The position numbers and the translations under genes were made by a program. A stretch of DNA of 64,000 nt from an uncultured bacterium (GTDB lineage: Bacteria > Babelota > Babeliae > Babelales > Babelaceae): NCBI GenBank assembly GCA_963848965.1, contig CAWKFG010000004.1, positions 256,001-320,000 on the forward strand, written 5' to 3'. Below, piece after piece: positions 1 through 64,000 of this stretch. Numbering within the stretch: the first letter of the stretch is position 1; each line of letters begins with the position of its first letter. The notes beneath the pieces are model-generated. The model did no database searches. It saw nothing but the letters and a program-made list of their open reading frames with translations, and was not told the origin of the DNA.

Positions 1-1746
1 AACATTATACGGAGCAAGTGAAACAGATTCAAACATGTTAAGTGCTTTCAGCCGCTTAATAGTTTGATCAATTTTTTCTTTACTCCAGGGATCCCCTTCT
101 TTGTATTGTAGTTCACGCAAAATAATATCTGACTTTATCTTACCAGTACTTGCAAGCACCGTTTTTCCAAAGCGCACTTTTGCTGCATGATCAATATGCC
201 ATACAAGCATAGTACCATCTTTTTGAGTGACAAATTCAGGATGAACAGCTACATACAAACTACCCCTTTGCTTAAAGTATTTGAGTAACCATTGTCGCTG
301 TTCTTGTATCAAATGTACATCAAATGGCCGTGGCTTTTGTAGACTCGCCCACTCTTTAAAAGGCTCTTCTTTTAGTAGGTGAGGATATCCTGCTATAGTA
401 ATACCAGTAAGCATTCTTCTTTGACCAAGCTCTAGTGTAAGCACAAGTTCGTATTGCATATCTTCTAAAGGAACAAAATCTTGTTTTACTACTTTAAAAT
501 CCCAGAATCCTTGCTTAATATGTTCAGTGCCAAACTTATCAAGTGCGTTCGCAAGAGCTGCTGCATCAAAATAGGGCTGCTTTAAAAAATCTGTAAACGT
601 ACGCTTTATAAGAGTTTGTGTAGCAGGTGAGGTATCTCCTTTAACGCTTACAGAAGAAACGCGCATACGAGGCCCTTCATTAATAACAAAGTAAAATCGC
701 TCTGATTCTTCTTTCCATTCAACTTTTACCTGCCAAAAACCCTGTTTTTTATAAAGAGTACTAATATCTTCAGCAAGTAATGAAGGAGGTATAAGAAGAG
801 CAGAACTTCCTACCACTAAAAGCTCATTAAGAAGATGCTCAGAAGAGTAAAAGTGATTACCAAAAAATACAAAACGTTTTTTTTGGTACAGCGTAATAGT
901 AAATGAAAGAGCTACAGTCTTATCTTTTTCATGAATCTTTTTTGTAAGCTCTATTTTAGGATTAAGATATCCTCTATGCGAAAGGTAGGTTCTTACTTCT
1001 TGTATATGGTGTTCAATAAGCGATCGAGAATAATAATTAGTTCGTAATTTATCTAAAGATGCTCGTACACGCTCTTCTACTTTTTTACATTCTTCATTAC
1101 ACTGAGCTTCATGTACTTTAACAGAGACAGCACTATCATTGATAATAAAACGATCTGTATTCTCTAGATGTAATGTTACGAGTACTCGTTTTGTATCTTT
1201 GTCATAGGTAATATAATCAGTAACTTTTGCATGTAAATAGCCATTTTTTTGAAGTTCTTGTTCAACTTTTACAAGTGAATGCTGATGCTTAGCAAGGTCA
1301 AAAGGCTCGCCCGGCTCCAAGAGGTAATAATGCTCATACCTATCTTTGCCGACGAGCCATCCTTTAAATTTGACCTTAAAAAATGTCCATGCACTTTTAA
1401 GAGCGAAAGTAAGTTCTTTACCTTGAGCACCATCAACAGCTGTAATAACTACTGTATCAAACTTATTCTTTCTTTTTAAATGCCAACAAGCTCGCTTTAT
1501 ATCTTCAGGAGTAATCCACGATTGCTCTTTAAGAGAGACTAAATACCGAAGCTCTTTTTCTGCCATCGGTATATCTGAGGTAAAGATAAGCTTACTCAGA
1601 AAAAATCGTTCTTTAAAACTGGTGTCTACAAGCGAAAACTTCTCATCTGCTGTAGGTAATAAGCTAATATCTATACTGCTTGTAAAAAGCATACAAGAGT
1701 AAAGACTTATGCCTAGTATACAAAGTATTCTATAACGTACTACCAT
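1..1746 (-). CDS. BamA/TamA (Omp85) family outer-membrane assembly protein, N-terminal POTRA region; runs off window
   Basis: Not in ORF track. Manual translation from ATG at 1746 is open to position 1 (MVRYRILCILGISLYS...). POTRA-like motifs LYKKQGFWQVKV, FVINEGPRMRVSSVSVKG, IILRELQYKEGDPWSKEKIDQTIKRLKALNMFESV. Confidence 0.8.
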   Translation of the reverse strand, partial: MVVRYRILCILGISLYSCMLFTSSIDISLLPTADEKFSLVDTSFKERFFLSKLIFTSDIPMAEKELRYLVSLKEQSWITPEDIKRACWHLKRKNKFDTVVITAVDGAQGKELTFALKSAWTFFKVKFKGWLVGKDRYEHYYLLEPGEPFDLAKHQHSLVKVEQELQKNGYLHAKVTDYITYDKDTKRVLVTLHLENTDRFIINDSAVSVKVHEAQCNEECKKVEERVRASLDKLRTNYYSRSLIEHHIQEVRTYLSHRGYLNPKIELTKKIHEKDKTVALSFTITLYQKKRFVFFGNHFYSSEHLLNELLVVGSSALLIPPSLLAEDISTLYKKQGFWQVKVEWKEESERFYFVINEGPRMRVSSVSVKGDTSPATQTLIKRTFTDFLKQPYFDAAALANALDKFGTEHIKQGFWDFKVVKQDFVPLEDMQYELVLTLELGQRRMLTGITIAGYPHLLKEEPFKEWASLQKPRPFDVHLIQEQRQWLLKYFKQRGSLYVAVHPEFVTQKDGTMLVWHIDHAAKVRFGKTVLASTGKIKSDIILRELQYKEGDPWSKEKIDQTIKRLKALNMFESVSLAPYNV

Positions 1747-1814
1747 ACTCGTTCCTCTATTTTTCAGTACTACGCTTCTAGTATACAGCAAATTAAGAAA
1801 TGAAGCTTCTGCCT

Positions 1815-2093
1815 TTATTCAATAACGCGAAATACTCCTCTATAGTCTCGATCTTTTAAAAAAGGCTCTATTTCAATGTCTTGCACATCTGCTTGTGGTG
1901 ACTCTTTGTGTATTATATCTACAAAATCGTCTACATGCTCTTTTTCACCGCAGATAATTATTTTTACTTTACTACCCCCTACTGGCTGAGCAAGACCTTC
2001 AAGTTCAAATTTACGTGCATACTTTTGCACTATATCTTGCAAAAACTCCGTCTTTGGCTCCACTGTTAATGTTATCTTCAGACATTTATTCAT
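1815..2093 (-). CDS. acyP: Acylphosphatase-fold protein (divergent)
   Basis: 92 aa; KYARKFELEGLAQPVGGSKVKIIICGE and C-terminal FRVI pattern; canonical GxVQGVGFR motif is degenerate. Confidence 0.6.
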   Translation of the reverse strand: MNKCLKITLTVEPKTEFLQDIVQKYARKFELEGLAQPVGGSKVKIIICGEKEHVDDFVDIIHKESPQADVQDIEIEPFLKDRDYRGVFRVIE

Positions 2094-2193
2094 TATCCCT
2101 CTCCTCTTTGAAAATCTATATCCTACTGTTGATGAACATTAGCAAAGTACGCTCCCTAAAGTCAAAATTTATGCTATTTTTTTGCAATTTCTT

Positions 2194-2226
2194 AAAAAAA
2201 AGCACCGTGGCATAATCCACGGTGCT
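2194..2226 (-). terminator. Rho-independent terminator after ATAD3-like gene
   Basis: AGCACCGTGG-cataat-CCACGGTGCT stem with adjacent A8 (U-tract on minus strand). Confidence 0.85.
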
Positions 2227-2244
2227 TGAACGTATGTTCTGTAT

Positions 2245-3801
2245 TTATGCAGCTGCAGCTGCGTGCGGTTTACCAAATCCTGCAATTCCTGTTTTCTTCT
2301 GTTCTATCTTTGTGTTAGCAACATCTTGAACAATATCTGCAGTTAATGCTCCACTCTCAGTTGCATATGCTCGTGATTGCCACTCAAGAACAAGCTGAGA
2401 AATTTCACGCCCAACAAAGCCTTCAAGCTTTTTATTCAGAGCGTCTACTGCATCTTCATTTAATGCATTTGGTTCAATCACAATAGCTTTTGGTGCTTCT
2501 TTTGAACCAAAGAGACGACCTAAGAATGAAGTTGCTTGTGGCTGCAATTGAGATGGATCTTCTAAGTACTTATGAATATATTGTTTCAATATATGCTTAC
2601 GCTGCTCTGAAGCTGGTGCATCAATTTTTATTTGTTCAGCACAACGGCTTAAGAATGCACCATCAAGATCTTCTGGACGATTGGTCAACGCTATTACCAT
2701 AAAGTCACGAGTCTCTGTTCCAGTGTAGGTTAGAATATGAGTGAGTAGCTTACGAGTATTTTCACTTAAATTCTTATCTCTGTTTGCAAAAAGAATTTCT
2801 GCTTCATCAATAATAATCATAAGTTTCTTTGCAGACTTTTTAGCAAATTCAAAAAGCTCGGTAAGTTGGCTTAAAGCTAAATCAAGGCTCATGGTATCTA
2901 AAGCAGATGCAGCAAAATAAATATAGTCAAGACCACAGTTGTATGCTAATCGTTTTGCTAACATAGTTTTACCAGTTCCTGGAGGACCATAAAAAAGAAT
3001 ATTCTTTAAGTATGCTCCATTTTTTATGGTATTTTTTAACGATTCTGCAAGTTTAGAAACACGCTCTTGTAATTTTGGTTCTAGAATAACATCTTCTATC
3101 TTTCCTTGCGGCGGCTTTATACCATAGATAAAGTTACCCATTCTTTCACGCCATGTAAGCAATGATGTTTCTTGAGCCAAACGAGGTATTCTGTACCAAT
3201 GGCTAATCATTTGAGCAGCAAGAGCAGTACCATGTTTTGCACCAAATACACCGAGTGCTAAACCAGTACCTGCTAATACGAGCAATCGCGCATTCTTAGG
3301 CTCAGTACATGCTTTAATAACGTTATTGACGTTATCCCTCATTGCTTTTGCATTTTCCTTTGCATGAATACTTGCTTTTATAGCAGTTTTTTGCTTTTCT
3401 GTTTCTGCTTTTCGTTCATCTTCTTCCATTCTAAAAACACCTGCAATTCCTTCTTTTGCTACATCAAACAGTGCAGCTCCTGCTTTATCCCAGCGTTCAT
3501 TAGAATTTAAATGTGTTTTCTGATATTCAGCCTTCATCTTCTGAATTTCAATACGTTCTTCAGGAGTTTGAGCATCTCTCAAATCAGCATCAAACTTACG
3601 CATCTGTTCTTCGTGATTGCGCTTTCTTTGCTCAGCTGCATCTCGAATATTTCTGTCCATATCTTTTGCAAATTGAGCAGTTTCGTTAGCCCACCATTCA
3701 TGGGCATTAAAGTTCTTGTGGCCTCTCATACCATAAGCAGGGGCAGAGAGTAAGGGAATACTAAAAAGTAGCAAGTACTTTTTCTTACATAATAGTTTCA
3801 T
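2245..3801 (-). CDS. ATAD3-like AAA+ ATPase with N-terminal signal peptide
   Basis: Signal peptide, coiled coil, TM segment LAGTGLALGVFGAK, PRLAQETS, Walker A GPPGTGKT, Walker B IIIDEAE, sensor-1 TNRP, C-terminal EGFVGREISQL..WQSRAYATESGALT; same layout as eukaryotic ATAD3. Confidence 0.85.
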   Translation of the reverse strand: MKLLCKKKYLLLFSIPLLSAPAYGMRGHKNFNAHEWWANETAQFAKDMDRNIRDAAEQRKRNHEEQMRKFDADLRDAQTPEERIEIQKMKAEYQKTHLNSNERWDKAGAALFDVAKEGIAGVFRMEEDERKAETEKQKTAIKASIHAKENAKAMRDNVNNVIKACTEPKNARLLVLAGTGLALGVFGAKHGTALAAQMISHWYRIPRLAQETSLLTWRERMGNFIYGIKPPQGKIEDVILEPKLQERVSKLAESLKNTIKNGAYLKNILFYGPPGTGKTMLAKRLAYNCGLDYIYFAASALDTMSLDLALSQLTELFEFAKKSAKKLMIIIDEAEILFANRDKNLSENTRKLLTHILTYTGTETRDFMVIALTNRPEDLDGAFLSRCAEQIKIDAPASEQRKHILKQYIHKYLEDPSQLQPQATSFLGRLFGSKEAPKAIVIEPNALNEDAVDALNKKLEGFVGREISQLVLEWQSRAYATESGALTADIVQDVANTKIEQKKTGIAGFGKPHAAAAA

Positions 3802-3819
3802 AGTTGTTCCTTTTTAAGG

Positions 3820-5157
3820 TTATGCCGTTTTTCGTGTTTGAGGTTCTGGCACAGTATTTTCTAGATCCATATAGCTCTTATAGAGATTATATGCCTTCCA
3901 GCCAGCAATACATGCTATTGGAAAAGCGATAAAGAATGAAATTCGCGCATTGGCACTACTTTTTGCAGTCCACCATTGACGTAAAAGCCGAGCTGGCATA
4001 AATGAAATTGCATCATGACCTTTGGCTACATAGTCTTTAATATCTTTTTCTATTGCTTTTATCTCTGCCTCTGGTTTAAAAGACTCTTTTGCTTTCTTAT
4101 AGTCCTCAAGTATCTTTTTAAGTTCTTCCATATGATTTACTATATACTCTGCCCATAGTGCATTACTGCCATTATCAAAGAGTTTTACAGCCCATCCAAG
4201 ACCAATGAGCTCAATAATAGCACGGCCAGTAGGTGAATAAATCCATTCAGGTATGCCCCACTTAAACCGTTTATTAAACCATCCCATACCTGACACAAAG
4301 CTGTCTGAGCGATCACGTACAAAAGCAAGAAAAGGGTTTGAGCCCCATTGGAGCCACTTTAAAATCGATACAATAGAAATAGGCATAGAGTCAGATTCTA
4401 CTACTTCACCATATTCATTTTTTTCATAGACCTTACCATATCTGTTATCCCAGATAGATATATCTTCTAAAAACTTACTTTTAAGCAGCGTGGTAGCTTT
4501 CTCTACACCAAAGCGAACCATTAAAGGAACTATTGTCTCTTGTTTAAAGGGATTGTATTTGATTAAGCTATGATACTTTTGAATATAGTTTCGTAAAGGA
4601 TCTGCTAAGCTACTTTTCTTTCTTCTATGATTTACGAGCATCTTACCTAACATACTCTTTTCATCATACTCTTTTTCAAAAGCATCTTGTGCTTTTTGTA
4701 CTTTTTCAAGCTCATCAAGTATCTGCTGATAGTGCTCTTTAACGTGCCCTGTTATTTTAGCAATTCTGTTATTATGAATTCGTTTATAAAGAAAGATATC
4801 GCTTACAATATTTGCAGCAAAGAAGCTTCCTTCAACTGCATCCTTATTATAGATCCCAAACCGGGGTATAAATTGTGAAGAGCTTGCAGCTGTTGCCCAT
4901 AAAAGCGTATTCTGCCATCTAATTTTATTGTCTCGAGCTTCTTCTTTCTTTTTTTCCTGCTTTTCCTGACGTGCTTCTTCTTTGCGTATAATCTCTTCAG
5001 GATTTGCTTCTTCCAAAATAGTTGGTATTTCTCGTATAGTAGCATCTATCTCAGCTTGCTCTTCTGGCGAAAGCTTTCCTTGTGTATTTTCCATTGCCTG
5101 TACAGAAGACAGGATACACAATAGACTACTGACTATACCTATTTTTGCTCTCTTCAT
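3820..5157 (-). CDS. Hypothetical exported/membrane protein, likely co-transcribed with the ATAD3-like gene
   Basis: Probable start MKRAKIG at 5157; signal peptide ending VQA-ME; charged coiled coil; C-terminal hydrophobic helix; 18-nt gap to next gene. Confidence 0.7.
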   Translation of the reverse strand: MKRAKIGIVSSLLCILSSVQAMENTQGKLSPEEQAEIDATIREIPTILEEANPEEIIRKEEARQEKQEKKKEEARDNKIRWQNTLLWATAASSSQFIPRFGIYNKDAVEGSFFAANIVSDIFLYKRIHNNRIAKITGHVKEHYQQILDELEKVQKAQDAFEKEYDEKSMLGKMLVNHRRKKSSLADPLRNYIQKYHSLIKYNPFKQETIVPLMVRFGVEKATTLLKSKFLEDISIWDNRYGKVYEKNEYGEVVESDSMPISIVSILKWLQWGSNPFLAFVRDRSDSFVSGMGWFNKRFKWGIPEWIYSPTGRAIIELIGLGWAVKLFDNGSNALWAEYIVNHMEELKKILEDYKKAKESFKPEAEIKAIEKDIKDYVAKGHDAISFMPARLLRQWWTAKSSANARISFFIAFPIACIAGWKAYNLYKSYMDLENTVPEPQTRKTA

Positions 5158-5277
5158 AAAATATAGTTCCTCCATTCTAAAAAAACCCCCATAATTTTAA
5201 TGCTTTTTCTATGGTACCGGTTCTCCATTTTTTTATCAAATGGTTTGGCAAAAGGCACATTTTACTGAGAGATCTTG

Positions 5278-5844
5278 CTAACTTTGCAAAGTGATGCCCT
5301 TTATAAGGTATTCAATGAGCTTTGCTCTGCGTAGATGATCACGAGTAGACTCTTTAGAAAAACCACTACCAAATATAGCCATTCCCATCGCTGACGATAT
5401 AACAAATGCGCTCGCAGCTAGACTCGCCATCAGTTTTTCACGTTCAAGTTCTCTTTCCTCCTGCTCAAGGTGCGCTCTTACACTACGAGATGCTATTGTT
5501 TGAGCAATTTTGACAATCTCTATCTTTTCTGGAAGAGTCCTCGTACGTCTACCTTCAAAGTAAGCTCCCATAGCAACTCCTGTTATAGCAAGAAGAGCTC
5601 CGCTTACAAGTTTAACTATATCCTTTGGATGAAACATTCGTGCTTGTTTTTCACCTAATTTCACCGCCTTACGAGCATAGTCCAGGAGTTCTTCTTTTTC
5701 AGATGCAGTAAACTCACCTTTAATAAACCGTTCAACTTCTTCAACAGAATTATTTTTAATTGCATCAATAAAATTTTTCTGGATAGAAAAAAGTGAAACT
5801 GTTGTAAACAACATAGAAAGATATATACCTATAGTATATTTCAT
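5278..5844 (-). CDS. Small exported two-TM protein, paralog 1 of 4
   Basis: Probable start MKYTIG; DAIKNNSVEEVERF...KAKLIE-type family motifs shared with the next three ORFs. Confidence 0.75.
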   Translation of the reverse strand: MKYTIGIYLSMLFTTVSLFSIQKNFIDAIKNNSVEEVERFIKGEFTASEKEELLDYARKAVKLGEKQARMFHPKDIVKLVSGALLAITGVAMGAYFEGRRTRTLPEKIEIVKIAQTIASRSVRAHLEQEERELEREKLMASLAASAFVISSAMGMAIFGSGFSKESTRDHLRRAKLIEYLIKGITLQS

Positions 5845-5938
5845 CGTATCCTTTATAGTAATTACCCCTATTCCGTTCAAACATTAGAGAGGTAGTGCAA
5901 GAATTACATAGTTCTCTACCTAATAGAATGCTCGTATC

Positions 5939-6436
5939 TTATTTTTCTGGAGCTTCTTGAACGCAACTTTCAATTTTGCATGCTTTTTTTAAAGCTCGTT
6001 GAGCGCTATACATAGTCCATCCACGATGTGTTTGTTGACATCCTACATACGATAGACCACCTCCTCCTGCTGCTAATACGAGCCCAAGGAGAGTAAGCGA
6101 AAGTTCGTCACCCAATTCAAGTAAAAACATTACAGATCCTACAACGGTCATTGGAAGTCCTACGTTTAGTAATAAAAATAGACCACCTACAAACCGTACC
6201 ATATCAGCTCCACTGCTAAAGAGGCTCTTGGTCTTATCTTTATACATTTTTACAGTATCGCTAATTTCTTTTAAAAGCAGCTTCTTTTGCTCTTTAGTAA
6301 GCGGACTTTGCTGCTTTACTAATTTTCTTACTTCTTTTACATCATTATTATCTATCGCACTAACAAGTGAATCTACGCAAAACGTAGATGCTGTAAAGCA
6401 AACAAACAAAGCAGCAGGTATAGAACGTATTTTCAT
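5939..6436 (-). CDS. Small exported two-TM protein, paralog 2 of 4
   Basis: Signal peptide; SAIDNNDVKEVRKL..PLTKEQKKLLL; hydrophobic hairpin; ALKKACKIE. Confidence 0.8.
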   Translation of the reverse strand: MKIRSIPAALFVCFTASTFCVDSLVSAIDNNDVKEVRKLVKQQSPLTKEQKKLLLKEISDTVKMYKDKTKSLFSSGADMVRFVGGLFLLLNVGLPMTVVGSVMFLLELGDELSLTLLGLVLAAGGGGLSYVGCQQTHRGWTMYSAQRALKKACKIESCVQEAPEK

Positions 6437-6461
6437 AAATTCCCTACTAACATTATCACAA

Positions 6462-6496
6462 AAAAGAAAGCCATAAGAATCTTATGGCTTTCTTTT
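6462..6496. terminator. Intrinsic terminator hairpin within paralog array
   Basis: AAAAGAAAGCCATAAG-aat-CTTATGGCTTTCTTTT perfect inverted repeat. Confidence 0.8.
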
Positions 6497-6516
6497 GTCT
6501 TTTAACATACTACTTA

Positions 6517-7074
6517 TTAGAGTACCGGCATTTCTTCGATATGTTTTTCTATTTTTCGTGCTTTTTCTAAAGCGCTATGAGCACTGTTCATTGACCAGCC
6601 TTTAGAGAAGAGCCACCATGAAAGACCTGCTATAACTGCGTTTGCTCCAGACCACAGAAAGAGCGTTCTTTTTACTAATTTTATGTCTTCTGGGTTATCC
6701 AAGCCTTTCTTATGAAGCTCTCTGCGGAACTCTGGGTTATTTTTATAGAGCGAGTCTACAGCTAATCCAATGCCAAAATTAGCAAGTGCCCCTAACGTTG
6801 CAGAAACTCCAACGATACCGCCAACTCCTACTTTTAGCAAGTCGTAGCCGCTTCTAAAGAGACTTTCTGTTTTTTCCTTGCACTCTCTAGCAATTTCATG
6901 AGCTGTAGCAAGATATTTAGCCTTCTGCTCAAGGGTCAAAGGTTCATGATGCTTTGCTAAATGTTTTACTTCATCAACATTTTGTGCTTCAATAGCATCC
7001 ATAAGCTTTGACGTACCATTCAGCGCTATAGTACTTGTAAGCACTAAAGCAGAAACTAATAAACTGTATTTCAT
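6517..7074 (-). CDS. Small exported two-TM protein, paralog 3 of 4
   Basis: DAIEAQNVDEVKHL..PLTLEQKAKYL..ESLFRSGYD; ALEKARKIE. Confidence 0.8.
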   Translation of the reverse strand: MKYSLLVSALVLTSTIALNGTSKLMDAIEAQNVDEVKHLAKHHEPLTLEQKAKYLATAHEIARECKEKTESLFRSGYDLLKVGVGGIVGVSATLGALANFGIGLAVDSLYKNNPEFRRELHKKGLDNPEDIKLVKRTLFLWSGANAVIAGLSWWLFSKGWSMNSAHSALEKARKIEKHIEEMPVL

Positions 7075-7117
7075 AAAATACTCCTTAAAGATTAAACTAA
7101 TTACAAACTTTTGTTAC

Positions 7118-7621
7118 CTATTCTTTAAATACTGCAGCATTCACCAACTCTTCTATTTCATAAGCTTTATGTAAGTTACCAAGAGCGCTTGAGCGTAATG
7201 TTCCAAGATATACTTGCCATGCTCCCCCTACTACCATACCAGCTCCTAAACAAGCTTTTGCAGCAGACCATAAGGTAGCAGTTGTTTTTCCTTGTATTCC
7301 TTGCCACAATGTTCCGAATACTCCTCGTAAGCCCCACCCTAAGCCTAGGACTGCAGCTGTTCCTCCAAATCCAATTCTCATAAGATCAGTTTCACTTCTA
7401 AAAATAGACTCTGATTTGCTTTTATATGTTGAGATCAACTCCTGAACTTCATGTAAAAGCTGCTTCTTTTGCTCTTTAGTCAAAGCTGTTTCATTTTTTA
7501 AGAGCTCCTCTACCTGTTTTACATTGTTAGATTTTATAGCACTAAGCAGCTGATCTATACTAAAAGTTAAAGAAGTGTTTACAAGCATGAAAGCAGTTAG
7601 GAAAAAACGGATCTTGTTCAT
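7118..7621 (-). CDS. Small exported two-TM protein, paralog 4 of 4
   Basis: SAIKSNNVKQVEEL..LTKEQKKQLL..ESIFRSETD; NLHKAYEIE. Confidence 0.8.
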   Translation of the reverse strand: MNKIRFFLTAFMLVNTSLTFSIDQLLSAIKSNNVKQVEELLKNETALTKEQKKQLLHEVQELISTYKSKSESIFRSETDLMRIGFGGTAAVLGLGWGLRGVFGTLWQGIQGKTTATLWSAAKACLGAGMVVGGAWQVYLGTLRSSALGNLHKAYEIEELVNAAVFKE

Positions 7622-7772
7622 AAGATCTCCTTTACTTTATATAGAAACATATATCCAACTTATCCTAGAGTATGAAGGTTCTAAAAGTTCGTCAAGTGGT
7701 TCATAGTACTATATATACTATTTTATTTATTTTTTCTCACACACTGTAGTAATATCTAGTAAGGGGAGAGTT

Positions 7773-9083
7773 ATGAAAGTAGGAATTATTGGAGCAGGCG
7801 CTGCCGGACTAGCAACAGCCTGGCTCTTAGACAAAGACCATGAAATCATTCTTTTTGAACGGCAAGAGCGTATAGGCGGACATGCTCAAACAGTACCAAT
7901 CTCAGTTAATGGAGAGACTGTACCTATTGAAGCCGGATTTGAATTTTTTAATGATCGAATGTTTCCTTACTTCTCTCATCTTCTCAAGCTCCTGGGTATT
8001 CCTGTATGTGCTTATCCTCTTAGTTATACTTTTACTTCACGCCAAGGAATTCCCTTTATAGTACCTCCACTTCATAACGGTAACATTATCTGGCAATCAT
8101 TAACTCCTTCATATATTTCTACGCTTTTACAGTTTAAATATCTTATACATAAAGCTCACAAATGTATCTCTGATAAAGATACCTCTATTACGCTTAAAAA
8201 TTTTATAGAGCAGTTACACGTAACTCGCCATTTTAAAGATAATTTTTTTTATCCTTTTTTAGCTGCAGGATGGGGAACTTCACTAGAAGATTTTAAGACA
8301 TTCTCTGCTTATAATGTTTTAAGCTGGATCGTCAAAAACGCTCCTTCTGGTTTAAAACCGATTTTATGGAATGATATAGTATTTGGTACTACTTCATATA
8401 TTACAGCATTGGTACAGGATCTTACACATACTCACATTAAGCTCGGCTCTGCTATTAAACATATTACTTACACAAACAATAGTTACAGTATACAAGAAGA
8501 AAATGGTACAACAACGCACGTAGATACTCTCATTATAGCAACAAACGCTCATGAAGCCATACGTCTCTTAAGTGCAATTCCTGAAACAGAAGCACTTCGC
8601 TCTAACTTAGCTACTATTACGTACTTTCCTACTACTATTGCAATTCATGGCGATTATCGTTTTATGCCTCTCCATAAATCACTGTGGTCTATAGCAAATA
8701 TACGAACAACAAAGCATTATAGCGCTCTTACTATCTACAAACCCTGGAAAAGTATAAAACCCTTGTTTCGTAGTTGGATTACTCCTGATGATACTTACTT
8801 ACCAGAGCCACTTTATGCCCTTATAAAATATCGTCATGCTCGCGTTGATTATGCTTATTTTAAAGCTCAATCAGTCCTTGAAGAATGGCAGGGAAACAAT
8901 CAGCTCTGGCTTGCAGGACTCTATACTACCGGAATAGATTCTCACGAGAGTGCGCTTGTCTCTGCACTTACTATCGCTCAACAACTTGCTCCTCACTCCC
9001 AGAGACTGCATAATCTTATTACTCTTACAGGGGTTCAAGAACCTGAAAAAGCATTTTGCCCTCTTTTTATAAAGTATTCTTAA
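7773..9083 (+). CDS. FAD-dependent oxidoreductase (flavin amine oxidase-like, COG2907-type)
   Basis: GIIGAGAAGLATAWLL, FERQERIGGHAQT, C-terminal QG..QLWLAGLY..DSHESALVSA. Confidence 0.85.
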   Translation: MKVGIIGAGAAGLATAWLLDKDHEIILFERQERIGGHAQTVPISVNGETVPIEAGFEFFNDRMFPYFSHLLKLLGIPVCAYPLSYTFTSRQGIPFIVPPLHNGNIIWQSLTPSYISTLLQFKYLIHKAHKCISDKDTSITLKNFIEQLHVTRHFKDNFFYPFLAAGWGTSLEDFKTFSAYNVLSWIVKNAPSGLKPILWNDIVFGTTSYITALVQDLTHTHIKLGSAIKHITYTNNSYSIQEENGTTTHVDTLIIATNAHEAIRLLSAIPETEALRSNLATITYFPTTIAIHGDYRFMPLHKSLWSIANIRTTKHYSALTIYKPWKSIKPLFRSWITPDDTYLPEPLYALIKYRHARVDYAYFKAQSVLEEWQGNNQLWLAGLYTTGIDSHESALVSALTIAQQLAPHSQRLHNLITLTGVQEPEKAFCPLFIKYS

Positions 9084-9332
9084 CAGAGTACTAAGGAACA
9101 TGCATTAGCAGTGTATATTTACGTAGAGCCCGAGTATGCCATGAACTTTACCATTTCTAAAAAGTCTTTAATCGTCTTTGACTATCACATTACCTGAGCA
9201 CTGAAATTTTTACTCATTTTTTAAAAATCTCATCAGAATTCTCCCGTATTTATACTATTTGAAACAATCTCTTGAATCGACCTGCTTAAAATAGTTATTA
9301 TTAAAATAAAAAAATAATACATAGGAAAAGTT

Positions 9333-10865
9333 ATGAAAACGTCTTTTCTCATTAAAACAATTTTGGTAGGTACCTTTGTACTACAACTATCTCTTAATGC
9401 AGGGGGAAGTTCTACTCAGCAGTTTTCTCCAACTGAACTTAGCTTAATAAATCAGCAAATAAATATAGCTATGGCTACTTTAGGAGCTCAAAGTAGAGAA
9501 TCTCAATTACAAATGCGACCAGTTGCTGCAGTTGTATTACCTCCTGAATTGCAAAAGCAATTTTGGGGAATTATCTATAATCCGTCAGGAGGTAAACTAG
9601 CATCAACGCAAATAACATCTCCTGTTATTAGTAAATTTATAGAAGCTCTGGCAATAGGTCTTCCGGATGCACTGCAAACAAAACTGTGGGGCAAAGTCCT
9701 TTATTCCAAAGTAACAGAAGAATCAAAGAGGCAAACAAGACTCAACAAACGATATGATCATACTTGCTTTTTAATGGCACACAACGGCTATTCTGCAGAA
9801 CAGGCAGGCTTCATTTATGCAAACCAATATTATGATTTGAAAGGACAATTAGAACGCGGAGTTCGAGCATTTGAGCTTGATACTTATCATCGTTGTTGGG
9901 ACAAAGGCCTCGGTATTTTTGGTTCTTCTGGTTGTACAGTAAGCTTGTGCCACGGAAGTTGCGAAATTACTAAGTGGATACAGCCAAAAAAAGGACTTAC
10001 TTCAGGATTGTTTGAAGAAACAGGAGATCCTGCAGGATTTAAAGGCGCATTAGAAACAGTAAAAGACTTCTTACTTAAAAATCCCGATGAAGTTGTCTCC
10101 GTTTTTCTTGAAAATAGTGCAACAGCTCCAGGTAAGAAGGCTGGAGAGTTAGGAGAGCTTGATAAAAAGTTTGAAGAAGCTCAAGTTCAAAATATGGTTC
10201 TTAAGCCTACTGACTGGGATCCTATAGCACAACAAGGATGGCCAACTATTGCAAAACTAAAAGAATTAGGAAAAAGAATTGTTGTTTTTAATAGCAAATC
10301 ATCTGAAACTCATCAATATCCTACTTCACTGTCTTTTCAAAGTACTAAATATACCTATTACCGCTGGATATGTACTTTAGAAACACAGTATAGTACACTT
10401 GATATAGAAAAAGCAGCAAAAGAAAGAGGTGAATCTGCTGGTGCAGTAGAAAATTATACACGATATCTCTATGTACTCGACTATTTCCCTGAAGGTGGTA
10501 AAATTCTTGGTGGAGGAATATCTGATGTCATCAAAAAAATCGGCGGCAGTGAAGTTCCTTTTGGAGGAAACTATAAGCAAGTGAATGGCCCCGATTTAGA
10601 AAGATTCTTAAACAGGGTAGTTACAAAAGGCCTTGAAAATGGCATGTATAAGGGAAGGTATCCAAACTTTATACAAGTCGACTATTTCCATGAAGGGAAT
10701 CCTCTTGCACTTGTAAATAAGATTAATGAAATGGCAAACGATCCTCAAAAGCGAGCACAAATGTTTCGACCTCTTTTCAAAACTGAGGAAGAACTCAACT
10801 TTCAAAAAGGGATGGAAAGTGGTGGATTTGCTGCTCTTGGAAAGCTCTTTCAGCCAGTAAGATAA
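9333..10865 (+). CDS. Exported PI-PLC X-domain-like phosphodiesterase
   Basis: Signal peptide; FLMAHNGYS, NQYYDLKGQLERGVRAFELDTY, LCHG, FLLKNPDEVVSVFLE, PNFIQVDY. Confidence 0.8.
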   Translation: MKTSFLIKTILVGTFVLQLSLNAGGSSTQQFSPTELSLINQQINIAMATLGAQSRESQLQMRPVAAVVLPPELQKQFWGIIYNPSGGKLASTQITSPVISKFIEALAIGLPDALQTKLWGKVLYSKVTEESKRQTRLNKRYDHTCFLMAHNGYSAEQAGFIYANQYYDLKGQLERGVRAFELDTYHRCWDKGLGIFGSSGCTVSLCHGSCEITKWIQPKKGLTSGLFEETGDPAGFKGALETVKDFLLKNPDEVVSVFLENSATAPGKKAGELGELDKKFEEAQVQNMVLKPTDWDPIAQQGWPTIAKLKELGKRIVVFNSKSSETHQYPTSLSFQSTKYTYYRWICTLETQYSTLDIEKAAKERGESAGAVENYTRYLYVLDYFPEGGKILGGGISDVIKKIGGSEVPFGGNYKQVNGPDLERFLNRVVTKGLENGMYKGRYPNFIQVDYFHEGNPLALVNKINEMANDPQKRAQMFRPLFKTEEELNFQKGMESGGFAALGKLFQPVR

Positions 10866-10970
10866 TTATCAAAAGGACTGGCAATGTCAGTCCTTCTACG
10901 CTGTATATTTTTTCTATTCTTTGCTATACTTTTTCTAAGCACTTACAGTTATTTTTTATATAGGCATATT

Positions 10971-12407
10971 ATGGATACAACTTCTATTCGTGTGCGCTTT
11001 GCGCCATCGCCCACCGGTTTTATGCATTTAGGAAACGTACGAGCGGCACTCATAAATTATTTATTTGCACATCAAAAGAGCGGGACATTTATTTTACGCA
11101 TCGAAGATACAGACGCCCAAAGAATGGTCGATCCTATGGGTGCTCGTATTATGGAAGATATTTCTTGGCTGCATCTAACGTATGACGAAGGTCCTCAAGT
11201 AGGAGGTCCTTATGAACCCTATTATCAATCACAACGTACACAGCTCTATACTCGCTATCTCAACGCAGCCATAGAAAAAAATCTTGTTTATCGTTGCTTT
11301 TGTACTATAGAAGAGCTTGAAAAGAAGAGGCAACGCCAGCTTGCACTAAAACAGCCACCTCGGTATGATCGCTGTTGTCTCCGCTTCAGCCCTGAAGAAA
11401 TTTCACAAAAACTTTCTTCTCATATCCCTTTTATCTGGCGCTTCAAGCTTGATCATGCTAAACAAGTTTCGTTTTACGAACTTGCTCGCAAAACTATGCA
11501 TTTTGAGCTTAAACATTTTTCTGATGTACCAGTAACGCGAGAAGACGGTAGTTTCACCTTTCTCTTTGCCAACTTTATAGACGATGTACAAATGAAAGTA
11601 TCGCACGTCTTTCGGGGTGAAGACCATCTGAGCAACACTGCAGTACAAGTAGCTATGTACGAAGCATTCAATGCTCAAGTACCAACTTTCTGGCATCTGC
11701 CAATTATTACTAACACCGAAGGCAAAAAACTCTCAAAACGTGACTTTGGCTTTTCACTAACAGATCTTAAAAATGAAGGTTATTTACCCCAAGCTATCTG
11801 CAATTACATTATCCTCATGGGTGGCACTTTCCAAAAAGAAATTATGACACTCAGTGAACTTACTCAAGCTCTCAACTTTGACTCTATAACTTCAACGAGC
11901 CAAATAAAATACGATGTAGAGAAGCTCAGATGGGTTAATCACCAATGGATTATGCGATATGATACCAACGAACTCGCCAAACTCTGCAGACCGTACCTTG
12001 ACTCTGCATACTCCACCGTTAACACTCTCTCTGATACTCAATTAGCTACGCTCATCTCCTACATCCAGCCAGAAATTATTACCCTCAAAGAGAGCATCGC
12101 TGCCCTCTCATTCTATTTCACTGTACCTATACCAGAGCCCACTCTCTTTGCAGAGTACCATCTTGCATTGTACCAGCCCCTTTTGCATACACTTATACCA
12201 GAAATTCGTCCTCTGCTTGCACAGCCTGAACAAGCTGTTAAACACTTACAAGCTGCATGTAAAGCCCAAGGAGCTTCTATACGCGAGGTCTTCACTCTTA
12301 TACGCATAGCGCTCACTGGAAAGCCTCAAGGTCTCGGCATCAAAGAGCTATTTGCTCTGCTTGGCCCTGACGAGTCCTACAGGCGCCTAACTACGCTGCT
12401 TAGCTAA
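10971..12407 (+). CDS. gltX: Glutamate--tRNA ligase
   Basis: RVRFAPSPTGFMHLGN, LRIEDTD, RGEDHL, KKLSKR; probable start ATG at 10971. Confidence 0.95.
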   Translation: MDTTSIRVRFAPSPTGFMHLGNVRAALINYLFAHQKSGTFILRIEDTDAQRMVDPMGARIMEDISWLHLTYDEGPQVGGPYEPYYQSQRTQLYTRYLNAAIEKNLVYRCFCTIEELEKKRQRQLALKQPPRYDRCCLRFSPEEISQKLSSHIPFIWRFKLDHAKQVSFYELARKTMHFELKHFSDVPVTREDGSFTFLFANFIDDVQMKVSHVFRGEDHLSNTAVQVAMYEAFNAQVPTFWHLPIITNTEGKKLSKRDFGFSLTDLKNEGYLPQAICNYIILMGGTFQKEIMTLSELTQALNFDSITSTSQIKYDVEKLRWVNHQWIMRYDTNELAKLCRPYLDSAYSTVNTLSDTQLATLISYIQPEIITLKESIAALSFYFTVPIPEPTLFAEYHLALYQPLLHTLIPEIRPLLAQPEQAVKHLQAACKAQGASIREVFTLIRIALTGKPQGLGIKELFALLGPDESYRRLTTLLS

Positions 12408-12411
12408 TTGC

Positions 12412-12817
12412 TAGGGGCTTTGCCCCTATAACCCCAGCAGGGTCACAACCTTGCACCCTCTGGTATCTGCTCAGAGCTAACGCTCCTCGCCCGTCTTTTT
12501 AAAGCAAAAAATCATGCTGATTTTTTGCAATAGCAGTCCCTACGGGAATCTCCGTTCCAGGCGGAACGTGCCTGTTCCGATGACATTGAGTACGAATAAC
12601 CCTTTGGTAGTCTCATATCAACGATGATTCTGTAAACATGGTGTCGTCAGCGAGGGTGTGTTCCACCCTCGATGGAGACTCGCGTAGCGGCGTGCAACTG
12701 CAAAAAATCGGCACGATTTTTTGCTCTAAAAGAACCAGCGCAAGAGCGTAGCTCTGAAGCTAGAAAGCGGGTTGCAAGGGCGGGCCCTTGCCGGGGGTGT
12801 TGGGGGCAGAGCCCTTA
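12412..12817. repeat. 406-nt imperfect inverted doublet of a multi-hairpin GC-rich cassette
   Basis: Left arm ~12412-12587 aligns with the reverse complement of right arm ~12640-12817; each arm holds six small hairpins in the same order. Confidence 0.9.
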
Positions 12818-12846
12818 ACCTCACAAGCATTGCTTCACGGGAAGAA

Positions 12847-13101
12847 TTAAACAGTCTCAGCAGGATCAAGGAGGCGATTGGGTAATTTAACAAAGTCTGT
12901 TATGATGCCTTCATGCAGGTAGTACTGCATAAGAGAAAGAAAGATGTGTTCTTGGGCTGGAGGTACAAAAAACTCGAATGTGCGTGTTTGCTTGTTGAGT
13001 GTCCGGTCGAATGCGACGTGCTCAAAGCTGCGGAGCGTAGCTACTAGAAACCAGGTATCTTTTTCTTTTACATGAGCTTGATAATAAACACAATACTGCA
13101 T
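12847..13101 (-). CDS. Small conserved hypothetical protein (DUF4911-like)
   Basis: 84 aa; FLVATLRSFEHVAFDRTLNK..FEFFVP pattern. Confidence 0.6.
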   Translation of the reverse strand: MQYCVYYQAHVKEKDTWFLVATLRSFEHVAFDRTLNKQTRTFEFFVPPAQEHIFLSLMQYYLHEGIITDFVKLPNRLLDPAETV

Positions 13102-13187
13102 AAAATGGATCTTAATTTTTTAAAAATTTAGGGTAATATAAGAGCATACTTTAGTATAAGGGAGTTTTTTTTAAAGAGGAAGTGAGC

Positions 13188-14393
13188 ATGACAAAAGATA
13201 ATTCACACAACAAGATTGGTTTATTAACTGCAACGATTATATGCATGAACTCAATGATAGGAGCAGGGATTTTTACTACGCCTGCACAGCTAGCACTTAC
13301 TGCAGGTCCTGCTGGCATTATAACATATCTGTTTGTCATTGCTGCTGTGCTTTTTATGGCACTATCATTAGCACGAGTATCAGCGTTATATCCGCAGGAA
13401 GGGTCTTTTTATGTGTATGCTAAGGCCTGGGGTGGCCACACTATGGGCGTTCTGGCTGCAGGTTCTTATGTTGTTGGAGTTTTAATTGCATTGAGTTTAA
13501 TTACGCAGTTAGCCGCTGGTTATTTGCATGAACTTGTACCTGCATTGAGTGTAAATATGTGGGGCATAGTACTTGTAAGTTCAATTGTAGGGCTCAATGT
13601 TATTGGCGTACGAATGGTCCAAGTTGGACAATTTATTTTGCTCGGTTGTACGTTATTTGCACTTTTAGGAACTACGGTGCTGGGATTAACACACATAAAT
13701 TGGAGTAATTTAACGCCTTTTATGCCGAGCGGCTGGAGTTCTCTGGCGGGTGCTGTTCCTACAGCAATTTTTGCCTTTTTTGGTTTCGAGTCTGCTGCTT
13801 CTCTTTTTAGTGTTGTAAAGAATCCTGAGAGGAATGTTCCTCGAGCATTAACGTATTCTATTTTGGCGGTAGGTGCCATCTATTTAGCGTTTATTTCCTC
13901 AATTATTTTATCAATTCCGAAAGAAGCATTTACGAATGCCCGAATGCCTATCTCAGAAGCGATTATAAAGCTGTTTCCTCAGTATGCTTGGCTTGCAAAA
14001 GCAATTGGTATAGCAATTCTTACAGGGTTCTTGGGAGTACTCCAATCTATGATGTACTCGGTAAGTGCTCTTGCATTCTCGTTCTTTAAATTATTGCATA
14101 ATAAGTATGCTCGAGCAATTACACGATCTGAATATGGTTTTCAGGCAATTATAGTAGGTGTAGGAGCTTTAGTACTACTGAACTTCTTTACTATTAAAAG
14201 CTTAGGTCTCTTCTTTAATCTTACTGCAGTAGGGGTAGTATTTGCGTATGCCTCTTCTATTGTGACTCTATGGCTCAAAGGTCATGATAAGACGATAGGA
14301 CAGAAAATAACAACGTTCTTAGGTCTTGCAACTGCAGCAGGGATATTTATAATTGCCTTTAATGGGTTACTAGGAGAGCTTTTGAAATCTTAA
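13188..14393 (+). CDS. APC-family amino acid permease
   Basis: MNSMIGAGIF, GSFYVYA, FAFFGFES, KNPERNVPRA; about 12 hydrophobic segments. Confidence 0.9.
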   Translation: MTKDNSHNKIGLLTATIICMNSMIGAGIFTTPAQLALTAGPAGIITYLFVIAAVLFMALSLARVSALYPQEGSFYVYAKAWGGHTMGVLAAGSYVVGVLIALSLITQLAAGYLHELVPALSVNMWGIVLVSSIVGLNVIGVRMVQVGQFILLGCTLFALLGTTVLGLTHINWSNLTPFMPSGWSSLAGAVPTAIFAFFGFESAASLFSVVKNPERNVPRALTYSILAVGAIYLAFISSIILSIPKEAFTNARMPISEAIIKLFPQYAWLAKAIGIAILTGFLGVLQSMMYSVSALAFSFFKLLHNKYARAITRSEYGFQAIIVGVGALVLLNFFTIKSLGLFFNLTAVGVVFAYASSIVTLWLKGHDKTIGQKITTFLGLATAAGIFIIAFNGLLGELLKS

Positions 14394-14466
14394 TTTGACG
14401 AACCCTAAAAATTGATGCTATAAATAATGTGCGTGTTCTTATGCGCATATTAGAAAGGAAGAAGTA

Positions 14467-16101
14467 ATGAACTTTAAGAACTATATAAGGGTGCTTGCAG
14501 CATTTCTTATGGCAAGCTCGTTGCATGCAGAGCTACCAAATGCAACGAACAACGATCCTTATCCACTCTACAGTAGTGTTTATCCTTATTCATATCTGGC
14601 AACAAGGCAAAAAGCACATTTAATGCGATTTGAGTATGCTTATCCTGTTGATAGATTCCGCATTAGTATAAGCGGCTTCGGTCAATTTGCAAATAGAGCA
14701 CGTGACAGTGAGCGTAATGTTATTAATATTGGTGATATTAATGGTAGATGGAATATGCTTGCCCTCTTTTATGATCCACCACTACAAACACAGCTTTTTA
14801 GTATATTGGGTATCCCTGCAAATTTAAAAGATACAAAGCCAATATGTTTTGCAGACATTACAGACCCGCGTAAAATAGATCCTAATGAAGAGTTTGGCTT
14901 CTTTACTATTCCAGCTTGGTACCGCAAATATGGTGCTCGTTTTGAAAGTGAAATTCTTCTTATTGATAAGTGCTTTTATAGTGTTGGGCTAAAAGTACAA
15001 TTTGGTATCGCAGACGTACGACAAACGGTAATGAGATTTGACGATTTAACATGCCAAGCATTAGGGGTTGCATGCCCTACTAATGGGTGTCAAGAAGATC
15101 CTGCAAATAATTGTAAATCTGGTGTTCCTAACCCGCCACCGTTTCCTGATCCAACACCGATTACACCTCCATTTACCGATCCAAACTTTCAAGCTCCATG
15201 TCCTCCAACGAGTCCTAATTGCCTAGGTCCTTCATTTCCAGCAGCGCCAAAAGAATGCATAACGTTACCTCAGACATTTGTACCATGTGCAGATTCTACG
15301 TGCTGCTTCTCCTTTGATTGTGACTGTAAACGGCTTGTTATAGAAAATATTATGAAACAACGAGATTTAATTGCAGATTTTCTGGGCCTTGATATTTGTA
15401 ACTATCATAAGATTGGTGTAGAAGATTTGCGTATCGATCTGTTTTGGAGAGAGATTTTTGTGATAAACCAAGAGAGTGAAATATATCCACGGCTTTTGTT
15501 TATGCCGTTTGCTGAACTAGGCTTTGGTATCCCTATGGAGAAAGCAAAACCAGTAAATAAACCCTTTGCAGTCCCTATAGGTAATAATGGCCATGCAAGT
15601 CTTGGCGGTAAATTTGGCTTTACGTTGGATTTTTTGGACACTATAGATTTGAGTTTTGTAGGTGGTTTTAGTTACTTCTTTAAGCAGGACTATTGCAACT
15701 ATAGATTGCCTACTCATCCACAAGAAAGTGGCATCTTCCCTTATACGGCTGATGTTACCATACGGCCTGGTCCTACATGGTTCTTTGCAGCAGGTATGCA
15801 TGCCTTTCACTTTTTAGACAATCTTTCTGTATGGGCAGAATATGTACTCACGAGCCATGCACAAGATAAGATTCAAGTATGTAGATCCTTTATTCCCTCT
15901 ACTTCAAACTATTTTAAAACAGGTTTTGACGTAGAACTAGCAGAATGCTTCACTAAGTGGGAATCTCATTTATTTAATATAGGGTTTAATTACGATCTTT
16001 CGGATCATCTATCTGCTGGCCTTGCATTCCAAATTCCTGTAAGACAAAGAAATGCTTATGTTTCAAGTATGGTATTAGGAACATTAACCTTTGTTTATTA
16101 A
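14467..16101 (+). CDS. Probable outer-membrane beta-barrel protein with Cys/Pro-rich insertion
   Basis: Signal peptide (SLHA); amphipathic beta strands; C-terminal LTFVY; central Cys/Pro-rich block. Confidence 0.55.
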   Translation: MNFKNYIRVLAAFLMASSLHAELPNATNNDPYPLYSSVYPYSYLATRQKAHLMRFEYAYPVDRFRISISGFGQFANRARDSERNVINIGDINGRWNMLALFYDPPLQTQLFSILGIPANLKDTKPICFADITDPRKIDPNEEFGFFTIPAWYRKYGARFESEILLIDKCFYSVGLKVQFGIADVRQTVMRFDDLTCQALGVACPTNGCQEDPANNCKSGVPNPPPFPDPTPITPPFTDPNFQAPCPPTSPNCLGPSFPAAPKECITLPQTFVPCADSTCCFSFDCDCKRLVIENIMKQRDLIADFLGLDICNYHKIGVEDLRIDLFWREIFVINQESEIYPRLLFMPFAELGFGIPMEKAKPVNKPFAVPIGNNGHASLGGKFGFTLDFLDTIDLSFVGGFSYFFKQDYCNYRLPTHPQESGIFPYTADVTIRPGPTWFFAAGMHAFHFLDNLSVWAEYVLTSHAQDKIQVCRSFIPSTSNYFKTGFDVELAECFTKWESHLFNIGFNYDLSDHLSAGLAFQIPVRQRNAYVSSMVLGTLTFVY

Positions 16102-16202
16102 AGAGAGCAGAAAATACAAAGCGGAGCTCATATTGAATTTCTCTGAGCAGTAGAGTAAAATAAGTTATGTCTTATTTTTCTAAAAAAATTTCTGGAAATT
16201 GT

Positions 16203-17036
16203 ATGATAAAAAAACTTTTTCTTTTCTTATTGGTAGGATTTTATTGTAATTCTATTGCTAAGGTAATCATTTGGGATCTAGGAGGAGTAATTTGTGCTAC
16301 TAATAAATGGGGAATGGCATATGAAATTGGGTTGTTTAAGCCCTTCATGTATTTGCTCCTTGACTGGAAGAATCCTGCCAAGATTCAAAAGCTTCTTTTT
16401 CAGATTTTAAGTGAGGTTGAAACTCCAGAAATTCCTGATTTTAAGTTAGCAGTTATCGCAGATGGAACACCAATGCCTTACATTGTATGCCAATACCAAG
16501 CTGGCAAAAAGCGAGGTCCTGACGCTATAGCACAAGCAAAACAGTATATTGAAAAGCTGCCAGAAAACAGATTCAGTAGTAATCGAGAAAAGGACTTGAT
16601 TATACGAACAATAGAAGTTATGTTCAATCCAGATATTCTTGCACGAAATACGTATATGATCCCTGAAGGAGTCGCACTTTTTAAAGAAGTATGTGAAGCT
16701 CGTAATGCTGATAATAGCACGAAAAACAAGTGTATTGCCTGCTCTAACTGGGATGCTGTCTCTTTTCACAAATTTGCCCTTGCACATGAGAATGTCTTTA
16801 ACCTTTTTGAAGGACGTATAGAAATATCGGGCATTAATCATCTTCTAAAGCCTAATCCTGAGACGTATATCGCTCTTTTGAAAAAGTATTCGCTCAATCC
16901 CGAAGATTGCCTATTCATAGACGACCAAGAGATTAATGTGCAAGCAGCTCAAGCAGTAGGTATCCCTTCTTTATGTCTAAAAAATGGAAATTATAGAATC
17001 TTACGAGACGAACTACAGAGAAGAGAAGTTATATAA
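16203..17036 (+). CDS. HAD-family hydrolase with N-terminal signal peptide
   Basis: IIWDLGGV, CSNW, LKPNPETY, LFIDDQEINV; probable start MIKKLF. Confidence 0.85.
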   Translation: MIKKLFLFLLVGFYCNSIAKVIIWDLGGVICATNKWGMAYEIGLFKPFMYLLLDWKNPAKIQKLLFQILSEVETPEIPDFKLAVIADGTPMPYIVCQYQAGKKRGPDAIAQAKQYIEKLPENRFSSNREKDLIIRTIEVMFNPDILARNTYMIPEGVALFKEVCEARNADNSTKNKCIACSNWDAVSFHKFALAHENVFNLFEGRIEISGINHLLKPNPETYIALLKKYSLNPEDCLFIDDQEINVQAAQAVGIPSLCLKNGNYRILRDELQRREVI

Positions 17037-17161
17037 AGCCAGTTTGTTTGCAAAAAATGGACATTTTGTTATACTAATAATAGCTTTAAAAAAGAATATT
17101 TCTTTATAGAAGCTGAAATAGATGATGTACCCCTATTTTATGAAAGGATAAAGATCGTATT

Positions 17162-17371
17162 ATGAGTAAAAAGGCAAATATATCGATTATGGTAAATGAC
17201 AATGTAGAGCGCGCACTGAAACAACTTAAGAAAAAAATAGAGCGCGAAGGTGTTGTAAGAGATATGAAACGTATTGTTTATCACGAACCACCTACCCAAA
17301 AGCGCCGTAAACGTCTTATGCGTGCTATTAAGCAAAATTGGATTCGTATGGCTTCCCAAAAATTTATGTAA
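17162..17371 (+). CDS. rpsU: 30S ribosomal protein bS21
   Basis: NVERALKQLKKKIEREG..HEPPTQKRRK. Confidence 0.92.
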   Translation: MSKKANISIMVNDNVERALKQLKKKIEREGVVRDMKRIVYHEPPTQKRRKRLMRAIKQNWIRMASQKFM

Positions 17372-17377
17372 GGTACC

Positions 17378-17746
17378 ATGGCCTCCTCATCAGTAAGCAC
17401 TATAAAAAGAGCTCAGAAAGAATCACTTCTCTTTCGAAAAATTTCTCAGCTTTTTGCCCAAACAGCTCTTGATGATACACGTCTTCAAGAGATCTGTATA
17501 AACCGTGTCAAACTCTCTCCTGATAAAGGAGTCTGTACTGTTTATTTTTATACTACAGAAGGAGAAGCTCGTTTTCAAGAACTTCTTCCTATTTTAGTAC
17601 TTTACAAGCCTTCATTAAGAAAAGCGCTTGCCTCAAGCATTAAATCACGTTATACTCCTGAGCTTGTTTTTGCATTTGATAAGAACTTTGAAAAACAATG
17701 CCGTCTTGAAAACATTCTTGAAAACATAAAAACAGAAAACGAATGA
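17378..17746 (+). CDS. rbfA: Ribosome-binding factor A
   Basis: VKLSPDK..VY, LR..LA..IKSRYTPELVF..D. Confidence 0.9.
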   Translation: MASSSVSTIKRAQKESLLFRKISQLFAQTALDDTRLQEICINRVKLSPDKGVCTVYFYTTEGEARFQELLPILVLYKPSLRKALASSIKSRYTPELVFAFDKNFEKQCRLENILENIKTENE

Positions 17747-18492
17747 TCTTTCTTTTGTTGTCATTTCTTCTCTTTTTATGCTGGGGCTCCTTCCTCAACG
17801 TTGTAGGATATCGCATTATTCACGGATATAGCCTTGTTCTTCCTCGCTCGTTCTGTCCAAGTTGTCATACTACTATTAAGTGGTATGACCTTATCCCTTT
17901 TTTCTCGTGGTTTATTTTACGAGGAAAGTGTAGAGCTTGTAAAACACAGATATCTCCTTTATATCCGCTTATAGAGCTTCTTACTGCAGTTGTACTAACG
18001 GGGCTCATTGTTTTTATTGAACCACGATATTGGATCTCGTATGGTATCTTTTTTTCAGCACTCATAGTCACCATAAGAACAGATGCAGAAACTATGCTTA
18101 TTGCTCGTTCTATGACCTTAGGACTAGTGCCTGTTGCCCTTGCATTAAGCGCATTTGGATTACTTTCTCTTTCACTACTTGAAAGTATAGGTGGTGCCCT
18201 TTTTGGTTATGGTATCTTGTGGAGTATTGCACAATTGTTTTATCTTCTAAGAAAGCAAGAGGGTATGGGCGAAGGAGATTTTGACTTATTAAGTATGATT
18301 GGCGCATTTACAGGTATTTTTGGATCCTGGATAACATTGCTTATTGGGGCTTTCCTAGGTACTCTAGCAGGTATACTTATCTTAGCACAAGGAGCTGATC
18401 GCTCTACAAAGATAGCCTTTGGACCCTGGCTTGCACTTGGCGGAATTATCTATACATTTATACAAGAATGGTTATATAACTTTTTACTCTAA
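17743..18492 (+). CDS. pilD: Prepilin peptidase / N-methyltransferase
   Basis: GSFLNVV, PRSFCPSC..WYDLIP..LRGKCRAC, GMGEGDF, IAFGPWL. Confidence 0.93.
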   Translation: MIFLLLSFLLFLCWGSFLNVVGYRIIHGYSLVLPRSFCPSCHTTIKWYDLIPFFSWFILRGKCRACKTQISPLYPLIELLTAVVLTGLIVFIEPRYWISYGIFFSALIVTIRTDAETMLIARSMTLGLVPVALALSAFGLLSLSLLESIGGALFGYGILWSIAQLFYLLRKQEGMGEGDFDLLSMIGAFTGIFGSWITLLIGAFLGTLAGILILAQGADRSTKIAFGPWLALGGIIYTFIQEWLYNFLL

Positions 18493-18501
18493 AGGAATTT
18501 T

Positions 18502-18846
18502 ATGATGATGCTTTTAAAAGTATTCGCTGGCAGTCTACTTACAGTTGTAGCTCCTTTGTACGGTATGAAAAGTAAAAAAAAGCAACGCCCCTTGGACCCT
18601 AAGTATGTAATAATGAGTGGCGAAGGAGCATATCCAAAACCCTACACGCTAACAAACGATCTCTTTTCCTTTGCGCAGCGTGATCTAAAACAAATGGAAG
18701 CTATAGGGAGCAATGACAAAATCTCAATTGTTGTAGCACTTGATCTACATAAGAAGGTTACATCTTTCACTGTGCAATCTTCGCTTTCTCAAGAATCATC
18801 AGAAACATCTTCTACAAAAGGACCAACGCAAGAAAGTAAAGAGTAG
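18502..18846 (+). CDS. Short exported protein carrying a clostripain (C11) N-terminal fragment; possibly a truncated gene
   Basis: NDLFSFAQRDLKQMEAIGSNDKISIVVALD resembles the clostripain-family N-terminal motif; no catalytic region follows. Confidence 0.5.
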   Translation: MMMLLKVFAGSLLTVVAPLYGMKSKKKQRPLDPKYVIMSGEGAYPKPYTLTNDLFSFAQRDLKQMEAIGSNDKISIVVALDLHKKVTSFTVQSSLSQESSETSSTKGPTQESKE

Positions 18847-18858
18847 CTCTTTAAACGC

Positions 18859-19320
18859 CTACATAAGATCATCTTTTACAATCTTAATAACATTATCTTG
18901 ATCGATAGAAAGTATATCAGGCTCTCCATCACCATCAATGTCTCCAGCTGCATAAGCTGTAAAGCCGTCAGAAGTTATGTGAGCACCTTGTAATGCAGAA
19001 GCTGGCGTTTTAAGTTGTCCAACAAAGTGATTGTGCCCTGCTGCACCACTAAAGCCATAGGTATAATTGTAATTTCCCTCAGGCTTCCAACTAAGTCCCT
19101 GTGCACCAAAAAGATTCGTTGTATAGTGGCCAAACTCTGCAAAATATGCCTTTTGTGCTAATGCAAGTGACCGCAGAACAACATATGCTTCTGCTCGTTT
19201 TGCCTTTGCAACAAGCTTCATAAGGCTCGGTGTAACAATAACTGATAAGCAAGCAATAATTGCAACTACAATCATAAGTTCAATAAGAGAAAATCCCCTA
19301 CGCTTACAAAAGCTTTTCAC
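18859..19320 (-). CDS. Type IV pilin (PilA/PilE-like)
   Basis: Class III signal RRG|FSLIELMIVVAII; AKRAEA; C-terminal GDIDGDGEPD. Confidence 0.9.
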   Translation of the reverse strand: MKSFCKRRGFSLIELMIVVAIIACLSVIVTPSLMKLVAKAKRAEAYVVLRSLALAQKAYFAEFGHYTTNLFGAQGLSWKPEGNYNYTYGFSGAAGHNHFVGQLKTPASALQGAHITSDGFTAYAAGDIDGDGEPDILSIDQDNVIKIVKDDLM

Positions 19321-19504
19321 ATTCCCTCACTTTTCTTCCTGACAAGAAATGCAGCTACCATGAGAATTATTCTTTCGCTTATCTTCAAAGTAACAGAAAG
19401 AAGATCACAATCGTCAAGAATTACATAGAGAATATAAAGCATTCCTTTAATTTTTTATTCTTTTGTCAATTTAAAAACAGATACCCTACCCCTGAATTTA
19501 TATT

Positions 19505-19533
19505 TTGACATATTTCAAATTTTGGGTTATGAT
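19505..19533 (+). promoter_or_regulatory. Sigma70-type promoter for folC-like/atp genes
   Basis: TTGACA-17 nt-TATGAT about 50 nt upstream of the ORF. Confidence 0.65.
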
Positions 19534-19581
19534 CAGTTACTAGTAAAGCAGTTAACCTTCAAACCCTAACACCATAAACTC

Positions 19582-21021
19582 ATGGAGAATATTATGATGG
19601 AAACCCGCAGACAAACGGTATCGACATCAAAGAATGTAATCCAAGGCAAGCAGCGTAATTATAACGATGTAGTAGAGTATTTGGATAAACATTGGTCCTC
19701 CAAATATCAAGCTAAGAATCTTGATCGCATGAAGCAACTTGACCTTGCTTGCAGCACCCCTTCTCAAAAAATTAACGCGATACTTGTTGCTGGTACCAAC
19801 GGAAAAAGTTTAACTATCCATTTGACAGCAAAATTACTTAAAACAGAAGGACTTAAAGTAGGTACCTTCTATTCCCCTCATATTCTTACCTATAATGAAC
19901 GTCTTGCTATTAACCATGAGACAGTTTCAAACAAAGTGTTTGCAGAACTAGGGAATGATGTTATTAACTTAGCAGAACAGCTTGGCTTTGAGCCACATAG
20001 TTCTGAAGTTCTTACTATGATGGCTCTTCTTTATTTTGTAAATCAAAGTGTTGATGTAGCAGTATTAGAAGTAAGTGAAGGTGGTAGCTACAATCCTGTT
20101 AATCTTTGTGCAGCAAAAGTAGCAACAATTACACGTGTAACTCCACGTGATGTACTGACAAGTGATGAGCAATTGCAAGCGCTTATCAGTGACATGATGG
20201 GTATTGTAAAGCAAGGAACATGGATTGTATCTGGAGATCAAAGCAAAGCTCATCTACAGTGTATGCAAGAGCTTACAACTGCTCAAGGCGGAAACTGGGC
20301 TATGCCTATTCGTAAGCTTGCTCCACTCGCCTATCCATTTGAGCAGCTTCATGGTCGTTGTGCTGCCCTTGCAGAGCGTCTTGCTCAAATGTTTATTGAA
20401 TACTTCTATAATAAAGATGTTACTATTACAGCAGATAGCCTCTTAAGTAAACAAAAAGGACTTCGTGGCCGTCCTACATTAGAAGCAAAAAGACAATCAG
20501 AACTACATCCTAAAAAAACTCTTGATCAGTTTTGGAAAGAAGAAATTAATGAGCTACCAGGCCGTTTCCAACTTCTTGATAAAGAGAAGCCATCTATTCT
20601 GCTTGATACAGCAAGTAATATCGATGCGTTCAAAAATATCCTTCTAGGAGTACGTCTTCTGCATTATCAACGTCCACTGAAAGGGCTTACCATTATTCTT
20701 TCAGCTGCACAAGATACCTTACATAATGAAGAGTTTTTAAAACTTATTCGTTACTTCTTTAAAAAGACATCTGGACAGCTCCTTATTTGTCCTTTAGAGC
20801 CATCTTTAGAAGGTGTTGGTGAAAAAGAATCATGGGATATCGAAAAAGTCACCAATGATGTTAAAAGTATGAAAGTTAAAGCACGTTCATGCAAGAACTT
20901 TGAAGAAGCATTTGATGTTGCTAAAAAGTCTGTTGACGAGCGGTATGGCCTTATTGTTATTACCGGATCTCATTCAGTTGTTAACAGTTATTGGCGTCAC
21001 AAAGGCATCAAGAAATTTTAA
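19582..21021 (+). CDS. FolC/Mur-ligase family protein (divergent FolC-like)
   Basis: ILVAGTNGKS, VGTFYSPH..NER, PGRFQ, ITGS; several FolC catalytic motifs altered. Confidence 0.75.
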   Translation: MENIMMETRRQTVSTSKNVIQGKQRNYNDVVEYLDKHWSSKYQAKNLDRMKQLDLACSTPSQKINAILVAGTNGKSLTIHLTAKLLKTEGLKVGTFYSPHILTYNERLAINHETVSNKVFAELGNDVINLAEQLGFEPHSSEVLTMMALLYFVNQSVDVAVLEVSEGGSYNPVNLCAAKVATITRVTPRDVLTSDEQLQALISDMMGIVKQGTWIVSGDQSKAHLQCMQELTTAQGGNWAMPIRKLAPLAYPFEQLHGRCAALAERLAQMFIEYFYNKDVTITADSLLSKQKGLRGRPTLEAKRQSELHPKKTLDQFWKEEINELPGRFQLLDKEKPSILLDTASNIDAFKNILLGVRLLHYQRPLKGLTIILSAAQDTLHNEEFLKLIRYFFKKTSGQLLICPLEPSLEGVGEKESWDIEKVTNDVKSMKVKARSCKNFEEAFDVAKKSVDERYGLIVITGSHSVVNSYWRHKGIKKF

Positions 21022-21027
21022 GAGCCT

Positions 21028-21279
21028 ATGTACGAAATAGTAATCTCGTTACTATTTATCTTGCTAGGCTGCATTCTAGGCTTTATTAATGGACTTTCTC
21101 TGAGCTATCAGCAGGAGAAAGTCCCGCCTTTTTTATCCAGTCTTTTTTCCCTTATACGACTCTCTCTTATTGCAGCTCTCTTCTTTTATCTGTTGCGCTT
21201 GAACACAATACACTTTATACTTCTTCTTATAAGCTTTACCGGAACTTTTTGGGCAACGATTATACGACTTGTCCGTTAA
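21028..21279 (+). CDS. Small membrane protein, AtpI/AtpR-like
   Basis: Hydrophobic 83 aa with LIRL motif directly upstream of atpB. Confidence 0.55.
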   Translation: MYEIVISLLFILLGCILGFINGLSLSYQQEKVPPFLSSLFSLIRLSLIAALFFYLLRLNTIHFILLLISFTGTFWATIIRLVR

Positions 21280-21295
21280 CAAAAAGGTAGTATTT

Positions 21296-22072
21296 ATGGA
21301 AGGTTCTCACCTGTTTGAACAAGAAACGCTATGGTACCCCTTAGCTTTTTTAGGCATTACAAGTCCTCGTACTGCCGTCAACCTTACTACGGTCATGAAT
21401 ACCTGGGTTGCACTTGGCGTTATAGCCCTACTTATTTATGTAGGACGACGCTTTCTTAAAAAAGATAATTCTCTTGGACAGTATTTAGTTTTATCTTTTG
21501 TTCGCAGCTTTATCCAAATGATTGAGCAATCTACAGGAACATTCACCTATCGCTACTTCGCTTTTATTACTTCATTATTTCTCTTTATTATTTGCTGTAA
21601 CTGGGTAGCCCTTATCCCTACTGTAGAAGAACCTACTAAAGACCTTAATACTACTCTCTCACTAGGAATTATCGCATTTCTTTATATTCAGAAAGAGATG
21701 ATTAAAATACATGGTCTTAAAACCTATCTCAAAGACTACTTTGCACCAGTTAATATCTTCTTTCCCTTTAATATAATTGCAGGACTCATTATGCTTCCTT
21801 TAAAAGTACTTGGAGAAGTAGCATCAGTTATTTCTATTTCTTTCCGTCTCTTTGGTAATATTTTTGGAGGAGCAATCATTACCACTATCTTTCAAAAAGG
21901 AGTGTCTGGTTCAGTTATCTTAAACCTTGTAGGAACTCTTTTTGGTATAAATTTGATACTTATTGGCTTCTTTATCCTTTTTGAAGGATTTTTACAAGCA
22001 TTTGTCTTTTCTATACTTTCACTTACAAATATTGCAATGGCAGTTCAAATCGAAGAGCATGAGGAGCACTAA
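21296..22072 (+). CDS. atpB: F0 ATP synthase subunit a
   Basis: PTKDLNTT, SISFRLFGNIFGG, EGFLQAFVF; probable start ATG at 21296. Confidence 0.95.
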   Translation: MEGSHLFEQETLWYPLAFLGITSPRTAVNLTTVMNTWVALGVIALLIYVGRRFLKKDNSLGQYLVLSFVRSFIQMIEQSTGTFTYRYFAFITSLFLFIICCNWVALIPTVEEPTKDLNTTLSLGIIAFLYIQKEMIKIHGLKTYLKDYFAPVNIFFPFNIIAGLIMLPLKVLGEVASVISISFRLFGNIFGGAIITTIFQKGVSGSVILNLVGTLFGINLILIGFFILFEGFLQAFVFSILSLTNIAMAVQIEEHEEH

Positions 22073-23031
22073 TGGCACTTTCTCCATCATTTATTCACCA
22101 TTCTGCAGTAGCGTTAAGCACAGCTATTACTGCGCTTGGTGTGAGCATTGGGCAAGGAATTACTAGTAAGGCAGCCTTTGATGCCATAGATCGACAGCCT
22201 ACGTCTGCAACAGATATTAGTAGAGCTACGCTTTTATCACTTGCTATTGTAGAAACAGGTGCTATTTTAGGCCTTTTAGTGTCATTTCTTCTTTTTTTTC
22301 AGCCAGTAGACGAGCTTCATAAAGCAATTGCTCAGTTGGGTATGGCTCTCTCTACTGCACTGCCCGGTCTCGTTATTGGTATTGCTGCCGCATTACCTGC
22401 ACGAGAGGCACTCATCTCCATAGCACGGCAACCTTTTTTAGGCAAAAAGATCATGAACTTTATGCTCCTTACACAATCTCTTATCCAAACTCCTATGATC
22501 TTTGGTTTTATTATAGCGCTTATTATTCGTACCCGTATAGATGCTATTACAACAGTTGCCCAAGCATTTGTTCTTCTTTCAAGTGGTCTGTCTATAGGTA
22601 TTGGCTGCATAGGGCCTGCAGCTGGTGTAGGCCTGTTTGCAAAAACAGCTTGTCGTAATATTGGAGTTAATCGAGCTGCTTATAACAAGCTTTTTACTTT
22701 TACATTCATTAGCCAAGCTATCATAGAAACACCCGTCATCTTTGCTGCAATAATTTCATTTTTTCTTACCAATAAAGCAACTACACCTATGAGCAATCCT
22801 TTACTAGGAGGTACTCATATGTTTTTTGCAATTACTATGGGTCTTGGAACACTAGGTGCTGGTATAAGCTCTGGAAAAAGCGCAGCAGCCGCATGTAATC
22901 AAATAGCCCTTAATCCTCAAAGCTATAATATGCTTTCTCGTTCAAGTATGATGGCCCAAGGACTTATTGATACGTGTGCTGTCTATGCCTTTATTATAGC
23001 ATTGTGGCTCATACTGCTACCTCTTACCTAG
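22072..23031 (+). CDS. atpE: F0 ATP synthase subunit c, four fused hairpin repeats
   Basis: Four ~78-aa c-type repeats with polar loops RQP/RQP/VNR/LNP and ion-site positions VET, IQT, IET, IDT; start overlaps the atpB stop. Confidence 0.9.
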   Translation: MALSPSFIHHSAVALSTAITALGVSIGQGITSKAAFDAIDRQPTSATDISRATLLSLAIVETGAILGLLVSFLLFFQPVDELHKAIAQLGMALSTALPGLVIGIAAALPAREALISIARQPFLGKKIMNFMLLTQSLIQTPMIFGFIIALIIRTRIDAITTVAQAFVLLSSGLSIGIGCIGPAAGVGLFAKTACRNIGVNRAAYNKLFTFTFISQAIIETPVIFAAIISFFLTNKATTPMSNPLLGGTHMFFAITMGLGTLGAGISSGKSAAAACNQIALNPQSYNMLSRSSMMAQGLIDTCAVYAFIIALWLILLPLT

Positions 23032-23150
23032 GACTATAAGTCAGATAAAAGTTTATTAAAAACAAAGTCTTTAAAGTTCAACTTGAATTTAATACCAGAT
23101 AGGCTATACTTAATGAAAAACTATATTTTTTACCTGTTAATCAAATAATT

Positions 23151-25271
23151 ATGAAAATAAAAATCATTATAATAAGCACTTTTTTTCTCTTTTCGCTTGT
23201 AGCTATGGAACCACAGCCAAATCCCATCACTTCTAAAGCAACAAGCATTAATCACGCAAATACCTCTTTGACTATGCTTCTTGTTCATCATATAGCACAG
23301 CAGCTTGCATCATTCATATTACATGAGAAAGCCCGAACATTTGTTAAACCGGTACCTTTTTTAGATAGTAAAGCAAGCAGTACTAATGAGAACTTTCAAG
23401 AGCAGCTGAATAAGATAAGAAATATTTATCCTGAACTTTATAATAAAATTCGTCTTATGCTTTCACTTTATATAATTATAAGTAAAGCAACAAAAGACGA
23501 GAAACATGCTCTCCTTTTAACACTCTGGCAAGATAAAAGCAGTCGCTTTATACAGTTACTCATACATGAACTTCTTTCTCATACTTCTTTACAAGAGATA
23601 ACAGAACTTTTTCCATTAGCGCATACCATCGCACCCATACAACCTCCTTTTGCACAAGATAAACTCTCTCTTATGCATGTAGCTTCAATGCTTGATGATG
23701 CTTCTGCTGTTGAGTGCTTACTTTCATTTAATAGCACATCTTATGATAGAACTTCGGTGACAGAAGACACACCATGCCATTATGCAGCCCGCTATAAAAG
23801 CACTACAGTATTTTCTTCCTTGACAACTATTCAGATGACTACAAAAGCTAATAAACAAGGAGTTTACCCACTTACACAAGCTCTTGTAAACAATAATAAA
23901 GAAGGCGCTCTGTTTCTTATGAATCTTCCTGAATTTAAAACAGATCAAGCCCTTATTGACAATGCTTTAGAACATCTTCTGAAGTATGGCAATAATCATG
24001 AAATAGCACGGCTCTTTTCTCAAGAACTTAAAAAAACTCCATTTTATAAAACCCTACACTCGTGCTTAAAATTTTTTCTTGCTATAGCAGCCCATGCTAA
24101 TGATCTTTTTGCTTATCCTTCAAAGGATTCACAAAAGCCGCATGATAAACAAATACCCTCGCTCTACAAATTTGCTCTACAACATGTTAATTTTCGCGAT
24201 CCTACATGTGGATTATGCCCACTCCATATAGCAGCTGCATTTAATAATCTAAAAGCTGCAGAATTTTTAGTATCACATGGAGCTCATTTAGAAGCAGAAA
24301 CGTCTCAACATTTTTTTTCATTTGTCTATCAAGCAACACCATTACTTATAGCCGCTCGAAAAGGTCATTTTAAAATGGCTCACTATTTGCTAACTCAGCG
24401 CAAAGCACATACATGTTCCTCTTCTGGCATAAGCGTTCTTCATTGTGCAGCAATGAGCACAAATTTAAAGCTTATCAGATCTCTTCTTAACTATAATAAA
24501 CAACTAAAAGATATACAGTATCAAGGCGCTACGCCACTTCATATAGCAGTACTTACAGAAAATGTGCCCCTTGTACAATTATTTCTAGAGCATACCTTTG
24601 ATAAAGAGACTACAACAGATACAGGTCTTACTGCTCTTGCAATGGCGCTTCAATTTAATGAACATCCAACTATCACCCAAATGTTGCTAGAAAGCGGTGC
24701 ACTCATTCCTGAGCTCATTTTTGAAGAATCGCCACTTTGCTGTGCAGTTACTAAGAATTGGTTACCTATTGTTAAACTTCTCGTTCATCGAGGCATTGCA
24801 GTAAATAAAGTTAATCTTCTAGGCCTTACTCCCCTAGCAATTGCCGCACAAAATCGAAGTAAAGAAATTTTTGATTTCCTGCTCTTACATGATCAAACTA
24901 CAGATCTTTTACAGACTGCTCTTGAAAAAGAAGATACAAATATACTTTCTTTCTTACTTGATTACAAACTCACTAGTGAAAACGTTAATTTTCTGTGCAG
25001 AGCCATTACTCTACAGAAACAAGCAATTGCTAATCTTCTCATTGACAGGTATTCACACTTACTGGTATTAATGAATGAACAGGGTGAGACCCCGTTGCAT
25101 ACTGCAGTCTTAAGCAAAAACTATACAGTATTAGAGCGCCTTATAGCACAGCCATGCTTAATAAGTCTTCATAATACAAGAGAACAAACTCCCTTAGACC
25201 TTGCTCATGGTTTAAACGATGATAAAAGCATTACATTATTAAGTACCGCAGCTAATAAGTCATGTACTTAA
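23151..25271 (+). CDS. Exported ankyrin-repeat protein
   Basis: Signal peptide ending VA-ME; many TPLH/TPLL-type repeats (CPLHIAAA, TPLLIAA, TPLHIAV, TPLHTAV). Confidence 0.9.
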   Translation: MKIKIIIISTFFLFSLVAMEPQPNPITSKATSINHANTSLTMLLVHHIAQQLASFILHEKARTFVKPVPFLDSKASSTNENFQEQLNKIRNIYPELYNKIRLMLSLYIIISKATKDEKHALLLTLWQDKSSRFIQLLIHELLSHTSLQEITELFPLAHTIAPIQPPFAQDKLSLMHVASMLDDASAVECLLSFNSTSYDRTSVTEDTPCHYAARYKSTTVFSSLTTIQMTTKANKQGVYPLTQALVNNNKEGALFLMNLPEFKTDQALIDNALEHLLKYGNNHEIARLFSQELKKTPFYKTLHSCLKFFLAIAAHANDLFAYPSKDSQKPHDKQIPSLYKFALQHVNFRDPTCGLCPLHIAAAFNNLKAAEFLVSHGAHLEAETSQHFFSFVYQATPLLIAARKGHFKMAHYLLTQRKAHTCSSSGISVLHCAAMSTNLKLIRSLLNYNKQLKDIQYQGATPLHIAVLTENVPLVQLFLEHTFDKETTTDTGLTALAMALQFNEHPTITQMLLESGALIPELIFEESPLCCAVTKNWLPIVKLLVHRGIAVNKVNLLGLTPLAIAAQNRSKEIFDFLLLHDQTTDLLQTALEKEDTNILSFLLDYKLTSENVNFLCRAITLQKQAIANLLIDRYSHLLVLMNEQGETPLHTAVLSKNYTVLERLIAQPCLISLHNTREQTPLDLAHGLNDDKSITLLSTAANKSCT

Positions 25272-25355
25272 CAGTTCTCTATCGTCTCTATTATTTTTTG
25301 CTTATTTTATGCTACACTTGCACGTAAGAGAATCATTATATAACAAAGGACTCCC

Positions 25356-26816
25356 ATGAACTTTGCGTACCTTATTTCTTTTATTTCATACTTTGCCTTC
25401 TTTTTAGGCTTAAGTATTTATTTTTATAGGAAGAACACTAATGCAAGCTCTTTTATTATAGGCAATCGATCAATGAACTACTGGGTTACTGCTATCTCTG
25501 CACAAGCAAGCGATATGAGTGACTGGTTGTTTATGGGATTTCCTGGCCTTATTTATGCTTTTGGACTCTTTAATGTGTGGGTAGCTCTTGGGCTTATTGT
25601 ATTTATGTTTTTAAATTGGCATTTTATTGCACCTCGCTTAAGAACTGCAACTGAAGAGTACCAAAGTTTAACATTAGCATCATTTTTTGAACATCGATTT
25701 AAAGATACTTCAGGCACACTACGGTTACTCACTGTTTTCTTTACCTTGTTCTTTATAAGCTTTTATATTGCTGCAGAATTAATTGGCTTAGGACGCCTCT
25801 TTGAGACAACCTTTGGAATTAACTATAATCTTGGTATTGCAATAAGCATAGCACTTGTCGTGCTTAATATTCTTATTGGAGGATTTGTAGCGCTTGCATG
25901 GAGCGACTTATTTAGAGGACTTTTTCTTCTTCTTATGATTATACTAGTACCAGTAGTAGCACTTATGCATGTAAGCACTACTCAATCAATTACTCAATAC
26001 CTTTCTTTTTCTACGTTTACCTCAAAACTTGTTCCTGATTACTCATGGACAACGATAAGTAGTATTCTTCTTCTAGCAACAGGATGGGGCCTTGGTTATT
26101 TTGGCTCTCCGCATATTCTTATTAATTTTATGGGTATCGAAGATCCTAAAAAAATTCATAAAGCTAAATATATTGGTATTACCTGGCAGACGCTCGTACT
26201 GAGCGCAGCAACTATTGTAGGGCTCGTAGGGATGCTGTTTTTTGCTCAACCACTTGCTAATCGAGAATTAGTCTTTGTCGAAATGGTTAAAAGCCTCTTT
26301 AATCCACTGCTAGCAGGATTCATTTTATGTGCAATTTTAGCTGCAACTATGTCTGTTATGACTGCACAAATTCTTGCTACCGCATCTATTGTTTCAGAAG
26401 ATTTCTTTAAACGTATAATTACTACTCGTCTTAATGCACACCACTCATTGTGGCTCTTACGAGCTTGTGTTATAGTTATTCCACTGCTCTCTTATCTTAT
26501 TAGCTATAACAATACACATGCCGTAAATGATTTGGTAAGTTATGCTTGGTCTGGTCTTGGTCTCGCCTTTGCTCCTATAGTGATCACTGCGCTTTATTTT
26601 AAACGAGTAAATAACTATGGCGCTATCGCTGGCATGGCTTTTGGCGGAATCATGGGTACCGTATGGCCCTCTCTTAACACAGGTATTATGCCACTGCTTC
26701 CAGGCTTTATAGCTTCAACTATACTTATCTTTACCGTTTCAGCAGTCACAGAGAGGAATAAAGAAAAGATCTCTACCTTTGCACAAAAGATGAATAGCTA
26801 TTTTAAAAAGGCTTAA
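25356..26816 (+). CDS. putP: Sodium/proline symporter (SSS family)
   Basis: AISAQASDMSDWLFMGFPG, GWGLGYFGSPHIL, LAATMS, VSYAWSGLG. Confidence 0.9.
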   Translation: MNFAYLISFISYFAFFLGLSIYFYRKNTNASSFIIGNRSMNYWVTAISAQASDMSDWLFMGFPGLIYAFGLFNVWVALGLIVFMFLNWHFIAPRLRTATEEYQSLTLASFFEHRFKDTSGTLRLLTVFFTLFFISFYIAAELIGLGRLFETTFGINYNLGIAISIALVVLNILIGGFVALAWSDLFRGLFLLLMIILVPVVALMHVSTTQSITQYLSFSTFTSKLVPDYSWTTISSILLLATGWGLGYFGSPHILINFMGIEDPKKIHKAKYIGITWQTLVLSAATIVGLVGMLFFAQPLANRELVFVEMVKSLFNPLLAGFILCAILAATMSVMTAQILATASIVSEDFFKRIITTRLNAHHSLWLLRACVIVIPLLSYLISYNNTHAVNDLVSYAWSGLGLAFAPIVITALYFKRVNNYGAIAGMAFGGIMGTVWPSLNTGIMPLLPGFIASTILIFTVSAVTERNKEKISTFAQKMNSYFKKA

Positions 26817-26935
26817 AAGGTGGCCATTTGCTCTTTTTAGAGACTTGCTCTATAATTTCTTATTGAAACATTTTTTGAGGTACTATACCTCTAGCACTAC
26901 ATTCAGATATGAAATATTTTAAAGCAAGGATAGTT

Positions 26936-28360
26936 ATGTTAAAACAAATACTCGTTAGTATATCATTGGTATTGTTACCATCTTTAGCATCTGCTATGCA
27001 GAATGATCACCTATTCCAGCTTATACATAGAGGAGATATAGAATCACTAAGAAGGTCATTGGCAACTGGCATCTTTATAAATGCACAAAATAAGTATGGA
27101 AATACTGTTCTTGCAGAAGCTGTTTTACAAGGCAATAAGGATATCGTTAGTCTCTTTATTAATGCTCGAGCTCCTGTTAACGTTCAGGACAATATGGGCA
27201 TGACACCCCTTATGAATGCAGTAATCCAAGACAGAGAAGATCTTGTAACCATGCTCTTAAGAGCAGATGCAAATCCTAATCTTGTTGATCGTAATGGAAC
27301 ATGCGCTCTTAGTTTTGCAGCCCGCTTAGGGTTAGAAACTATAGTAAGAATCCTTATTGAGTACGGAGCTGATGTCACTAGAGCAGACAACAAGAAAGAA
27401 ACGCCTATTGTACATGCAGCTAAACAAAATCAGCTAGATATTGTAGCTCTACTAGCTCTTGTAGGATCCCCCTTAAAAGGACTTGAACTTTATCCAAAAG
27501 CTCTTGCAACTGCTCAACAAATTTTAGAACAATCACAGCCCTCTAAAGAAGAGCAAAATAAACAAAAAGGTTTAAAATTTATTTATGGTTTAGAAGCACA
27601 GCGAGGAAGACGTCCAAGCATGGAAGATGCTCACGTAGCTCAAGTACCTTTTGCTGATAACCCTGCGATGGCCTTTTTTGGAATTTTTGATGGCCATGGC
27701 GGTGCAGATGTAGCTCACTACTGCGCTAAAAATCTTATGCCCGCATTACAACAATGCCCACTGTTCTCGTCAAATATGAGAGCTGCTCTTATACAAGCTA
27801 TAGAGAAAACTAATAGCGACCTCGGTAAATCTGATCTTAAAGATGCAGCAGAGTTTATGGGGAGCACTGCTATTGTAGCAGTTATAAAAGATAATGATCT
27901 TTTTATAGCTAATGTAGGCGATTCACGAGCTATTTTATCAAGAGGCGGAAAAGCAGTTGCTCTTTCACAAGATCAAAATCCAACTCGTCCAGATGAATTT
28001 GAACGTATAAAAAATGCTGGTGGCTTTGTACGCGATAACAGAGTCGGCGGAACACTTGCAGTATCTCGAGCCTTTGGCGACTTTGTACTTAAATCAGTAG
28101 GACTTATTGCTACTCCTGAAATTGAGCATACTGAAATACAGCCTGAAGATGAGTTTTTAATTCTTACCTGTGACGGTATTTTTGAGAGTAATATTTTGAC
28201 TCGTCAAAATGCAGTTGATATTGTAAGAGGTGTATTAGCGAAATACAAAGATGATCCTCTTGCTCCTACTAAAGCAGCACAAGAGCTTGTTATTACCGCT
28301 TATAACAGAAAAAGTGGCGATAACTTGAGCGCACTTGTTGTAGTATTTAAAAGAAGTTAA
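26936..28360 (+). CDS. Exported ankyrin-repeat + PP2C/PPM Ser/Thr phosphatase
   Basis: Signal peptide ending SA-MQ; ~4 ankyrin repeats; GRRPSMEDAH, FDGHGG, ANVGDSRA, LAVSRAFGD, LTCDGIF, SGDNLS. Confidence 0.92.
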   Translation: MLKQILVSISLVLLPSLASAMQNDHLFQLIHRGDIESLRRSLATGIFINAQNKYGNTVLAEAVLQGNKDIVSLFINARAPVNVQDNMGMTPLMNAVIQDREDLVTMLLRADANPNLVDRNGTCALSFAARLGLETIVRILIEYGADVTRADNKKETPIVHAAKQNQLDIVALLALVGSPLKGLELYPKALATAQQILEQSQPSKEEQNKQKGLKFIYGLEAQRGRRPSMEDAHVAQVPFADNPAMAFFGIFDGHGGADVAHYCAKNLMPALQQCPLFSSNMRAALIQAIEKTNSDLGKSDLKDAAEFMGSTAIVAVIKDNDLFIANVGDSRAILSRGGKAVALSQDQNPTRPDEFERIKNAGGFVRDNRVGGTLAVSRAFGDFVLKSVGLIATPEIEHTEIQPEDEFLILTCDGIFESNILTRQNAVDIVRGVLAKYKDDPLAPTKAAQELVITAYNRKSGDNLSALVVVFKRS

Positions 28361-28369
28361 CAAACAGAG

Positions 28370-28403
28370 TCCCGGTTCAAAGAAAATTTTCTAGAACCGG
28401 GAT
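28370..28403. terminator. Terminator between convergent genes
   Basis: TCCCGGTTC...GAACCGGGA inverted repeat followed by T-run. Confidence 0.7.
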
Positions 28404-28413
28404 CTTTTATATA

Positions 28414-29091
28414 TTAAGCAGCATCTTTTGTTTCAAATGCTCCTTCAAAGACAAATTCCTTAAAATCTTTGCGATCAGTTGGAACTTCTCGCGCACGTAA
28501 TTCTTCTGGTAATACATGAGCGCCTGCTGGTCTTCCAAAAGCATACATTGCTTCTACTGTATAACCATCTGGTATACCGAGCTCTTTACGAGCACGATCA
28601 TAATCAAAACCACTCATGCCATGCCCTACTAAGCCCATTGCACTTGCCTGTAAAAGCATATTTTGTGTTGCAGCTCCTGTATCAAGCGAATGGGTAGGAG
28701 AAGGCTCATTATTTTTATCAAAGGTATTTTTTGAAATCACAAGTACTAACGCGCCTGCATTGTTCACCCATGATTTATTAAACGGAACAAGAAGATCGAA
28801 AAGCTTATCCCACGAAGCAGTACCTTTTAACGCATAAATAAAACGCCACGGTTGGCCGTTATATGATGATGGAGCCCAGCGAGCAGCTTCAAATAATGAC
28901 ATCAACTCTTTTTGTGAAAGCGCTTCTCCAGACATTGCCCGAGGTGACCACCGTTTAATAATAAGAGACTCTACAGGATAGAGTGCTTTACGAGGCCCTT
29001 TATAAGCTCTCTTATTTTCAATGTACGCATACACTGCTCCACCAGAAAGCAGTGCTCCTGCAATAAAAGCTAAGACAACTTTTGAATTCAT
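28414..29091 (-). CDS. Nitroreductase family protein with N-terminal hydrophobic leader
   Basis: RWSPRAMS, EAARWAPSSYNGQPWRF, DTGAA, HGMSGFD. Confidence 0.92.
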   Translation of the reverse strand: MNSKVVLAFIAGALLSGGAVYAYIENKRAYKGPRKALYPVESLIIKRWSPRAMSGEALSQKELMSLFEAARWAPSSYNGQPWRFIYALKGTASWDKLFDLLVPFNKSWVNNAGALVLVISKNTFDKNNEPSPTHSLDTGAATQNMLLQASAMGLVGHGMSGFDYDRARKELGIPDGYTVEAMYAFGRPAGAHVLPEELRAREVPTDRKDFKEFVFEGAFETKDAA

Positions 29092-29261
29092 AGAATCCTT
29101 TCGATTACATTCTTGTTATTGTATACTAACTTCTGCTAAGAGCCTATGTACATAAGCTCTTTCTCTACTCAAAGTACATTAAGAGCTGCCGACTGAGCCT
29201 ACCAAAGCATTGTATTGAGACTACCATACATTGCTAAAAAACGCACTATGCTCTTAGAAGC

Positions 29262-29738
29262 TTATTTTCTCGTCTCTTCAAATCGAGAAACATCAACAAG
29301 CAGATTAAGACCCTTTAAAAAAGAGCCTATTTGATTATCAAGCACGCTAAAGAATTGCTCATCTACCTGTTCTACTACCATAAGAGCTTGCATTAAAAGC
29401 CTTGAGCCTGCTTGCGTAAGCACAAGCGACTTAGCCCGAGGATCATGAGGATGTATCTCTCTTACTATAAGCTTTTTAGCTTCTAGTGTACGCACTACTT
29501 TAGAGGTCATCATAATATCAGTTTTTGCATGTTGAGCAAGCATAACCTGTGTAACAGAAGCATTCATTTTATTAAACCATCCAATACCTGCAAGAAGAAC
29601 AAACTGAACATGCGTTAAAGCAAGAGGCTTTAATGCTTCACTGATTTTTCGTTGCCAGAGGTTACTGACTTGCCAAAATACAAACCCGAGACTTTGCTCG
29701 GGCCGTTCTTTAGAAAATGTTACCTGTTGTCTCTTCAA
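29262..29738 (-). CDS. MarR-family transcriptional regulator
   Basis: LTHVQFVLL, MTSKVVRTLE.K.LI.R..HPHDPRAK.L.LT..G. Confidence 0.92.
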   Translation of the reverse strand: MKRQQVTFSKERPEQSLGFVFWQVSNLWQRKISEALKPLALTHVQFVLLAGIGWFNKMNASVTQVMLAQHAKTDIMMTSKVVRTLEAKKLIVREIHPHDPRAKSLVLTQAGSRLLMQALMVVEQVDEQFFSVLDNQIGSFLKGLNLLVDVSRFEETRK

Positions 29739-30106
29739 CTAAGATCCTCAACTAATTGAAAAGTGTTATTATCAGGATCTACAAATGTTGCCAATTTAAC
29801 ATGACCAGGAATTTCAATAACTCCACCTAAAAATTTTACACCTTTTACTTCTAAATTTTGTTTTGCTTGCTCAATATTATCAACTTTTAGCGTAAGCACT
29901 GTATTACTTCCTGGCCTATGCTGCTCTTTTTCATGTGCACGGGCTACTCCAAGCTTTGCTCCACCTTCTTTTCCTTCAAGCTCAAGCCACCCAAGTTGCT
30001 CATTACTAGTTGTTAACTCAAGTCCTAATGTATCACCAAAAAATTTGCGTGCTTTTTCTAAATCAGAAACGGTGATCCATCCAAGATCAATGCTCTTTAC
30101 CTTCAT
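29735..30106 (-). CDS. VOC/glyoxalase family protein
   Basis: VSDLEKARKFFGDTLGL, VDNIEQA, FVDPDNNTFQL. Confidence 0.9.
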   Translation of the reverse strand: MKVKSIDLGWITVSDLEKARKFFGDTLGLELTTSNEQLGWLELEGKEGGAKLGVARAHEKEQHRPGSNTVLTLKVDNIEQAKQNLEVKGVKFLGGVIEIPGHVKLATFVDPDNNTFQLVEDLS

Positions 30107-30152
30107 AAGACCTCTTCTCTATAAAATGTTAAAATCTCTAACCATGATTATA

Positions 30153-30166
30153 ATAACCGCGGTTAT
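30153..30166. promoter_or_regulatory. Palindromic operator candidate upstream of VOC-marR operon
   Basis: Perfect 14-bp palindrome ATAACCGCGGTTAT about 50 nt upstream of the operon start. Confidence 0.45.
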
Positions 30167-30193
30167 AAATGTCAAGATTATACAACCCATTAT

Positions 30194-30223
30194 AAAAAAA
30201 TCGAGGGCCCTAAGGCCCTCGAT
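30194..30223 (-). terminator. Rho-independent terminator after nucleoside hydrolase
   Basis: ATCGAGGGCC-ctaa-GGCCCTCGAT with adjacent A-run. Confidence 0.85.
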
Positions 30224-30238
30224 AAAAAAGCATGGTAA

Positions 30239-31630
30239 TTAAGAAGCACGCTGAACGTTTGTATATTGATAACATCCAATTGGCTGTCTTAGTGGACACA
30301 ACGCTGAATTAACATCGCTATTGAGAAGCTCAATAATGCGTGTATATATTCTTTCAGCATCGAAAGCTTTAATTACATCTACAGGGTTTCCATTTGGATC
30401 TCGTTGAGTTTTACCAATACTCGTATTAAGTATAGTAGTAATGGTAACTATTTGTTCTGCTTCATTAACATCTGTAGTTATAGAAGCAGGTTGATCTATT
30501 ACTGTGATACCTACACCGTCTTCTCTTTGTGCAATAACTGATCGATCTATTAAAGCAAGCGCAGAGGTAACATCCCAAATAAAGAGATTAGTAAGATTAA
30601 CAGGATCAAACCATGTATCAGCAACTCTATCAAGTAAGAGAGAAACAAAGAGTGCTTCAGGGGTTTGCACTGATGCTCTTAAACGATTTAAAAAGGCTCT
30701 TGTCAAAGGAACAGTATTCGTTGCATCAAAAGGGTCAAGCATAATGTTTATACCAGCATTAGCGAGTATAGTAAACACGCCTTGCGCAGCTTGAGGATCG
30801 AGATAGAAGTTAAACTCAGCAGCAGTATTATAAGGTACGCTAAACAAGTTTCCAGGAACATCAACAGCACCACCCATTTGTCTAAACTGAGCAATATTAT
30901 TAATCACCTCAGCAGGGGCCCCATCAAGTACTTTGAAAGCTCCTGTTAAGCTTCCTGCAGAAAGCAAAGTAACTTTTTCTGGTGATTCAGCAATAATTTT
31001 CCGTATAGTTGCAACGGAAATAACGTCGTCAGAAGTTTCAGGGGTAGCAGTAGGAACAGCTACATAATGACGATTTGATTGAGGAAGAAGATGTGCAATA
31101 CCCCACAAAGTATCTGCAAACAATAGTCCTCCATCTCCAGCAGGAACTGCTGAACGGAAGGTATAATCTGGAGGAGTACCAGAGCGTTCATCAAGTAATG
31201 AATAGAAAGAACCAACGACTACCTGAATATCATTTCTTCCAAGCCAATCAACAATATTAAATACATTTCTAATAGCAGGACCAGAATTAGAAAAAGCATT
31301 TCCTCCAAGATAGATAGCTCTCAAGTTAATATTTTCAGCCTTAAGTAATAAAAATATTGCTATAGTATCATCAAAGTTAGTAGCATCTGAAAAATAAACG
31401 ACTGGTGTTCTCGGTACCGCTGGATTAGGACAGAACCGAGTACAAACTTTGCGGCGAATAGCCTCTGTAAATGGGTTGTTACCACTTGCAGCACAATCAA
31501 AAATTGCCGCTTGATCTGATCCCGCTTGCCTATTACAGTTTGACCGGACCCTACCTGCTGTACAATCTATTCCTAGAGCAAGCATAAACCCCAAAAGGGC
31601 TGTGAAAATTTTTTGTATTGGTAACTTCAT
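30239..31630 (-). CDS. Exported nucleoside hydrolase (IUNH family)
   Basis: Signal peptide; DATNFDDTIA, MGGAVDVPGN, AEFNFYLDPQAA, PFDATN, FIWD. Confidence 0.88.
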   Translation of the reverse strand: MKLPIQKIFTALLGFMLALGIDCTAGRVRSNCNRQAGSDQAAIFDCAASGNNPFTEAIRRKVCTRFCPNPAVPRTPVVYFSDATNFDDTIAIFLLLKAENINLRAIYLGGNAFSNSGPAIRNVFNIVDWLGRNDIQVVVGSFYSLLDERSGTPPDYTFRSAVPAGDGGLLFADTLWGIAHLLPQSNRHYVAVPTATPETSDDVISVATIRKIIAESPEKVTLLSAGSLTGAFKVLDGAPAEVINNIAQFRQMGGAVDVPGNLFSVPYNTAAEFNFYLDPQAAQGVFTILANAGINIMLDPFDATNTVPLTRAFLNRLRASVQTPEALFVSLLLDRVADTWFDPVNLTNLFIWDVTSALALIDRSVIAQREDGVGITVIDQPASITTDVNEAEQIVTITTILNTSIGKTQRDPNGNPVDVIKAFDAERIYTRIIELLNSDVNSALCPLRQPIGCYQYTNVQRAS

Positions 31631-31955
31631 AAATAACTCCTTTAGTAAAGCCTTAATAATAAGCTTAAATTATAGTAACTATGAGTATAAACAAACCTAT
31701 ACCACTCATTTAAGCGCTTATTGAACTAGGTTAACTTTTTACTGCTATACGAGAGATAGACTATACTTTTGCTTCGACACCCTCCTTTTTCAAGTGGTCA
31801 ACTGTTGTTCTCTGTTTTATAACAAAAACCATAAAAATGCAAATATTTAGTCAACTAAATGTAAAATAGTTTTGCTTCAAATAACAAGTTAGTGTAAAAT
31901 AAAAAAAATAGAGGTGGTTTTATACGCTATTCTAGGGCTTTAGGATTTAAAAAAT

Positions 31956-32870
31956 ATGGTACATAAAAATTTGCTCTGTGCTATTGGTAACACTCCGTTA
32001 GTAGGTATTAATTTTGAAACTCCTGCACGTATACATGCAAAGCTTGAGTATTTAAATCCTGGTGGCAGCGTTAAAGACCGGTCTGCTCTTTATATGATTG
32101 AAGAAGCAGAACAGCTTGGCATCTTAAAGCCTGGTGGAACACTCATTGAAGCATCTTCTGGAAATCAGGGAATAGCTACTGCTATGATCGGTGCAGTAAA
32201 GGGATATAAAGTTATTATCACCGTCTTTGAAAAGATAAGTTTAGAAAAATACCAAACAATTAAAGCGTATGGCGCTGAAGTTATTAAGTGTCCTGCAACT
32301 CAGTTTGTTGACGATCCACTCAGTTATCATAGCCAAGCAGTACAGATACATAAAAATACCCCAAATTCCTTTATGTTAAATCAGTATATGAATGTTTCTA
32401 ATGCCTATGCTCACTATCATATGCTAGGGCCTGAAATTTGGAAACAAACTGAAGGAAAAATTACTCACTTTTTTGCTGCTGCCGGTACAGGTGGCACTAT
32501 CAGTGGCGTTGGACGCTATCTTAAAGAACAAAACCCTTCAGTTAAAATAATAGCAGTAGATTCAGCTCACTCTTTTAGAGCAACTAAGGGAAATCCAAAA
32601 CCTTACAAACTTGAAGGTATTGGTGTAGACTTCAGTTCACCGGTTCTTAACCAATCAGTTATCGACGAGTATCTGTGCGTTACTGATGAAGAAGCTCTCA
32701 GTGCTTTAAAGCCTATGGCATCTAAGCATGGTCTTTTAATTGGACTTAGCAGCGGCGCAGTTGCTTATGCAGCTGAACAGTATGCAAAAACAATGGGACC
32801 TCAAGACTTTGGCATTATGGTTTTTGGAGATTCAGGCAGAGCATACCTTACTAAAGGATTTTACGATTAA
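31956..32870 (+). CDS. cysK: PLP-dependent cysteine synthase / cystathionine beta-synthase family
   Basis: IGNTPL, KLEYLNPGGSVKDR, SSGNQG, GTGGTISG, EGIG. Confidence 0.88.
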   Translation: MVHKNLLCAIGNTPLVGINFETPARIHAKLEYLNPGGSVKDRSALYMIEEAEQLGILKPGGTLIEASSGNQGIATAMIGAVKGYKVIITVFEKISLEKYQTIKAYGAEVIKCPATQFVDDPLSYHSQAVQIHKNTPNSFMLNQYMNVSNAYAHYHMLGPEIWKQTEGKITHFFAAAGTGGTISGVGRYLKEQNPSVKIIAVDSAHSFRATKGNPKPYKLEGIGVDFSSPVLNQSVIDEYLCVTDEEALSALKPMASKHGLLIGLSSGAVAYAAEQYAKTMGPQDFGIMVFGDSGRAYLTKGFYD

Positions 32871-32881
32871 CAAGAAATAAA

Positions 32882-33171
32882 GCACTCCAGTACAACGATA
32901 AACATACTTTACTGAATAACGCCGGGCTAAAGGGGGTTCGGGAGTTACTGGCATTATCAGCAGAGCTCCGTAAGACTTTCAGTGAGCACGCACGTATAAC
33001 TCTGTCTCTAGTAAAAATCACCGTAAATCCTCTTATTTATAGGAGAGAACATGAGTGTTGTCACCTGTGACTTGATAGTCTTGCTCTTCTCATCCTTTTA
33101 GTCTTGGTATATATAAGAGCTACGAAGCTATTCTATGAGCTGTTAACAACATTAAAATGTGTACTGAGTGC
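32882..33171 (-). ncRNA. Unidentified structured RNA candidate (~290 nt)
   Basis: Ends pair (GCACTC-AGTAC..GTACT-G-GAGTGC); several internal stems; one long helix needs G-U pairs that favour the minus strand; no long ORF. Confidence 0.45.
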
Positions 33172-33287
33172 ATTTAAAGTAGTACTTTAGCTTCACAACC
33201 TGTGCTTGCATTAATTGACAATAAAAATATATGCATTACTATTATAAAAGTTTATAAAAATTAAAAAGTTCTTTATTTGGGGAATAC

Positions 33288-34940
33288 ATGAAAATTCTTT
33301 TTTCTTTTTGTTCTTTATTATTCTTTAGCTTTCTGTGCATTACTACCAACTTCATGCTTGGTATGGAGAAAGAAAAAGTAAAACCAAAAACTGCTCCTCC
33401 ATTACGAGCACAGTGTATCAATTATTGTACCAAGAACATCGCTCATTATCTACCACAACTCTTAAGCACACAAATACCAAGTGATATCTCATGTGAAGTA
33501 CTTAACTCACTTACAAAAGAAGAGCTTGAAAAGCATAAAAATACTGTATGGCAGATTATTAATAGCCCGGATGCATCATTAGAAGTTGCATGCTATCTAG
33601 TGCTTACAAAATACCCGCACTTTAATGTTCCAACTTTAAAGCTTTATGAGCGCATTAATACTCTTATACAGAATAAAGATCATATACCTCATTCTGCCTT
33701 AGAGCTTTTAGCTCATGCTTTTAAGCCTCAAGATATTTGTGATAGGTCATTTTTTGAGCTTATTCCTCAAGCACTAGCTAACCACCCACAAGCACAACTT
33801 TTTATTCAAAAGCTGTTTCAAGTACATCACGAAAATAGCGCATTTTCGTTTTCACTCAAACCTTCTTCAATGAGTCCTTGTCAGTCTATAGTTGGAAAAT
33901 CTGAAAAAAAAGAAGTCTATAAAGCGGTGGTAAAAAATAGAATGACAACAGGCAGAGTACTTTTACCAACAAGACACAAAATATATAATACTGCAGGAGT
34001 ATGTGTAGCAATGCTTGAAGATGACTCAATAGCAACTAATGGTGAAACCCAGTTTTTGGCTACGGTAAGCCCAGATGGGAAGTTTGCAGCACTTGTAACA
34101 CCTCTTAAGGGAATTCGCATCTATAGAGTACATGACTCTCAACATATTCTTACCCTTCATTTTGAAGAATTACATCGCTATATACCACTGATTACTCATA
34201 TAGCATTTGATAAAGACCTCACACACTTTCATTTTACCATCTCAAATAGTAAACAAGCTAAATATATAGAATATCTTCTTCCTCAAGCCTACTTTAAGCA
34301 AGAGCTTACGCTCGAGCAGCTTATCTATCTTATGATTCTTCACTATTATCTTCATGGTAACAAAAGCCATAGTATTCCATTTTTTGAAAAAATTAAACGA
34401 GTAGCCGCTGGCAGAGCTCTTATTGCTGCTCATAAATTAAAGAAGACAGAAATTCTTGAAAGCTTTAAAGATGGTGACTATTCACTCGCTTCAGATGAAT
34501 TAGCAAGACTTACCCAAGCAGGTAAAGCATCTCAAAAATCAATGCTCAACCATTCTTTTATAAGCCAAATTTCTGAGCAGCAGCTTGAGACTGCTTATAA
34601 AAATAGCAATGAGTTTATTTTTGCATTAAAGTCTTACTTTATGACAGATAATCTTGAAAGTTTACCAGCAGACTTAGCTGCAATACCTTCCCTACGACTA
34701 CAAAAGAAGATTTCTAAAGCGCTCCTAAAGACAATAAAGGAAATAGACTCAGAAAAAGATCTATCTACCTATAAATTGGTCTACAGTCAGAAAGATCACA
34801 AGGATAAAATAACAGAATACACGCGTGAGATTGTAACAGCATTTCTTTCTTTACGCAGTAAGATCTCTCAAGCACAGCTACAAGAAACACTCTGTTCTCT
34901 TGCTCGAACCTGCCTTGATCAGTATCTTATGTATCAATAA
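33288..34940 (+). CDS. Exported hypothetical protein
   Basis: Signal peptide ending LG-ME; WD40-like fragment VSPDGKFAALV; possible N-terminal BC-box-like motif. Confidence 0.7.
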   Translation: MKILFSFCSLLFFSFLCITTNFMLGMEKEKVKPKTAPPLRAQCINYCTKNIAHYLPQLLSTQIPSDISCEVLNSLTKEELEKHKNTVWQIINSPDASLEVACYLVLTKYPHFNVPTLKLYERINTLIQNKDHIPHSALELLAHAFKPQDICDRSFFELIPQALANHPQAQLFIQKLFQVHHENSAFSFSLKPSSMSPCQSIVGKSEKKEVYKAVVKNRMTTGRVLLPTRHKIYNTAGVCVAMLEDDSIATNGETQFLATVSPDGKFAALVTPLKGIRIYRVHDSQHILTLHFEELHRYIPLITHIAFDKDLTHFHFTISNSKQAKYIEYLLPQAYFKQELTLEQLIYLMILHYYLHGNKSHSIPFFEKIKRVAAGRALIAAHKLKKTEILESFKDGDYSLASDELARLTQAGKASQKSMLNHSFISQISEQQLETAYKNSNEFIFALKSYFMTDNLESLPADLAAIPSLRLQKKISKALLKTIKEIDSEKDLSTYKLVYSQKDHKDKITEYTREIVTAFLSLRSKISQAQLQETLCSLARTCLDQYLMYQ

Positions 34941-34948
34941 CTACTACA

Positions 34949-34975
34949 AAGAGGCTTGTATATAACAAGCCTCTT
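34949..34975. terminator. Terminator between convergent genes
   Basis: AAGAGGCTTGT-atata-ACAAGCCTCTT. Confidence 0.8.
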
Positions 34976-35004
34976 CATTTCTTGAAAACTTTTATACAAG
35001 AGCA

Positions 35005-36033
35005 TTATAGTTCTGATTCTGCAAGCACTTCTTCTATAAGAAGCTTAATTTCTTGATTTTGGTCAGGCACAATACGCTCACCAACCTTAAGCACAGAAAG
35101 CTTTTTATCGTATAATCTTTGGTTTGTCCACCAAGAGATAAGTCGCTTATACGGAAGATCAAATGCATCAACACCAAAGTAATAGGTTCCCCAATGCATA
35201 GGAATAAAGTGATAAGCACCTAAATCTAAGAAAGCTTGTCCTGCTTCTTCTGCACTAACATGCACATAGCTCATAGCAGCACGTGGCTCACAAGGTCCTA
35301 TAGGCATTAAGGCAATATCAATAGAAGAAAATTCTTCACCTATTGCCTTAAAATGCGGAGCATAAGCAGTGTCTCCTGCAAAATAAACACGCTTATCATA
35401 GCATTCAATCATCCAGCTACCCCAAAGCGATGTATTAAAGTCAAGGATACTGCGCTGCGACCAATGAAAAGCAGGAAGAAATGTTAATTTCAATGGTATT
35501 CCTGTAGTACACAGATACGCATCCCACCACATATGCTCTTTTACGTTTTTTATACCTCTTTGTATAAACCATTCTGCATCACCTTGCGGGACTAAGAATG
35601 TGATATCTGGATTGTACTTAAAAAGCGCTTTTAATGTAGCACTATCCATATGATCACGATGATTATGAGAAATAAGAACAAAATCAATAGGAGGAAGGTT
35701 CTGGAATGCAATACCAGGAGGAGCAATACGCTTAAATAATGGCAGATTGCCAAAAATAGGATCAGTTAAAATATTATAGCCCCCTATCTGAATAAGAAAT
35801 GTTGAATGTCCTATCCAGGTAAGAGCAAGCTCCTGACTTCTCTCTAAAGGTTCACAAGAGCTACACCACACTTCTATTTCTTCTTTACGAGCTCTTACAC
35901 CTTTTATATAACATGTAAGCATCATACGTAAAGATGAAAAAAGAAAGTGATGCTTCTTTTCACCAGCATAATTATAGAAGCGCCCTTTAGAAAAAGCAGG
36001 AAACATTCTTTGTTTTTTATCAAATTGTGTCAT
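35005..36033 (-). CDS. MBL-fold hydrolase (NAPE-PLD/RomA-like)
   Basis: TWIGHST, LTDP, SHNHRDHMD, HWSQR, FAGDTAY, PMHWGT. Confidence 0.9.
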   Translation of the reverse strand: MTQFDKKQRMFPAFSKGRFYNYAGEKKHHFLFSSLRMMLTCYIKGVRARKEEIEVWCSSCEPLERSQELALTWIGHSTFLIQIGGYNILTDPIFGNLPLFKRIAPPGIAFQNLPPIDFVLISHNHRDHMDSATLKALFKYNPDITFLVPQGDAEWFIQRGIKNVKEHMWWDAYLCTTGIPLKLTFLPAFHWSQRSILDFNTSLWGSWMIECYDKRVYFAGDTAYAPHFKAIGEEFSSIDIALMPIGPCEPRAAMSYVHVSAEEAGQAFLDLGAYHFIPMHWGTYYFGVDAFDLPYKRLISWWTNQRLYDKKLSVLKVGERIVPDQNQEIKLLIEEVLAESEL

Positions 36034-36311
36034 AGGTCAAGCAAATGACCCCCGTCCAGACTTTAGGTCACGGACAGGGGAAATGGAGGTTATCTATACT
36101 GATTATACACTTATAGTGTACAACAAATTTTAGAAAAATCAAAAAGTTTTTTAAACATTTTATTTTTTAATTACATATTTTATACCATTATTATATACTA
36201 TAATTTCAAATATAGCAAATTATTTCTTGCGACGCCTAAGAACCAAACCTTTTCAAAAAGCATCTCAAAACATTTAATAAATAAAGCTACATACTATAAT
36301 GCTCTATCTAG

Positions 36312-36974
36312 TCAACGAACAAGCTTTAAAAGGTCTATATCTGCATATCCTTCCACGACATGATCTGAATGCTTGACCTGTTCATAGCTTTTTGAAGTAT
36401 TTATACCAATGCAATACATACCTGCGTTTTTAGCAGCTTGAATACCATGGGCAGAATCCTCTATTACTATACACTCAGATGGCTTAAGTTCTAACTTTTC
36501 TGCAGTATATAAATAAATAGCAGGATCTGGCTTTGGTACATAGCCAACATGAGCAATATTGTAGATATGCTCACCAAAAAAATGTTGAAGAGGAAGAGCT
36601 TCTTTTGCTATAGCAAATGTATAATCATCTGCATTAGTTGCAACACCCATTTTAAGATTATGGTGCTTTACCTGAGTATGAAAGGCTTCAAATCCTTCAA
36701 TAAACTCGATACCCTCTTTATAAAGCAGTGATGCCATAGCAGCTTTCTCTTTTATAAGATCTTCAACAGTATCCGGTAAATTGAGAAGCTCTTTAATAAC
36801 ATGACATGCACGATCAAGAGCTAATCCATGAACACGTTTTTTAAGCTCTTGCTCTAGCTCTTGAGAGAAGACAATACCCTTGCTTTCAATAAGATCCTTA
36901 TTGACCTGCGACCAGATAGGAGAGGTGTTAATGATTGTACCATCCATATCAAAAATAATAGCTTTGTATTTCAT
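36312..36974 (-). CDS. HAD-family phosphatase (beta-PGM/CbbY-like)
   Basis: IFDMDGT, ATN, KPDPAIY, IEDSAHGIQAA. Confidence 0.92.
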   Translation of the reverse strand: MKYKAIIFDMDGTIINTSPIWSQVNKDLIESKGIVFSQELEQELKKRVHGLALDRACHVIKELLNLPDTVEDLIKEKAAMASLLYKEGIEFIEGFEAFHTQVKHHNLKMGVATNADDYTFAIAKEALPLQHFFGEHIYNIAHVGYVPKPDPAIYLYTAEKLELKPSECIVIEDSAHGIQAAKNAGMYCIGINTSKSYEQVKHSDHVVEGYADIDLLKLVR

Positions 36975-37090
36975 GAAGACCATCGAAAAAAAATATGTTA
37001 TACTACTTATAATAGGCTCTTAGACAGTATATACTTTTTTTGCTCTAAGGTAAAACTTTCATTGTCGCTATAGATCTAGAGGAGTTATTT

Positions 37091-37735
37091 ATGAAGCATT
37101 CTTTTATGCGCCGTATTGCCGAAATAGGGGCTACTTTTAGCTGTGAGGTATTAAAATTTATTAAAATCAGCTTTGTTGTAGGATCTACAAAAGGAATGTT
37201 TTTTTCACTTTCTCAATGCTTATCACCTTTATTAGGATGGTATGGAGGTTCACACTCTGCCATAGCTGCCTTTGGTCTTCGTACCTTTTATGCATTCTGT
37301 ACAGGCTTTGGTTTTTATGCTGGTGCACTCTATCATATTCCTAGTTTTTGTGGCGCACTCTACCTGTCATCACGCTCAAAAGGTATGCGCATAGTACTGC
37401 CTCTTACCTGTATAGCATTGTTTCTTGCGCATCCTCTAGGCAGAGCTGCTTTGCCTTATGCTCTTTATTGGCTTATTCCTGCAGCAGTACCATTTTTGCC
37501 GCAATCCTTCTTTATGCAAGCACTTGGTACAACGTTTGTTATGCATGGAGTAGGCTCCGTTATATGGCTCTATACTCGTAACCTTGATGCATCTATTTGG
37601 AATGCGCTCACAAGCATTGTATGGGCAGAAAGAATCGTCTATGCCGCATGTATGACAGGAGCATACTACGCTATAAACACTCTATGTACATATGCTCCTG
37701 TACTTAAAAAGCGCTATCAAGCACTTTATTCTTAA
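37091..37735 (+). CDS. Integral membrane protein, ECF S-component-like
   Basis: About 6 hydrophobic segments; FSLSQCLSPLLG, FLAHPLG, LGTTFVMHGVGS. Confidence 0.5.
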   Translation: MKHSFMRRIAEIGATFSCEVLKFIKISFVVGSTKGMFFSLSQCLSPLLGWYGGSHSAIAAFGLRTFYAFCTGFGFYAGALYHIPSFCGALYLSSRSKGMRIVLPLTCIALFLAHPLGRAALPYALYWLIPAAVPFLPQSFFMQALGTTFVMHGVGSVIWLYTRNLDASIWNALTSIVWAERIVYAACMTGAYYAINTLCTYAPVLKKRYQALYS

Positions 37736-37756
37736 CCATACATAAGGGGCATAGGC

Positions 37757-38506
37757 ATGATACATCGATTAAGTAGTTTCTTTTCTTCTTTTCGCTCAAA
37801 AAATCAGATAGAGCCGGTTTCTGTTAATCATCTTGCACTTATTATGGACGGGAATCGGCGATGGGCACAAAAAAGAAATCTTGTAGGAGCACTCGGACAT
37901 AAAAGAGGTACTGACACCGTAAGGCAGCTTATTGAGTTCTGCATCGAGCGCAAAATAGGTATTGTTTCAGTATATACCTTTTCTCTTGAGAATTTTAATA
38001 GACCGCAAGAAGAAATTGAAGCTCTTTTTGAGCTTATGATCCAAGAATCTCAAGAGACCTTACCCGACCTTATTAAAAACGGTGTTAAAGTCTCTTTCAT
38101 CGGTGATAAAGACTATTTTCCTTCTCATGTAATTTCGACTATTGAGCACATTGAGCAGAGTACAAAAGAGCTTAATAAGCTTCAATTCAATATACTCTTC
38201 TGCTATGGAGGACGCCAAGAGATAGTTGCTGCTATTAAAAATATTATTCAAGATGTAAAATCTGGTGTTCTTCAAGATCCATTAACAAATGAAATTTTTG
38301 AAACCTACTTGTGGAGCAGCAAATTACCAGATCCAGATTTAATTATTCGTACAGGCGGCGCAAAAAGACTGAGCAACTTTCTTTTATATAAAGCAGCATA
38401 CAGCGAACTTTATTTTACAGATCAATTATGGCCCGATTTAACTAAAAAAGATCTTGAAGAAGCCTTACAAGATTTTTCTATGCGCAAGAGAAACTATGGG
38501 ATCTAA
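37757..38506 (+). CDS. uppS: Undecaprenyl diphosphate synthase
   Basis: HLALIMDGNRRWA, YTFSLENFNR, YGGRQEI, PDLIIRTGG..RLSNFL. Confidence 0.96.
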   Translation: MIHRLSSFFSSFRSKNQIEPVSVNHLALIMDGNRRWAQKRNLVGALGHKRGTDTVRQLIEFCIERKIGIVSVYTFSLENFNRPQEEIEALFELMIQESQETLPDLIKNGVKVSFIGDKDYFPSHVISTIEHIEQSTKELNKLQFNILFCYGGRQEIVAAIKNIIQDVKSGVLQDPLTNEIFETYLWSSKLPDPDLIIRTGGAKRLSNFLLYKAAYSELYFTDQLWPDLTKKDLEEALQDFSMRKRNYGI

Positions 38507-39488
38507 CATCACCATTCTTGGCGATGGCGCATGGGGCACTGCTTGTGCACATCTTCTTGCACACAATGGTTACACCGTTACCCTCTGGTGTTACAATGAA
38601 GAAGTAGCAGATTCCATTAAGCGTACAGGATATAATACACAGTACCTTCCTGGTATTGCATTACCCTCTTCTATTATACCAGTAACACATCTTGAAGAAG
38701 CGTTAACTAATGCTACATGGATATTTGAAGCTATCCCCGTAAAGTTTTTACGCACTATTGTATCTCACTGCACACCATATGTTTCTCAAGAGCAGATCTG
38801 GGTTATTTTAAGCAAAGGGATAGAAAATAACACACTTCTTTTGCCTTCACAGATTGTTACCGACACATTAGGTGTTACAGTACCTTTTGTTGTTCTGTCT
38901 GGTCCCAGTTTTGCTCGTGATCTTGTGCAACAACAGCCGACTGGTGTTGTGCTTGCTTCAACTAACACTATGCTCGCACAGCAGCTTGCACTGCTGCTTA
39001 ATAACCACTATTTTACCAGCACCGTAGCTCATGATATCTATGGTGTACAAGTATGTGGTGCTTTAAAAAATTGTATAGCACTAGCGCTTGGTATCCTTGA
39101 TGGAGCAGGATACTCAGATAACACTAAAGCACTTGCAGCTACTCAAGGACTGCAAGAAATAGCACTTATAGGAGAGCAGTATACAGGAACTCGCGATACC
39201 ACCTATGGATTAGCAGGTATAGGAGACCTTATTCTTACTGCATTTGGATCTCGTAGCCGTAACCGTATGATTGGAAGAGAAATTGGGCAAGGCAAAAAAG
39301 TTGAAGATATACTAGCCGTTATGCATCAAATTCCAGAAAGTATAAACACCGTACAATCAGCGTATCAACTTACCCAGAAATTCTCATTATCACTACCACT
39401 TTTTACTACTTTATACAAAATACTCTTTCAAAATATGCCAATAGAAGCGCTTATACAGGTACTTATACAAAAAAAAGCTCCCCAGTAA
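38496..39488 (+). CDS. gpsA: NAD(P)H-dependent glycerol-3-phosphate dehydrogenase
   Basis: ILGDGAWGTA, SKGIE, LSGPSFA, GALKNCIA, GIGDLILT..SRNR; probable start ATG at 38496. Confidence 0.95.
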   Translation: MGSNITILGDGAWGTACAHLLAHNGYTVTLWCYNEEVADSIKRTGYNTQYLPGIALPSSIIPVTHLEEALTNATWIFEAIPVKFLRTIVSHCTPYVSQEQIWVILSKGIENNTLLLPSQIVTDTLGVTVPFVVLSGPSFARDLVQQQPTGVVLASTNTMLAQQLALLLNNHYFTSTVAHDIYGVQVCGALKNCIALALGILDGAGYSDNTKALAATQGLQEIALIGEQYTGTRDTTYGLAGIGDLILTAFGSRSRNRMIGREIGQGKKVEDILAVMHQIPESINTVQSAYQLTQKFSLSLPLFTTLYKILFQNMPIEALIQVLIQKKAPQ

Positions 39489-39500
39489 AGAGGAGCTTTT
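39471..39500. terminator. Bidirectional terminator
   Basis: AAAAGCTCC...GGAGCTTTT between convergent genes. Confidence 0.7.
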
Positions 39501-39507
39501 AGAGCTT

Positions 39508-39858
39508 TTACTTACCGCCAAGTGCATGCTGGCCATACACAACAGCTTTTTGAAGTAACTTCCAAGCAACATAAGTCATACCACCAGTAATAACACCATG
39601 ACGTAATGTTGATTTAACGTTATCCCAGCCGCCATCACTGAACGTACTTGCAAAAGAGTGGCAGAAGTTATCTTCTCCTTTTGCAAAATGGCGAAGAGCA
39701 TGCTCTCCTGCAAAGTAAGCACATCCTACGCAGCCTGCTGCTTTAATAAGAGATGCTAAGCGATTATTACTCAGTTGTCTCCACGTTTGCTCAAAACTTT
39801 CAGCGCGTACTACTGAAAATGAAACTATTACAGCAAGCGATAAGGCTATCTTTTTCAT
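39508..39858 (-). CDS. Small exported/membrane hypothetical protein
   Basis: Signal peptide MKKIALSLAVIVSFSVVRA; two hydrophobic patches. Confidence 0.65.
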   Translation of the reverse strand: MKKIALSLAVIVSFSVVRAESFEQTWRQLSNNRLASLIKAAGCVGCAYFAGEHALRHFAKGEDNFCHSFASTFSDGGWDNVKSTLRHGVITGGMTYVAWKLLQKAVVYGQHALGGK

Positions 39859-39988
39859 AAAAATTCCCTTCTAGAAAAATAGTTAAAAAACCTTTTTTAT
39901 ATTACTATGATATACATACAAAAACAACCGTTTACCTATCCATCATGTTTAAAGTATTTCACACAATGCAAACGAGTGTTTTCTCCGA

Positions 39989-40687
39989 TTAAGCAACGGT
40001 AAGAGAGACAACAAAACTCTTCTTAAGATTAACTAACGTGCCTGGCAATGGTCTCTGCTCTTGTACTACACAAAAAGAGCACGTATGAGACTCATCAATA
40101 AGTCGTTGATGAACAACTTTTGATTGAATACCATAGCCTTTTAGAAATTTTTGTACTTCAGAGAGTTTTTTTCCCTTAAGATTGGGAAAAATTCGAATAG
40201 GTGTTATTCCTTCTGAAAAATACGCCGTAAGAGCACTATCTGCAAGCTCTTCCTGCGGCTGTGTATCTTGAGCAATACAAGTACCTTGAGGATTGATACT
40301 TTCTATAGTATACGCTTTTAACTTAGCATTGCTATCTTGCGTTATAGATAGAGCATCTTTATACGCAAGACCGTACAAGCGCGGAGCTTGTGGCTTTGGT
40401 GGCTTACGAGTAACAACAAGAAAAAGCGATTGATGCGATTTAATTTTCTGCCCTTGAGGAGGAGATTGGCTAATAACAATGCCTTCAGGAAAGTCTGGCT
40501 CTTCTTTTTCAGTTAAAATACGAGCATTAAGATGGTAGGTAGAAAGAAGCTTAATAGCATCATGAATATGCTGCCCTACTACAGAAGGAGCTTCTATACT
40601 GCTATGATCAGCAAAAAGCCTAATAAGCTGATAGCCTCCTAAAAAGCATATAAAGGGTATCATCCATAAAAAAGAGAGAACACGCAC
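39989..40687 (-). CDS. PASTA-domain membrane protein
   Basis: N-terminal TM; PSVVGQ..A..L, EGIVISQSPPQG, PNLKGK, QEQRPLPG. Confidence 0.85.
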   Translation of the reverse strand: MRVLSFLWMIPFICFLGGYQLIRLFADHSSIEAPSVVGQHIHDAIKLLSTYHLNARILTEKEEPDFPEGIVISQSPPQGQKIKSHQSLFLVVTRKPPKPQAPRLYGLAYKDALSITQDSNAKLKAYTIESINPQGTCIAQDTQPQEELADSALTAYFSEGITPIRIFPNLKGKKLSEVQKFLKGYGIQSKVVHQRLIDESHTCSFCVVQEQRPLPGTLVNLKKSFVVSLTVA

Positions 40688-40709
40688 GTTTTGACCTAAG
40701 GTAATAAAA

Positions 40710-41044
40710 GGTAGCTTATAAGCCAGATTCTGTGCTGCATAAAATTCTTATGCAGTGGCAACCATCTATCTTTGCGACATACCCGCATGTTTAAACCGGA
40801 ACGGAAAACCGAACATGCCTATTTTGTCTTGCTCCAGGTAGGGTTTACCCCCCTATAACATTGCTGCTATAGATCGTACGCTCTTACCGCACGTTTTCAC
40901 CCTTACCACATAATGTGGCGGTTATTTTCTGTGGCACTGTTCCAGAGACTTACGCCTTCCTTAGTTGCCTAAGGTACCTTTTCCGCTTGGAGTCTGGACT
41001 TTCCTCTCATTACCTCACGGTTTTGAGCGATTGCCTAAGCTACC
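40710..41044 (-). ncRNA. rnpB: RNase P RNA (bacterial)
   Basis: Minus strand: P1 GGUAGCUU...AAGCUACC, GAGGAAAGUCCAGA, AGUGCCACAGAAAA, GGUAAACCC, GGAGCAAG, ACAGAAUCUGGCUUAU. Confidence 0.96.
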
Positions 41045-41482
41045 CTTAAATAATGTATACACTAGTATTAATACTATTATAAAATGGATTACAATACTTT
41101 GCAAGCTAAACATGCAAAATAAAGGCCTATTAATAAGCCCATAATCAATAACTGCATAATGGATTAGAATCCCACATAAAGCAAGAAGAGCATGCACTAG
41201 TGGATTAAGATCTATTGTAGAACGAAGGTAAAAAGCTGCCATGGTTAAAGGAACCATAACAATAAGGTCTACTCCACAACAACCATTATAGAGAAATGAT
41301 TGAATAACAACTAAACTACCAAGAAAAAAATACTCAAAGACAGGAAGTTTTTTAAAAAGAGCCGTGTAGTACATTGAACGCGTAAAATAATAGGTAGGGC
41401 AGGCAAAAAAGCCCTGAAATACAAGGTCAAGAAAGAAAAGAAAGAGTATTTTCGCGTAATGAAGAACGAGCACCGTATACAT
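41015..41482 (-). CDS. Integral membrane protein, possibly MreD-like
   Basis: About 5 TM segments; divergent from PBP1A; last 30 nt overlap the 5' end of rnpB. Confidence 0.5.
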   Translation of the reverse strand: MYTVLVLHYAKILFLFFLDLVFQGFFACPTYYFTRSMYYTALFKKLPVFEYFFLGSLVVIQSFLYNGCCGVDLIVMVPLTMAAFYLRSTIDLNPLVHALLALCGILIHYAVIDYGLINRPLFCMFSLQSIVIHFIIVLILVYTLFKGSLGNRSKP

Positions 41483-41558
41483 AGCAATCCTATTTGCACA
41501 TATTATTAACAAATGGTATCTTTATACTATAAAGACAGAATAATAAAATCAACTCTTT

Positions 41559-43472
41559 ATGCTTCAAGCTAGAGTTCTTATGCTCAATTATATAGTACAG
41601 TTTACTTTTATCAGTCTTGCTATTACGCTCTCTACTACTTTAGGGGTACTCTTTTATATAACACAGAGCCCATGGGTAGACTTTTCTGTGCTTGAACATT
41701 ATAATCCAGGAAAACCTTCTATTGTACTTGATGATGAAGGAAAAGAGTGGACTCGCTTCCAGCTTGACAGACGCGAGCCTGTTCACATAAAAGATATACC
41801 TGATCACGTTATAAAAGCCTTTTTAGCTGCTGAAGATTGGAACTTTTTCAAGCATTCAGGTCTCTCTTTTAAAGGAATTATCCGCTCCCTCTTGGTAAAC
41901 ATTTACAATGGGCGTAAAGTACAAGGGGCAAGTACTATTACGCAACAACTCGTACGACTTCTCTATTTTGATGCTGAAAAAAGCTTTAAACGTAAAATTA
42001 AAGAGCAATTGCTTGCTATTATTGTTGAACGGCAATTTACAAAAGAGCAAATTCTTGAAACATATCTTAATCATGTCTACTTTGGCTGTGGAATTTATGG
42101 CATTGAAGCAGCAAGTCAACGTTTTTGGAACAAGCATGTTAAAGATATTTCACTTGATGAAGCGGCTGTACTTGCTTCTATTGTACAATTACCTCAGCGC
42201 TACTGCCCTTTATACCACCCCGATGCAACACTTAAGCGCCGTAATACTGTATTATTTAAAATGCGTAAACTAGAGTTTATAACACAAGCAGAGTATGATA
42301 CTGCCTACCAAAAACCTGTAAGCGTTATTAAGAATGACACTGCTACACGAGCTCCTCACCTGAAAGAAACAATTCGTCTCTTTTTAGAAGAGCTTGTTGG
42401 CAAGCATAAACTCTATTCAGGGGGCCTTAAAATACAGACTACTTTAAATCTTAAAATGCAAGAAGAAGCTGAAAGAATCTTTGCCGACTATTTTAAAAAA
42501 TTTCATGAAACAATCTCACCCCAGCTTGAAGGAGCACTACTCTCTATTGATGGATTTACTGGTGGTATTAAAGCGCTTATTGGAGGATGTAACTTTCAAC
42601 AGTCTCAATTTAACAGAGCATTAAAAGCACGACGCCAAATGGGCTCTACCTTTAAGCCCCTTGTCTATGCCACTGCGCTTGTCTGTGGCAAAAACTTTGC
42701 AGATGTTGCAATTGATGAACCAATTACGCTTATTGATAATGGACATGAATGGAGTCCTAATAATGCTAATCATAGATTTGAAGGACCGATGACGCTCGCT
42801 CGCGCCCTTATATTATCAAATAACAGTATTTCTATAAAAACATACTTAGAGGTTGGACCTGAGCGCGTTGTACACTTAGCACAACGATGTGGGATAAAAG
42901 GAGCTACTCATCCCTATCCTTCACTTGCCTTAGGATGTGTTGATGGCACACTTTCTGAAGCAGTAGTGCTCATTAATATGTTTGCTCATCAAGGAATTTT
43001 GGTAGAACCACATTGCGTAGTATGGGTCAAAGATGAATGGGGTAAGAAAATGTGGCGCTATGAAGGAACAAAAAGGCGAGTTTTAAATCCGCGCGTAAGC
43101 GGCCAAGTTGCTAAAGTACTTTCACTCTCTTTAGAAAAAGCACGCAAAAGGGCTCCTCATCAATGGCTTTCATGTGACGCTTTAGGAAAGACCGGAACAA
43201 CAAACGATGCTCGTACATGCTGGTTTACCGGCTCTACACCAGAGGTCACTACCTCTGTTTATATAGGTTGCGATGACAATAGACCTCTTGGTAAAAATGT
43301 ATTTGCTTCTAAAACATCATTTTTTATATGGCGAGATTTTACCAAAACAATTAAAAATACTATAAAAAACTTTTCTTATGATCCTGCATTACATGAGGAA
43401 ACTATACATGCTATTACTGGTCAACTTTGCTTAGCTGATGATCCGCATGCACTTACTATTTTAAAGAATTAA
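41559..43472 (+). CDS. mrcA: Class A penicillin-binding protein (PBP1A family)
   Basis: AEDWNFFKH, GASTITQQL, RKIKE, GSTFKP (SxxK), SNN, GKTGT. Confidence 0.93.
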   Translation: MLQARVLMLNYIVQFTFISLAITLSTTLGVLFYITQSPWVDFSVLEHYNPGKPSIVLDDEGKEWTRFQLDRREPVHIKDIPDHVIKAFLAAEDWNFFKHSGLSFKGIIRSLLVNIYNGRKVQGASTITQQLVRLLYFDAEKSFKRKIKEQLLAIIVERQFTKEQILETYLNHVYFGCGIYGIEAASQRFWNKHVKDISLDEAAVLASIVQLPQRYCPLYHPDATLKRRNTVLFKMRKLEFITQAEYDTAYQKPVSVIKNDTATRAPHLKETIRLFLEELVGKHKLYSGGLKIQTTLNLKMQEEAERIFADYFKKFHETISPQLEGALLSIDGFTGGIKALIGGCNFQQSQFNRALKARRQMGSTFKPLVYATALVCGKNFADVAIDEPITLIDNGHEWSPNNANHRFEGPMTLARALILSNNSISIKTYLEVGPERVVHLAQRCGIKGATHPYPSLALGCVDGTLSEAVVLINMFAHQGILVEPHCVVWVKDEWGKKMWRYEGTKRRVLNPRVSGQVAKVLSLSLEKARKRAPHQWLSCDALGKTGTTNDARTCWFTGSTPEVTTSVYIGCDDNRPLGKNVFASKTSFFIWRDFTKTIKNTIKNFSYDPALHEETIHAITGQLCLADDPHALTILKN

Positions 43473-43545
43473 AAAAATATTGCTCTTCTGACTATTGTTT
43501 TCTTATTCTTAAATAACCACACATTTAAGAGAGCAAAGGAGCATT

Positions 43546-44340
43546 ATGATACACAAAAAAAATATTTTTTTTCTTGTACTAAGTTTAGCAAACTGTATAA
43601 CTATGAGCGCACGACAAGAAGTTAAGAAAGCTTTTATTGTCTCAGGTCCTAAAAGCGGTACTCATCTTGCAGCAAAACTAGCAAAAAAACTTATGAAAGG
43701 CCGCTATAAAAATGCTACTAAATTTCATGATTTTAATATGAAAGAGATACAAAATTTATCTTCAAATACTATCTATCTAAGTCATGCTCCCTGCATTGCT
43801 AACTATACGGAATTTTTTGAAAGAGAACACATACGAGGCATTTTTATCTACAGAGATCCGCGAGATCAACTCATATCAAGTCGTCAATGGATCTACCAAC
43901 ATCCTGCTGTATGGCCAGAATTACAACATCTGCACCCTGATGACCTTCTTCTTACGCTCATCAATAACTATCCATGGGCTTACCCCTTTGGCACGAAAAG
44001 CATAAATAATACGTATCAATACTACTTATCTTGGCAAAAACATCCTTATGTGTATACAACAACGTTTGAACGGCTTGTAGGTCCTCAAGGAGGTGGTACA
44101 AGAGAAGAGCAACTTACAGAAATTTATAATATAGCAAAACATCTTAATAAAGATCTTTCGCAAGAGCAAGCAGAACAGTTAGCAAATCAGCTTTTTGGTG
44201 GGACTAATACTTTTAGAAATGGAAAAATAGGAGCATGGAAAAAAAAGAGCGGTTTTAAAGCAGTTCACAAAAGAGCCTTTAAAAAAGTAGCAGGAAAGCT
44301 TCTTATCAAACTAGGTTATGAAAAGGATCTTAATTGGTAA
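43546..44340 (+). CDS. Sulfotransferase with signal peptide (paralog 1)
   Basis: PSB loop GPKSGTHL, YRDPRDQLIS, TFERL, FRNGKIGAWK. Confidence 0.85.
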   Translation: MIHKKNIFFLVLSLANCITMSARQEVKKAFIVSGPKSGTHLAAKLAKKLMKGRYKNATKFHDFNMKEIQNLSSNTIYLSHAPCIANYTEFFEREHIRGIFIYRDPRDQLISSRQWIYQHPAVWPELQHLHPDDLLLTLINNYPWAYPFGTKSINNTYQYYLSWQKHPYVYTTTFERLVGPQGGGTREEQLTEIYNIAKHLNKDLSQEQAEQLANQLFGGTNTFRNGKIGAWKKKSGFKAVHKRAFKKVAGKLLIKLGYEKDLNW

Positions 44341-44345
44341 AATTA

Positions 44346-45374
44346 CTACAATGAAAGATGTGAGCGCAAAATAGCATAGAATTCTTGAGTATTATGCTCA
44401 AGAGCTCGCTGAGAAAATACATAAAAAAGATCTGGCCTCTGTTTTTGTAGAGCATGAGCATTATCAACTTGATGAGAAGTAGTAGCAGACTCTAATGGTA
44501 TTATAACGGAAGGCTTGCTAAAAAAGTTTAATTCAAATAAGGTACCTGCCCCTGCTCGCGCTATAACGATATCTGCAGCTTGGTAACACACATGAATATC
44601 ATGCCGATAATCAAATACAAGAGTCGGAAAAGAGGAATCTTCATAAGCTTTTTGCACATTCTTACTATCAGCACTTCCTGTTTGATGAATAACCTGTATT
44701 GAAGAATGAAGAAAGCTCGACTCTGTAAGAAATTTTAAACATGCCCTGTTTAAAAACTGTGAGCCTTGTGATCCTCCTAAAAGTAATAACGTCTTACGTT
44801 GAGGATCAAGACCTAAAGTTATGCATGCTTGAGCTTTACTCACTAGATTCTCTTTTTTAAAACGGAGAGGGTATGGCGCAACCTGAACTTTCTTAGAAGC
44901 AAAGAATGTGCATGTTTGATTAAAACATACAAGCACTTGTTGAGAAAGAGGAGCAAGCCATTGTACTGCTCTACCAGGAACAGCATTCAACTCATACGTA
45001 GTAATAGGAATGCGCAAAAGCCATCCGGCTATACATACAGGCAATGAAACATAACCTCCCATGCTTATTATCTTTTCTGGTTTTAAGCGCCACAATGTTT
45101 TTAAGCTCATAAAAAAAGCTTTTACAAATTGCCCGATAAAAAGAGGATATCTAAGAAAGCGAGAGCGCGGAAAGTTAGTAAGCGTAAGTGGTACATAAAA
45201 AGAGATATTCGTATAAAAACTGGTAATAGCTTTATCGAGGTTACTGTCTGTTGAAAAAAGAAGCACTTTATAATCAGGATTATGCTCAATAAAAGTTTGG
45301 CCATACGTTATACCTGGCACTATATGGCCACCCGATTTTCCTGCAACAATACAAAGTACTTTTTGCTTACTCAT
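44346..45374 (-). CDS. murG: Lipid II GlcNAc transferase MurG
   Basis: GKSGGHIVP, MGGYVSLP, ELNAVPG, GGSQGS, HQTG, RAGAGT, HQVDNA. Confidence 0.95.
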   Translation of the reverse strand: MSKQKVLCIVAGKSGGHIVPGITYGQTFIEHNPDYKVLLFSTDSNLDKAITSFYTNISFYVPLTLTNFPRSRFLRYPLFIGQFVKAFFMSLKTLWRLKPEKIISMGGYVSLPVCIAGWLLRIPITTYELNAVPGRAVQWLAPLSQQVLVCFNQTCTFFASKKVQVAPYPLRFKKENLVSKAQACITLGLDPQRKTLLLLGGSQGSQFLNRACLKFLTESSFLHSSIQVIHQTGSADSKNVQKAYEDSSFPTLVFDYRHDIHVCYQAADIVIARAGAGTLFELNFFSKPSVIIPLESATTSHQVDNAHALQKQRPDLFYVFSQRALEHNTQEFYAILRSHLSL

Positions 45375-45446
45375 AGTTAATATCCCTTATAGTAGTAGCT
45401 ACTCTCTTATACTACCATAAGGGATAAAGTTTACAAACTGTAGTAC

Positions 45447-46370
45447 CTATTTCTTAACAGGCTTTTTCCAACCAGTTTCCCACCAGTGAATAGCTGCAGA
45501 CTCTTGTCTACACACTTTCTGCTTAATTTCATCTTCAGTAAGCTTTCTGAATGCTCTGCTTTGTTGATAGCATCCAAGAGGATAAAAGAACGTTGCAGGA
45601 AACGCTATGTCTTTATACCCTTCTTTATTAGCATGTTTTAAAAAGAGGCTGCCAAGAAAGCCTGGTCCTGTTTTGAGCACTACTTCTTGATGTAAGAGAG
45701 TTGTAGGAGTTTTCCATCTGCTCCTTAAACCTTTTATATATGCTTTTAGTATTGGATGTCCTGGAACAGCTCCTATTATCGCATTATTTGGACCAACTAA
45801 TGTACTGTCCATAGGATGAAGACCAACATAAAAATCATAATGCTTATTAAGGACAGCAAATACTTCCGGTTTTATACATTCAAAATCCATATCAACATAG
45901 AGACCACCAAATTGGTTAAGAATCTCCATACGTAAAATATCTGCTCTTTGCCCATAGGTTTTTGCATCATCATAGAGATCACGATTAGCAAAATTAAATT
46001 TTTCTACGTCTTTATCTGTCCACAGTTTATATTCCCATCCAGGCCACTGTTTCCATGTTTTTTGCCATGCTTTATACTCTTGTGGCAGAGGGCTACCAAT
46101 CCATATTTGGTGAATAATACGAGGTATGCGATACTTAGCTTCAGTATACTCAGTAACTTTATTTCTTTCATAGAGTGAACGATAAAATGTAAGTAACTGA
46201 CCACGTAGTCCCATACGCATTTTATAATACTTGCTAAAATAGGTGTCATCCTTTCCAAGTGCATTATCAAAATCTGGTAAGTATGCCTTTTTAGGCGAAA
46301 TACTTCGTGCTTCTTGACTAGAGAGAATGCTCATAATCATAAGAAAAGTAACTTTTAAAAAGTGCTTCAT
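45447..46370 (-). CDS. GT32 (OCH1-like, DXD) glycosyltransferase with signal peptide
   Basis: IPRIIHQIWIG, WEYKLWTD, ADILRMEILNQFGGLYVDMD, KTGP, AIHWW. Confidence 0.9.
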   Translation of the reverse strand: MKHFLKVTFLMIMSILSSQEARSISPKKAYLPDFDNALGKDDTYFSKYYKMRMGLRGQLLTFYRSLYERNKVTEYTEAKYRIPRIIHQIWIGSPLPQEYKAWQKTWKQWPGWEYKLWTDKDVEKFNFANRDLYDDAKTYGQRADILRMEILNQFGGLYVDMDFECIKPEVFAVLNKHYDFYVGLHPMDSTLVGPNNAIIGAVPGHPILKAYIKGLRSRWKTPTTLLHQEVVLKTGPGFLGSLFLKHANKEGYKDIAFPATFFYPLGCYQQSRAFRKLTEDEIKQKVCRQESAAIHWWETGWKKPVKK

Positions 46371-46382
46371 AGTCTCCTTATC

Positions 46383-47312
46383 CTAATTAAATGCTTTCTT
46401 CTTTTTTGCTTTCTTTTTCCAACTTTGAGTCCACCAATGAATAGCTGCAGACTCAGGTTTTATTGCAGCTCGCTTAACGTTTTCAAAGTATTTTTGAAGA
46501 TATTCTCCTTGACGAAGTCCTAAAGGATAAAAAAGAGAAGGCGGTAATGCAATATCAATAGTAGTCTTTCCTGCATATTTCATAAATACTGTTGTAAAAA
46601 GGCCAGGGCCTGTTTTTAACACTACCTCACTATACGAACCTGTAGTTGGTTTATACCAATTTTTGCGTATTGCATGTATATACTTTTCAAGAATTGGGTG
46701 ACCTTTAACAGAACCTATAATTGCATTGTTCACGCCAAAGAGACTACAATCGACAGGCGTAATACCTGTATAAAAGTCATAGTAACGATGCAAAAGTGTA
46801 AACAGCTCTGGATTTAAACACTCAAAATCCATATCAACATAGAGCCCACCAAACTGGTTAAGAAGTTCAATACGCAAAAGATCCGCTTTCTGGCCATATG
46901 TTTTAGCTGCTTCAAAGAACTCTCTATTGACAAGCTGAAGCTCTTTTACATCTTTATCTGTCCACAATTTATATTCCCATCCTGGCCAATTTTGCCATGT
47001 TGCTTGCCACTTTTTATATCTATCAGGAAGCGGGCTACCCAACCATATCTGATGAATAATACGCGGAATATTTAATGTAGGAAAGGGTTTTATATTCAGC
47101 AGCTTATTTTTTTCATATAACTCTCTAAAAAGCTCTAAAGTCTTTGAGCGCAAAGAAAGTCGATTTTTATAATATGTATTATAGTATCTATTACCCTTAC
47201 CAAGCGAAAGATCAAAATCGGGAGAATATTTCTGTAAAAGGGATGGTACTCCAAAGGCTAGTGTTCCATAACCTACCATCATTACTAATTTTATGCTTAT
47301 AGTGTAAGCCAT
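46383..47312 (-). CDS. GT32 (OCH1-like, DXD) glycosyltransferase with N-terminal hydrophobic leader
   Basis: IPRIIHQIWLG, ADLLRIELLNQFGGLYVDMD, KTGP, AIHWW; tandem paralog of previous gene. Confidence 0.9.
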   Translation of the reverse strand: MAYTISIKLVMMVGYGTLAFGVPSLLQKYSPDFDLSLGKGNRYYNTYYKNRLSLRSKTLELFRELYEKNKLLNIKPFPTLNIPRIIHQIWLGSPLPDRYKKWQATWQNWPGWEYKLWTDKDVKELQLVNREFFEAAKTYGQKADLLRIELLNQFGGLYVDMDFECLNPELFTLLHRYYDFYTGITPVDCSLFGVNNAIIGSVKGHPILEKYIHAIRKNWYKPTTGSYSEVVLKTGPGLFTTVFMKYAGKTTIDIALPPSLFYPLGLRQGEYLQKYFENVKRAAIKPESAAIHWWTQSWKKKAKKKKAFN

Positions 47313-47337
47313 ACTACTCCTTTAATGTCTCTGGATA

Positions 47338-47982
47338 TTACTGTAATGAGTAATGTCTTAAACGATCAATTTTGCCTTTTAAGTTTTTCGTTTGAAAAAA
47401 AGCATTACAATAGGTTTTCTCTACCATTCGATTACAGTCATGCACAAATACGTCTACCTGCTTTTCACTTTTCGAAGCAAGCCTTGCTGCTGTATAAATA
47501 CTTTTCATTCGTCCAGGTGCACCAGCCCCTACACCAAGCGGAGCATCAACAAAAATTATATCCCAAGAAACAGCACTTATATGAGGAGGCAATTCGAGTT
47601 TTAAAAGGTTTTTTGATCCCTGTTCAAGTAATACCTTCCATTGATCTACATGAGTTTCATACTTTATTAAGTACGCTTCGAGAGAAGGAATTTGTTCTTT
47701 TATTCGATTAAACCATTGAACATTATTTTCTAAAAATACCGTTTTACCCCCTTTGTTTAACTCTAACCATAAACTACTATCTCTTCCTAAACCAAAAACT
47801 AACACATTACAAGGAGCTTTTTTATATATAGTTTCAGCAATAAGAGAATACTCTTGTACCGAAAGCTGGTTAGGATTATTTTTTACAAGCTCTACAATTT
47901 TCTTGTAATAGACCTGGGACAGTCCTGCAAGAGATAAAGACAAAGTACTCAAAACACCTATCCCATAAATATACTTTTTCAT
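47338..47982 (-). CDS. DUF579 polysaccharide O-methyltransferase (plant GXM/IRX15-like)
   Basis: PCNVLVFGLGRDS..W..LN.GGKTVFLE, WDIIFVDAP.G..APGRMKSIYTA, DVFVHDCNR.VE; probable start MKKYIY at 47982. Confidence 0.85.
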   Translation of the reverse strand: MKKYIYGIGVLSTLSLSLAGLSQVYYKKIVELVKNNPNQLSVQEYSLIAETIYKKAPCNVLVFGLGRDSSLWLELNKGGKTVFLENNVQWFNRIKEQIPSLEAYLIKYETHVDQWKVLLEQGSKNLLKLELPPHISAVSWDIIFVDAPLGVGAGAPGRMKSIYTAARLASKSEKQVDVFVHDCNRMVEKTYCNAFFQTKNLKGKIDRLRHYSLQ

Positions 47983-48016
47983 GTTTACCTTTCTCTTAAC
48001 ATTCTGAAAGTGTACA

Positions 48017-49294
48017 TCATTCTTTACTATCTTCTTCCTTTTGTAAAACATAGGTGTGATATTTATTATACAAAGTAGAAGAAGTTGTTATAATGTCGTT
48101 TCCTTTAATTTTATTACATGTTCCAAGAATAACATTTTTCGGTTTGACCAAGGTAATAAACGTATTCTTGAGATTTCTATAGCAATAGCGCTTAACCCAC
48201 TTTCTTCCTACTACTGCTTTACTTAAATAGTGCTCATAATTAGAATATACATCTCTCATTGCTTCACGTACATCATTGATTTTACAATTAAAGTAGTACC
48301 CTATATGCTTTTTAAATTCACTATAGTAGGCAGGCTCCATAATAAGACTTGGTACAGCTCGTACCAAACCTGTATCACAAATGGTGGTATGCGCAGTATT
48401 TTTACTCAAAATACATGGTATACCTAAAGCGAGTGCTTCACGAGGTGTAATAGAAAAACCTTCTCCTTTTGATATAAAAACATAACAATCAAGTGATGAT
48501 AAGAAAGAGAAATATTCCTTTCTGTTAAATCGCTTTTTTATCAGCTGTATATTAGGACAGCCTGCTACTTTTATCAGATTCTCTAGAGAGCTCTCAATCT
48601 CGCTTTCATCCTTTCTTCTTGCATGTACCCTTAGTTGCACTTGAGCGTTATTACCAAACTCTCTTATAAACGCTCTTACCAATGATTCCAAATTTTTACG
48701 AGGATAAAATGTCCCCGAAACACCAAAAGTAAAGAGTTCATTTTTTTTGTCCTTTAATGGTTGCTCAAGAAATTCATCAAGATACAAACTATAGGGAATA
48801 ACAAAAATAGGGATCTTTACGCCAGACCGCTTATATACAGGTACAAGAAATTTATCTGGAACTACTACCGCATCAAAACTGTGATTAAGAATAGTAACCC
48901 ATTGTTGAGGGATCTCTGTTGATTCAAACATTGAATAAGCAATTTTTATGGGGCTTTCCTGAGGTACCGTATATGCTGGAAATACCCGAGGAATCCATAA
49001 AAGATCACAAAAAAGTGCAACTTTACCTGGAGTCTTATCTGGATTTTGTGCGATTTTTCGCACCCGCAATGGTATATCGTCATAATTAAGCCCATAAGCA
49101 CATCTTGTACGAATAAAGTTTACCTTAAGGTTATCTTTAAATGTATCAATTAATATAATAGGAAATCGGGCTAGACTTTCTGAAAATTGCATTTCACCTA
49201 TGACAGTTACATCATAGTGAGAATTTACAGCATCGAGAGCACTATACGCTGTAAAAAGACAGAAAAAAATACTTATAAAAAAGAGCTTCATCAC
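48017..49294 (-). CDS. GT4-like (GT-B) glycosyltransferase with signal peptide, paralog A
   Basis: KIAYSMFESTEIP, RKN, SKGEGFSITPREALALGIPCI (EX7E motif). Confidence 0.85.
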   Translation of the reverse strand: MMKLFFISIFFCLFTAYSALDAVNSHYDVTVIGEMQFSESLARFPIILIDTFKDNLKVNFIRTRCAYGLNYDDIPLRVRKIAQNPDKTPGKVALFCDLLWIPRVFPAYTVPQESPIKIAYSMFESTEIPQQWVTILNHSFDAVVVPDKFLVPVYKRSGVKIPIFVIPYSLYLDEFLEQPLKDKKNELFTFGVSGTFYPRKNLESLVRAFIREFGNNAQVQLRVHARRKDESEIESSLENLIKVAGCPNIQLIKKRFNRKEYFSFLSSLDCYVFISKGEGFSITPREALALGIPCILSKNTAHTTICDTGLVRAVPSLIMEPAYYSEFKKHIGYYFNCKINDVREAMRDVYSNYEHYLSKAVVGRKWVKRYCYRNLKNTFITLVKPKNVILGTCNKIKGNDIITTSSTLYNKYHTYVLQKEEDSKE

Positions 49295-49333
49295 AATTTT
49301 TTCTCCCTATCAAGCATCTGTAATTATCATTAC

Positions 49334-49363
49334 ACTATAATTTTGCTGATACTATTGAGTCAA
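49334..49363 (-). promoter_or_regulatory. Sigma70-type promoter of paralog A
   Basis: TTGACT-18 nt-TATAGT on minus strand; near-duplicate upstream of paralog B. Confidence 0.6.
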
Positions 49364-49392
49364 GAAAAAGAAATAATAGAGAGGGAAAGTAT

Positions 49393-50631
49393 TCATTTAA
49401 TAACGTATGTATAATATTTCTTATAGAGAGCCAATGAATTTGTTATAAGATAACCATCTTTAATTTCATTAGATTGTCCAAGTATAAGTTTCTTTGGCTT
49501 TACCAGAGTCACATACCTATTTTTGAGCCTCTTATAAGAATAGTACGCGCTCCATAAGCGTCGTTGAATAGCATTACCAAGATAGTGATCATAATTTTTA
49601 TAGACATCTCTCATCGCTTTTCTTACGTCTTCTTCTTTGCAATTAAAATAATAACCTATCTGGCCATTAAATGAAGGGTAAAACGCAGGCTCTGCAATAG
49701 AGCAAGGAACTGGATACACTAAACCTGTATTACAAATGGTGATATGCGCAGTATTTCTACTTAAAATACAGGGTATACCTAAAGCAAGTGCTTCACGAGG
49801 TGTAATAGAAAAACCTTCTCCTTTTGATATAAAAACATAACAATCAAGTGATGATAAGAAAGAGAAATATTCCTTTCTGTTAAATCGCTTTCTTATTAGC
49901 TCTACATTAGAACAATCTGCTGCTTTTATTATATTCTTTATAGAGCGCTCAATTTCGCTTTCATCCTTTCTTCTTGCATGTACCTTTAGTTGCACTCGAG
50001 CGTTAGTACCAAACTCTTTTATAAACGCTCTTACAAGTAATTCCAAATTTTTACGAGGATAAAATGTCCCCGAAACACCAAAGGTAAAGAGTTCATTTTT
50101 CTTGTCTTTTAATGGTTGCTTAAGAAACTCATCAAGATACAAACCATAGGGAATAACAAAAATAGGAATCTTTACCCCAGATCGCTTATATATAGGCACA
50201 AGAAATTTATCTGGAACTACTACTGCATCAAATCTATTATTAAGAACAGTAACCCATTGCGGCGGTATAGCGCTTGACTCTAGCATTGAGTAGGCAATTT
50301 TTATAGGAGAATTCGGTACTAACCGTGCAGGAAATATATGCTTAGTCCAAAGAAGATCACAAAAAAGTGTAACTTTACCTGACGTCTTGTCAGAATTCTT
50401 TGCAATATGCTGCACCTTTAAGGGAACATCCTCAAAAGATGGCTCCATATAAGGCCTGCTAAAAATGAAATTTACTTTTAGATCATCTTTCAGCATGTCT
50501 ATTAATACAATAGGAAATCGTGCTAGACTTTCTGAAAATTTCATCTCACCTACTACTGTTACGTCATAGTTAGGTGCAGTATAAAACGTAAACAAAAAGC
50601 TAAAAACATAACCTGCTATAAGGAATCTCAT
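49393..50631 (-). CDS. GT4-like glycosyltransferase with signal peptide, paralog B
   Basis: Probable start MRFLIA at 50631; same family motifs as paralog A. Confidence 0.85.
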   Translation of the reverse strand: MRFLIAGYVFSFLFTFYTAPNYDVTVVGEMKFSESLARFPIVLIDMLKDDLKVNFIFSRPYMEPSFEDVPLKVQHIAKNSDKTSGKVTLFCDLLWTKHIFPARLVPNSPIKIAYSMLESSAIPPQWVTVLNNRFDAVVVPDKFLVPIYKRSGVKIPIFVIPYGLYLDEFLKQPLKDKKNELFTFGVSGTFYPRKNLELLVRAFIKEFGTNARVQLKVHARRKDESEIERSIKNIIKAADCSNVELIRKRFNRKEYFSFLSSLDCYVFISKGEGFSITPREALALGIPCILSRNTAHITICNTGLVYPVPCSIAEPAFYPSFNGQIGYYFNCKEEDVRKAMRDVYKNYDHYLGNAIQRRLWSAYYSYKRLKNRYVTLVKPKKLILGQSNEIKDGYLITNSLALYKKYYTYVIK

Positions 50632-50671
50632 ACAGCCTTCCTGGTACTTATAAGCATCATAGTAAACAGTT

Positions 50672-50701
50672 ACTATAATTTTGCTCATAGTAGTAAGTCA
50701 A
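50672..50701 (-). promoter_or_regulatory. Sigma70-type promoter of paralog B
   Basis: TTGACT-18 nt-TATAGT on minus strand. Confidence 0.6.
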
Positions 50702-50758
50702 GAAAAGGTGAAAAATTTTCCTTTTCTATAAGAAGAAAAGAGCCATGACATACATAGC

Positions 50759-51181
50759 TTATTCCTCCATACAGCGCACAAGAAATCCTTCCAGTGCCTT
50801 AGAAAGTTCACTATCATTGAGGGATGCTAATGCACACCTATGCTCTGATGAAAGCTTAAAATTACGAGAATAACTTCTTTGCCTGCTTTCAAACATCTTT
50901 TTTTTCTTAATCTCTTCTACTAATTTAAATTTAAGCTGAGTAATGCGTGGTTTATCTAAGTTTTTATTAATTGAGTCTAACAATACCTTAGAAAGCATAA
51001 ACAATTCTTGCATCCAGTGAGCTTCATATACTCCTATTACAAGAGTAGCATCATAAATTTTTTCCAATCGTATTCGTGTTTCTAATGAACCAACAATAGA
51101 CTGCCAATTTCGCAAAAGCTGAAATCGCCAATCATTATTAGAACCTAGCACATTAGATAAAAGATGATTAAGGTTAAGCAT
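50759..51181 (-). CDS. DUF721/DciA-family protein
   Basis: LLRNWQSIVG..L..TR, LVIGVYEAHWMQELFML..LL..IN..L..ITQLKF; probable start MLNLNH. Confidence 0.75.
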   Translation of the reverse strand: MLNLNHLLSNVLGSNNDWRFQLLRNWQSIVGSLETRIRLEKIYDATLVIGVYEAHWMQELFMLSKVLLDSINKNLDKPRITQLKFKLVEEIKKKKMFESRQRSYSRNFKLSSEHRCALASLNDSELSKALEGFLVRCMEE

Positions 51182-51348
51182 GGTATTCATTTCATTAAGA
51201 CACATACACTTCTTATACATTTAATATAAAAATGATAAGAAACTCAAGTCTTGACTTTTGTATAATTAATCTTGCTAACTACTGTAGTAAGCTATTTATA
51301 ATAATGGCCCTCTGCGATCGATACAACCTTACTATACATGGGACATAG

Positions 51349-52590
51349 ATGCAGAAATATATCTTAAAGTTTATCTTTTTTGTCATTTTAAATCTCGTAT
51401 GTCGCACTTCAAAAACCGCATTTGATTTAACTCTTATTGGTCCATTACATTTTGCTGATGGGTTAGGACGCTCAACAATTATACTAATGGATATGTTGAA
51501 GAGAGATTTACGCATAAATTTTATTTGTTCTCGAGAAAAAATTCGGTTAACTGATGTTGTCTCTTCTATTAGACCTATTATAATGAATCCCGACACATCA
51601 CCTGGTAAAGTCTCATTACTTGTTGATGCACTATGGTATACATGGCATCCGGCATATTTATATGTGCCAACTAGTGATATAAAGATTGCCTATTCAATGC
51701 TTGAATCAACAGAGATTCCCCAACAATGGGTTACTATTCTGAATAACCAATTTGATGCAGTAGTAGTACCTGATAAGTTTCTTGTACAAGTATACAAACA
51801 ATCGGACGTAAAGATTCCTATTTTCTTGCTACCATGTGGCTTGTATCTTGAGGAATTTTTAAATCACCCTCAAAAAAAACAAAAAAACACCCCTTTTGTT
51901 TTTGGTATGTCAGCAACACTTACACCACGCAAAAATTATCTGACACTGGTTAAAGCATTTGCTCAAGAATTCGGTAACAATCCTCTTGTACAATTAAAGC
52001 TTCACGCGCGTAGCACTGATAAAAAAAGCCTTGCATCTTTTAAACAAATAATAAAGCATTTACATCTTAATAACGTAGAACTTACTGTTAAATCCTCTAC
52101 TCAACAAGAATATTTAGAATTCATGAAATCTCTTGATTGCTATATTTTACTTTCTAAAGGAGAAGGTTTTTCTATTACACCTCGTGAAGCACTCGCTTTA
52201 GGTATACCATGTATTTTGAGTAAAAATACTGCGCATACCACCATTTGTAACACAGGTTTGGTACGAGCTGTACCAAGTCTTATTATGGAGCCTGCCTACT
52301 ATAGTGAATTTAAAAAGCACATAGGGTACTACTTTAATTGTAAAATCAATGATGTACGTGAAGCAATGAGAGATGTATACTCTAATTATGAGCACTATTT
52401 AAGTAAAGCAGTAGTAGCAAGAGAATGGGTCCAGCAATACACCTTAAAAAACTTAAGACCATTTTACCTAAACTTAATCAAACCGAAAAAAGTCACTCTC
52501 GGTCACTATAACAGTATTAACGAGCATGGTCTTATTACCAACTCAAAAGAACTTTATAGGAAATATATAAACCTCGTTGTCAGATCCTAA
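51349..52590 (+). CDS. GT4-like glycosyltransferase with signal peptide, paralog C
   Basis: FADGLGR, KIAYSMLESTEIP, SKGEGFSITPREALALGIPCI. Confidence 0.85.
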   Translation: MQKYILKFIFFVILNLVCRTSKTAFDLTLIGPLHFADGLGRSTIILMDMLKRDLRINFICSREKIRLTDVVSSIRPIIMNPDTSPGKVSLLVDALWYTWHPAYLYVPTSDIKIAYSMLESTEIPQQWVTILNNQFDAVVVPDKFLVQVYKQSDVKIPIFLLPCGLYLEEFLNHPQKKQKNTPFVFGMSATLTPRKNYLTLVKAFAQEFGNNPLVQLKLHARSTDKKSLASFKQIIKHLHLNNVELTVKSSTQQEYLEFMKSLDCYILLSKGEGFSITPREALALGIPCILSKNTAHTTICNTGLVRAVPSLIMEPAYYSEFKKHIGYYFNCKINDVREAMRDVYSNYEHYLSKAVVAREWVQQYTLKNLRPFYLNLIKPKKVTLGHYNSINEHGLITNSKELYRKYINLVVRS

Positions 52591-52719
52591 GGAATATATT
52601 TCTTCTGGACTGAAACCATTGAGATGGAAGGTTATGTTATCTTCTTTCTTATTCAATCAAATAGTCATAAATTGTTGTTTTACGGTCATTCATTTTAATA
52701 GGATGTAAAAAAACAATAT

Positions 52720-53550
52720 ATGTATAGGTATTCTATGGCAATAAGATTTTTTATAATGAGCATGTTGTGCTTATCCTACAATATTATTGAGTCAAAAATT
52801 GAACAAAGAGAAGAGCTAAAATTAGTTGTCTCATTGCCTAAAAGTGGTACTCATCTTGTATTAAAATTACTTGATCATCTTGGTATAAAAAATCATTTTA
52901 GTTCTTATGAACTACTAAAAATTGACCCAAAAGATATTAATAATTTAAAGGCTGACCAGTTTTATGTAACCCACGCTCCTTGTTTACCAGCTAACCTTAA
53001 AGCTCTAAAAGGACATACTATAAAGGGAATTTTTATCTACAGAGATCCCCGTGATGTACTTATATCCGATTATTATTGGATAAAAAAATATCCTCCCGCA
53101 TGGCCTCACTTAAAAAACTTAAGCTTTAATGATCTTTTATTTAAACTTATTTATGAGTATAACTCTTTCTTATACCAATTATTTTCAGTTTATCCCTATC
53201 TCCCTCTCTATAAAAGCATAGAACAATTCTATAATCTCTACCTTCCGTGGCAAAATATACCAGGTATATATACTACTGCCTTCGAACGATTAATCGGTCC
53301 ACAGGGAGGTGGTAAAAAGTATACTCAAATAAGAGAGATACTCCAGATAGCACATCACTTCAACAAGAGGATAAGCATTCAAGAAGCTGAAAACATCGCC
53401 GATAAGTTATTTGGGGGAACTAATACGTTTAGAAAAGGAGAAATAGGCAGCTGGCAAGACCACTTTACTTATGAGCACAAAATAGCCTTTAAGAAAGTTA
53501 CGAGAACTCTTCTTGTAAAGCTAAAATATGAAAAGAATGATAATTGGTAA
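52720..53550 (+). CDS. Sulfotransferase with signal peptide (paralog 2)
   Basis: SLPKSGTHL, YRDPRDVLIS, FERLIGPQGGG, FRKGEIGSWQ. Confidence 0.85.
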   Translation: MYRYSMAIRFFIMSMLCLSYNIIESKIEQREELKLVVSLPKSGTHLVLKLLDHLGIKNHFSSYELLKIDPKDINNLKADQFYVTHAPCLPANLKALKGHTIKGIFIYRDPRDVLISDYYWIKKYPPAWPHLKNLSFNDLLFKLIYEYNSFLYQLFSVYPYLPLYKSIEQFYNLYLPWQNIPGIYTTAFERLIGPQGGGKKYTQIREILQIAHHFNKRISIQEAENIADKLFGGTNTFRKGEIGSWQDHFTYEHKIAFKKVTRTLLVKLKYEKNDNW

Positions 53551-53569
53551 AAGTAAGATAAGCACCTAT

Positions 53570-54871
53570 TTACTCATAAGAGCTCTTGTAGTTAATCCTC
53601 CCTAAACCATTAACAATTTTTTGATATTTTGCATGTAAAACAGGTGAATTAGTGACTAAGTATCCATCACCTATATAATTATGCTCTCCCAAAATGACTG
53701 TTTTAGGTTTAATAAGAGCTAGATAATAAGATTTTAAATTAGAATAATGATAATGAGATGCCCACCTTCTTCGTTCAGCAGCATTTCTTAAGTAAGCAGA
53801 ATAATTATCATAAACTCTTCGTAAGGCTTGTCGAACATCCGAAAGAAGACAATTAAATTTTTCCCCACAATCAAAACCAAATACAGAATAATAAGCTCGC
53901 TCCCTAAGATTACAATTAACTGCTTCTACAAGACCAGTTCTACATATGCTTGCATGAGCAGTATTATTCGAAAGGATACAAGGAAGTCCAAGAGCCATAG
54001 CCTCACGAGGAGTAGTAGAAAACCCTTCTCCCTTAGAAATGATAGCATAGCAGTCAAGGCTACTCATAAATGCTAGGTATTCTCTATTGGAAAAACTTTT
54101 TTGCTTTATTTTAATATTTTTATATTTTGTTGTTAGTTTTTTTACCTCTGGATCTATTTCTCCCCCTCTTCCATGGATTAAGAGTTGGACCCGTTGATTA
54201 TTTTTAAACTCTTTACTAAATGCTTTTGCTAAAAGCGCATAGTTTTTCTCGGGAACAAATCTTCCTGAATAACCAAAGGTAAATATATTATTTGCTTTAC
54301 TTTTTAAAGGTTGAGTCAAAAATTCATTAAGATAAAGAGGAAGACCCATAGTAAAAATTGGAATTTTAACTCCTGATTGTTCATATACTTCAATTAAAAA
54401 TTCATCCGGTACAGCTACTAAATCAAATTTAGAATTTAAAATATTAACCCACTTTTTTGGTATAGCAGTTGATTCTATCATCGAAATAGCTATCTTCAAA
54501 GAGGAATCTGGTAGAGCTTCATAAGGACTTCCATGTCGAACCCATAATTGCTCAAATATGAGCGCAACTTTTCCCGGTATCTTGTTCGGAGTGTTAACAA
54601 TTGTTTTTACTGATTCAGGAACATCTTTAAAATCAATCGGTACTAACTTACTATGAATAAAGTTTATTTTTAAATCCTGCTTTAACATGTCTATTAGAGT
54701 AATAGGCAATCTTGCAAGCCCATCAGCAAATTTAATAGAGCCTACCACTGTTAAATCAGGAGTTAGATCACCAATTAACGAGCTGCAAAAGCACACTGCT
54801 ATAGCTAATAAATACCTATTTTTATCATAGAACATGATATCCTTTATGATTAAGCAAAACTGATAGACCAA
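53570..54871 (-). CDS. GT4-like glycosyltransferase with signal peptide, paralog D
   Basis: FADGLAR, KIAISMIESTAIP, SKGEGFSTTPREAMALG; true start may be the internal MFYDK. Confidence 0.85.
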   Translation of the reverse strand: MVYQFCLIIKDIMFYDKNRYLLAIAVCFCSSLIGDLTPDLTVVGSIKFADGLARLPITLIDMLKQDLKINFIHSKLVPIDFKDVPESVKTIVNTPNKIPGKVALIFEQLWVRHGSPYEALPDSSLKIAISMIESTAIPKKWVNILNSKFDLVAVPDEFLIEVYEQSGVKIPIFTMGLPLYLNEFLTQPLKSKANNIFTFGYSGRFVPEKNYALLAKAFSKEFKNNQRVQLLIHGRGGEIDPEVKKLTTKYKNIKIKQKSFSNREYLAFMSSLDCYAIISKGEGFSTTPREAMALGLPCILSNNTAHASICRTGLVEAVNCNLRERAYYSVFGFDCGEKFNCLLSDVRQALRRVYDNYSAYLRNAAERRRWASHYHYSNLKSYYLALIKPKTVILGEHNYIGDGYLVTNSPVLHAKYQKIVNGLGRINYKSSYE

Positions 54872-55582
54872 TTAGTCAATTCTACAAAAGAGAACATTTC
54901 CAAATTTTCCTAAAGCCTGCGGTGTTCTATCTTCTTGTACAACTTTAAAGCCTTGTTTTTTAAGCCACGCTTTAAGCTGTGGGTAAAGTATTATACCCTC
55001 ATAAAGTTCAGCAAAGCTTACTTCCGTATAAATAGCCTTAACAGTTTTTAGTATCTTTGTACTTGCTTGAAGTGCAATCGGTTCAGCTCCCTGCATATCC
55101 AGCCACAAAAAGTCTATTCTTTGAAGACCAAGCCTTTGAGCCCACTCATCTAAGGTTATAGTTTCTACAATGGTTTGCTCTGGAAAGGTAATAGTAGGAT
55201 CTACGTTAAGATGCTCCTTAGGCTTAAACAAAGAGCTAGAACCGTTTATATTACCTTGGCTTACAAACATAGTTGCCTTACCATTAGTATTACTTAAAGC
55301 TCTTTGTATACACATAATATTCCTGTGTTTACTTGTTCTTTGTTTCAATTGTTGAAATAAAAGAGGAATTGGTTCAAATGCAAAAATAAAGCCTTTAGGC
55401 CATAGTTTACTCATTTCTATTGTATCTGTTCCGATATGCGCTCCTGCTTCTACAATAATAGGATTTTCTGGAAGATACTTCGCAATAAGGTGCTTAGAGA
55501 TAACCCCTTGTTTAACTTTTGCTTCTAAGGAAATTACAGAACAGGTTAATCCGATCACTATAACACTGAATAAGCTTTTCAT
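54872..55582 (-). CDS. FkbM-family methyltransferase with signal peptide
   Basis: IIVEAGAHIG, FAFEP, ITLDEW, IDFLWLDMQGAE, YTEV. Confidence 0.9.
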   Translation of the reverse strand: MKSLFSVIVIGLTCSVISLEAKVKQGVISKHLIAKYLPENPIIVEAGAHIGTDTIEMSKLWPKGFIFAFEPIPLLFQQLKQRTSKHRNIMCIQRALSNTNGKATMFVSQGNINGSSSLFKPKEHLNVDPTITFPEQTIVETITLDEWAQRLGLQRIDFLWLDMQGAEPIALQASTKILKTVKAIYTEVSFAELYEGIILYPQLKAWLKKQGFKVVQEDRTPQALGKFGNVLFCRID

Positions 55583-55866
55583 AGCACTTCCTCTTTAAGT
55601 ATCGTATTAGCTTCTAGCCAGTAGAATAGCTAAATCCTTACACAAGGGTCAATAGTATTAAAGACTTTATTTTTCTTTGCAAAAGAAGAAATATACACTG
55701 TTACAAAGCTCATTACCGAACGCTGCACTTAGTAAGCACTCTATGCTACCAAAATATAAATTGCCTTTTTTAAAAACCATAACATGATTCTTGATTTACG
55801 ATAATATTTTTCGCTAACTTATGGAGGAATCAAAACATTCCTAAGATTAAAACATGGAGGAAGATA

Positions 55867-57108
55867 ATGACTTTTATTAATTGTGTTATATGGAGCTTAA
55901 TGATTCTCTCTACAACATTTGTTAGCTGTAAAGTCGACGTTACACTTATAACACCTTATATAAAATTCGGTTGCAGCGTAAGCAGGCTACCAATAGGATT
56001 TATTGATATTTTAGGAGATACATTACGTTTCAACGTTATTACCAGTAGACCAGTTAAGCCCGACTATACAGATATACCATACCATGTTCAAAAAGTTCTT
56101 AAAAGTCCTTATAAAAAGGCTGGTCAAGTTGCCATACTCTATGATGTTCTTTGGGACTTAGTCAACGAACCAACCAAATTTGTACCTGCTGAAAGTAAAA
56201 TTAAGATAGCTTACTCTATGTTTGAAGCAACAGCAATTCCTCGCAAATGGGTTCAAATACTAAACACTCAATTTGACGCTGTAGTCGTACCAGATAAATC
56301 TTTAATAGATATTTATGTAAGAGGTGGCGTAAAAATACCTGTATTTGAACTGCCAGGAGCATTATACCTTGATGGCTTTTTACGTCAACCAGTTAAAACT
56401 AAGCGCAATAAGATATTTACCTTTGGAACATCAGCTGGATACTTCCCTTGGAAAAATACTGAAGTTTTGATAAAAGCATTTCATAAAGAATTTGGAACTA
56501 ATAAAAACGTGAGACTTATTGTACATTCAAGAGGCGGAACAGACTACGTAAGGAACTCTATTAAAAAACTTTTAAAAGAAGCGAAAGCTAACAATATAAT
56601 ACTTATTGAACAGAGACTTGCTCAAAGTGACTTTATAAAACTTTTATCAAGCTTTGATTGCTATGCATTTTTATCAAAGGGGGAAGGATTCTCTAATACT
56701 CCTCGTGAATTACTTGCAATGGGCATTCCTTGCATTTTAAGCAACAATACTGCACACAGAACCATTTGTAATACTGGTTTTGTAAGAGCTGTTGACTCAA
56801 AAATAAAAGAACCGGCTAACTATCCTCATTTTGGAGGTTATTGCTGTGGCTCATTCTTTAACTGTACCGTTAAAGATGTCAGAGAAGCTTTACGAGACGT
56901 ATATAACAATTATCCTACTTATCTTGCTAAAGCTCATAAAGGAAGAGAGTGGGTTAAAAAGTATGACTATCCTAACTTAAAATTTAAACATTTAAACATC
57001 GTTAAACCGGTCAAAGTCATTCTCGGCAATAGAAACGTCATAAAGAATGACTACCTTATGACTACTTCACCAAAGCTCTATAGAAAATATTTAAGCATCA
57101 TATCTTAG
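55867..57108 (+). CDS. GT4-like glycosyltransferase with signal peptide, paralog E
   Basis: KIAYSMFEATAIP, SKGEGFSNTPRELLAMGIPCI. Confidence 0.85.
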   Translation: MTFINCVIWSLMILSTTFVSCKVDVTLITPYIKFGCSVSRLPIGFIDILGDTLRFNVITSRPVKPDYTDIPYHVQKVLKSPYKKAGQVAILYDVLWDLVNEPTKFVPAESKIKIAYSMFEATAIPRKWVQILNTQFDAVVVPDKSLIDIYVRGGVKIPVFELPGALYLDGFLRQPVKTKRNKIFTFGTSAGYFPWKNTEVLIKAFHKEFGTNKNVRLIVHSRGGTDYVRNSIKKLLKEAKANNIILIEQRLAQSDFIKLLSSFDCYAFLSKGEGFSNTPRELLAMGIPCILSNNTAHRTICNTGFVRAVDSKIKEPANYPHFGGYCCGSFFNCTVKDVREALRDVYNNYPTYLAKAHKGREWVKKYDYPNLKFKHLNIVKPVKVILGNRNVIKNDYLMTTSPKLYRKYLSIIS

Positions 57109-57120
57109 TACTCACTACAA

Positions 57121-57150
57121 TGGCAGAGTAAGAATTATCTTACTCTGCCA
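57121..57150. terminator. Terminator between convergent genes
   Basis: TGGCAGAGTAAGA-atta-TCTTACTCTGCCA. Confidence 0.8.
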
Positions 57151-57162
57151 CTCTGTTTTTGC

Positions 57163-57870
57163 TCAACGTTTTGAGTCATTTTTATCTACTGTAATTGAAT
57201 CCAATAACCAGAGACCTAAATACTTATGAGGTTCATCCTCTTTTATAAGCAAGATCGGTTTTGGTAAACTAAATGGAGGTTTTTCTAAGTCCAAAGGTCT
57301 CCATAAACCCATTGCTATATTAGTATTATGAGGAGTGTTTGGCCATCCTCTCCATGTCGTTGCTAAAAGATATTTAGCTTTACTTTTTTTGAAATTAGCA
57401 AGCGTTGAAAAAACATCCTTATAGGGAAGATGTGCCAGTAAATCGCGGCAAAGAATAAGATCAACTTGAGGAAGATCATCCTTAATAGCATTTAAACGTA
57501 AGAATGTTCTTCCTGGAGAACTATATCGCTTATTATTGTTATTTATAATTTGCTTTACTATATCTACTCCTATATATTTGCATTTTGCTAGCTTAACATT
57601 TTTCATCCAATAAAAGTCGCCACATGGAGCGTCTAACAATGATGTTACTTTCAGCTGTTTTAGCAATTGCGGTAATTTGCGCCTTATGGTTACCGTAAAG
57701 CGCATTGTAGATCCAATACCGGATGCAGTCTCTTTTACACGCCACCCATTTTTATTATATATGTTTGTAAATACAGCTACTGGATCTGAACCTCCCTGAA
57801 CTGCTGCAAAGACAAGAAGTGTTTGCATAAATAAAATCATTTTCTTCATTATCATCTCCTTTATAAGCAT
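57163..57870 (-). CDS. Class I SAM-dependent methyltransferase with signal peptide
   Basis: FTNIY..NGW..ETASGIGS, LLDAPCGDFYW, YIGVDIV, DLILCRDLLAHL. Confidence 0.85.
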   Translation of the reverse strand: MLIKEMIMKKMILFMQTLLVFAAVQGGSDPVAVFTNIYNKNGWRVKETASGIGSTMRFTVTIRRKLPQLLKQLKVTSLLDAPCGDFYWMKNVKLAKCKYIGVDIVKQIINNNNKRYSSPGRTFLRLNAIKDDLPQVDLILCRDLLAHLPYKDVFSTLANFKKSKAKYLLATTWRGWPNTPHNTNIAMGLWRPLDLEKPPFSLPKPILLIKEDEPHKYLGLWLLDSITVDKNDSKR

Positions 57871-58138
57871 ATCTCACTATAAACATCTTTTAAATTTTGC
57901 CATATTTCAATTCTCTGATCATTATAATAACCTACTCTACCAATGCTTCTATGTTTAATTATATCATCCTTAACTCCTGTCTTTTACCTATGTGCTTTGT
58001 AACTCTCTAGATAGCATCTGATGTTACCTTATGACAATGCAATCGCTTTAAGGCTATAACAATAAGATTCTTCTCAGTAACAAACCCTTACGGGAAAAAT
58101 GTAGTGGATACTTAACCTGAACTCAATTTAAGCAGCTC

Positions 58139-59359
58139 TTAATAATTAGTTAAATACTTCTTATAAAGCTTTTCTGAGTTAGTTATAAGACAATCTTCCT
58201 CAATACTATTATAGGTATCAAGTACAACTTTCTGTGGCTTTACGAGGTTAAGGTAACGATTTTTTAAATTTCTATATTCATACTGCTTAACCCACTCTCT
58301 TCCTTCTCGGGCTTTTTCAAGCCAATATTCATAGTCCTCAAAAACCTCTTTAATAGCTTTACGAGCTTCTTTGTTTGTGCAACTATAATTGTAACCACAA
58401 AATGTCTTAAAATGAACATAATGAGCTGGAGCTGAAATAGGAGCTTCAACTATCTTGACAAAGCCAGTTTCGCAAATAGTTCTATGTGCAGAGTTATTGG
58501 TAATAATACATGGTACGCCCATTGCTAACGCCTCTCGTGGCGTAATTGAAAACCCTTCACCTTTTGAAAGCAAAACATAACAGTCAACAGAGCCCATAAA
58601 TTCTAAGTACTCAGCTCTTGTGAGATTCTTATTTATAAACTCTATGTTTTTGCATTTAAGATTATCTATTTGGGTACGCACTCTTTTTTGAATTTCCTCA
58701 TTACCACATCTGCCATGTACCTTTAGCTTTACGCCGGGAACATTACCAAATTCCTGTGCAAAAGCATCAATGAGCAGTTCGTGATTTTTATTTTTTGAAT
58801 GAAAACCCGCAGACATACCAAAGGTAAAAATTTCGTTTGCTTTCTCTTTAAGAGGCTTTTCTAAAAACTCATCTAAATAAAGACCACAAGGAAGCACAAA
58901 GATAGGAATTTTTACACCTGATTTGCGATACACTTCGCAGAGAAACTTATCAGGCACTGCCACTGCATCAAACTTTTGATTCAATATTTTTACCCAATGT
59001 ATAGGAATTGCAGTAGACTCTATCATAGAAAACGCTATCTTAATTTCGCTATCAGGAACATAATCAGCAGGTGTATCGGTAACATGCCATAATACATCTA
59101 AGAAGAAGCTCACTTTCCCTGGACTTCTATCAGGATTACGCGCTACTACTTGCACCATCCACGGAACATCCTTAAAGTTAACATTCTTAGAAGTTGGTAC
59201 AAAATTCATTTTTAAATCATCTTTAAAAAGATCTATAAATGCTATAGAGGCCCTTCCTAAACCATCTGCATACAACATAGGACCTACAACTGTCACATCA
59301 TATTTTGCATAGAGCGGTAGTATCAAACTACTTAATAATAACAATTTTATCTGCTTCAT
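58139..59359 (-). CDS. GT4-like glycosyltransferase with signal peptide, paralog F
   Basis: YADGLGR, KIAFSMIESTAIP, SKGEGFSITPREALAMG. Confidence 0.85.
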   Translation of the reverse strand: MKQIKLLLLSSLILPLYAKYDVTVVGPMLYADGLGRASIAFIDLFKDDLKMNFVPTSKNVNFKDVPWMVQVVARNPDRSPGKVSFFLDVLWHVTDTPADYVPDSEIKIAFSMIESTAIPIHWVKILNQKFDAVAVPDKFLCEVYRKSGVKIPIFVLPCGLYLDEFLEKPLKEKANEIFTFGMSAGFHSKNKNHELLIDAFAQEFGNVPGVKLKVHGRCGNEEIQKRVRTQIDNLKCKNIEFINKNLTRAEYLEFMGSVDCYVLLSKGEGFSITPREALAMGVPCIITNNSAHRTICETGFVKIVEAPISAPAHYVHFKTFCGYNYSCTNKEARKAIKEVFEDYEYWLEKAREGREWVKQYEYRNLKNRYLNLVKPQKVVLDTYNSIEEDCLITNSEKLYKKYLTNY

Positions 59360-60582
59360 CTTCTCCTCTTTTGTAATGTTTTATATTTTGTATAGAGCTT
59401 TAAGCAACTTGTTTTCAAAGTGTTTCCTTCAATAGCATTCACATCAGCTAATACTATTTTTTCTGGTTTTGCTAATGTAAGATACTGAGGTTTCAAATTT
59501 TTATATAAAAATTGCTGTGCCCATTTTCTTGCTGCAGGTGCTTTTTCAAGATATGCATCATAGCTGTTGTATACCTCTCTCATCGCTTTTTGTGCGTCTT
59601 CTACAGTACAATTAAGATAATATCCTACACATTTATTAAAGCAGGTATAATACGTTTGTTCTTGTATAAGAGCAGGCACTGCTCTTACAAGTCCTGTATC
59701 ACAAATAGTTTTTTGCGCACTATTGTTAGTAATAATACATGGAATTCCTAGTGCCATAGCTTCACGCGGTGTAAGTGAAAAACCTTCTCCTTTTGAAAGT
59801 AATACATAGCAATCTAAAGACGCTAAAAAATCTCCATATTCTTTTCTTGTAAGCACTTTGTCTATAATTTCAATATTTGTAAGCTTATGACGAGCAATAA
59901 GCGTTTTTAAAGTCGCTGCATAGCCACCACGTCCTTGTAATTTTAATCTTACTCGCTCATCATTGCCAAATTCACGTGCAAATGACTCAATAAGCAGCAT
60001 ACAATTTTTTCTGTCTACAAATTCAGCAGAAACACCAAAAGTAAAGGGAACATTACGCTTTGCTTTCAAAGGCCTTTGAAAAAGATCTTCTGAGCACATA
60101 CCACAAGGAATAACAAAGATAGGAATAGTAACACCCGAATGTATGTATACTTTTTTACAAAATATATCTGGTACTACAACCGCATCTAACCGCTTATTGA
60201 GTATATCTACCCATTCACGAGGAATAGCACTGCCTTCTATCATGGAATATGCTATCTTAATATGACTATTGGGAACATAATCTGCTGGCGTTTCAAATTT
60301 ATGCCACAAAATATCGGTTAAAAGTGCTACTTTACCTGGCTGATTATCTTTCTTTACAAGAATGGTTTGCACACTCAATGGAATATCGCTCAGATCATAA
60401 TCACCAGGGGTGGGAATAACATTTATAGAAAGATCATCTTTAAGGCATTCAACAATACCAAGAGAAATACGAGAAAGACTTGCAGCAAATTTTACCTGGC
60501 CTATAACAGTAAGATCATATGCTTGAACTCCAATGCACCACTGTACAAGGAACACTACTGTCACTCTTTTACTAACTCTCAT
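59356..60582 (-). CDS. GT4-like glycosyltransferase with signal peptide, paralog G
   Basis: KIAYSMIEGSAIP, SKGEGFSLTPREAMALG; 4-nt overlap with paralog F. Confidence 0.85.
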   Translation of the reverse strand: MRVSKRVTVVFLVQWCIGVQAYDLTVIGQVKFAASLSRISLGIVECLKDDLSINVIPTPGDYDLSDIPLSVQTILVKKDNQPGKVALLTDILWHKFETPADYVPNSHIKIAYSMIEGSAIPREWVDILNKRLDAVVVPDIFCKKVYIHSGVTIPIFVIPCGMCSEDLFQRPLKAKRNVPFTFGVSAEFVDRKNCMLLIESFAREFGNDERVRLKLQGRGGYAATLKTLIARHKLTNIEIIDKVLTRKEYGDFLASLDCYVLLSKGEGFSLTPREAMALGIPCIITNNSAQKTICDTGLVRAVPALIQEQTYYTCFNKCVGYYLNCTVEDAQKAMREVYNSYDAYLEKAPAARKWAQQFLYKNLKPQYLTLAKPEKIVLADVNAIEGNTLKTSCLKLYTKYKTLQKRRR

Positions 60583-60702
60583 ACTAGTATTTCTCTCCTT
60601 ACCTACTGAGGCTTCTTCTGCAGTGTAGATGTAAATAATAGGTAGTACATGATACTATACTGAAAGATATTTTTACTGACAAGAGAATAAAACCAAAAAT
60701 AT

Positions 60703-60734
60703 AAAAAAAGAGAGCAGAAAATATCTGCTCTCTT
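60703..60734 (-). terminator. Rho-independent terminator after GT32 gene
   Basis: AAGAGAGCAGA-aaata-TCTGCTCTCTT with adjacent A-run. Confidence 0.8.
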
Positions 60735-60742
60735 ACTCTTAT

Positions 60743-61723
60743 CTATAATTCTGGTACATGAGCTTGTGGTTTACGCCAACTACCGGCCCACCAATGTATT
60801 GCAAGAGTTTCAGGTTTAGAAACTTTGCCTTTTAATACCGTTGCTATAGGATAGCCTAAGTGTTTCGCTTGATGAAAACCAAGTGGATAAAAGAATGTTG
60901 GAGGAAAGATAATATTTCTATGTTGACTCTTAACCCCATATTCCCAAACTACACCACTTAAAAATGCAGGCCCAGTTTTAAATATTATCATATTCTGTTC
61001 CTCTTGCGTTACTCCAGAGCGCAATAGAGTCCACCTATTTTTTAATTTCTTTATATAGCCTTTTACAATAGGATGACCAGGAACAGAGGCAATGAGAGCA
61101 TTATTTACAGATACTTTACGCAAATCTAGTGGCTCAAGTCCTGCATAAAAATCATATGCTTTATGTAAGGTAGTAAACATTTCAGGATTAAGGCATTCAA
61201 AGTCTACATCAACATAAAGGCCACCAAATCTTTCAAGGATCTCCATACGTGCAATATCCGAGCGTTGTCCATAGTTTTTAGATGCATCATAAATACTCTT
61301 ATTTACGAGATTGAGCTTTTCTATATCTTTATCGGTCCACAGTTTGTATTCCCATCCTGGAATTGATTGCCACGTTTGCTGCCATTTTCTATATTTCTCT
61401 GGAAAGGGACTACCAAGCCATATTTGATGCACTATAAGAGGAATACACGGTCTACTTTTAATCGTTGTATTTGTTAGCCTATTCTCTTCATAAAGATCTT
61501 TACAAAATTGATAAAATGCAGAAACTGGTTTTGGACATTCCTCTTCTTTATCTCTCCACGGTAACCTACCATATCTTAAAGAGTTTATTAATGGCCAATA
61601 AAACCTTCCAAAATATGAATCTCCTTTTCCTAAAGAGATTTCAAAAGAAGGACTGTGATCTTGCAAGCTTGCGCCTAATTCAAATGAGATACCAGTCAAA
61701 AAGACTAATAAACGTTTCTTCAT
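60743..61723 (-). CDS. GT32 (OCH1-like, DXD) glycosyltransferase with signal peptide
   Basis: IPLIVHQIWLG, SDIARMEILERFGGLYVDVD, KTGP, AIHWW. Confidence 0.9.
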   Translation of the reverse strand: MKKRLLVFLTGISFELGASLQDHSPSFEISLGKGDSYFGRFYWPLINSLRYGRLPWRDKEEECPKPVSAFYQFCKDLYEENRLTNTTIKSRPCIPLIVHQIWLGSPFPEKYRKWQQTWQSIPGWEYKLWTDKDIEKLNLVNKSIYDASKNYGQRSDIARMEILERFGGLYVDVDFECLNPEMFTTLHKAYDFYAGLEPLDLRKVSVNNALIASVPGHPIVKGYIKKLKNRWTLLRSGVTQEEQNMIIFKTGPAFLSGVVWEYGVKSQHRNIIFPPTFFYPLGFHQAKHLGYPIATVLKGKVSKPETLAIHWWAGSWRKPQAHVPEL

Positions 61724-61994
61724 GTTCTCCTTTTACTCGTTAAACCTTTCTTCGTATAAAAGCTATGTACTCCCGGATTAGTATTTTTGATTTTAACATC
61801 TTGGGCTTACTGTACCTTTAACCTTTTTACAAGGTCAAGAGATTGTTGACTTCATTGATTCTAGCAGTGTCTAAGCAATCAACAAGATACAACAATTTTT
61901 TAGGTAACGATTTACTCTATACTTTTCTTTTTCGTATCATTAGAAATACTGAAAATTCGTTTTATCTATGAAAGAGTTTACTAAGGATATAGCA

Positions 61995-64000
61995 ATGAAC
62001 AGTGTAAATCTCTATAAATACACAACTTTTTCACCACATACGTTAGAAAAAGAGTTCTCTACTTCTTTGCAAGATGGACTTTTTCAAGCAGAAGTACTTA
62101 AACGCCAACGGATTTATGGCCTTAATACTATTGAGCAAAAATCACCTTCTTGGTATAGAGTATTTTTTCGTCAGATAAATACCTCTTTTACCTACTTACT
62201 AGCACTAGCAGGTATTATCTCGTTTGCTGTCCATGATGCTACAAATGGTAGCATTATTCTGCTGACTATTGCTATCAATAGCTTCTTAGGATTTTTTCAA
62301 GAATATAAAGCAGAGCAGTCACTTAGGCTCTTGAGAAGACACCTTATAAGTAAAGTTACCGTTTTACGCAATGGCATTTTTATATCTGTTGAAAGCACTG
62401 AGCTTGTCCCTGGTGATATACTACACCTTGCAGCAGGAGACCGGATACCTGCTGACGTTCGATTCCTTACTGCTACAAGCCTTACTGTTAATGAATCTTC
62501 GCTTACTGGTGAATCTGTACCTGTACAAAAAATAGCTTCACCTCTACCAGCTTCTGCACAAACAGTCTATGAAGGGACTAATATAGGTTTCTTGGGTACT
62601 CTTGTTACTTCTGGATCAAGTACTGCACTAGTTATAACAACAGGTTCTCAAACAGTGTTTGGCTCAATAAGCACGCTTAGCTTAACAGCACAGCATACAA
62701 GTACTTTTCAAACAGATCTTGCCAAACTGAGCACATTCCTCCTTGTTACTGCTCTCATTACTATTATTGCACTTTTTGTATCACATTTTTTGCTTAAAGG
62801 CATGCATACCGATTGGGCCCAACTTCTTTTGTTTGCTCTAGCACTTACAGTAGGCCTTGCTCCTGAAGCTCTCCCTACTGTTACCACATTCGCGCTCTCA
62901 CAAGGAGCATTGCAACTTGCTCATCATAACGTTGTTGTAAGACGTCTTTCTTCTATAGAAGATCTTGGCGCTATCAATCTTTTGTGTACAGATAAAACAG
63001 GAACGCTTACAGAAAATACACTTACGGTAACAGAACTCTACCCCGTTAACAGAGCTCCTCTTCTACTGCATGCTCTTTTAGCCTCTAAAAAAGAGCATGT
63101 AACTGAACCGTTTGATCAAGCATTATGGGCAGCAGCTACAGACTCAGATAAAGAGCAAGAAAATCATTATATACGTATAAAAGAAGTTCCCTTTGATCCA
63201 CATAAACGACGCAATGTCGTTCTTGTTAAAAATGATGATTATCTTCTTATTGTACGAGGCGCCTATGAAGAGCTCATTACACATACACAACCTTTTAAAG
63301 AGCAAGAAGCTTTAGAAAAGTGGATACAATCTCAAGCTCAACAAGGAAATCGCAGTATTGCTCTTGCATATAAGCATCTTTCTACGCTCGCTGAAGATAT
63401 AGAGAAAGAGCTCTGTGACCTAACCTTTGCAGGAGTAATAGCATTTAATGATCCTATTAAATCAAGTGCTATGCATGCAGTAACTCAAGCGCAAAGATTC
63501 GGTATTATTATAAAAATGCTTACAGGAGACAGTAAAGAAGTCGCCTGTGCAGTCGCTCAGCATATTGGCCTTACTACTACGCCTGAATGTGCTCTTACAG
63601 GAGCTACGTTTGAGGGACTTTCTTCTGCTCAACAAGAACAAGCAGTGAAAGACTATACTGTATTTGCTCGTGTTACTCCTGAACAAAAATATCGCATTGT
63701 TTCTCTTTTATGCAGATATAACACAGTTGGATTTCTTGGAGAAGGTATTAATGATGCACCAGCACTTAAAAGCTCTCATGTAGCACTTGTTGTTCAGCAT
63801 GCAAGTGATCTTGCAAAAGAGAATGCAGACATTGTGCTTCTTAAAAAGAGTCTTAATGTTATTATCGAAGGAATCATTTTGGGAAGACAAATATTTTCTA
63901 ACACTACTAAATATCTCCTTGCTACCTTATCCTCTAATTTCGGCAACTCATATTCTATCGCTATTGCTTCACTTTTTGTACCTTTCTTGCCAATGCTTCC
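61995..64000 (+). CDS. P-type ATPase, MgtA/MgtB-like; runs off window
   Basis: Not in ORF track. Manual translation from ATG at 61995: LTGES, APEALP, LCTDKTGTLT (62991, in frame), MLTGD, FARVTPEQK, GEGINDAPAL, SSNFGN..FLPML. Confidence 0.88.
   Translation, partial: MNSVNLYKYTTFSPHTLEKEFSTSLQDGLFQAEVLKRQRIYGLNTIEQKSPSWYRVFFRQINTSFTYLLALAGIISFAVHDATNGSIILLTIAINSFLGFFQEYKAEQSLRLLRRHLISKVTVLRNGIFISVESTELVPGDILHLAAGDRIPADVRFLTATSLTVNESSLTGESVPVQKIASPLPASAQTVYEGTNIGFLGTLVTSGSSTALVITTGSQTVFGSISTLSLTAQHTSTFQTDLAKLSTFLLVTALITIIALFVSHFLLKGMHTDWAQLLLFALALTVGLAPEALPTVTTFALSQGALQLAHHNVVVRRLSSIEDLGAINLLCTDKTGTLTENTLTVTELYPVNRAPLLLHALLASKKEHVTEPFDQALWAAATDSDKEQENHYIRIKEVPFDPHKRRNVVLVKNDDYLLIVRGAYEELITHTQPFKEQEALEKWIQSQAQQGNRSIALAYKHLSTLAEDIEKELCDLTFAGVIAFNDPIKSSAMHAVTQAQRFGIIIKMLTGDSKEVACAVAQHIGLTTTPECALTGATFEGLSSAQQEQAVKDYTVFARVTPEQKYRIVSLLCRYNTVGFLGEGINDAPALKSSHVALVVQHASDLAKENADIVLLKKSLNVIIEGIILGRQIFSNTTKYLLATLSSNFGNSYSIAIASLFVPFLPML

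Follow-up and report, generated by a model that had tools for sequence, protein, structure and literature searches.

An ATAD3-like ATPase in Dependentiae

The gene at positions 2245..3801 (minus strand, stop codon included) of the window, by which we mean the whole 64,000-nucleotide stretch of DNA analysed here, encodes a 518-aa protein, P0001. Judged by its sequence, P0001 almost certainly belongs to the ATAD3 branch of classical AAA+ ATPases as a genuine bacterial homologue (hhalign E 4.1e-81; tree support 100/99), as an earlier sequence-only reading of this DNA had proposed. The open reading frame is real and was recovered at exactly these coordinates. The gene is the second of a conserved two-gene module and follows an orphan gene, p451; all features given below lie on the minus strand.

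For the comparison with ATAD3 we used database proteins in place of the human ATAD3A strings given in the earlier reading. Profile-profile alignment matched P0001 to eukaryotic ATAD3 with a probability of 100% over 371 columns (residues 145-517). The alignment covers the hydrophobic helix and the P.L..ETS motif, passes through the linker and the AAA core into the C-terminal extension, and reaches ~120 residues before and ~100 residues after the Pfam AAA domain. Generic AAA matches of the p97/FtsH type were restricted to about residues 231-417, and the resemblance to ATAD3 thus extends beyond the generic AAA region and far exceeds chance. By BLASTP, named ATAD3 proteins were matched at E 9e-60 and 3e-52, the latter being Phytophthora protein P0112 with 29% identity over residues 56-503 of P0001. 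The three ATAD3-specific segments named in the earlier reading all aligned by BLASTP with an ATAD3 protein. The aligned pairs (P0001/ATAD3) were LALGVFGAKHGT/LALGVYSAREGT, PRLAQETS/PKLVRETS, VILEPKLQERV...KNILFYGPPGTGKT/IVLEPTLQDHV...RHMLFYGPPGTGKT and EGFVGREISQL..WQSRAYATESGALT/EGFSGRELAKF..VQAMAYGSHNAELS; the segment EGFVGREISQL…WQSRAYAT of P0001 aligns with the ATAD3-type extension EG[FM]SGRE…Q…Y. Homology begins ~25 residues upstream of the membrane helix and continues to the C-terminus of P0001, and the helix and the P.L..ETS motif keep a similar distance from Walker A in both groups: 97-101 residues separate the helix from Walker A in most bacterial members and 102-106 in eukaryotes, and 65-66 residues separate P.L..ETS from Walker A in bacteria and 67-71 in eukaryotes. 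In a search of 5.8 billion proteins, the best non-bacterial matches to P0001 were all PF12037+AAA proteins, and in an exhaustive search 386 representatives reached E<=1e-30. The best 120 listed matches to the eukaryotic ATAD3 profile belonged to plants and green algae and included named plant ATAD3.

The ATAD3_N domain (PF12037), a check suggested by the earlier reading, gave no match to P0001 at E<=10, either with the whole protein or with residues 1-250. It was not found in six frames across the whole genome, a search whose control gave no signal either, and among the relatives scanned it matched 0/6 bacterial and 6/6 eukaryotic proteins. Only the last ~50 positions of the domain, which comprise the helix and the ETS motif, were aligned to P0001 by hhalign. 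Residues 33-165 were left unaligned to ATAD3 by hhalign and were aligned weakly and inconsistently by BLASTP and HMMER. In NCBIfam, P0001 matched generic AAA families alone, with scores far under their cut-offs, and searches of the PDB by sequence and fold returned generic AAA ATPases alone; not even a query with the eukaryotic profile brought up an ATAD3 entry in the PDB copy searched. That Pfam, too, gives generic AAA families alone and no PF12037 match would be expected of an ordinary bacterial AAA ATPase that resembles ATAD3 outside the core by chance or convergence. However, given the extent of the hhalign alignment well beyond the Pfam AAA domain, the BLASTP matches to ATAD3, the confinement of generic matches to ~231-417 and the grouping of the family with ATAD3 in the tree, we regard this explanation as having a negligible probability.

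The signal-like N-terminus, hydrophobic helix and AAA domain described by the sequence-only reading were all observed. P0001 begins with a signal-peptide-like stretch (residues 1-24, MKLLCKKKYLLLFSIPLLSAPAYG; 3730..3801), followed by Met25. A long helical, charged region, a putative coiled coil, spans residues 33-165 (3307..3705), where AF2 predicted helices at 33-75 and 80-165 with low to moderate confidence (pLDDT 45-91). The hydrophobic helix (residues 171-188, ARLLVLAGTGLALGVFGA; 3238..3291) is homologous by alignment to the inner-membrane transmembrane helix of ATAD3, and the family motif P-x-L-x-x-E-T-S that follows (residues 206-213, PRLAQETS; 3163..3186) is equivalent to the ATAD3 consensus P.LVRETS. 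The AAA domain itself (residues 268-394; 2620..3000; PF00004 E 1.4e-25; AF2 pLDDT >90) contains Walker A GPPGTGKT (residues 272-279; 2965-2988), Walker B IIIDEAE (residues 329-335; 2797-2817), LTNRP (residues 372-376) and FLSR (residues 383-386). It is followed by a lid and an ATAD3-type C-terminal extension (residues 449-507; 2281..2457), in which EGFVGREISQL (460-470) aligns with ATAD3 EGFSGRE..Q..AY, and by an Ala-rich tail (…HAAAAA; 2248..2262).

Across 30 bacterial sequences, G272, K278, T279, D332, E333, N374 and R386 were invariant, as were P206 and T212 of the PRLAQETS motif and G464 and R465 of the C-terminal extension. Walker A and B, the sensor-1 Asn and the Arg finger are all intact in a classical AAA domain and equivalent to the invariant residues of ATAD3, which also shares the EGF.GRE extension and a long helical region before the helix. 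At the pore-loop position the alignments place MSLD of P0001 and the ATAD3 consensus APLG against MWFG of p97 D2, which we take to be the pore loop of p97; neither P0001 nor ATAD3 has an aromatic residue there. In contrast to ATAD3, P0001 has no PF12037 and an N-terminal helical region of weak and inconsistent alignment, carries a Sec-type signal-like N-terminus in place of that of ATAD3, and belongs to a bacterial family of which many members end in Ala-Ala. This ending was found in 28/142 bacterial family rows, 0/37 eukaryotic rows and 19/1358 ORFs of the genome. The tmRNA tag of the genome, ANTAQSAVAFA, and the Ala-rich tails of the family are alike in kind but not identical.

Other AAA proteins are more distant. 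FtsH (TIGR01241) likewise combines a classical-clade AAA module with N-terminal membrane segments and a periplasmic region and is a structural neighbour of the AAA module of P0001 (Foldseek E about 5e-15). However, alignment is limited to the AAA core (35 bits with the genome's own FtsH, L007, a separate gene), P0001 scores 65 bits against a TIGR01241 cut-off of 600 and lacks the M41 protease domain (PF01434), and FtsH is an outgroup to the P0001 family in the tree. Among solved proteins, Msp1/ATAD1 and p97/Cdc48 come closest to the AAA and lid regions in both structure and sequence, but this similarity is confined to the AAA module (~57 bits per domain) and these proteins have canonical pore loops.

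Descent and distribution of the family

A mixture-model ML tree was calculated with FtsH and four other AAA modules, all from the genome of P0001, as outgroups and with ATAD3 as the only eukaryotic AAA proteins. The bacterial family and ATAD3 formed one clade to the exclusion of the outgroup modules (100/99), so that the phylogenetic check proposed by the earlier reading came out in favour of ATAD3. The sampled eukaryotic ATAD3 proteins were monophyletic (100/99) without any bacterial row inside, and fell among the bacterial lineages, where their sister was a small Dependentiae group (94/94). The bacterial family includes several deep Dependentiae lineages that share ~30% identity with one another and with ATAD3 and are as deep as the split from the eukaryotes. 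Reciprocal monophyly, with the bacteria also monophyletic, was not rejected (AU p 0.40), and we therefore claim no direction of transfer: the sequences indicate that the eukaryotic and bacterial branches parted anciently, and both directions are compatible with the tree.

Within Dependentiae, a phylum of obligate intracellular bacteria, 98/261 genomes had a family match at E<=1e-25. Matches occurred in 13/21 family-level groups of the phylum and were nearly universal in some groups (f17, 34/35 genomes; f18, 11/12; g19, 10/10). The genome of P0001, from a bacterium that parasitises protists, carries two copies. A contig scan with alignment A1, driven by the generic Walker-A pattern, found at least 80 loci, and all those listed were ordinary AAA/FtsH-type genes matching at residues ~231-417. 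Named relatives bearing the family are Candidatus Babela massiliensis and Dependentiae.

The sequence-only reading had considered a mimic of host ATAD3. Such a protein could stem from recent gain from a eukaryotic host, as would be in line with the description of ATAD3 otherwise in eukaryotes alone (PMC3790746) and with the eukaryotic genes that Dependentiae are reported to acquire (PMC4378268), or the gene could be a eukaryotic contaminant of the assembly. Several observations make either very improbable. The gene sits on a bacterial contig of 872,875 bp, one of the 5 that make up the 1.73-Mb genome, between a BamA-like gene and other bacterial genes, and its GC content resembles that of its surroundings. 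In addition, all bacterial rows fall outside the monophyletic eukaryotes, the depth of the bacterial lineages equals that of the split from eukaryotes, and the family is spread over more than half of the family-level groups. Eukaryote monophyly together with the deep, ~30% identical bacterial lineages thus argues against a recent host-derived mimic. The further suggestion that P0001 is a clue to the origin of ATAD3 is supported. We tentatively consider, as less probable than not, that eukaryotic ATAD3 is neither a eukaryotic invention nor an alphaproteobacterial inheritance but stems from an ancient intracellular bacterium resembling Dependentiae, whose gene passed into the host lineage before animals, plants and stramenopiles diverged from their last common ancestor; the ML tree is of this form. 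If so, the ancestral ATAD3 may have been a parasite's envelope or effector ATPase, later domesticated to work in the inner membrane of mitochondria.

A conserved gene pair

The partner gene p451 (3820..5175) lies 18 nt upstream of the ATPase gene and encodes 451 aa from its first ATG; the database form has 445 aa and starts at 5157. Its product has a signal-like N-terminus, a helical body and a C-terminal hydrophobic helix (AF2 pLDDT 83.6). A p451 homologue was found directly upstream of the ATPase in 15/20 loci examined, 10 by tblastn and 5 more by HMM, and in three of the loci (L010, L017 and L019) both genes have been duplicated together. One p451-bearing locus, L023, holds a clade-B ATPase. 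By tblastn and HMM no partner was detected in the other 5/20 loci, nor was one detected beside the second ATPase paralogue of the genome. The p451 matches occur on contigs equal in length to those that carry the ATPase matches P0001, P0002, P0003 and P0178. From this synteny, p451 and the ATPase very probably work together.

None of 17 p451 members scored above noise against Pfam, nothing was found below E 0.13 in the PDB by sequence, and an atlas search yielded no usable match. No fold match emerged either, the best scores being E 0.25 with Foldseek and Z 7.2 with VIA-align, the latter on a 46-residue hairpin. A word-index search of the large protein collection returned 4 matches, all without named function or 'hypothetical'. 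No eukaryotic counterpart of p451 was detected, a further difference from ATAD3. As a candidate, p451 as a split-off ATAD3_N was rejected based on an hhalign probability of 0.3% against eukaryotic ATAD3.

The module is followed by a terminator-like hairpin (2200..2227; 11-bp stem with 7 G·C, plus a T-run) located 18 nt after the ATPase stop; terminator-like sites in the region number 2 against a shuffle mean of 2.3, so that this hairpin stands on its strength and position alone. A promoter-like site upstream of p451 (5211..5239) is designated on 9/12 consensus matches alone, with a count of such sites below the shuffle mean. Outside the module, an acylphosphatase gene (1815..2093; PF00708 E 1.7e-7) is found downstream of the ATPase in 6/20 loci and a BamA-like gene with POTRA repeats, which runs off the window (1..1791; PF07244 E 1.1e-27), in 5/20.

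Membrane topology and site of action

The N-terminus of P0001 reached a best 10-residue Kyte-Doolittle (KD) score of 2.31, and an SD-like AAGGA is located 6 nt before the first ATG (3801), with none before Met25. By a crude rule, signal-like N-termini were scored in 111/142 bacterial family rows. The same rule scored 584/1358 ORFs of the genome (43%), including the AAA proteins L003, L004 and L005, which are without any transmembrane helix, and based on these numbers the organism may export ATPases. The hydrophobic helix has a 17-residue KD of 1.73. Its mean KD was 1.53 in bacterial and 1.74 in eukaryotic members, and the less hydrophobic bacterial helix might not stop transfer. The flank richer in K+R was the N-terminal one in 85 of the 142 bacterial rows and the C-terminal one in 19, with 38 tied, a pattern that departs from the positive-inside rule. 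ATAD3 shows the reverse bias: there the C-terminal flank was the richer one in 31/36 eukaryotic rows. When a hydrophobic helix comes after a signal peptide, the usual prediction is a membrane anchor and not secretion. The description of P0001 as secreted-looking, given in the earlier reading, discriminates little in a genome with so many signal-like N-termini.

Accepted models place the coiled coil of ATAD3 toward the outer membrane, its transmembrane helix in the inner membrane and its ATPase in the matrix (as described in PMC13249166). For P0001 we propose that a Sec signal would carry the N-terminal helical region over the bacterial inner membrane, where the conserved hydrophobic helix would halt transfer. 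The ATPase would then form a hexamer whose coiled coil projects into the periplasm while the AAA ring stays in the cytoplasm, a layout that would match that of ATAD3, and the membrane helix would relay ATP hydrolysis to p451 and to the periplasmic region. This would serve to arrange or reshape the cell envelope and not to pull substrates through and unfold them; the family, like ATAD3, lacks the aromatic pore-loop residue. The signal-like N-terminus with an SD-like element before the first ATG, the conserved helix and the BamA context in 5/20 loci favour this topology. The departure from the positive-inside rule, the weak helix and the frequency of signal-like N-termini in this genome speak against it. 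ATP may be present in the periplasm of an ATP-importing parasite, so that the case for a necessarily cytoplasmic ATPase is weakened. A patchy (98/261 genomes), multi-copy family also fits host-interaction genes, and the PF12037 mismatch and the 5/20 loci in which the partner went undetected count against the account as a whole. Taken together, we put the odds of the complete account (an ATAD3-branch ATPase of a Dependentiae family, in a module with p451 and with the putative inner-membrane topology) at about even.

The sequence-only reading had proposed an exported effector. P0001 would then leave the cell via Sec and a type II secretin or in vesicles, use its hydrophobic helix to enter a membrane of the host, which could be that of the mitochondrion, and act there as an ATAD3-like ATPase, perhaps with p451. 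Its signal-like N-terminus, the three secretin genes of the genome and the report of T2SS as core in TM6 (PMC4776705) would provide a route, and a weakly hydrophobic helix without positive-inside bias is expected if lodging in the bacterial inner membrane must be avoided. Other signal-bearing AAA proteins without a transmembrane helix exist in this genome, and the signal-bearing AAA-Ulp1 family of Babela massiliensis was judged likely to be secreted (PMC4378268). These proteins share atypical signal-like N-termini and the phylum with P0001, but they belong to a different AAA lineage (tree outgroups), lack the helix, motif and C-terminal extension of the ATAD3 type, and are not accompanied by p451. 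[quoted passage not shown] However, the mitochondrion-wrapping biology of Chromulinavorax may not extend to this organism, which no result identifies as Chromulinavorax; the family also occurs in Babela-labelled relatives, and in the main text of PMC4378268 'mitochondri' occurs once, among transporters. A Sec signal before a conserved hydrophobic helix points to an anchor, there is no recent eukaryotic ancestry, the neighbourhood of envelope genes is conserved, and with ~30% identity to ATAD3 co-assembly with host hexamers is unlikely. We consider an effector role unlikely, though worth keeping in view.

Alternatively, the whole protein might be exported yet stay with the bacterium, acting in its periplasm or outer membrane, where the AAA ring, together with p451, would use host ATP entering via porins. 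The charge bias around the helix, opposite to that of a C-in anchor, would fit, as would the predicted mostly extracytoplasmic location of p451 and the BamA neighbourhood. ATP/ADP translocases are stated for such bacteria (PMC4378268, PMC6561590), and import across the inner membrane would mean that ATP must reach the periplasm. Against this, moving a folded-domain ATPase through Sec would be costly, and the conservation of the helix is unexplained unless it anchors the protein. Moreover, we know of no periplasmic AAA+ ATPase as a precedent. We regard a periplasmic ATPase as improbable.

Discussion

ATAD3 is essential in animals and Plasmodium and is mutated in human neurological disease; to our knowledge, its mechanism has not been established. 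It is treated as eukaryotic in PMC3790746, and the word 'bacteria' has 0 occurrences in PMC13249166. In the literature searched, we found no paper linking ATAD3 to bacteria. Also new is the orphan 451-aa gene that directly precedes the ATPase in 15/20 loci, with the pair duplicated in three.

A large and diverse bacterial branch offers a comparative handle on which residues and segments of ATAD3 matter, and it supplies biochemistry and cryo-EM with small bacterial ATAD3-like proteins whose genetic partner is defined. The origin of ATAD3 becomes a testable matter of a parasite-derived contribution to mitochondria versus an ancient transfer from eukaryote to parasite. For the biology of Dependentiae, the findings point to a conserved two-gene module that belongs either to the cell envelope or to the host-interaction arsenal.

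Features of the ATAD3-like ATPase

The ATPase P0001 is encoded by an intact open reading frame of 518 aa on the minus strand (2245..3801); ORF calling and a check of its features confirmed the coordinates and description of the sequence-only reading. Its signal-peptide-like N-terminus (MKLLCKKKYLLLFSIPLLSAPAYG, then Met25; best 10-residue Kyte-Doolittle (KD) value 2.31) is followed by a long charged helical region (helices 33-75 and 80-165 in an AF2 model of low to moderate confidence), a hydrophobic helix (residues 171-188, KD 1.73), the motif PRLAQETS (206-213), an AAA domain (268-394; Pfam, E 1.4e-25) with Walker A (272-279) and Walker B (329-335), and a lid with a C-terminal extension ending in HAAAAA. 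The first ATG is preceded at 6 nt by a Shine-Dalgarno-like AAGGA, Met25 by none, indicating that the signal-like segment is probably translated. No variation was seen across a 30-member alignment of the bacterial family (A1) in Walker A and B, the sensor-1 Asn or the Arg finger, so that these proteins are probably active ATPases. At the position of MWFG in p97 D2, which we take to be the pore loop of p97, the alignments have MSLD in P0001 and APLG in the ATAD3 consensus. An aromatic pore-loop residue is missing from the bacterial and ATAD3 branches alike, which argues against classical substrate threading by the family.

Ala-rich C-termini (…AAAAA, …AAPAA) occur at window 2248-2262 and at gene ends in loci L002 and L003 of the same genome, G000. 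A terminal AA was found in 28 of 142 bacterial family rows, compared to 0 of 37 eukaryotic rows and 19 of 1358 ORFs of G000, 13 of these 19 being signal-like. Seven ORFs end in A[AP]A or PAA, and three of them encode signal-bearing AAA proteins. The tmRNA tag reads ANTAQSAVAFA. The Ala-rich C-terminus may serve as a signal for degradation or for sorting.

Homology to ATAD3 extends beyond the AAA core

Searches of Pfam, NCBIfam and the PDB with P0001 returned only a generic classical AAA module. The ATAD3_N family (PF12037), by which the sequence-only reading had proposed to check its assignment, gave no match to P0001 even at E≤10, and none in the whole genome. When 5.8 billion proteins were searched with P0001, about 95 bacterial relatives ranked first, the named ones being Candidatus Babela massiliensis and Candidatus Dependentiae bacterium, and the next matches were all eukaryotic PF12037+PF00004 proteins (green algae, Phytophthora; E 1e-56 to 1e-45). 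Several bacterial relatives are already labelled 'ATAD3A/B' by JGI's pipeline.

The similarity outside the AAA core had been proposed from the human ATAD3A sequence; we tested it against other ATAD3 proteins from databases, and it was borne out. In BLASTP, P0001 shares 32% identity over residues 124-501 (E 9e-60) with P0104, a domain-verified Chlorella vulgaris protein named ATAD3, and 29% over residues 56-503 (E 3e-52) with P0112 of Phytophthora. Aligned profiles of 30 bacterial (A1) and 26 eukaryotic (A2) members matched with a probability of 100% (E 4.1e-81) over 371 columns, corresponding to P0001 residues 145-517, whereas alignment of generic AAA proteins to P0001 was limited to approximately 231-417. 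The spacing is similar in both groups: 97-101 residues (bacteria) and 102-106 (eukaryotes) separate the helix from Walker A, and 65-66 and 67-71, respectively, separate P.L..ETS from Walker A. The N-terminal helical region lies outside the hhalign alignment to ATAD3; BLASTP and HMMER alignments reach into it (from residues 56 and 47, respectively), which coiled-coil composition could cause. Judged by these alignments, homology of P0001 with ATAD3 well past the AAA core is solid.

Distribution of the family

With P0001 as query, at least 98 of 261 genomes of the phylum Dependentiae gave a match at E≤1e-25, among them at least 71 of 189 high-quality genomes; the matches cover at least 60 of 145 genera and at least 13 of 21 family-level groups, including at least 34 of 35 genomes in f17 and 11 of 12 in f18. 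All counts are lower bounds, since five candidates were scored per genome. G000 encodes a second ATAD3-like paralogue of 642 aa with the same layout (L002, 472-2463; G000:C5:63853-65781), which forms a long branch (length 2.06) in bacterial clade B. Its N-terminal region is much longer and Pro/Ala/Gly-rich. The ATAD3-like family is old and diverse.

The ATPase is paired with an orphan partner

The gene p451 (3820-5175) lies 18 nt upstream of P0001, and a strong hairpin with a T-run follows 18 nt past the ATPase stop codon, so that the pair looks like one transcription unit. We inspected 20 loci around family members in 20 genomes, hand-picked from the matches in the phylum as the best-scoring ones and a spread. 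By tblastn, 10 of them have a p451 homologue immediately 5' of the ATPase gene, and an HMM built from these homologues added five, including L023 with a clade-B ATPase. In the remaining five, an ORF of 330-505 aa lies upstream in tight linkage and on the same strand, with no detectable relation to p451. L010, L017 and L019 each carry a duplication of the whole pair. No p451 gene was found near the second paralogue, the window's copy being the only one detected in G000. Pfam, PDB, atlas and fold searches gave no match to p451, nor was it related to the ATAD3 profile; AF2 models it with confidence as an all-helical protein (pLDDT 83.6). We concluded that the family is paired with an orphan partner. 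Downstream of the ATPase, an acylphosphatase occurs in 6 and BamA in 5 of the 20 loci.

Window 5278-7621 (minus strand) holds four consecutive small paralogous genes (200, 165, 185 and 167 aa), each with a signal-like N-terminus, a shared 'LLSAI..N.V.EV..L' and Gly-rich hydrophobic segments; a Pfam scan found no family above noise. In L013 and L014, three of the four have relatives upstream of the module. Elsewhere in the window, GC content peaks at 12001-14000 (0.443, compared to about 0.36-0.38 in the rest).

Signal-like N-termini and topology

The signal-like N-termini of G000 (for example, window 3727-3801) terminate in a junction that is very regular and atypical. Of 584 signal-like ORFs, 214 have [A/S/G]-Met after the hydrophobic segment, compared to 16 of 584 in a control window, with Glu next in 105 cases; it also occurs in 63 of 111 signal-like bacterial rows of the family. 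The junction may represent a cleavage site specific to the lineage, or else a second start codon from which a signal-less isoform is made. Other AAA ATPases of G000 begin with a signal-like N-terminus and lack any further hydrophobic helix: L003 (C1:93202-95436; 744 aa, ending in KAAPAA), L004 (C4:139998-143510) and L005 (C5:25702-28938). Two proteins of this set (1170 and 1078 aa) are near-identical, with AAA and lid in the middle.

Given a Sec signal and then a conserved hydrophobic helix, P0001 is predicted to be a bitopic inner-membrane protein, whose helical region would be periplasmic and whose AAA ring would be cytoplasmic. Such an arrangement, with an inner-membrane helix and the ATPase inside, is described for mitochondrial ATAD3 in passages of PMC13249166. 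We regard this topology as the most likely reading, with about an even chance of being correct. Several observations argue against it. The K+R-rich helix flank is N-terminal in 85 and C-terminal in 19 of 142 bacterial rows, as opposed to C-terminal in 31 of 36 eukaryotic rows; the helix is less hydrophobic in bacteria than in eukaryotes (mean KD 1.53 vs 1.74); and 584 of 1358 crude ORFs of G000 (43%) have signal-like N-termini, including AAA proteins without a transmembrane helix. Moreover, G000 has three secretin-domain genes (1153, 818 and 796 aa) clustered within 8 kb outside the window (C4:767163-774663), and a passage of PMC4776705 reports the T2SS as core to the phylum. Export of P0001 to the periplasm or the host is a live alternative, made tenable by the ATP that the periplasm of these ATP-importing parasites probably contains, given the ATP/ADP translocases described in PMC6561590 and PMC4378268.

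Phylogeny and the origin of ATAD3

According to passages of PMC3790746, animals, plants and protists have ATAD3 and yeast does not. We found no paper joining ATAD3 with Dependentiae, Babela, Chromulinavorax or Vermiphilus; to judge by their titles, the papers that contain both ATAD3 and 'TM6' are unrelated, and 'bacterial ATAD3' or 'prokaryotic ATAD3' was not found in the texts covered, the supplements of which may list the family. AAA and ATPase do not occur in the main text of the C. destructans paper, which does mention a CDS resembling mitofilin, and signal peptides in 44% of the CDS (PMC6561590). The signal-bearing AAA-Ulp1 family of Babela (PMC4378268) differs from the ATAD3-like family. 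Neither ATAD3 nor the phylum is mentioned in the main text of a 2026 eukaryogenesis paper.

An overview tree of 184 rows was calculated by FastTree, and the main tree (79 rows x 370 columns) by IQ-TREE under LG+C20+F+G4 by PMSF, with five AAA modules of G000, including FtsH, as outgroups. In this AAA phylogeny, which the sequence-only reading had called for, the family of P0001 branches with ATAD3, apart from the outgroups (support 100/99). The 22 eukaryotic rows, among them a millipede, Solanum, Chlorella, Trebouxia and Phytophthora, are monophyletic (100/99). Bacterial clade A (33 rows; 100/99) includes P0001 and Babela-labelled proteins, clade B (13 rows; 96/68) includes the second paralogue of G000, and a four-row bacterial group is sister to the eukaryotes (94/94). 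P0182 of this eukaryote-proximal group is 91% identical to a gene in the phylum genome G109, which places the group within the same phylum. The G109 ATPase is followed downstream (L026, 3694-8935) by five paralogous genes in tandem (337-388 aa), each with a signal-like N-terminus ending in 'SLNAM' and a common C-terminus '…QKNGGDHGMHV'.

Some eukaryotic rows had first been assigned by tree position and were re-scored with a profile from PF12037-verified rows only. The 17 tree-assigned rows scored 400-886 bits and 29 bacterial rows (6 N, 13 of clade B, a 10-row sample of clade A) 165-315 bits; thus, the eukaryotic label stands independent of the tree. Rooted by the outgroups, the tree places the eukaryotic clade among bacterial lineages. 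The deepest node of the tree has a support of 44/0. Constraining the 52 bacterial rows to one clade cost only 4.98 log-likelihood units (AU p 0.40), and the tree therefore fixes no direction of transfer. It excludes a recent host-derived copy, so the proposal that P0001 is an exported effector mimicking host ATAD3 is not supported as stated. The other proposal, a clue to where ATAD3 came from, fares better: the question of the origin of ATAD3 is real and can now be tested.

Follow-up and report, generated by a model that had tools for sequence, protein, structure and literature searches.

A 406-nt inverted hairpin doublet in a Babelaceae genome as one copy of a probable REP/REPIN-like repeat family

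A G+C-rich intergenic element in the genome of an uncultured member of the Babelaceae raises the question of what an inverted pair of hairpin-bearing arms is doing beside ordinary housekeeping and transport genes. The element occupies positions 12412-12817 of the window, the whole 64,000-nt stretch of DNA that was analysed. Its 406 nt consist of two diverged arms, inverted head-to-head, each of which carries the same series of six hairpins. The G+C content of the element region is 49-54.5%, compared with 31-46% nearby and 37% in the genome. The first-pass annotation of this locus favoured a priming site or replication origin for single-stranded DNA, with one copy acting on each strand, and offered a substrate for an HUH nuclease, similar to a REPIN, as an alternative.

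The left-hand neighbour lies outside the element and is gltX, which encodes glutamyl-tRNA synthetase (10884-12407, plus strand) and has its stop codon 5 nt before the element. To the right lie an ORF on the minus strand (12847-13101) and an amino-acid permease (13182-14393, plus strand), which is the next clear gene in that direction. The locus had been described as lying between convergent genes. This description fits gltX on the left, but the minus-strand ORF on the right encodes just 84 amino acids with no Pfam match and the permease is on the plus strand, so the description is correct only in part. The reported absence of an adjacent transposase or Rep gene holds for gltX and for the two right-hand ORFs scanned. 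Two candidate features picked out by eye were rejected: a small protein encoded by an ATG-initiated frame in the right arm, for which the left arm has ACG and an indel, and an IHF site in the centre, which is unlike the IHF consensus.

Both arms were delimited by nhmmer, a covariance model and alignment. The right arm, of type A, reads head to tail on the plus strand (12619-12817), and the left arm, of type A', reads head to tail on the minus strand (12412-12606); the hairpins, H1 to H6, follow these strands. The arm heads meet in an A+T-richer centre (12585-12642) that lies between the two H1 hairpins. H1 has an extended stem and a TGTTC loop in the right arm (12643-12679), and a different stem sequence with a retained GTTCC loop motif in the left arm (12548-12584). 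H2 is a GNA-triloop hairpin, CGC-GTA-GCG on the right (12681-12689) and CCC-GTA-GGG on the left (12538-12546). H3 on the right is an 11-bp A6/T6 hairpin with a GCA loop and the shape of a bidirectional terminator (12700-12724), and its left counterpart differs by one compensated pair (12504-12528). H4 reads AGAGC-GTA-GCTCT on the right (12743-12755) and GAGC-GTTA-GCTC on the left (12474-12485). The tail of each arm contains two REP-like palindromes. The first, H5, is GCAAGGG..CCCTTGC preceded by GGGT in the right arm (12774-12791) and is found at 12437-12454 in the left arm; the terminal one, H6, is GGGGGC-AGA-GCCCTT preceded by GGGGT on the right (12802-12816) and TAGGGGC-AAA-GCCCCTA on the left (12412-12428). 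Every hairpin named in the first-pass annotation was thus recovered in its place, confirming the inverted doublet with a shared hairpin series. BLASTN of the 406 nt against their own reverse complement gives 68% identity (E 2.1e-19), and an inverted-repeat search of the locus returns arms of 48 nt (81%) and 36 nt (72%) along with two perfect 11-bp A6/T6 hairpins.

More than one copy of the element exists. BLASTN and three rounds of nhmmer located 16 arms at nine loci on two contigs of the source genome (1.73 Mb in five contigs, 88.7% complete), and a covariance model of the whole arm, R1, recovers the same 16 arms; tens more are present in relatives. Seven of the nine loci are head-to-head doublets of 383-406 bp and two are single arms, numbers too low to be compared with a random model. 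All nine loci are intergenic and have unrelated neighbours, namely gltX, ftsH, rplU, ftsY, a gene for an ATP-synthase subunit, a MutS-like gene, permeases and ankyrin genes, and no transposase gene was found among these neighbours. A gene 3' end lies 3-84 nt from the element at seven loci, and two of the nine loci sit between divergently oriented genes.

Local folding of the arms recovers the hairpin series across these copies. H1 carries an nGTTC loop whose GTTC is the same in every one of the 16 arms, H2 is a triloop hairpin of the form C-GNA-G, H3 is an A6/T6 hairpin of 11-12 bp, H4 has a GAGC/GCTC stem, and H5 and H6 are G/C palindromes; triloops occur in H2, H3 and H6. Five of the doublets are asymmetric, with an "alpha" head and an "A" body (H1-H6) opposite a "beta" head and a "B" body. 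B bodies differ from A bodies in the stems of H1, H3 and H5 and have a deletion of H4, which is missing in the six B-type arms and also in the arm C4:43477-43655. Canonical copies are 74-84% alike overall, and A and B arms are about 50-55% alike. The window copy is atypical in that both of its arms are A-like (A and A'), with 63% likeness in the 16-arm alignment. The copy at C4:43477 has a centre that is inverted with respect to its tails, an arrangement that recombination between inverted arms would produce, and the singlet at C4:551589 combines a beta head with an A tail. The source genome contains 14 occurrences of the terminal motif GGGRC-NNN-GYCCC, always in or beside an element, which indicates that no longer parent element is present there.

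Compensatory change maintains the hairpin stems. Six hand-drawn helices were scored for covariation over the aligned 16 arms and compared with 500 shuffles. Among 600 cells, 92.8% are paired, compared with 81.1±0.9% in shuffles; two-sided changes affect 16 of 39 pairs, compared with 10.3±1.5; and both sides are changed in 70 cells, compared with 23.4. None of these three values was reached in any of the 500 shuffles, counts that overstate independence because the arms share descent. The number of further pair types shows no excess (28 against 27.6, reached by 259 of 500 shuffles). When partners are slid by 1-3 columns, pairing falls to 37.5-56.8%. H1, H5 and H6 are paired at 97-100% despite the divergence among canonical copies and between A and B arms, and H3 is paired at only 79.5% because MAFFT offsets its A and B forms by two columns; taken alone, each is a perfect hairpin. 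RNAalifold independently proposes 28 pairs, 16 of which show compensatory changes, and at least six distinct, perfectly paired H1 stems are found among the nine alpha heads. Compensated stems that are unique to single copies could mean that selection acts on the resident copy, whose role would lie in the host or in an RNA, and not on the capacity to transpose.

The two strands of an arm are not equivalent. The outward (head-to-tail) strand folds more stably than its reverse complement in 16 of 16 arms, with summed minimum free energies of -1178.7 and -1075.0 kcal/mol, respectively, and local folding places 60 G·U pairs on the outward strand and 18 on the reverse complement at nearly equal G×T opportunity; given the shared ancestry of the arms, neither the 16 of 16 nor the 60 versus 18 represents independent trials. 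Selection on mRNAs that enter from flanking genes would give the near arm the opposite G·U bias. Together, covariation and the outward bias in G·U pairs and energy support the proposal that local hairpins are maintained by compensatory change with one copy per strand. As single-stranded DNA, the window copy also folds back on itself (-106.2 kcal/mol, z -9.5), forming 117 inter-arm pairs under RNA parameters. Under the same parameters, the other six doublets form 32-66 inter-arm and 83-104 local pairs, and local hairpins dominate over fold-back in these canonical copies because their arms are only ~50-55% alike.

BLASTN of the element against 40 relatives, all from other genera, gave no match, and covariance models alone reached other genera. 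At E ≤ 0.01, R1 matches 5 of 40 other genomes of the family: G007 with 16 matches, G054 with five, G022 with three, and G019 and G052 with one weak match each. At E ≤ 1, G007 has 48 matches, many of which are overlapping minus/plus pairs, that is, head-to-head doublets; inverted doublets are also found in G022 and G054. The part common across genera is the outer ~50 nt, which reads GGGTy-(palindrome)-GyGGGTy-(AAGGGCAGnGCCCTT) in 44 tails from three genera. Interiors vary between genera, with a long A-tract/T-tract palindrome in most of the six compared. A second covariance model, R2, was built from the 44 arm ends and run on 151 genomes sampled from the class, the source genome included. It matches 12 of them, or 11 of the 150 others, with 36 matches in G007, 31 in G121, 18 in G022, nine in G155, two each in G017 and G009, and one each in five further genomes.

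In G007, whose genome measures 0.9 Mb, four doublets lie within 12 kb; each occupies a whole intergenic spacer, one begins at the base right after a stop codon, and no ORF was found between paired ends in these 12 kb. In G121, the terminal module forms tandem arrays with a 76-nt period. Plasmid and phage collections contain no similarity to the element. A set of 15 exact-pattern matches (0 and 5 in genome contigs, 10 in metagenome contigs) was rejected as chance, the profile match being limited to the pattern itself. A search for empty sites found none; it reached G023, a congener of G007, whose flanking genes share just 71-73% identity and in which synteny ends at the element. In four public DNA runs, the flanking genes were covered by a few short contigs and the element by none, so that no insertion polymorphism could be seen there.

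These distributions bear directly on the idea that the element primes or starts replication on both strands, each strand having its own single-strand initiation site, as in the IncQ oriV. Some features are consistent with it: in each arm, the strand that folds better would serve as lagging-strand template if forks moved outward from the centre, and H2 has the C-GNA-G form. GNA mini-hairpins are highly stable in DNA and are also found in single-strand origins. However, the presence of 16 arms at nine loci on two contigs, with dozens more in relatives of 0.9-1.6 Mb, excludes an origin for practical purposes. Along contig C4, cumulative GC skew declines steadily over the full 873 kb and does not turn near 268 kb, the sole turn seen being at ~586 kb of contig C1. 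No Prim-Pol gene was found by search, and the element resembles no plasmid or phage record. The lack of a RepB_primase match carries little weight since the control gave none either. A DnaA-box-free bidirectional priming site is therefore unsupported, and we regard an origin function of any such kind as barely credible.

With modest confidence, the element is instead assigned to an interspersed palindromic repeat family that is specific to this lineage and of the REP/BIME/REPIN kind, of which it would be one copy. In PMC8266576, a REP is a 20-50-nt palindrome that follows a conserved tetranucleotide, and a BIME is a REP joined to an inverted REP by a linker. PMC3116915 presents REPINs as REP doublets in inverted orientation, for which hairpin formation in ssDNA or mRNA is predicted. 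The tetranucleotide feature is present here as a near-invariant GGGT before both palindromes in the 44 tails, and the arrangement is present as inverted doublets at seven of nine loci together with the tandem arrays of G121. The palindromes of the element measure 15-18 nt, slightly under the REP range given in PMC8266576.

The repeated unit would be the 383-406-bp doublet of two head-to-head arms. The outer end of each arm consists of two tandem units of GGGT plus a short G/C palindrome (H5 and H6), and the interior contains the A6/T6 hairpin H3, the GNA-triloop hairpin H2 and H1 with its invariant GTTC loop. The family may have spread as a non-autonomous element whose hairpins, when single-stranded, are recognised by an enzyme acting in trans, in the way that TnpA-REP/RAYT acts on REPs, although this enzyme is apparently not a Y1 transposase. 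It is the dispersal of the copies that suggests mobility. Once resident, copies may be tolerated or even useful at gene ends because their hairpins could insulate neighbouring transcription units.

The defining partner of the RAYT-REPIN system does not follow the element. Y1_Tnp/RAYT (PF01797) has no match in the source genome (88.7% complete), G007 (93%) or G022 (91%), in a search whose control was positive in 6 of 14 known genomes; at this completeness, the negatives fall short of proof that the gene is absent. Of the 41 family genomes, 13 have Y1 genes, with a distribution that does not follow the element, and none was found in those three of the four main family carriers. In G054 and G017, Y1 genes are located on contigs other than those of the element matches listed. 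None of IS110, YhcG, PDDEXK_9 and DDE_Tnp_1 separates the carriers G007, G022 and G054 from the non-carrier congeners G023 and G005. The verdict is that this is a new REP/REPIN-like family, for which none of the five protein families checked emerges as the mobilising enzyme. Since the Y1/RAYT gene was looked for and not found in the source genome, G007 or G022, the family is classed as acting in the manner of REP/BIME/REPIN elements but outside the RAYT-REPIN system. The suggestion of an HUH-nuclease or REPIN-like substrate is accordingly upheld in part: the anatomy fits it much better than it fits an origin, but no HUH/RAYT gene was detected in the source genome, G007 or G022. More tentatively, and with considerable doubt, the family could be a RAYT-less REPIN-like system in which selection on the outward-reading single strand maintains the ~190-nt arms at each resident locus, with their invariant GTTC pentaloop, GNA triloops and two ends of GGGT plus palindrome, as the substrate of a hairpin-specific enzyme or binding protein, or else a set of paired outward sRNAs, and in either case functional rather than junk. 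Titles and abstract openings of the literature on Dependentiae palindromic repeats and on MITEs and REPs yielded no published account of this repeat family.

Other explanations place the function of the hairpins in RNA or in transcription. One is that the copies are multi-copy structured sRNA genes in which the arm, or H1-H3, is transcribed outward from divergent central promoters and ends at the A6/U6 hairpin H3. Outward transcripts would give the preference of G·U pairs and folding energy for the outward strand in both arms, and the invariant loops, covarying stems, variety of perfectly paired H1 stems (at least six among the nine alpha-type heads) and bidirectional-terminator outline of H3 (A-tract/stem/T-tract) are consistent with this idea, as is a promoter-like site facing the A arm in the centre of one copy (C4:477235). 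On reading the other aligned copies, however, this central site is not conserved, and the counts for C4:477235 itself are not convincing (two promoter-like sites against 0.7 expected and one terminator-like site against 0.9). By the rules of the same scans, the window copy contains neither a sigma-70-like nor a terminator-like site (0 and 0 over 12300-12950). Rfam 15 gives no match at the locus at gathering score, its sole match in the 64-kb window being RNase P (40703-41047), and relaxing the search to E up to 10 adds only three chance-level, sub-threshold matches at the locus (14-21.7 bits against cut-offs of 38-75); ARAGORN finds no tRNA or tmRNA there. Taken alone as RNA, the right arm exceeds its shuffles in stability only modestly (z -2.24; 4 of 200 shuffles fold as well), and H5 and H6, although located past the presumed terminator, show the strongest covariation. 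Other genera keep only the outer ends and differ in their interiors, which is the pattern of mobile-element ends, and H2, H3 and H6 carry triloops, which are commoner in DNA hairpins than in RNA. Overall, sRNA genes are an unlikely explanation. A host-domesticated intergenic insulator, acting as a bidirectional transcription stop and 3'-end protector whatever its origin, is quite improbable as the main explanation and compatible as a secondary role. The closeness of gene 3' ends at seven of nine loci, the G007 elements that abut stop codons and fill whole spacers, and the retention of structure through the 16-26% divergence of canonical copies all argue for it, and the elements hold 13 of the genome's 25 perfect A5+/stem/T5+ hairpins, 22 of which are intergenic. 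The G/C core of H3, however, is only 3 bp long, compared with 6-8 bp in the genome's other such hairpins, and H3 fails the terminator scan; the two loci between divergently oriented genes and a G·U bias that points away from incoming transcripts also argue against insulation.

An ordinary MITE, that is, a deletion derivative of a DDE-type IS moved as double-stranded DNA by a transposase bound to its terminal inverted repeats, is likewise quite improbable. The element does possess terminal inverted repeats, its inverted ends are conserved across genera around a variable interior, it is intergenic, non-coding and 214-406 bp in length, and the genome contains active-looking IS, with four identical IS5/IS1031-like copies and three IS110 copies. 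Nevertheless, no consistent target-site duplication flanks the seven doublets, whose best flanking direct repeats measure 2-6 nt; a null of 2000 random intervals has a median of 3 nt, and the 6 nt reached by one doublet is reached by 3% of the null. The first-pass annotation had named many dispersed copies with target-site duplications as the mark of an ordinary MITE or REPIN that would refute its own reading; the dispersed copies were found and count against the origin idea, but the duplications are absent. No parent IS with the same ends was found in the source genome or in the 12 kb of G007, and the confinement of all 14 terminal motifs to elements and their borders speaks against any longer relative. 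The ends of the IS5-like element (GAGCCTATC..., with a TNA duplication) and of IS110 are unlike those of the element, and DDE_Tnp_1 is missing from the carrier G022. Moreover, binding of double-stranded ends would leave the compensatory stem changes and the G·U strand bias unexplained.

The REP/REPIN-like reading, and its rivals, would each matter for the biology of this lineage. Genomes of Dependentiae, which live inside protists, are small and dense in genes. In such genomes, a structured, spacer-filling repeat that keeps its hairpins through 16-26% divergence is unexpected baggage. If a non-Y1 enzyme spreads the element, the known modes of REP-like DNA replication would be widened, and if the element is an RNA or an insulator, it would open a way into the control of gene expression in a phylum where experimental genetics barely exists. 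Should the RAYT-less or the sRNA reading be true, these very small genomes would be keeping the elements as working components and not as remnants in decay. In any case, R1 and R2 together serve as an annotation tool and can prevent such loci from passing for origins or unknown RNA genes.

Comparison with known systems places the element closest to palindromic repeats, with differences in each case. It appears to resemble the ssiA/ssiB sites of the IncQ (RSF1010) oriV and phage single-strand origins in its opposite-strand hairpins and GNA mini-hairpins, but unlike the IncQ oriV it is multi-copy and chromosomal, with no Prim-Pol match, skew inflection or plasmid similarity. Like bacterial MITEs such as Correia, ERIC, RPE and the Coxiella QMITEs, it is a small intergenic sequence without coding capacity whose inverted ends are conserved and whose interior varies, and both occur in an obligate intracellular lineage; in contrast to them, it has no target-site duplication and no parent IS that shares its ends. 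It differs from REPtron and REPIN-RAYT systems in that a tnpA-REP/RAYT gene, which in those systems is a Y1 HUH gene typically bordered by REPs, was not found in the source genome, G007 or G022.

The REPs and BIMEs of Enterobacteria, Pseudomonas and Stenotrophomonas share with this family intergenic G/C-rich palindromes, inverted pairs, clusters, mosaic modules and compensated stems. The tetranucleotide, however, is GGGT here and GTAG in REPs, and the element has two palindromes per end plus four inner hairpins in arms of ~190 nt. With only 16 arms in the source genome, copy numbers are far below those of E. coli or Pseudomonas; classical REPs number in the hundreds. A typical REPIN is several times shorter than the element, and local hairpins prevail over inter-arm pairing in the canonical copies, which sets them apart from REPINs. 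The likeness to REPINs lies in the repeated unit itself, an inverted doublet (seven doublets and two singlets) that is predicted to fold back as ssDNA.

The 'GGGT + hairpin, GGGT + hairpin' terminal module of the element, a dispersed hairpin-rich palindromic repeat, recurs in relatives. Within one stretch of the relative G121 (L108; C1:1258723-1261782), it is repeated as tandem arrays with a period of 76 nt, whose hairpin loops are GTAA and GAA and among which a repeated segment of ~330 nt is scattered. Similar arrays are found at several further sites on the G121 chromosome. A 12-kb stretch of another relative, G007 (L109; C2:48500-60500), carries four doublets (head-to-head inverted arms) of 250-340 bp, each of which takes up a whole intergenic spacer; the first base of one directly follows a stop codon.

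The window also holds a Bacterial class A RNase P RNA (40703-41047, minus strand; 227 bits), its sole Rfam match at gathering score. An ORF of 84 aa (12847-13101, minus strand), a candidate gene, lies 30 nt to the right of the element, within the 365-nt gap preceding a permease gene, and gave no match in a Pfam scan. Further along, positions 48017-60582 (C4:304017-316582) contain, on both strands, seven of the eight members of a paralogue family of ~410-430-aa ORFs; the single member scanned is a GT4-type glycosyltransferase.

Putative ATPase-nuclease genes have an unusually high number of dispersed paralogues in the source genome, exemplified by the loci C4:746196-747866, C4:24434-25615, and C4:217234-218346. 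Clusters combining AAA-ATPase_like and PDDEXK_9 number 7 and 4 members, those combining AAA_14 and DUF4143 number 6, 5, and 3, and a YhcG/DUF1016 cluster has 6. Putative ATPase-nuclease paralogues are abundant in relatives as well, with PDDEXK_9 matches reaching 16 in one of them (G054).

Position ~586 kb of contig C1 is a candidate chromosome origin or terminus, because it is the only turn in cumulative GC skew seen on the two large contigs.

Two insertion sequence groups are present in the source genome. Four IS5/IS1031-like copies (C1:120282-121103, C1:401517-402338, C2:5733-6554, and C4:83546-84367) encode 273 aa with DUF4096 and DDE_Tnp_1 domains and have the ends GAGCCTATC, with 3-bp TNA duplications seen in three of the four. 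The comparison, which covered their ends, found no differences among them, and these copies look recently active. Three IS110-family copies (C1:386059-387003, C1:396709-397653, and C4:451162-452106) are identical in the terminal regions that were aligned. Their immediate outside flanks are partly conserved between copies at both ends (left ...GGTGyCCCCTrCTT, right ...GGAAC...), which suggests that they use a specific, repeated target site. The 5' non-coding region of IS110 also contains a hairpin with GTTCC in its loop, a loose echo of H1, the inner, GTTC-loop hairpin of each arm of the element.

What the first reader, a model, noticed from the sequence alone, without database searches (positions are those of the whole stretch)
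43546..61723. Golgi-like cluster: 15 glycan-building and decorating enzymes, all with export or anchor leaders
Seen: 7 GT4-like paralogs, 3 GT32, 2 sulfotransferases, and DUF579, FkbM and class I methyltransferases. Each begins with a short basic plus hydrophobic leader, whereas MurG in the same region has none. No Wzx/Wzy, ABC exporter, nucleotide-sugar synthesis or PAPS synthesis gene lies in the window. Established: these families need NDP-sugars, PAPS or SAM, which bacteria keep in the cytoplasm, while eukaryotic GT32 and DUF579 enzymes work in the Golgi lumen. Inference: an extracytoplasmic pathway that makes a methylated, sulfated glycan from host-supplied donors, on the parasite surface, the vacuole or host glycoconjugates.
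Basis: partly seen in the sequence, partly recalled or inferred. Interest (0 to 1): 0.8.

Follow-up and report, generated by a model that had tools for sequence, protein, structure and literature searches.

The report
Exported sugar-coat factory in protist parasite
A bacterium from a group that lives inside protists carries fifteen clustered sugar-building enzymes that each begin with a predicted export signal, so it likely builds a sulfated, methylated sugar coat outside its own cytoplasm from host-supplied building blocks, unlike the usual bacterial route.

Summary
Observation confirmed: 7 GT4, 3 GT32, 2 sulfotransferases and 3 methyltransferases with intact motifs, each behind a 19-34-residue leader; MurG and DciA have none. 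The organism is Babelota (TM6). The leaders look N-in/C-out (N-side more basic in 97 of 110 homologues), not N-out anchors. About half of this genome's proteins have leaders, so 15/15 alone is weak. The strong evidence is that donor-making enzymes carry leaders too: this genome's Ugd, 13 of 13 whole Babelota PAPS synthetases, 23 of 44 Gmd copies, and 12 of 16 chlamydial PAPS synthetases. Priming transferases (3/261 genomes), LPS (0/41 in family) and SAM synthetase (0/41) are missing. The enzymes lack the Met-after-signal mark of 92/106 ankyrin effectors, which favours periplasm or vacuole lumen over host cytosol. Corrections: the named nearest relatives are bacterial or phage proteins, not Golgi ones, and the cell has cytoplasmic GalU/GlmU. 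Best reading (0.5): an exported, host-fed pathway coating the parasite's progeny. Location, cleavage and acceptor are untested; no SignalP could be run. The scan noted the phenomenon before on another island of this genome and in another genome; no paper describing it was found.

The parts
43546..44340 (+). Sulfotransferase ST1 with leader (28 aa to domain)
   Evidence: PF00685 E 4.5e-5; PAPS-binding motifs intact; leader
44346..45374 (-). MurG, housekeeping gene inside the cluster; no leader; negative control, not part of the pathway
   Evidence: PF04101/PF03033; domain starts at residue 5
45447..46370 (-). GT32a (DXD glycosyltransferase) with leader
   Evidence: PF04488; DXD at 158; leader
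46383..47312 (-). GT32b with a weaker leader
   Evidence: PF04488; 55% identical to GT32a; core hydrophobicity 1.74, below my cut-off
47338..47982 (-). DUF579/GXM-type methyltransferase, predicted uronic-acid O-methyltransferase; likely start 47982 (ORF extends to 48051); leader
   Evidence: PF21729 E 2.4e-49; nearest leader-bearing relatives chlamydial, free-living relatives leaderless
48017..49294 (-). GT4a with leader
   Evidence: PF00534; EX7E motif
49393..50631 (-). GT4b, likely start 50631 (ORF extends to 50688); leader; 71% identical to GT4a
50759..51220 (-). DciA, housekeeping gene inside the cluster; no leader; not part of the pathway
   Evidence: PF05258; no leader call
51349..52590 (+). 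GT4c with leader
52720..53550 (+). Sulfotransferase ST2 with leader
   Evidence: PF00685 E 6.8e-14; motifs
53570..54835 (-). GT4d, likely start 54835 (ORF extends to 54871); leader
54872..55582 (-). FkbM-family methyltransferase with leader; a leaderless paralogue lies at G000:C1:372686-373336
   Evidence: PF05050
55867..57108 (+). GT4e; leader without a basic residue, loose lipobox
57163..57849 (-). Class I SAM-dependent methyltransferase, likely start 57849 (ORF extends to 57870); leader
   Evidence: PF08242
58139..59359 (-). GT4f; 19-residue leader directly before the first strand (residues 22-26) of a GT-B fold
   Evidence: model pLDDT 95.9; best PDB match chlorovirus 3oy2
59356..60582 (-). 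GT4g with leader
60743..61723 (-). GT32c with leader
   Evidence: PF04488; DXD at 170

Best explanation
These 15 clustered enzymes carry N-terminal leaders that likely send them through Sec out of the cytoplasm, where they would build a methylated, sulfated glycan on the parasite's own envelope from host-derived nucleotide donors. Shown: the families, intact motifs, leaders, the Sec/LepB/T2SS genes, a leader-bearing Ugd on a second island, and the absence of a detectable priming transferase, flippase, LPS, SAM synthetase or PAPS synthesis. Inferred: (1) SecA/SecYEG export and, for most, LepB cleavage; (2) the working space is the periplasm of the replication body, or the vacuole lumen beyond it via T2SS, which host ATP and SAM must cross on the way to the inner-membrane carriers; (3) exported Ugd turns UDP-glucose into UDP-glucuronate there, and in relatives exported ManC/Gmd/Fcl and PAPS synthetase make GDP-sugars and PAPS; (4) GT4, GT32, GT2 and GT47-like enzymes add sugars directly to an envelope acceptor, so no flippase is needed; (5) the GXM-type enzyme O-methylates uronic acid and the sulfotransferases cap the chain; (6) the variable coat stands in for O-antigen on the infectious progeny, in the manner of giant-virus surface glycans.
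For: Topology: among 113 aligned GT4 homologues, 110 have a leader (median 25 aa); the N-side is more basic than the C-side in 97, equal in 10, less in 3. Published SignalP sums for the B. massiliensis orthologues are at least 1 for 5 of 6 GT4, FkbM, a sulfotransferase and Gmd, comparable to its porins (1, 0, 1) (PMC4378268 supplement rows). Donor enzymes with leaders (by eye): G000 Ugd; 13 of 13 whole Babelota PAPS synthetases among 14 hits in 261 genomes; the 30 top-scoring Ugd loci; 23 of 44 Gmd; ManC, Fcl and WecB in several; 12 of 16 whole chlamydial PAPS synthetases. No conventional line: PF02397 in 3/261, LpxC 0/41 in the family, no Wzx, GT-C or WecA/MraY hit in G000. Host dependence: MetK 0/41 and three ATP/ADP carriers; B. 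massiliensis has Gmd but no ManC, MetK, Wzx, Wzm or WcaJ. Compartment: 92 of 106 leader-bearing ankyrin proteins but 0 of 31 leader-called glyco-enzymes end the leader in x-Met-[EQDNK] (1 of 128 in relatives), and 13 of 14 periplasmic or outer-membrane residents also lack the Met. DsbB is 0/41, and leader-bearing G6PD, thioredoxin reductases and adenylate kinase exist, which fits a reducing, nucleotide-containing exported space. The GT4 fold is nearest to virus GT4s.
Against: No standard predictor was run. My rule has false positives (4/49) and a 55% base rate. Published SignalP scored the B. massiliensis PAPS synthetase and one GT4 as 0 with one TM, and its GT34 as 0/0. Three leaders (GT4a, GT4e, FkbM) are as hydrophobic as the true anchors of PBP1A and the PASTA protein, so cleavage is unsure. 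G000 has leaderless GalU, PGM/PMM, GlmM, GlmU and six EamA proteins, so donors may be partly self-made. 21 of 44 Gmd copies and most family ManC copies are leaderless and sit beside membrane proteins, i.e. a second, more conventional system exists in the phylum. G000 is 88.7% complete, and MraY and a clear MurE were also not found, so its absences are soft. Wzy is too divergent for an E. coli query to exclude, and five ABC-2 permeases exist, though none has a glycan gene beside it. Lacking the Met mark does not exclude host delivery: 17 of 58 annotated non-Met proteins are eukaryote-like repeats. 12 of 35 LPS-rich family-f17 genomes also have this GT4, so it is not simply an LPS replacement. 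No acceptor and no coat has been observed.
Confidence: 0.5

Rival explanations
1. The enzymes are Sec plus T2SS (or vesicle) effectors that reach the host cytosol, where all donors abound, and glycosylate, methylate and sulfate host molecules or the outer face of the vacuole.
For: Three GspD secretins and GspE/F/G/O are present. T2SS is the only secretion system reported and ankyrin proteins are thought to reach the amoeba cytoplasm (PMC4378268 passages). ATP-, GTP-, NAD- and NADPH-needing enzymes would work best in cytosol. The GT32s have a DXD fold with weak TcdA/TcdB-domain hits. One relative fuses ankyrin repeats to a GT2. A signal-peptide-bearing housekeeping enzyme of Waddlia reaches host compartments (PMC13318545 passages).
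Against: The glyco-enzymes lack the Met mark of 92/106 ankyrin and 12/12 C2H2 proteins. Many predicted mature ends (K, R, Y, F, D, L) would be destabilising in a eukaryotic cytosol (recalled N-degron rules, not tested). A host that already makes PAPS and UDP-glucuronate would not need exported donor enzymes. Clustered, variable multi-family sets look like one glycan pathway rather than single-target effectors.
Confidence: 0.18
2. The enzymes act in the vacuole lumen but build a free matrix polymer, or decorate the host-derived vacuole membrane, rather than the bacterial surface, like chlamydial glycogen synthesis in the inclusion.
For: Precedent: secreted C. trachomatis glycogen enzymes use host UDP-glucose imported by SLC35D2 (PMC4829429 abstract). 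B. massiliensis grows as amorphous bodies in one vacuole (section 6). Leader-bearing DUF579 and PAPS synthetase are shared with environmental chlamydiae.
Against: The enzyme mix (many retaining GTs plus caps) suits a complex surface glycan more than a store. The GT4s resemble virus GT4s. No known LPS covers the surface in this family.
Confidence: 0.12
3. The pathway is periplasmic but fed by the bacterium's own cytoplasmic UDP-sugars, exported by EamA/DMT carriers, a true Golgi analogue.
For: Leaderless GalU, PGM/PMM, GlmM and GlmU and six EamA proteins; Golgi nucleotide-sugar carriers belong to the same superfamily (recalled).
Against: It cannot supply SAM (MetK 0/41) or PAPS. GalU sits at a conserved housekeeping site, also in genomes without the island, and has a leaderless GT4 as a likely cytoplasmic user. 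No EamA gene lies in an island. B. massiliensis has Gmd without ManC.
Confidence: 0.12
4. The leaders do not export the domains. They are N-out anchors, cytoplasmic-face tethers or vestiges, and the glycan is made inside and exported by an unrecognised transporter.
For: These families normally work in the cytoplasm. Some leaders score as TM rather than signal. The genome is incomplete, and murJ neighbours one island.
Against: Charge bias is N-in in 97 of 110. Uncharged stretches are short (median 16) and as little as 19 residues precede the first strand. Leaderless paralogues exist side by side with leader-bearing ones (FkbM, Gmd, G6PD), so the leader marks a distinct class. Leaderless internal starts are lacking in 12 of 15.
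Confidence: 0.08

Closest known systems
Chlamydia trachomatis glycogen synthesis in the inclusion lumen (GlgA etc., host SLC35D2; PMC4829429, abstract seen)
   Same: A vacuolar parasite exports nucleotide-sugar-using enzymes and feeds them host UDP-glucose outside its cytoplasm.
   Different: Type III secretion there, Sec-type leaders here. One storage alpha-glucan there; here 30 or more enzymes of many families with sulfo- and methyltransferases, and exported donor-making enzymes.
Autonomous glycosylation clusters of giant viruses (chlorovirus, Mimivirus fibrils; PMC9614988, passages seen) and phage GT4 islands
   Same: Soluble GTs, donor enzymes and methyltransferases without flippase or polymerase. 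The GT4 fold is nearest to chlorovirus 3oy2 (B736L) and phage GT4s. Similar protist hosts.
   Different: Most PBCV-1 GTs lack signal peptides and were predicted to be soluble and cytoplasmic. Here each enzyme has a leader and the producer is a cell with two membranes.
Eukaryotic Golgi glycosylation (GT32 OCH1-type, GXM/IRX15, sulfotransferases; location recalled)
   Same: N-in leaders placing catalytic domains in a lumen. Shared Pfam families, extended in relatives by GT34, GT90, GT23-like, GT47-like, GT61, GT14, GT17 and Anp1.
   Different: Named nearest relatives are bacterial or viral. Leaders look mostly cleavable. Donor enzymes are exported too, whereas eukaryotes generally keep them in the cytosol (recalled).
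Sec/T2SS secretome of Babelota (PMC4378268, PMC6561590, PMC4776705; passages seen)
   Same: Same lineage, same kind of leader, 44-55% of proteins.
   Different: The main texts discuss ankyrins, proteases and hydrolases. 'Glycosyl' occurs 0, 0 and 1 (glycosylase) times, and ATP sulfurylase is listed as unexplained.
Wzx/Wzy- and ABC-dependent O-antigen and capsule pathways
   Same: Variable gene islands of GTs, donor enzymes and modifiers.
   Different: No priming transferase, flippase, co-polymerase, Wza or LPS found, and the enzymes carry leaders.
Host-targeting glycosyltransferase effectors and toxins (Legionella Lgt/SetA, TcdA/TcdB domain; recalled)
   Same: DXD GT-A domain, host donors.
   Different: Single 300-aa domains with no delivery module and only weak Pfam similarity, clustered with capping enzymes.

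Membership tests
Sec/SPI-exported proteins | Basic n-region, short hydrophobic core, small residues at -3/-1 | tested here: met
   12 of 15 by rule, the other 3 near-misses; 110 of 113 homologues; own rule, not SignalP
Sec/SPI-exported proteins | SecA, SecY and signal peptidase I in the genome | tested here: met
Sec/SPI-exported proteins | Cleaved rather than retained as an N-in anchor | tested here: inconclusive
   19-residue hydrophobicity 0.96-1.94 overlaps the anchors of PBP1A (1.80) and the PASTA protein (1.72)
Sec/SPI-exported proteins | Translocation shown experimentally | not testable with these tools
   needs fusions or N-terminomics
N-out membrane anchors | Positive charge after, not before, a long hydrophobic segment | tested here: not met
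   N>C in 97, N=C in 10, N<C in 3 of 110
Wzx/Wzy or ABC polysaccharide pathway | Priming phosphoglycosyltransferase | tested here: not met
   PF02397 none in G000, 3/261 in phylum; PF00953 none in G000
Wzx/Wzy or ABC polysaccharide pathway | Flippase (Wzx), Wzz/Wzc, Wza | tested here: not met
   PF01943 none; E. coli queries none, Wzc hit only a ParA-like protein; genome 88.7% complete
Wzx/Wzy or ABC polysaccharide pathway | Polymerase (Wzy) or Wzm/Wzt exporter | tested here: inconclusive
   Wzy tested only with two E. coli queries; five ABC-2 permeases, none beside glycan genes
Golgi glycosylation system | Eukaryotic origin of the enzymes | tested here: not met
   DUF579 relatives bacterial, GT4 relatives phage; GT32 and sulfotransferase origin not tested by tree
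Golgi glycosylation system | Donors made in cytosol and imported by nucleotide-sugar carriers | tested here: inconclusive
   Leaderless GalU/GlmU and 6 EamA exist, but Ugd and relatives' donor enzymes carry leaders
Chlamydial inclusion-lumen glycogen system | Type III secretion of alpha-glucan enzymes | tested here: not met
   Sec-type leaders and GT4/GT32 families; T3SS not searched in G000, reported absent in B. massiliensis
Chlamydial inclusion-lumen glycogen system | Host nucleotide sugar used in the vacuole | not testable with these tools
   inferred from missing MetK, PAPS synthesis and ManC
Giant-virus autonomous glycosylation cluster | Soluble GTs, donor enzymes and methyltransferases without export machinery; virus-type GT4 | tested here: met
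Giant-virus autonomous glycosylation cluster | Viral genes, enzymes without signal peptide | tested here: not met
   chromosomal, interleaved with murG, dciA and pbp1A, all with leaders
Host-targeting glycosyltransferase effectors/toxins | DXD GT-A catalytic domain | tested here: met
   3 GT32
Host-targeting glycosyltransferase effectors/toxins | Delivery module or effector-class leader | tested here: not met
   single domain; 0 of 31 with the Met mark of the ankyrin class
Host-targeting glycosyltransferase effectors/toxins | Modifies a host protein | not testable with these tools
   needs host glycoproteomics

The most novel reading that the evidence does not exclude
Babelota, and some environmental chlamydiae, have turned the periplasm of their replication body into a reducing, nucleotide-rich compartment, a bacterial Golgi. 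A whole glycan pathway, from PAPS, GDP-sugar and UDP-glucuronate synthesis with NADPH regeneration through to glycosyl-, methyl- and sulfotransfer, runs there on host nucleotides and coats the progeny without lipid carrier or flippase, while a Met placed right after the signal marks the separate class of cargo bound for the host cell.
Probability: 0.35. Interest if true: 0.92.

Novelty: new variant of a known kind. Interest (0 to 1): 0.75.

Why it matters
Bacterial surface glycans are normally built from nucleotide sugars in the cytoplasm and flipped out on lipid carriers, because the periplasm has no ATP or activated donors (established knowledge, recalled). A phylum-wide pathway whose transferases and donor-making enzymes are exported would be a different way to build a bacterial glycan. 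It would imply that the space around an energy parasite's cytoplasm is metabolically active. It explains orphan enzymes noted in Babela (ATP sulfurylase; Gmd without ManC) and suggests what covers an LPS-less diderm. It is testable, because B. massiliensis grows in Acanthamoeba, and it offers many uncharacterised soluble GT, sulfotransferase and methyltransferase families.

Tried and rejected
N-out anchor reading: rejected on charge bias and short cores. Eukaryotic (Golgi) origin: not supported for DUF579 or GT4. Lipoprotein anchoring: a loose lipobox in only 3 of 35 enzymes and no Lgt hit. Tat export: no TatC/TatA hit. A Gmd in G000: the only hits are broken pieces at C4:5-922 in a 58-76% GC stretch that looks foreign, so they were not counted. 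Simple LPS replacement: the GT4 family also occurs in LPS-bearing family f17. Single versus repeated gain of the Gmd leader: the quick tree needs 7 changes but starred branches force only 1, so undecided. Leaders on chlamydial Ugd: only 1 of the 10 loci examined. A plasmid search with GltX for taxonomy was uninformative. A PDB sequence search gave only distant GT4s. Recent gene conversion between GT4a and GT4c: proteins share blocks of 32 and 55 identical residues, but the DNA alignment spanning them is 77% overall, so not shown. The Met mark could not be tested in relatives' ankyrins (6 proteins). PMC11495043 held nothing relevant. Not run: expression or read searches, complex prediction, GT32 and sulfotransferase trees, a VKOR search.

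Full report
Observation. The window is G000:C4:256001-320000 of a 1.73-Mb, 5-contig, 88.7%-complete genome. Between 43546 and 61723 lie 17 main ORFs. Pfam identifies 7 GT4, 3 GT32, 2 sulfotransferases, a DUF579/GXM, an FkbM and a class I methyltransferase, plus MurG and DciA. The GT4s are 45-71% identical to each other and the GT32s 44-55%. EX7E, DXD, PAPS-binding and SAM-binding motifs are intact. The stretch is 34% GC against 38% for the rest of the window. Named homologues of GT4f are Ca. Babela massiliensis and Babeliales proteins, so the organism is Babelota (Dependentiae/TM6), a phylum of protist parasites.

The leaders. Each of the 15 has 19-34 residues before its domain; MurG has 5. 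No SignalP was available, so I wrote a rule. It called 12 of 15 fully, with three near-misses, but also 708 of 1276 genome ORFs and 4 of 49 cytoplasmic controls. Chromulinavorax has signal peptides on 44% of proteins (PMC6561590, passages). So 15/15 is less improbable than it seemed, and these are about six families, not fifteen draws. Topology is clearer. I aligned 113 of the 120 listed GT4 homologues, dropping seven (mostly truncated or mis-called starts, one GT32-GT4 fusion, and one intact short-leader row, P0046). Of these, 110 have a leader (median 25 aa); net charge before the core exceeds that after it in 97, equals it in 10 and is lower in 3. An earlier motif-based pass on all 120 scored 97 and gave the same bias. 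By the positive-inside rule (recalled) this is N-in/C-out, and the domain goes out. In GT4f the first strand starts at residue 22 (model pLDDT 95.9), and 12 of 15 genes have no internal start that could give a leaderless form. Whether each leader is cleaved is open: three are as hydrophobic as the anchors of PBP1A and the PASTA protein. The B. massiliensis annotation gives SignalP sums (0-3) of 2, 1, 0, 1, 1, 1 for six GT4s, 2 for FkbM, 1 for Gmd and a sulfotransferase, 0 for the leaderless FkbM paralogue, 0 with one TM for PAPS synthetase, 0/0 for GT34, and 1, 0, 1 for three porins (PMC4378268 supplement rows). That genome may be among the handles I searched, so it is not independent of the counts below. 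SecA, SecY, LepB, three GspD and GspE/F/G/O are present; TatC, DsbA and Lgt gave no hit.

Beyond the window. G000 has more islands of the same kind: C2:54487-71676 (13 genes, with GT2, GT32 and UDP-glucose dehydrogenase), C4:79767-82322, C2:21493-23574, a double-GT4 fusion beside murJ, and a lone GT32. That makes 35 enzymes or island genes, 31 leader-called. The GT4 family occurs in 35 of 261 phylum genomes (two of them weak hits), often as arrays. Islands in 20 regions from 13 relatives add GT34, GT90, GT23-like, GT47-like, GT61, GT14, GT17, Anp1 and PIG-L; 128 of 148 transferases and modifiers were leader-called, several misses being cut ORFs.

The key result is that donor-making enzymes carry leaders. 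G000's Ugd has one and keeps its catalytic Cys motif. By eye, so do 13 of 13 whole PAPS synthetases (14 hits in 261 genomes, one split), the 30 best-scoring Ugd loci (191 genomes have the family; only the top 30 were viewed), 23 of 44 viewed Gmd copies (two rule calls corrected by eye), and ManC, Fcl and WecB in several genomes. Against universality, 21 Gmd copies and most ManC copies in the family are leaderless and lie beside multi-pass membrane proteins; some genomes hold both kinds side by side (L074, L078). This also serves as an internal control that the leader is a distinct, added feature. The trait is shared with environmental chlamydiae. Of 80 DUF579 loci, 55 could be printed: five of the six top chlamydia-type records have a leader and none of the other 49 does (one false flag). 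Of 16 whole PAPS synthetases in 151 genomes of that order, 12 have one. In a tree of 12 Babelota and 12 chlamydial copies they intermix, one mixed pair at 96/89. Chlamydial Ugd is mostly leaderless (1 of 10).

Inventory. G000 has leaderless GalU, PGM/PMM, GlmM and GlmU and one leaderless GT4, three ATP/ADP carriers and six EamA proteins. It gave no hit for MetK, ATP sulfurylase, APS kinase, intact epimerases, Wzx, Wza, Wzz, WcaJ, GT-C, WecA/MraY, LpxB or LpxC. Its five ABC-2 permeases have no glycan neighbours. The incomplete assembly softens these absences, but family- and phylum-wide counts agree: MetK 0/41, LpxC 0/41 (54/261 in phylum), priming transferase 3/261, DsbB 0/41. The B. massiliensis table lists zero for MraY/Rfe, MetK, Wzm, Wzx, ManC and WcaJ although it has Gmd. 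LPS loss in Babeliales and a T2SS are published (PMC4776705, passages).

Which compartment? G000's leaders fall into two classes. 92 of 106 leader-bearing ankyrin-motif proteins end the leader in small residue-Met-[EQDNK], so the mature chain would start with Met, against 0 of 31 glyco-enzymes. A looser rule gives 95/106 ankyrins, 12/12 C2H2 proteins, 1/31 glyco-enzymes and 1/14 periplasmic or outer-membrane residents. In relatives it is 1 of 128. I Pfam-scanned leader-called soluble proteins from about 770 kb of the genome. All 26 annotated of 58 Met-class proteins are ankyrin, WD40, C2H2, LRR, RING, UCH, TPR or DnaJ. The non-Met class (58 annotated of 119) holds all nine classical periplasmic residents plus G6PD, two thioredoxin reductases, adenylate kinase and AAA ATPases, but also 17 eukaryote-like repeat proteins. 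The glyco-enzymes therefore group with envelope residents, though host delivery is not excluded. G6PD has a leader in 8 of the 23 whole family copies viewed, several genomes holding one of each kind. With DsbB absent, this fits a reducing exported space supplied with nucleotides. Host ATP and SAM must cross vacuole and periplasm to reach the inner-membrane carriers (inference). B. massiliensis grows as amorphous bodies in one vacuole and forms progeny by internal membranes (section 6).

Product. The GT4 model matches chlorovirus 3oy2 best in the PDB (E 1.5e-14, TM 0.60) and phage GT4s in BFVD; the nearest Atlas clusters of homologue P0082 are 97-100% viral. Chlorovirus B736L was proposed as a mannosyltransferase of uncertain target, and Mimivirus fibril glycans, built with virus-encoded donor pathways, mediate uptake by amoebae (PMC9614988, passages). 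GXM enzymes methylate glucuronic acid (family name, source names), which pairs with the exported Ugd. I infer a variable, capped surface glycan on infectious progeny (0.5). The rivals are host-cytosol effectors (0.18), a lumen polymer (0.12), self-supplied donors through EamA (0.12) and no export (0.08). No acceptor is known.

Comparison and novelty. It works like chlamydial glycogen synthesis in the inclusion lumen (PMC4829429, abstract and outline only) and is stocked like a giant-virus glycosylation cluster, but it is a member of neither. It fails the tested features of Wzx/Wzy pathways and of Golgi descent. A signal-peptide-bearing Ndk paralogue in Waddlia is a single-enzyme precedent (PMC13318545, passages). 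Searches for a description of this pathway (CC-licensed PMC and bioRxiv only) listed none. The Babelota papers' main texts do not discuss glycosyltransferases; supplements of PMC6561590 and PMC4776705 were not read and could bear on this. Earlier scan notes report the same phenomenon on this genome's other island and in another Dependentiae genome. I had reached the reading before seeing them, and they are not independent support. Family labels such as GT14, GT23, GT47 and GT62 are my recalled CAZy equivalents of Pfam hits. Verdict: a real feature, export likely, place and acceptor untested; new variant of a known kind, interest 0.75.

Noticed in passing
G000 genome-wide; e.g. window 23151-25271, 26909-28360, 33288-34940: A large class of exported proteins (ankyrin, WD40, C2H2, LRR, RING, UCH) ends its signal in small residue-Met-[EQDNK], so the mature protein would start with Met; 257 of 744 leader-called ORFs. 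Possibly a stability or sorting mark for host-cell cargo. An earlier-findings search found nothing; no paper search was made for it.
   Followed up: partly
G000:C1:560495-561979, C1:156527-157645, C1:487111-488607, C1:95564-96271: G6PD, two thioredoxin reductases and adenylate kinase carry leaders; several relatives have one leader-bearing and one leaderless G6PD. DsbB is absent from 41 family genomes.
   Followed up: partly
G000:C2:54487-71676; C4:79767-82322; C2:21493-23574; C4:660412-663714; C4:788410-790086: Further leader-bearing glyco-islands, including Ugd, GT2, GT32, GT47/RXYLT1-like enzymes, unknown families and a GT4-unknown-GT4 fusion at the murJ-lon site, where relative G007 holds its whole cluster.
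   Followed up: yes
L272:4096-11884 (G000:C1 about 234-242 kb): Tandem array of seven exported multi-C2H2 zinc-finger proteins of eukaryotic type, all in the Met class.
   Followed up: no
G000 genome: MurG, MurJ, MurC/D/F, FtsW and PBPs are present but no MraY and no clear MurE were found; B. massiliensis also lists no COG0472. How lipid I is made is unexplained.
   Followed up: partly
G000:C4:1-6400: Contig start is 58-76% GC over the first 4 kb with broken Gmd pieces and looks like foreign or mis-joined sequence.
   Followed up: partly
L124:3785-5295, L127:5228-6648, L130:5117-6603: In environmental chlamydiae a leader-bearing protein that looks like a glycosyltransferase (a fused homologue, P0139, carries PF25342) sits directly before the leader-bearing DUF579 gene.
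   Followed up: no
L205, L209, L061, L065, L070, L080: A second Babelota glycan system: leaderless ManC and Gmd beside multi-pass membrane proteins that look GT-C-like by eye.
   Followed up: partly
window 5278-7621: Four tandem short paralogous leader-bearing proteins with internal hydrophobic segments, possibly the membrane family expanded in Babela; not tested.
   Followed up: no
window 2245-3801, 16167-17036, 28414-29091, 30239-31630, 9333-10865: Other normally soluble enzymes with leaders, labelled by eye only: an AAA ATPase, a HAD hydrolase, a nitroreductase, a nucleoside hydrolase and a PI-PLC-like protein.
   Followed up: no
window 48017-49294 and 51349-52590: GT4a and GT4c share identical blocks of 32 and 55 residues around the donor-binding motif although 58% identical overall.
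   Followed up: partly
L083:1405-2610: A Gmd whose leader ends directly before the ancestral-looking start Met, as if the signal had been added in front of the old gene.
   Followed up: no
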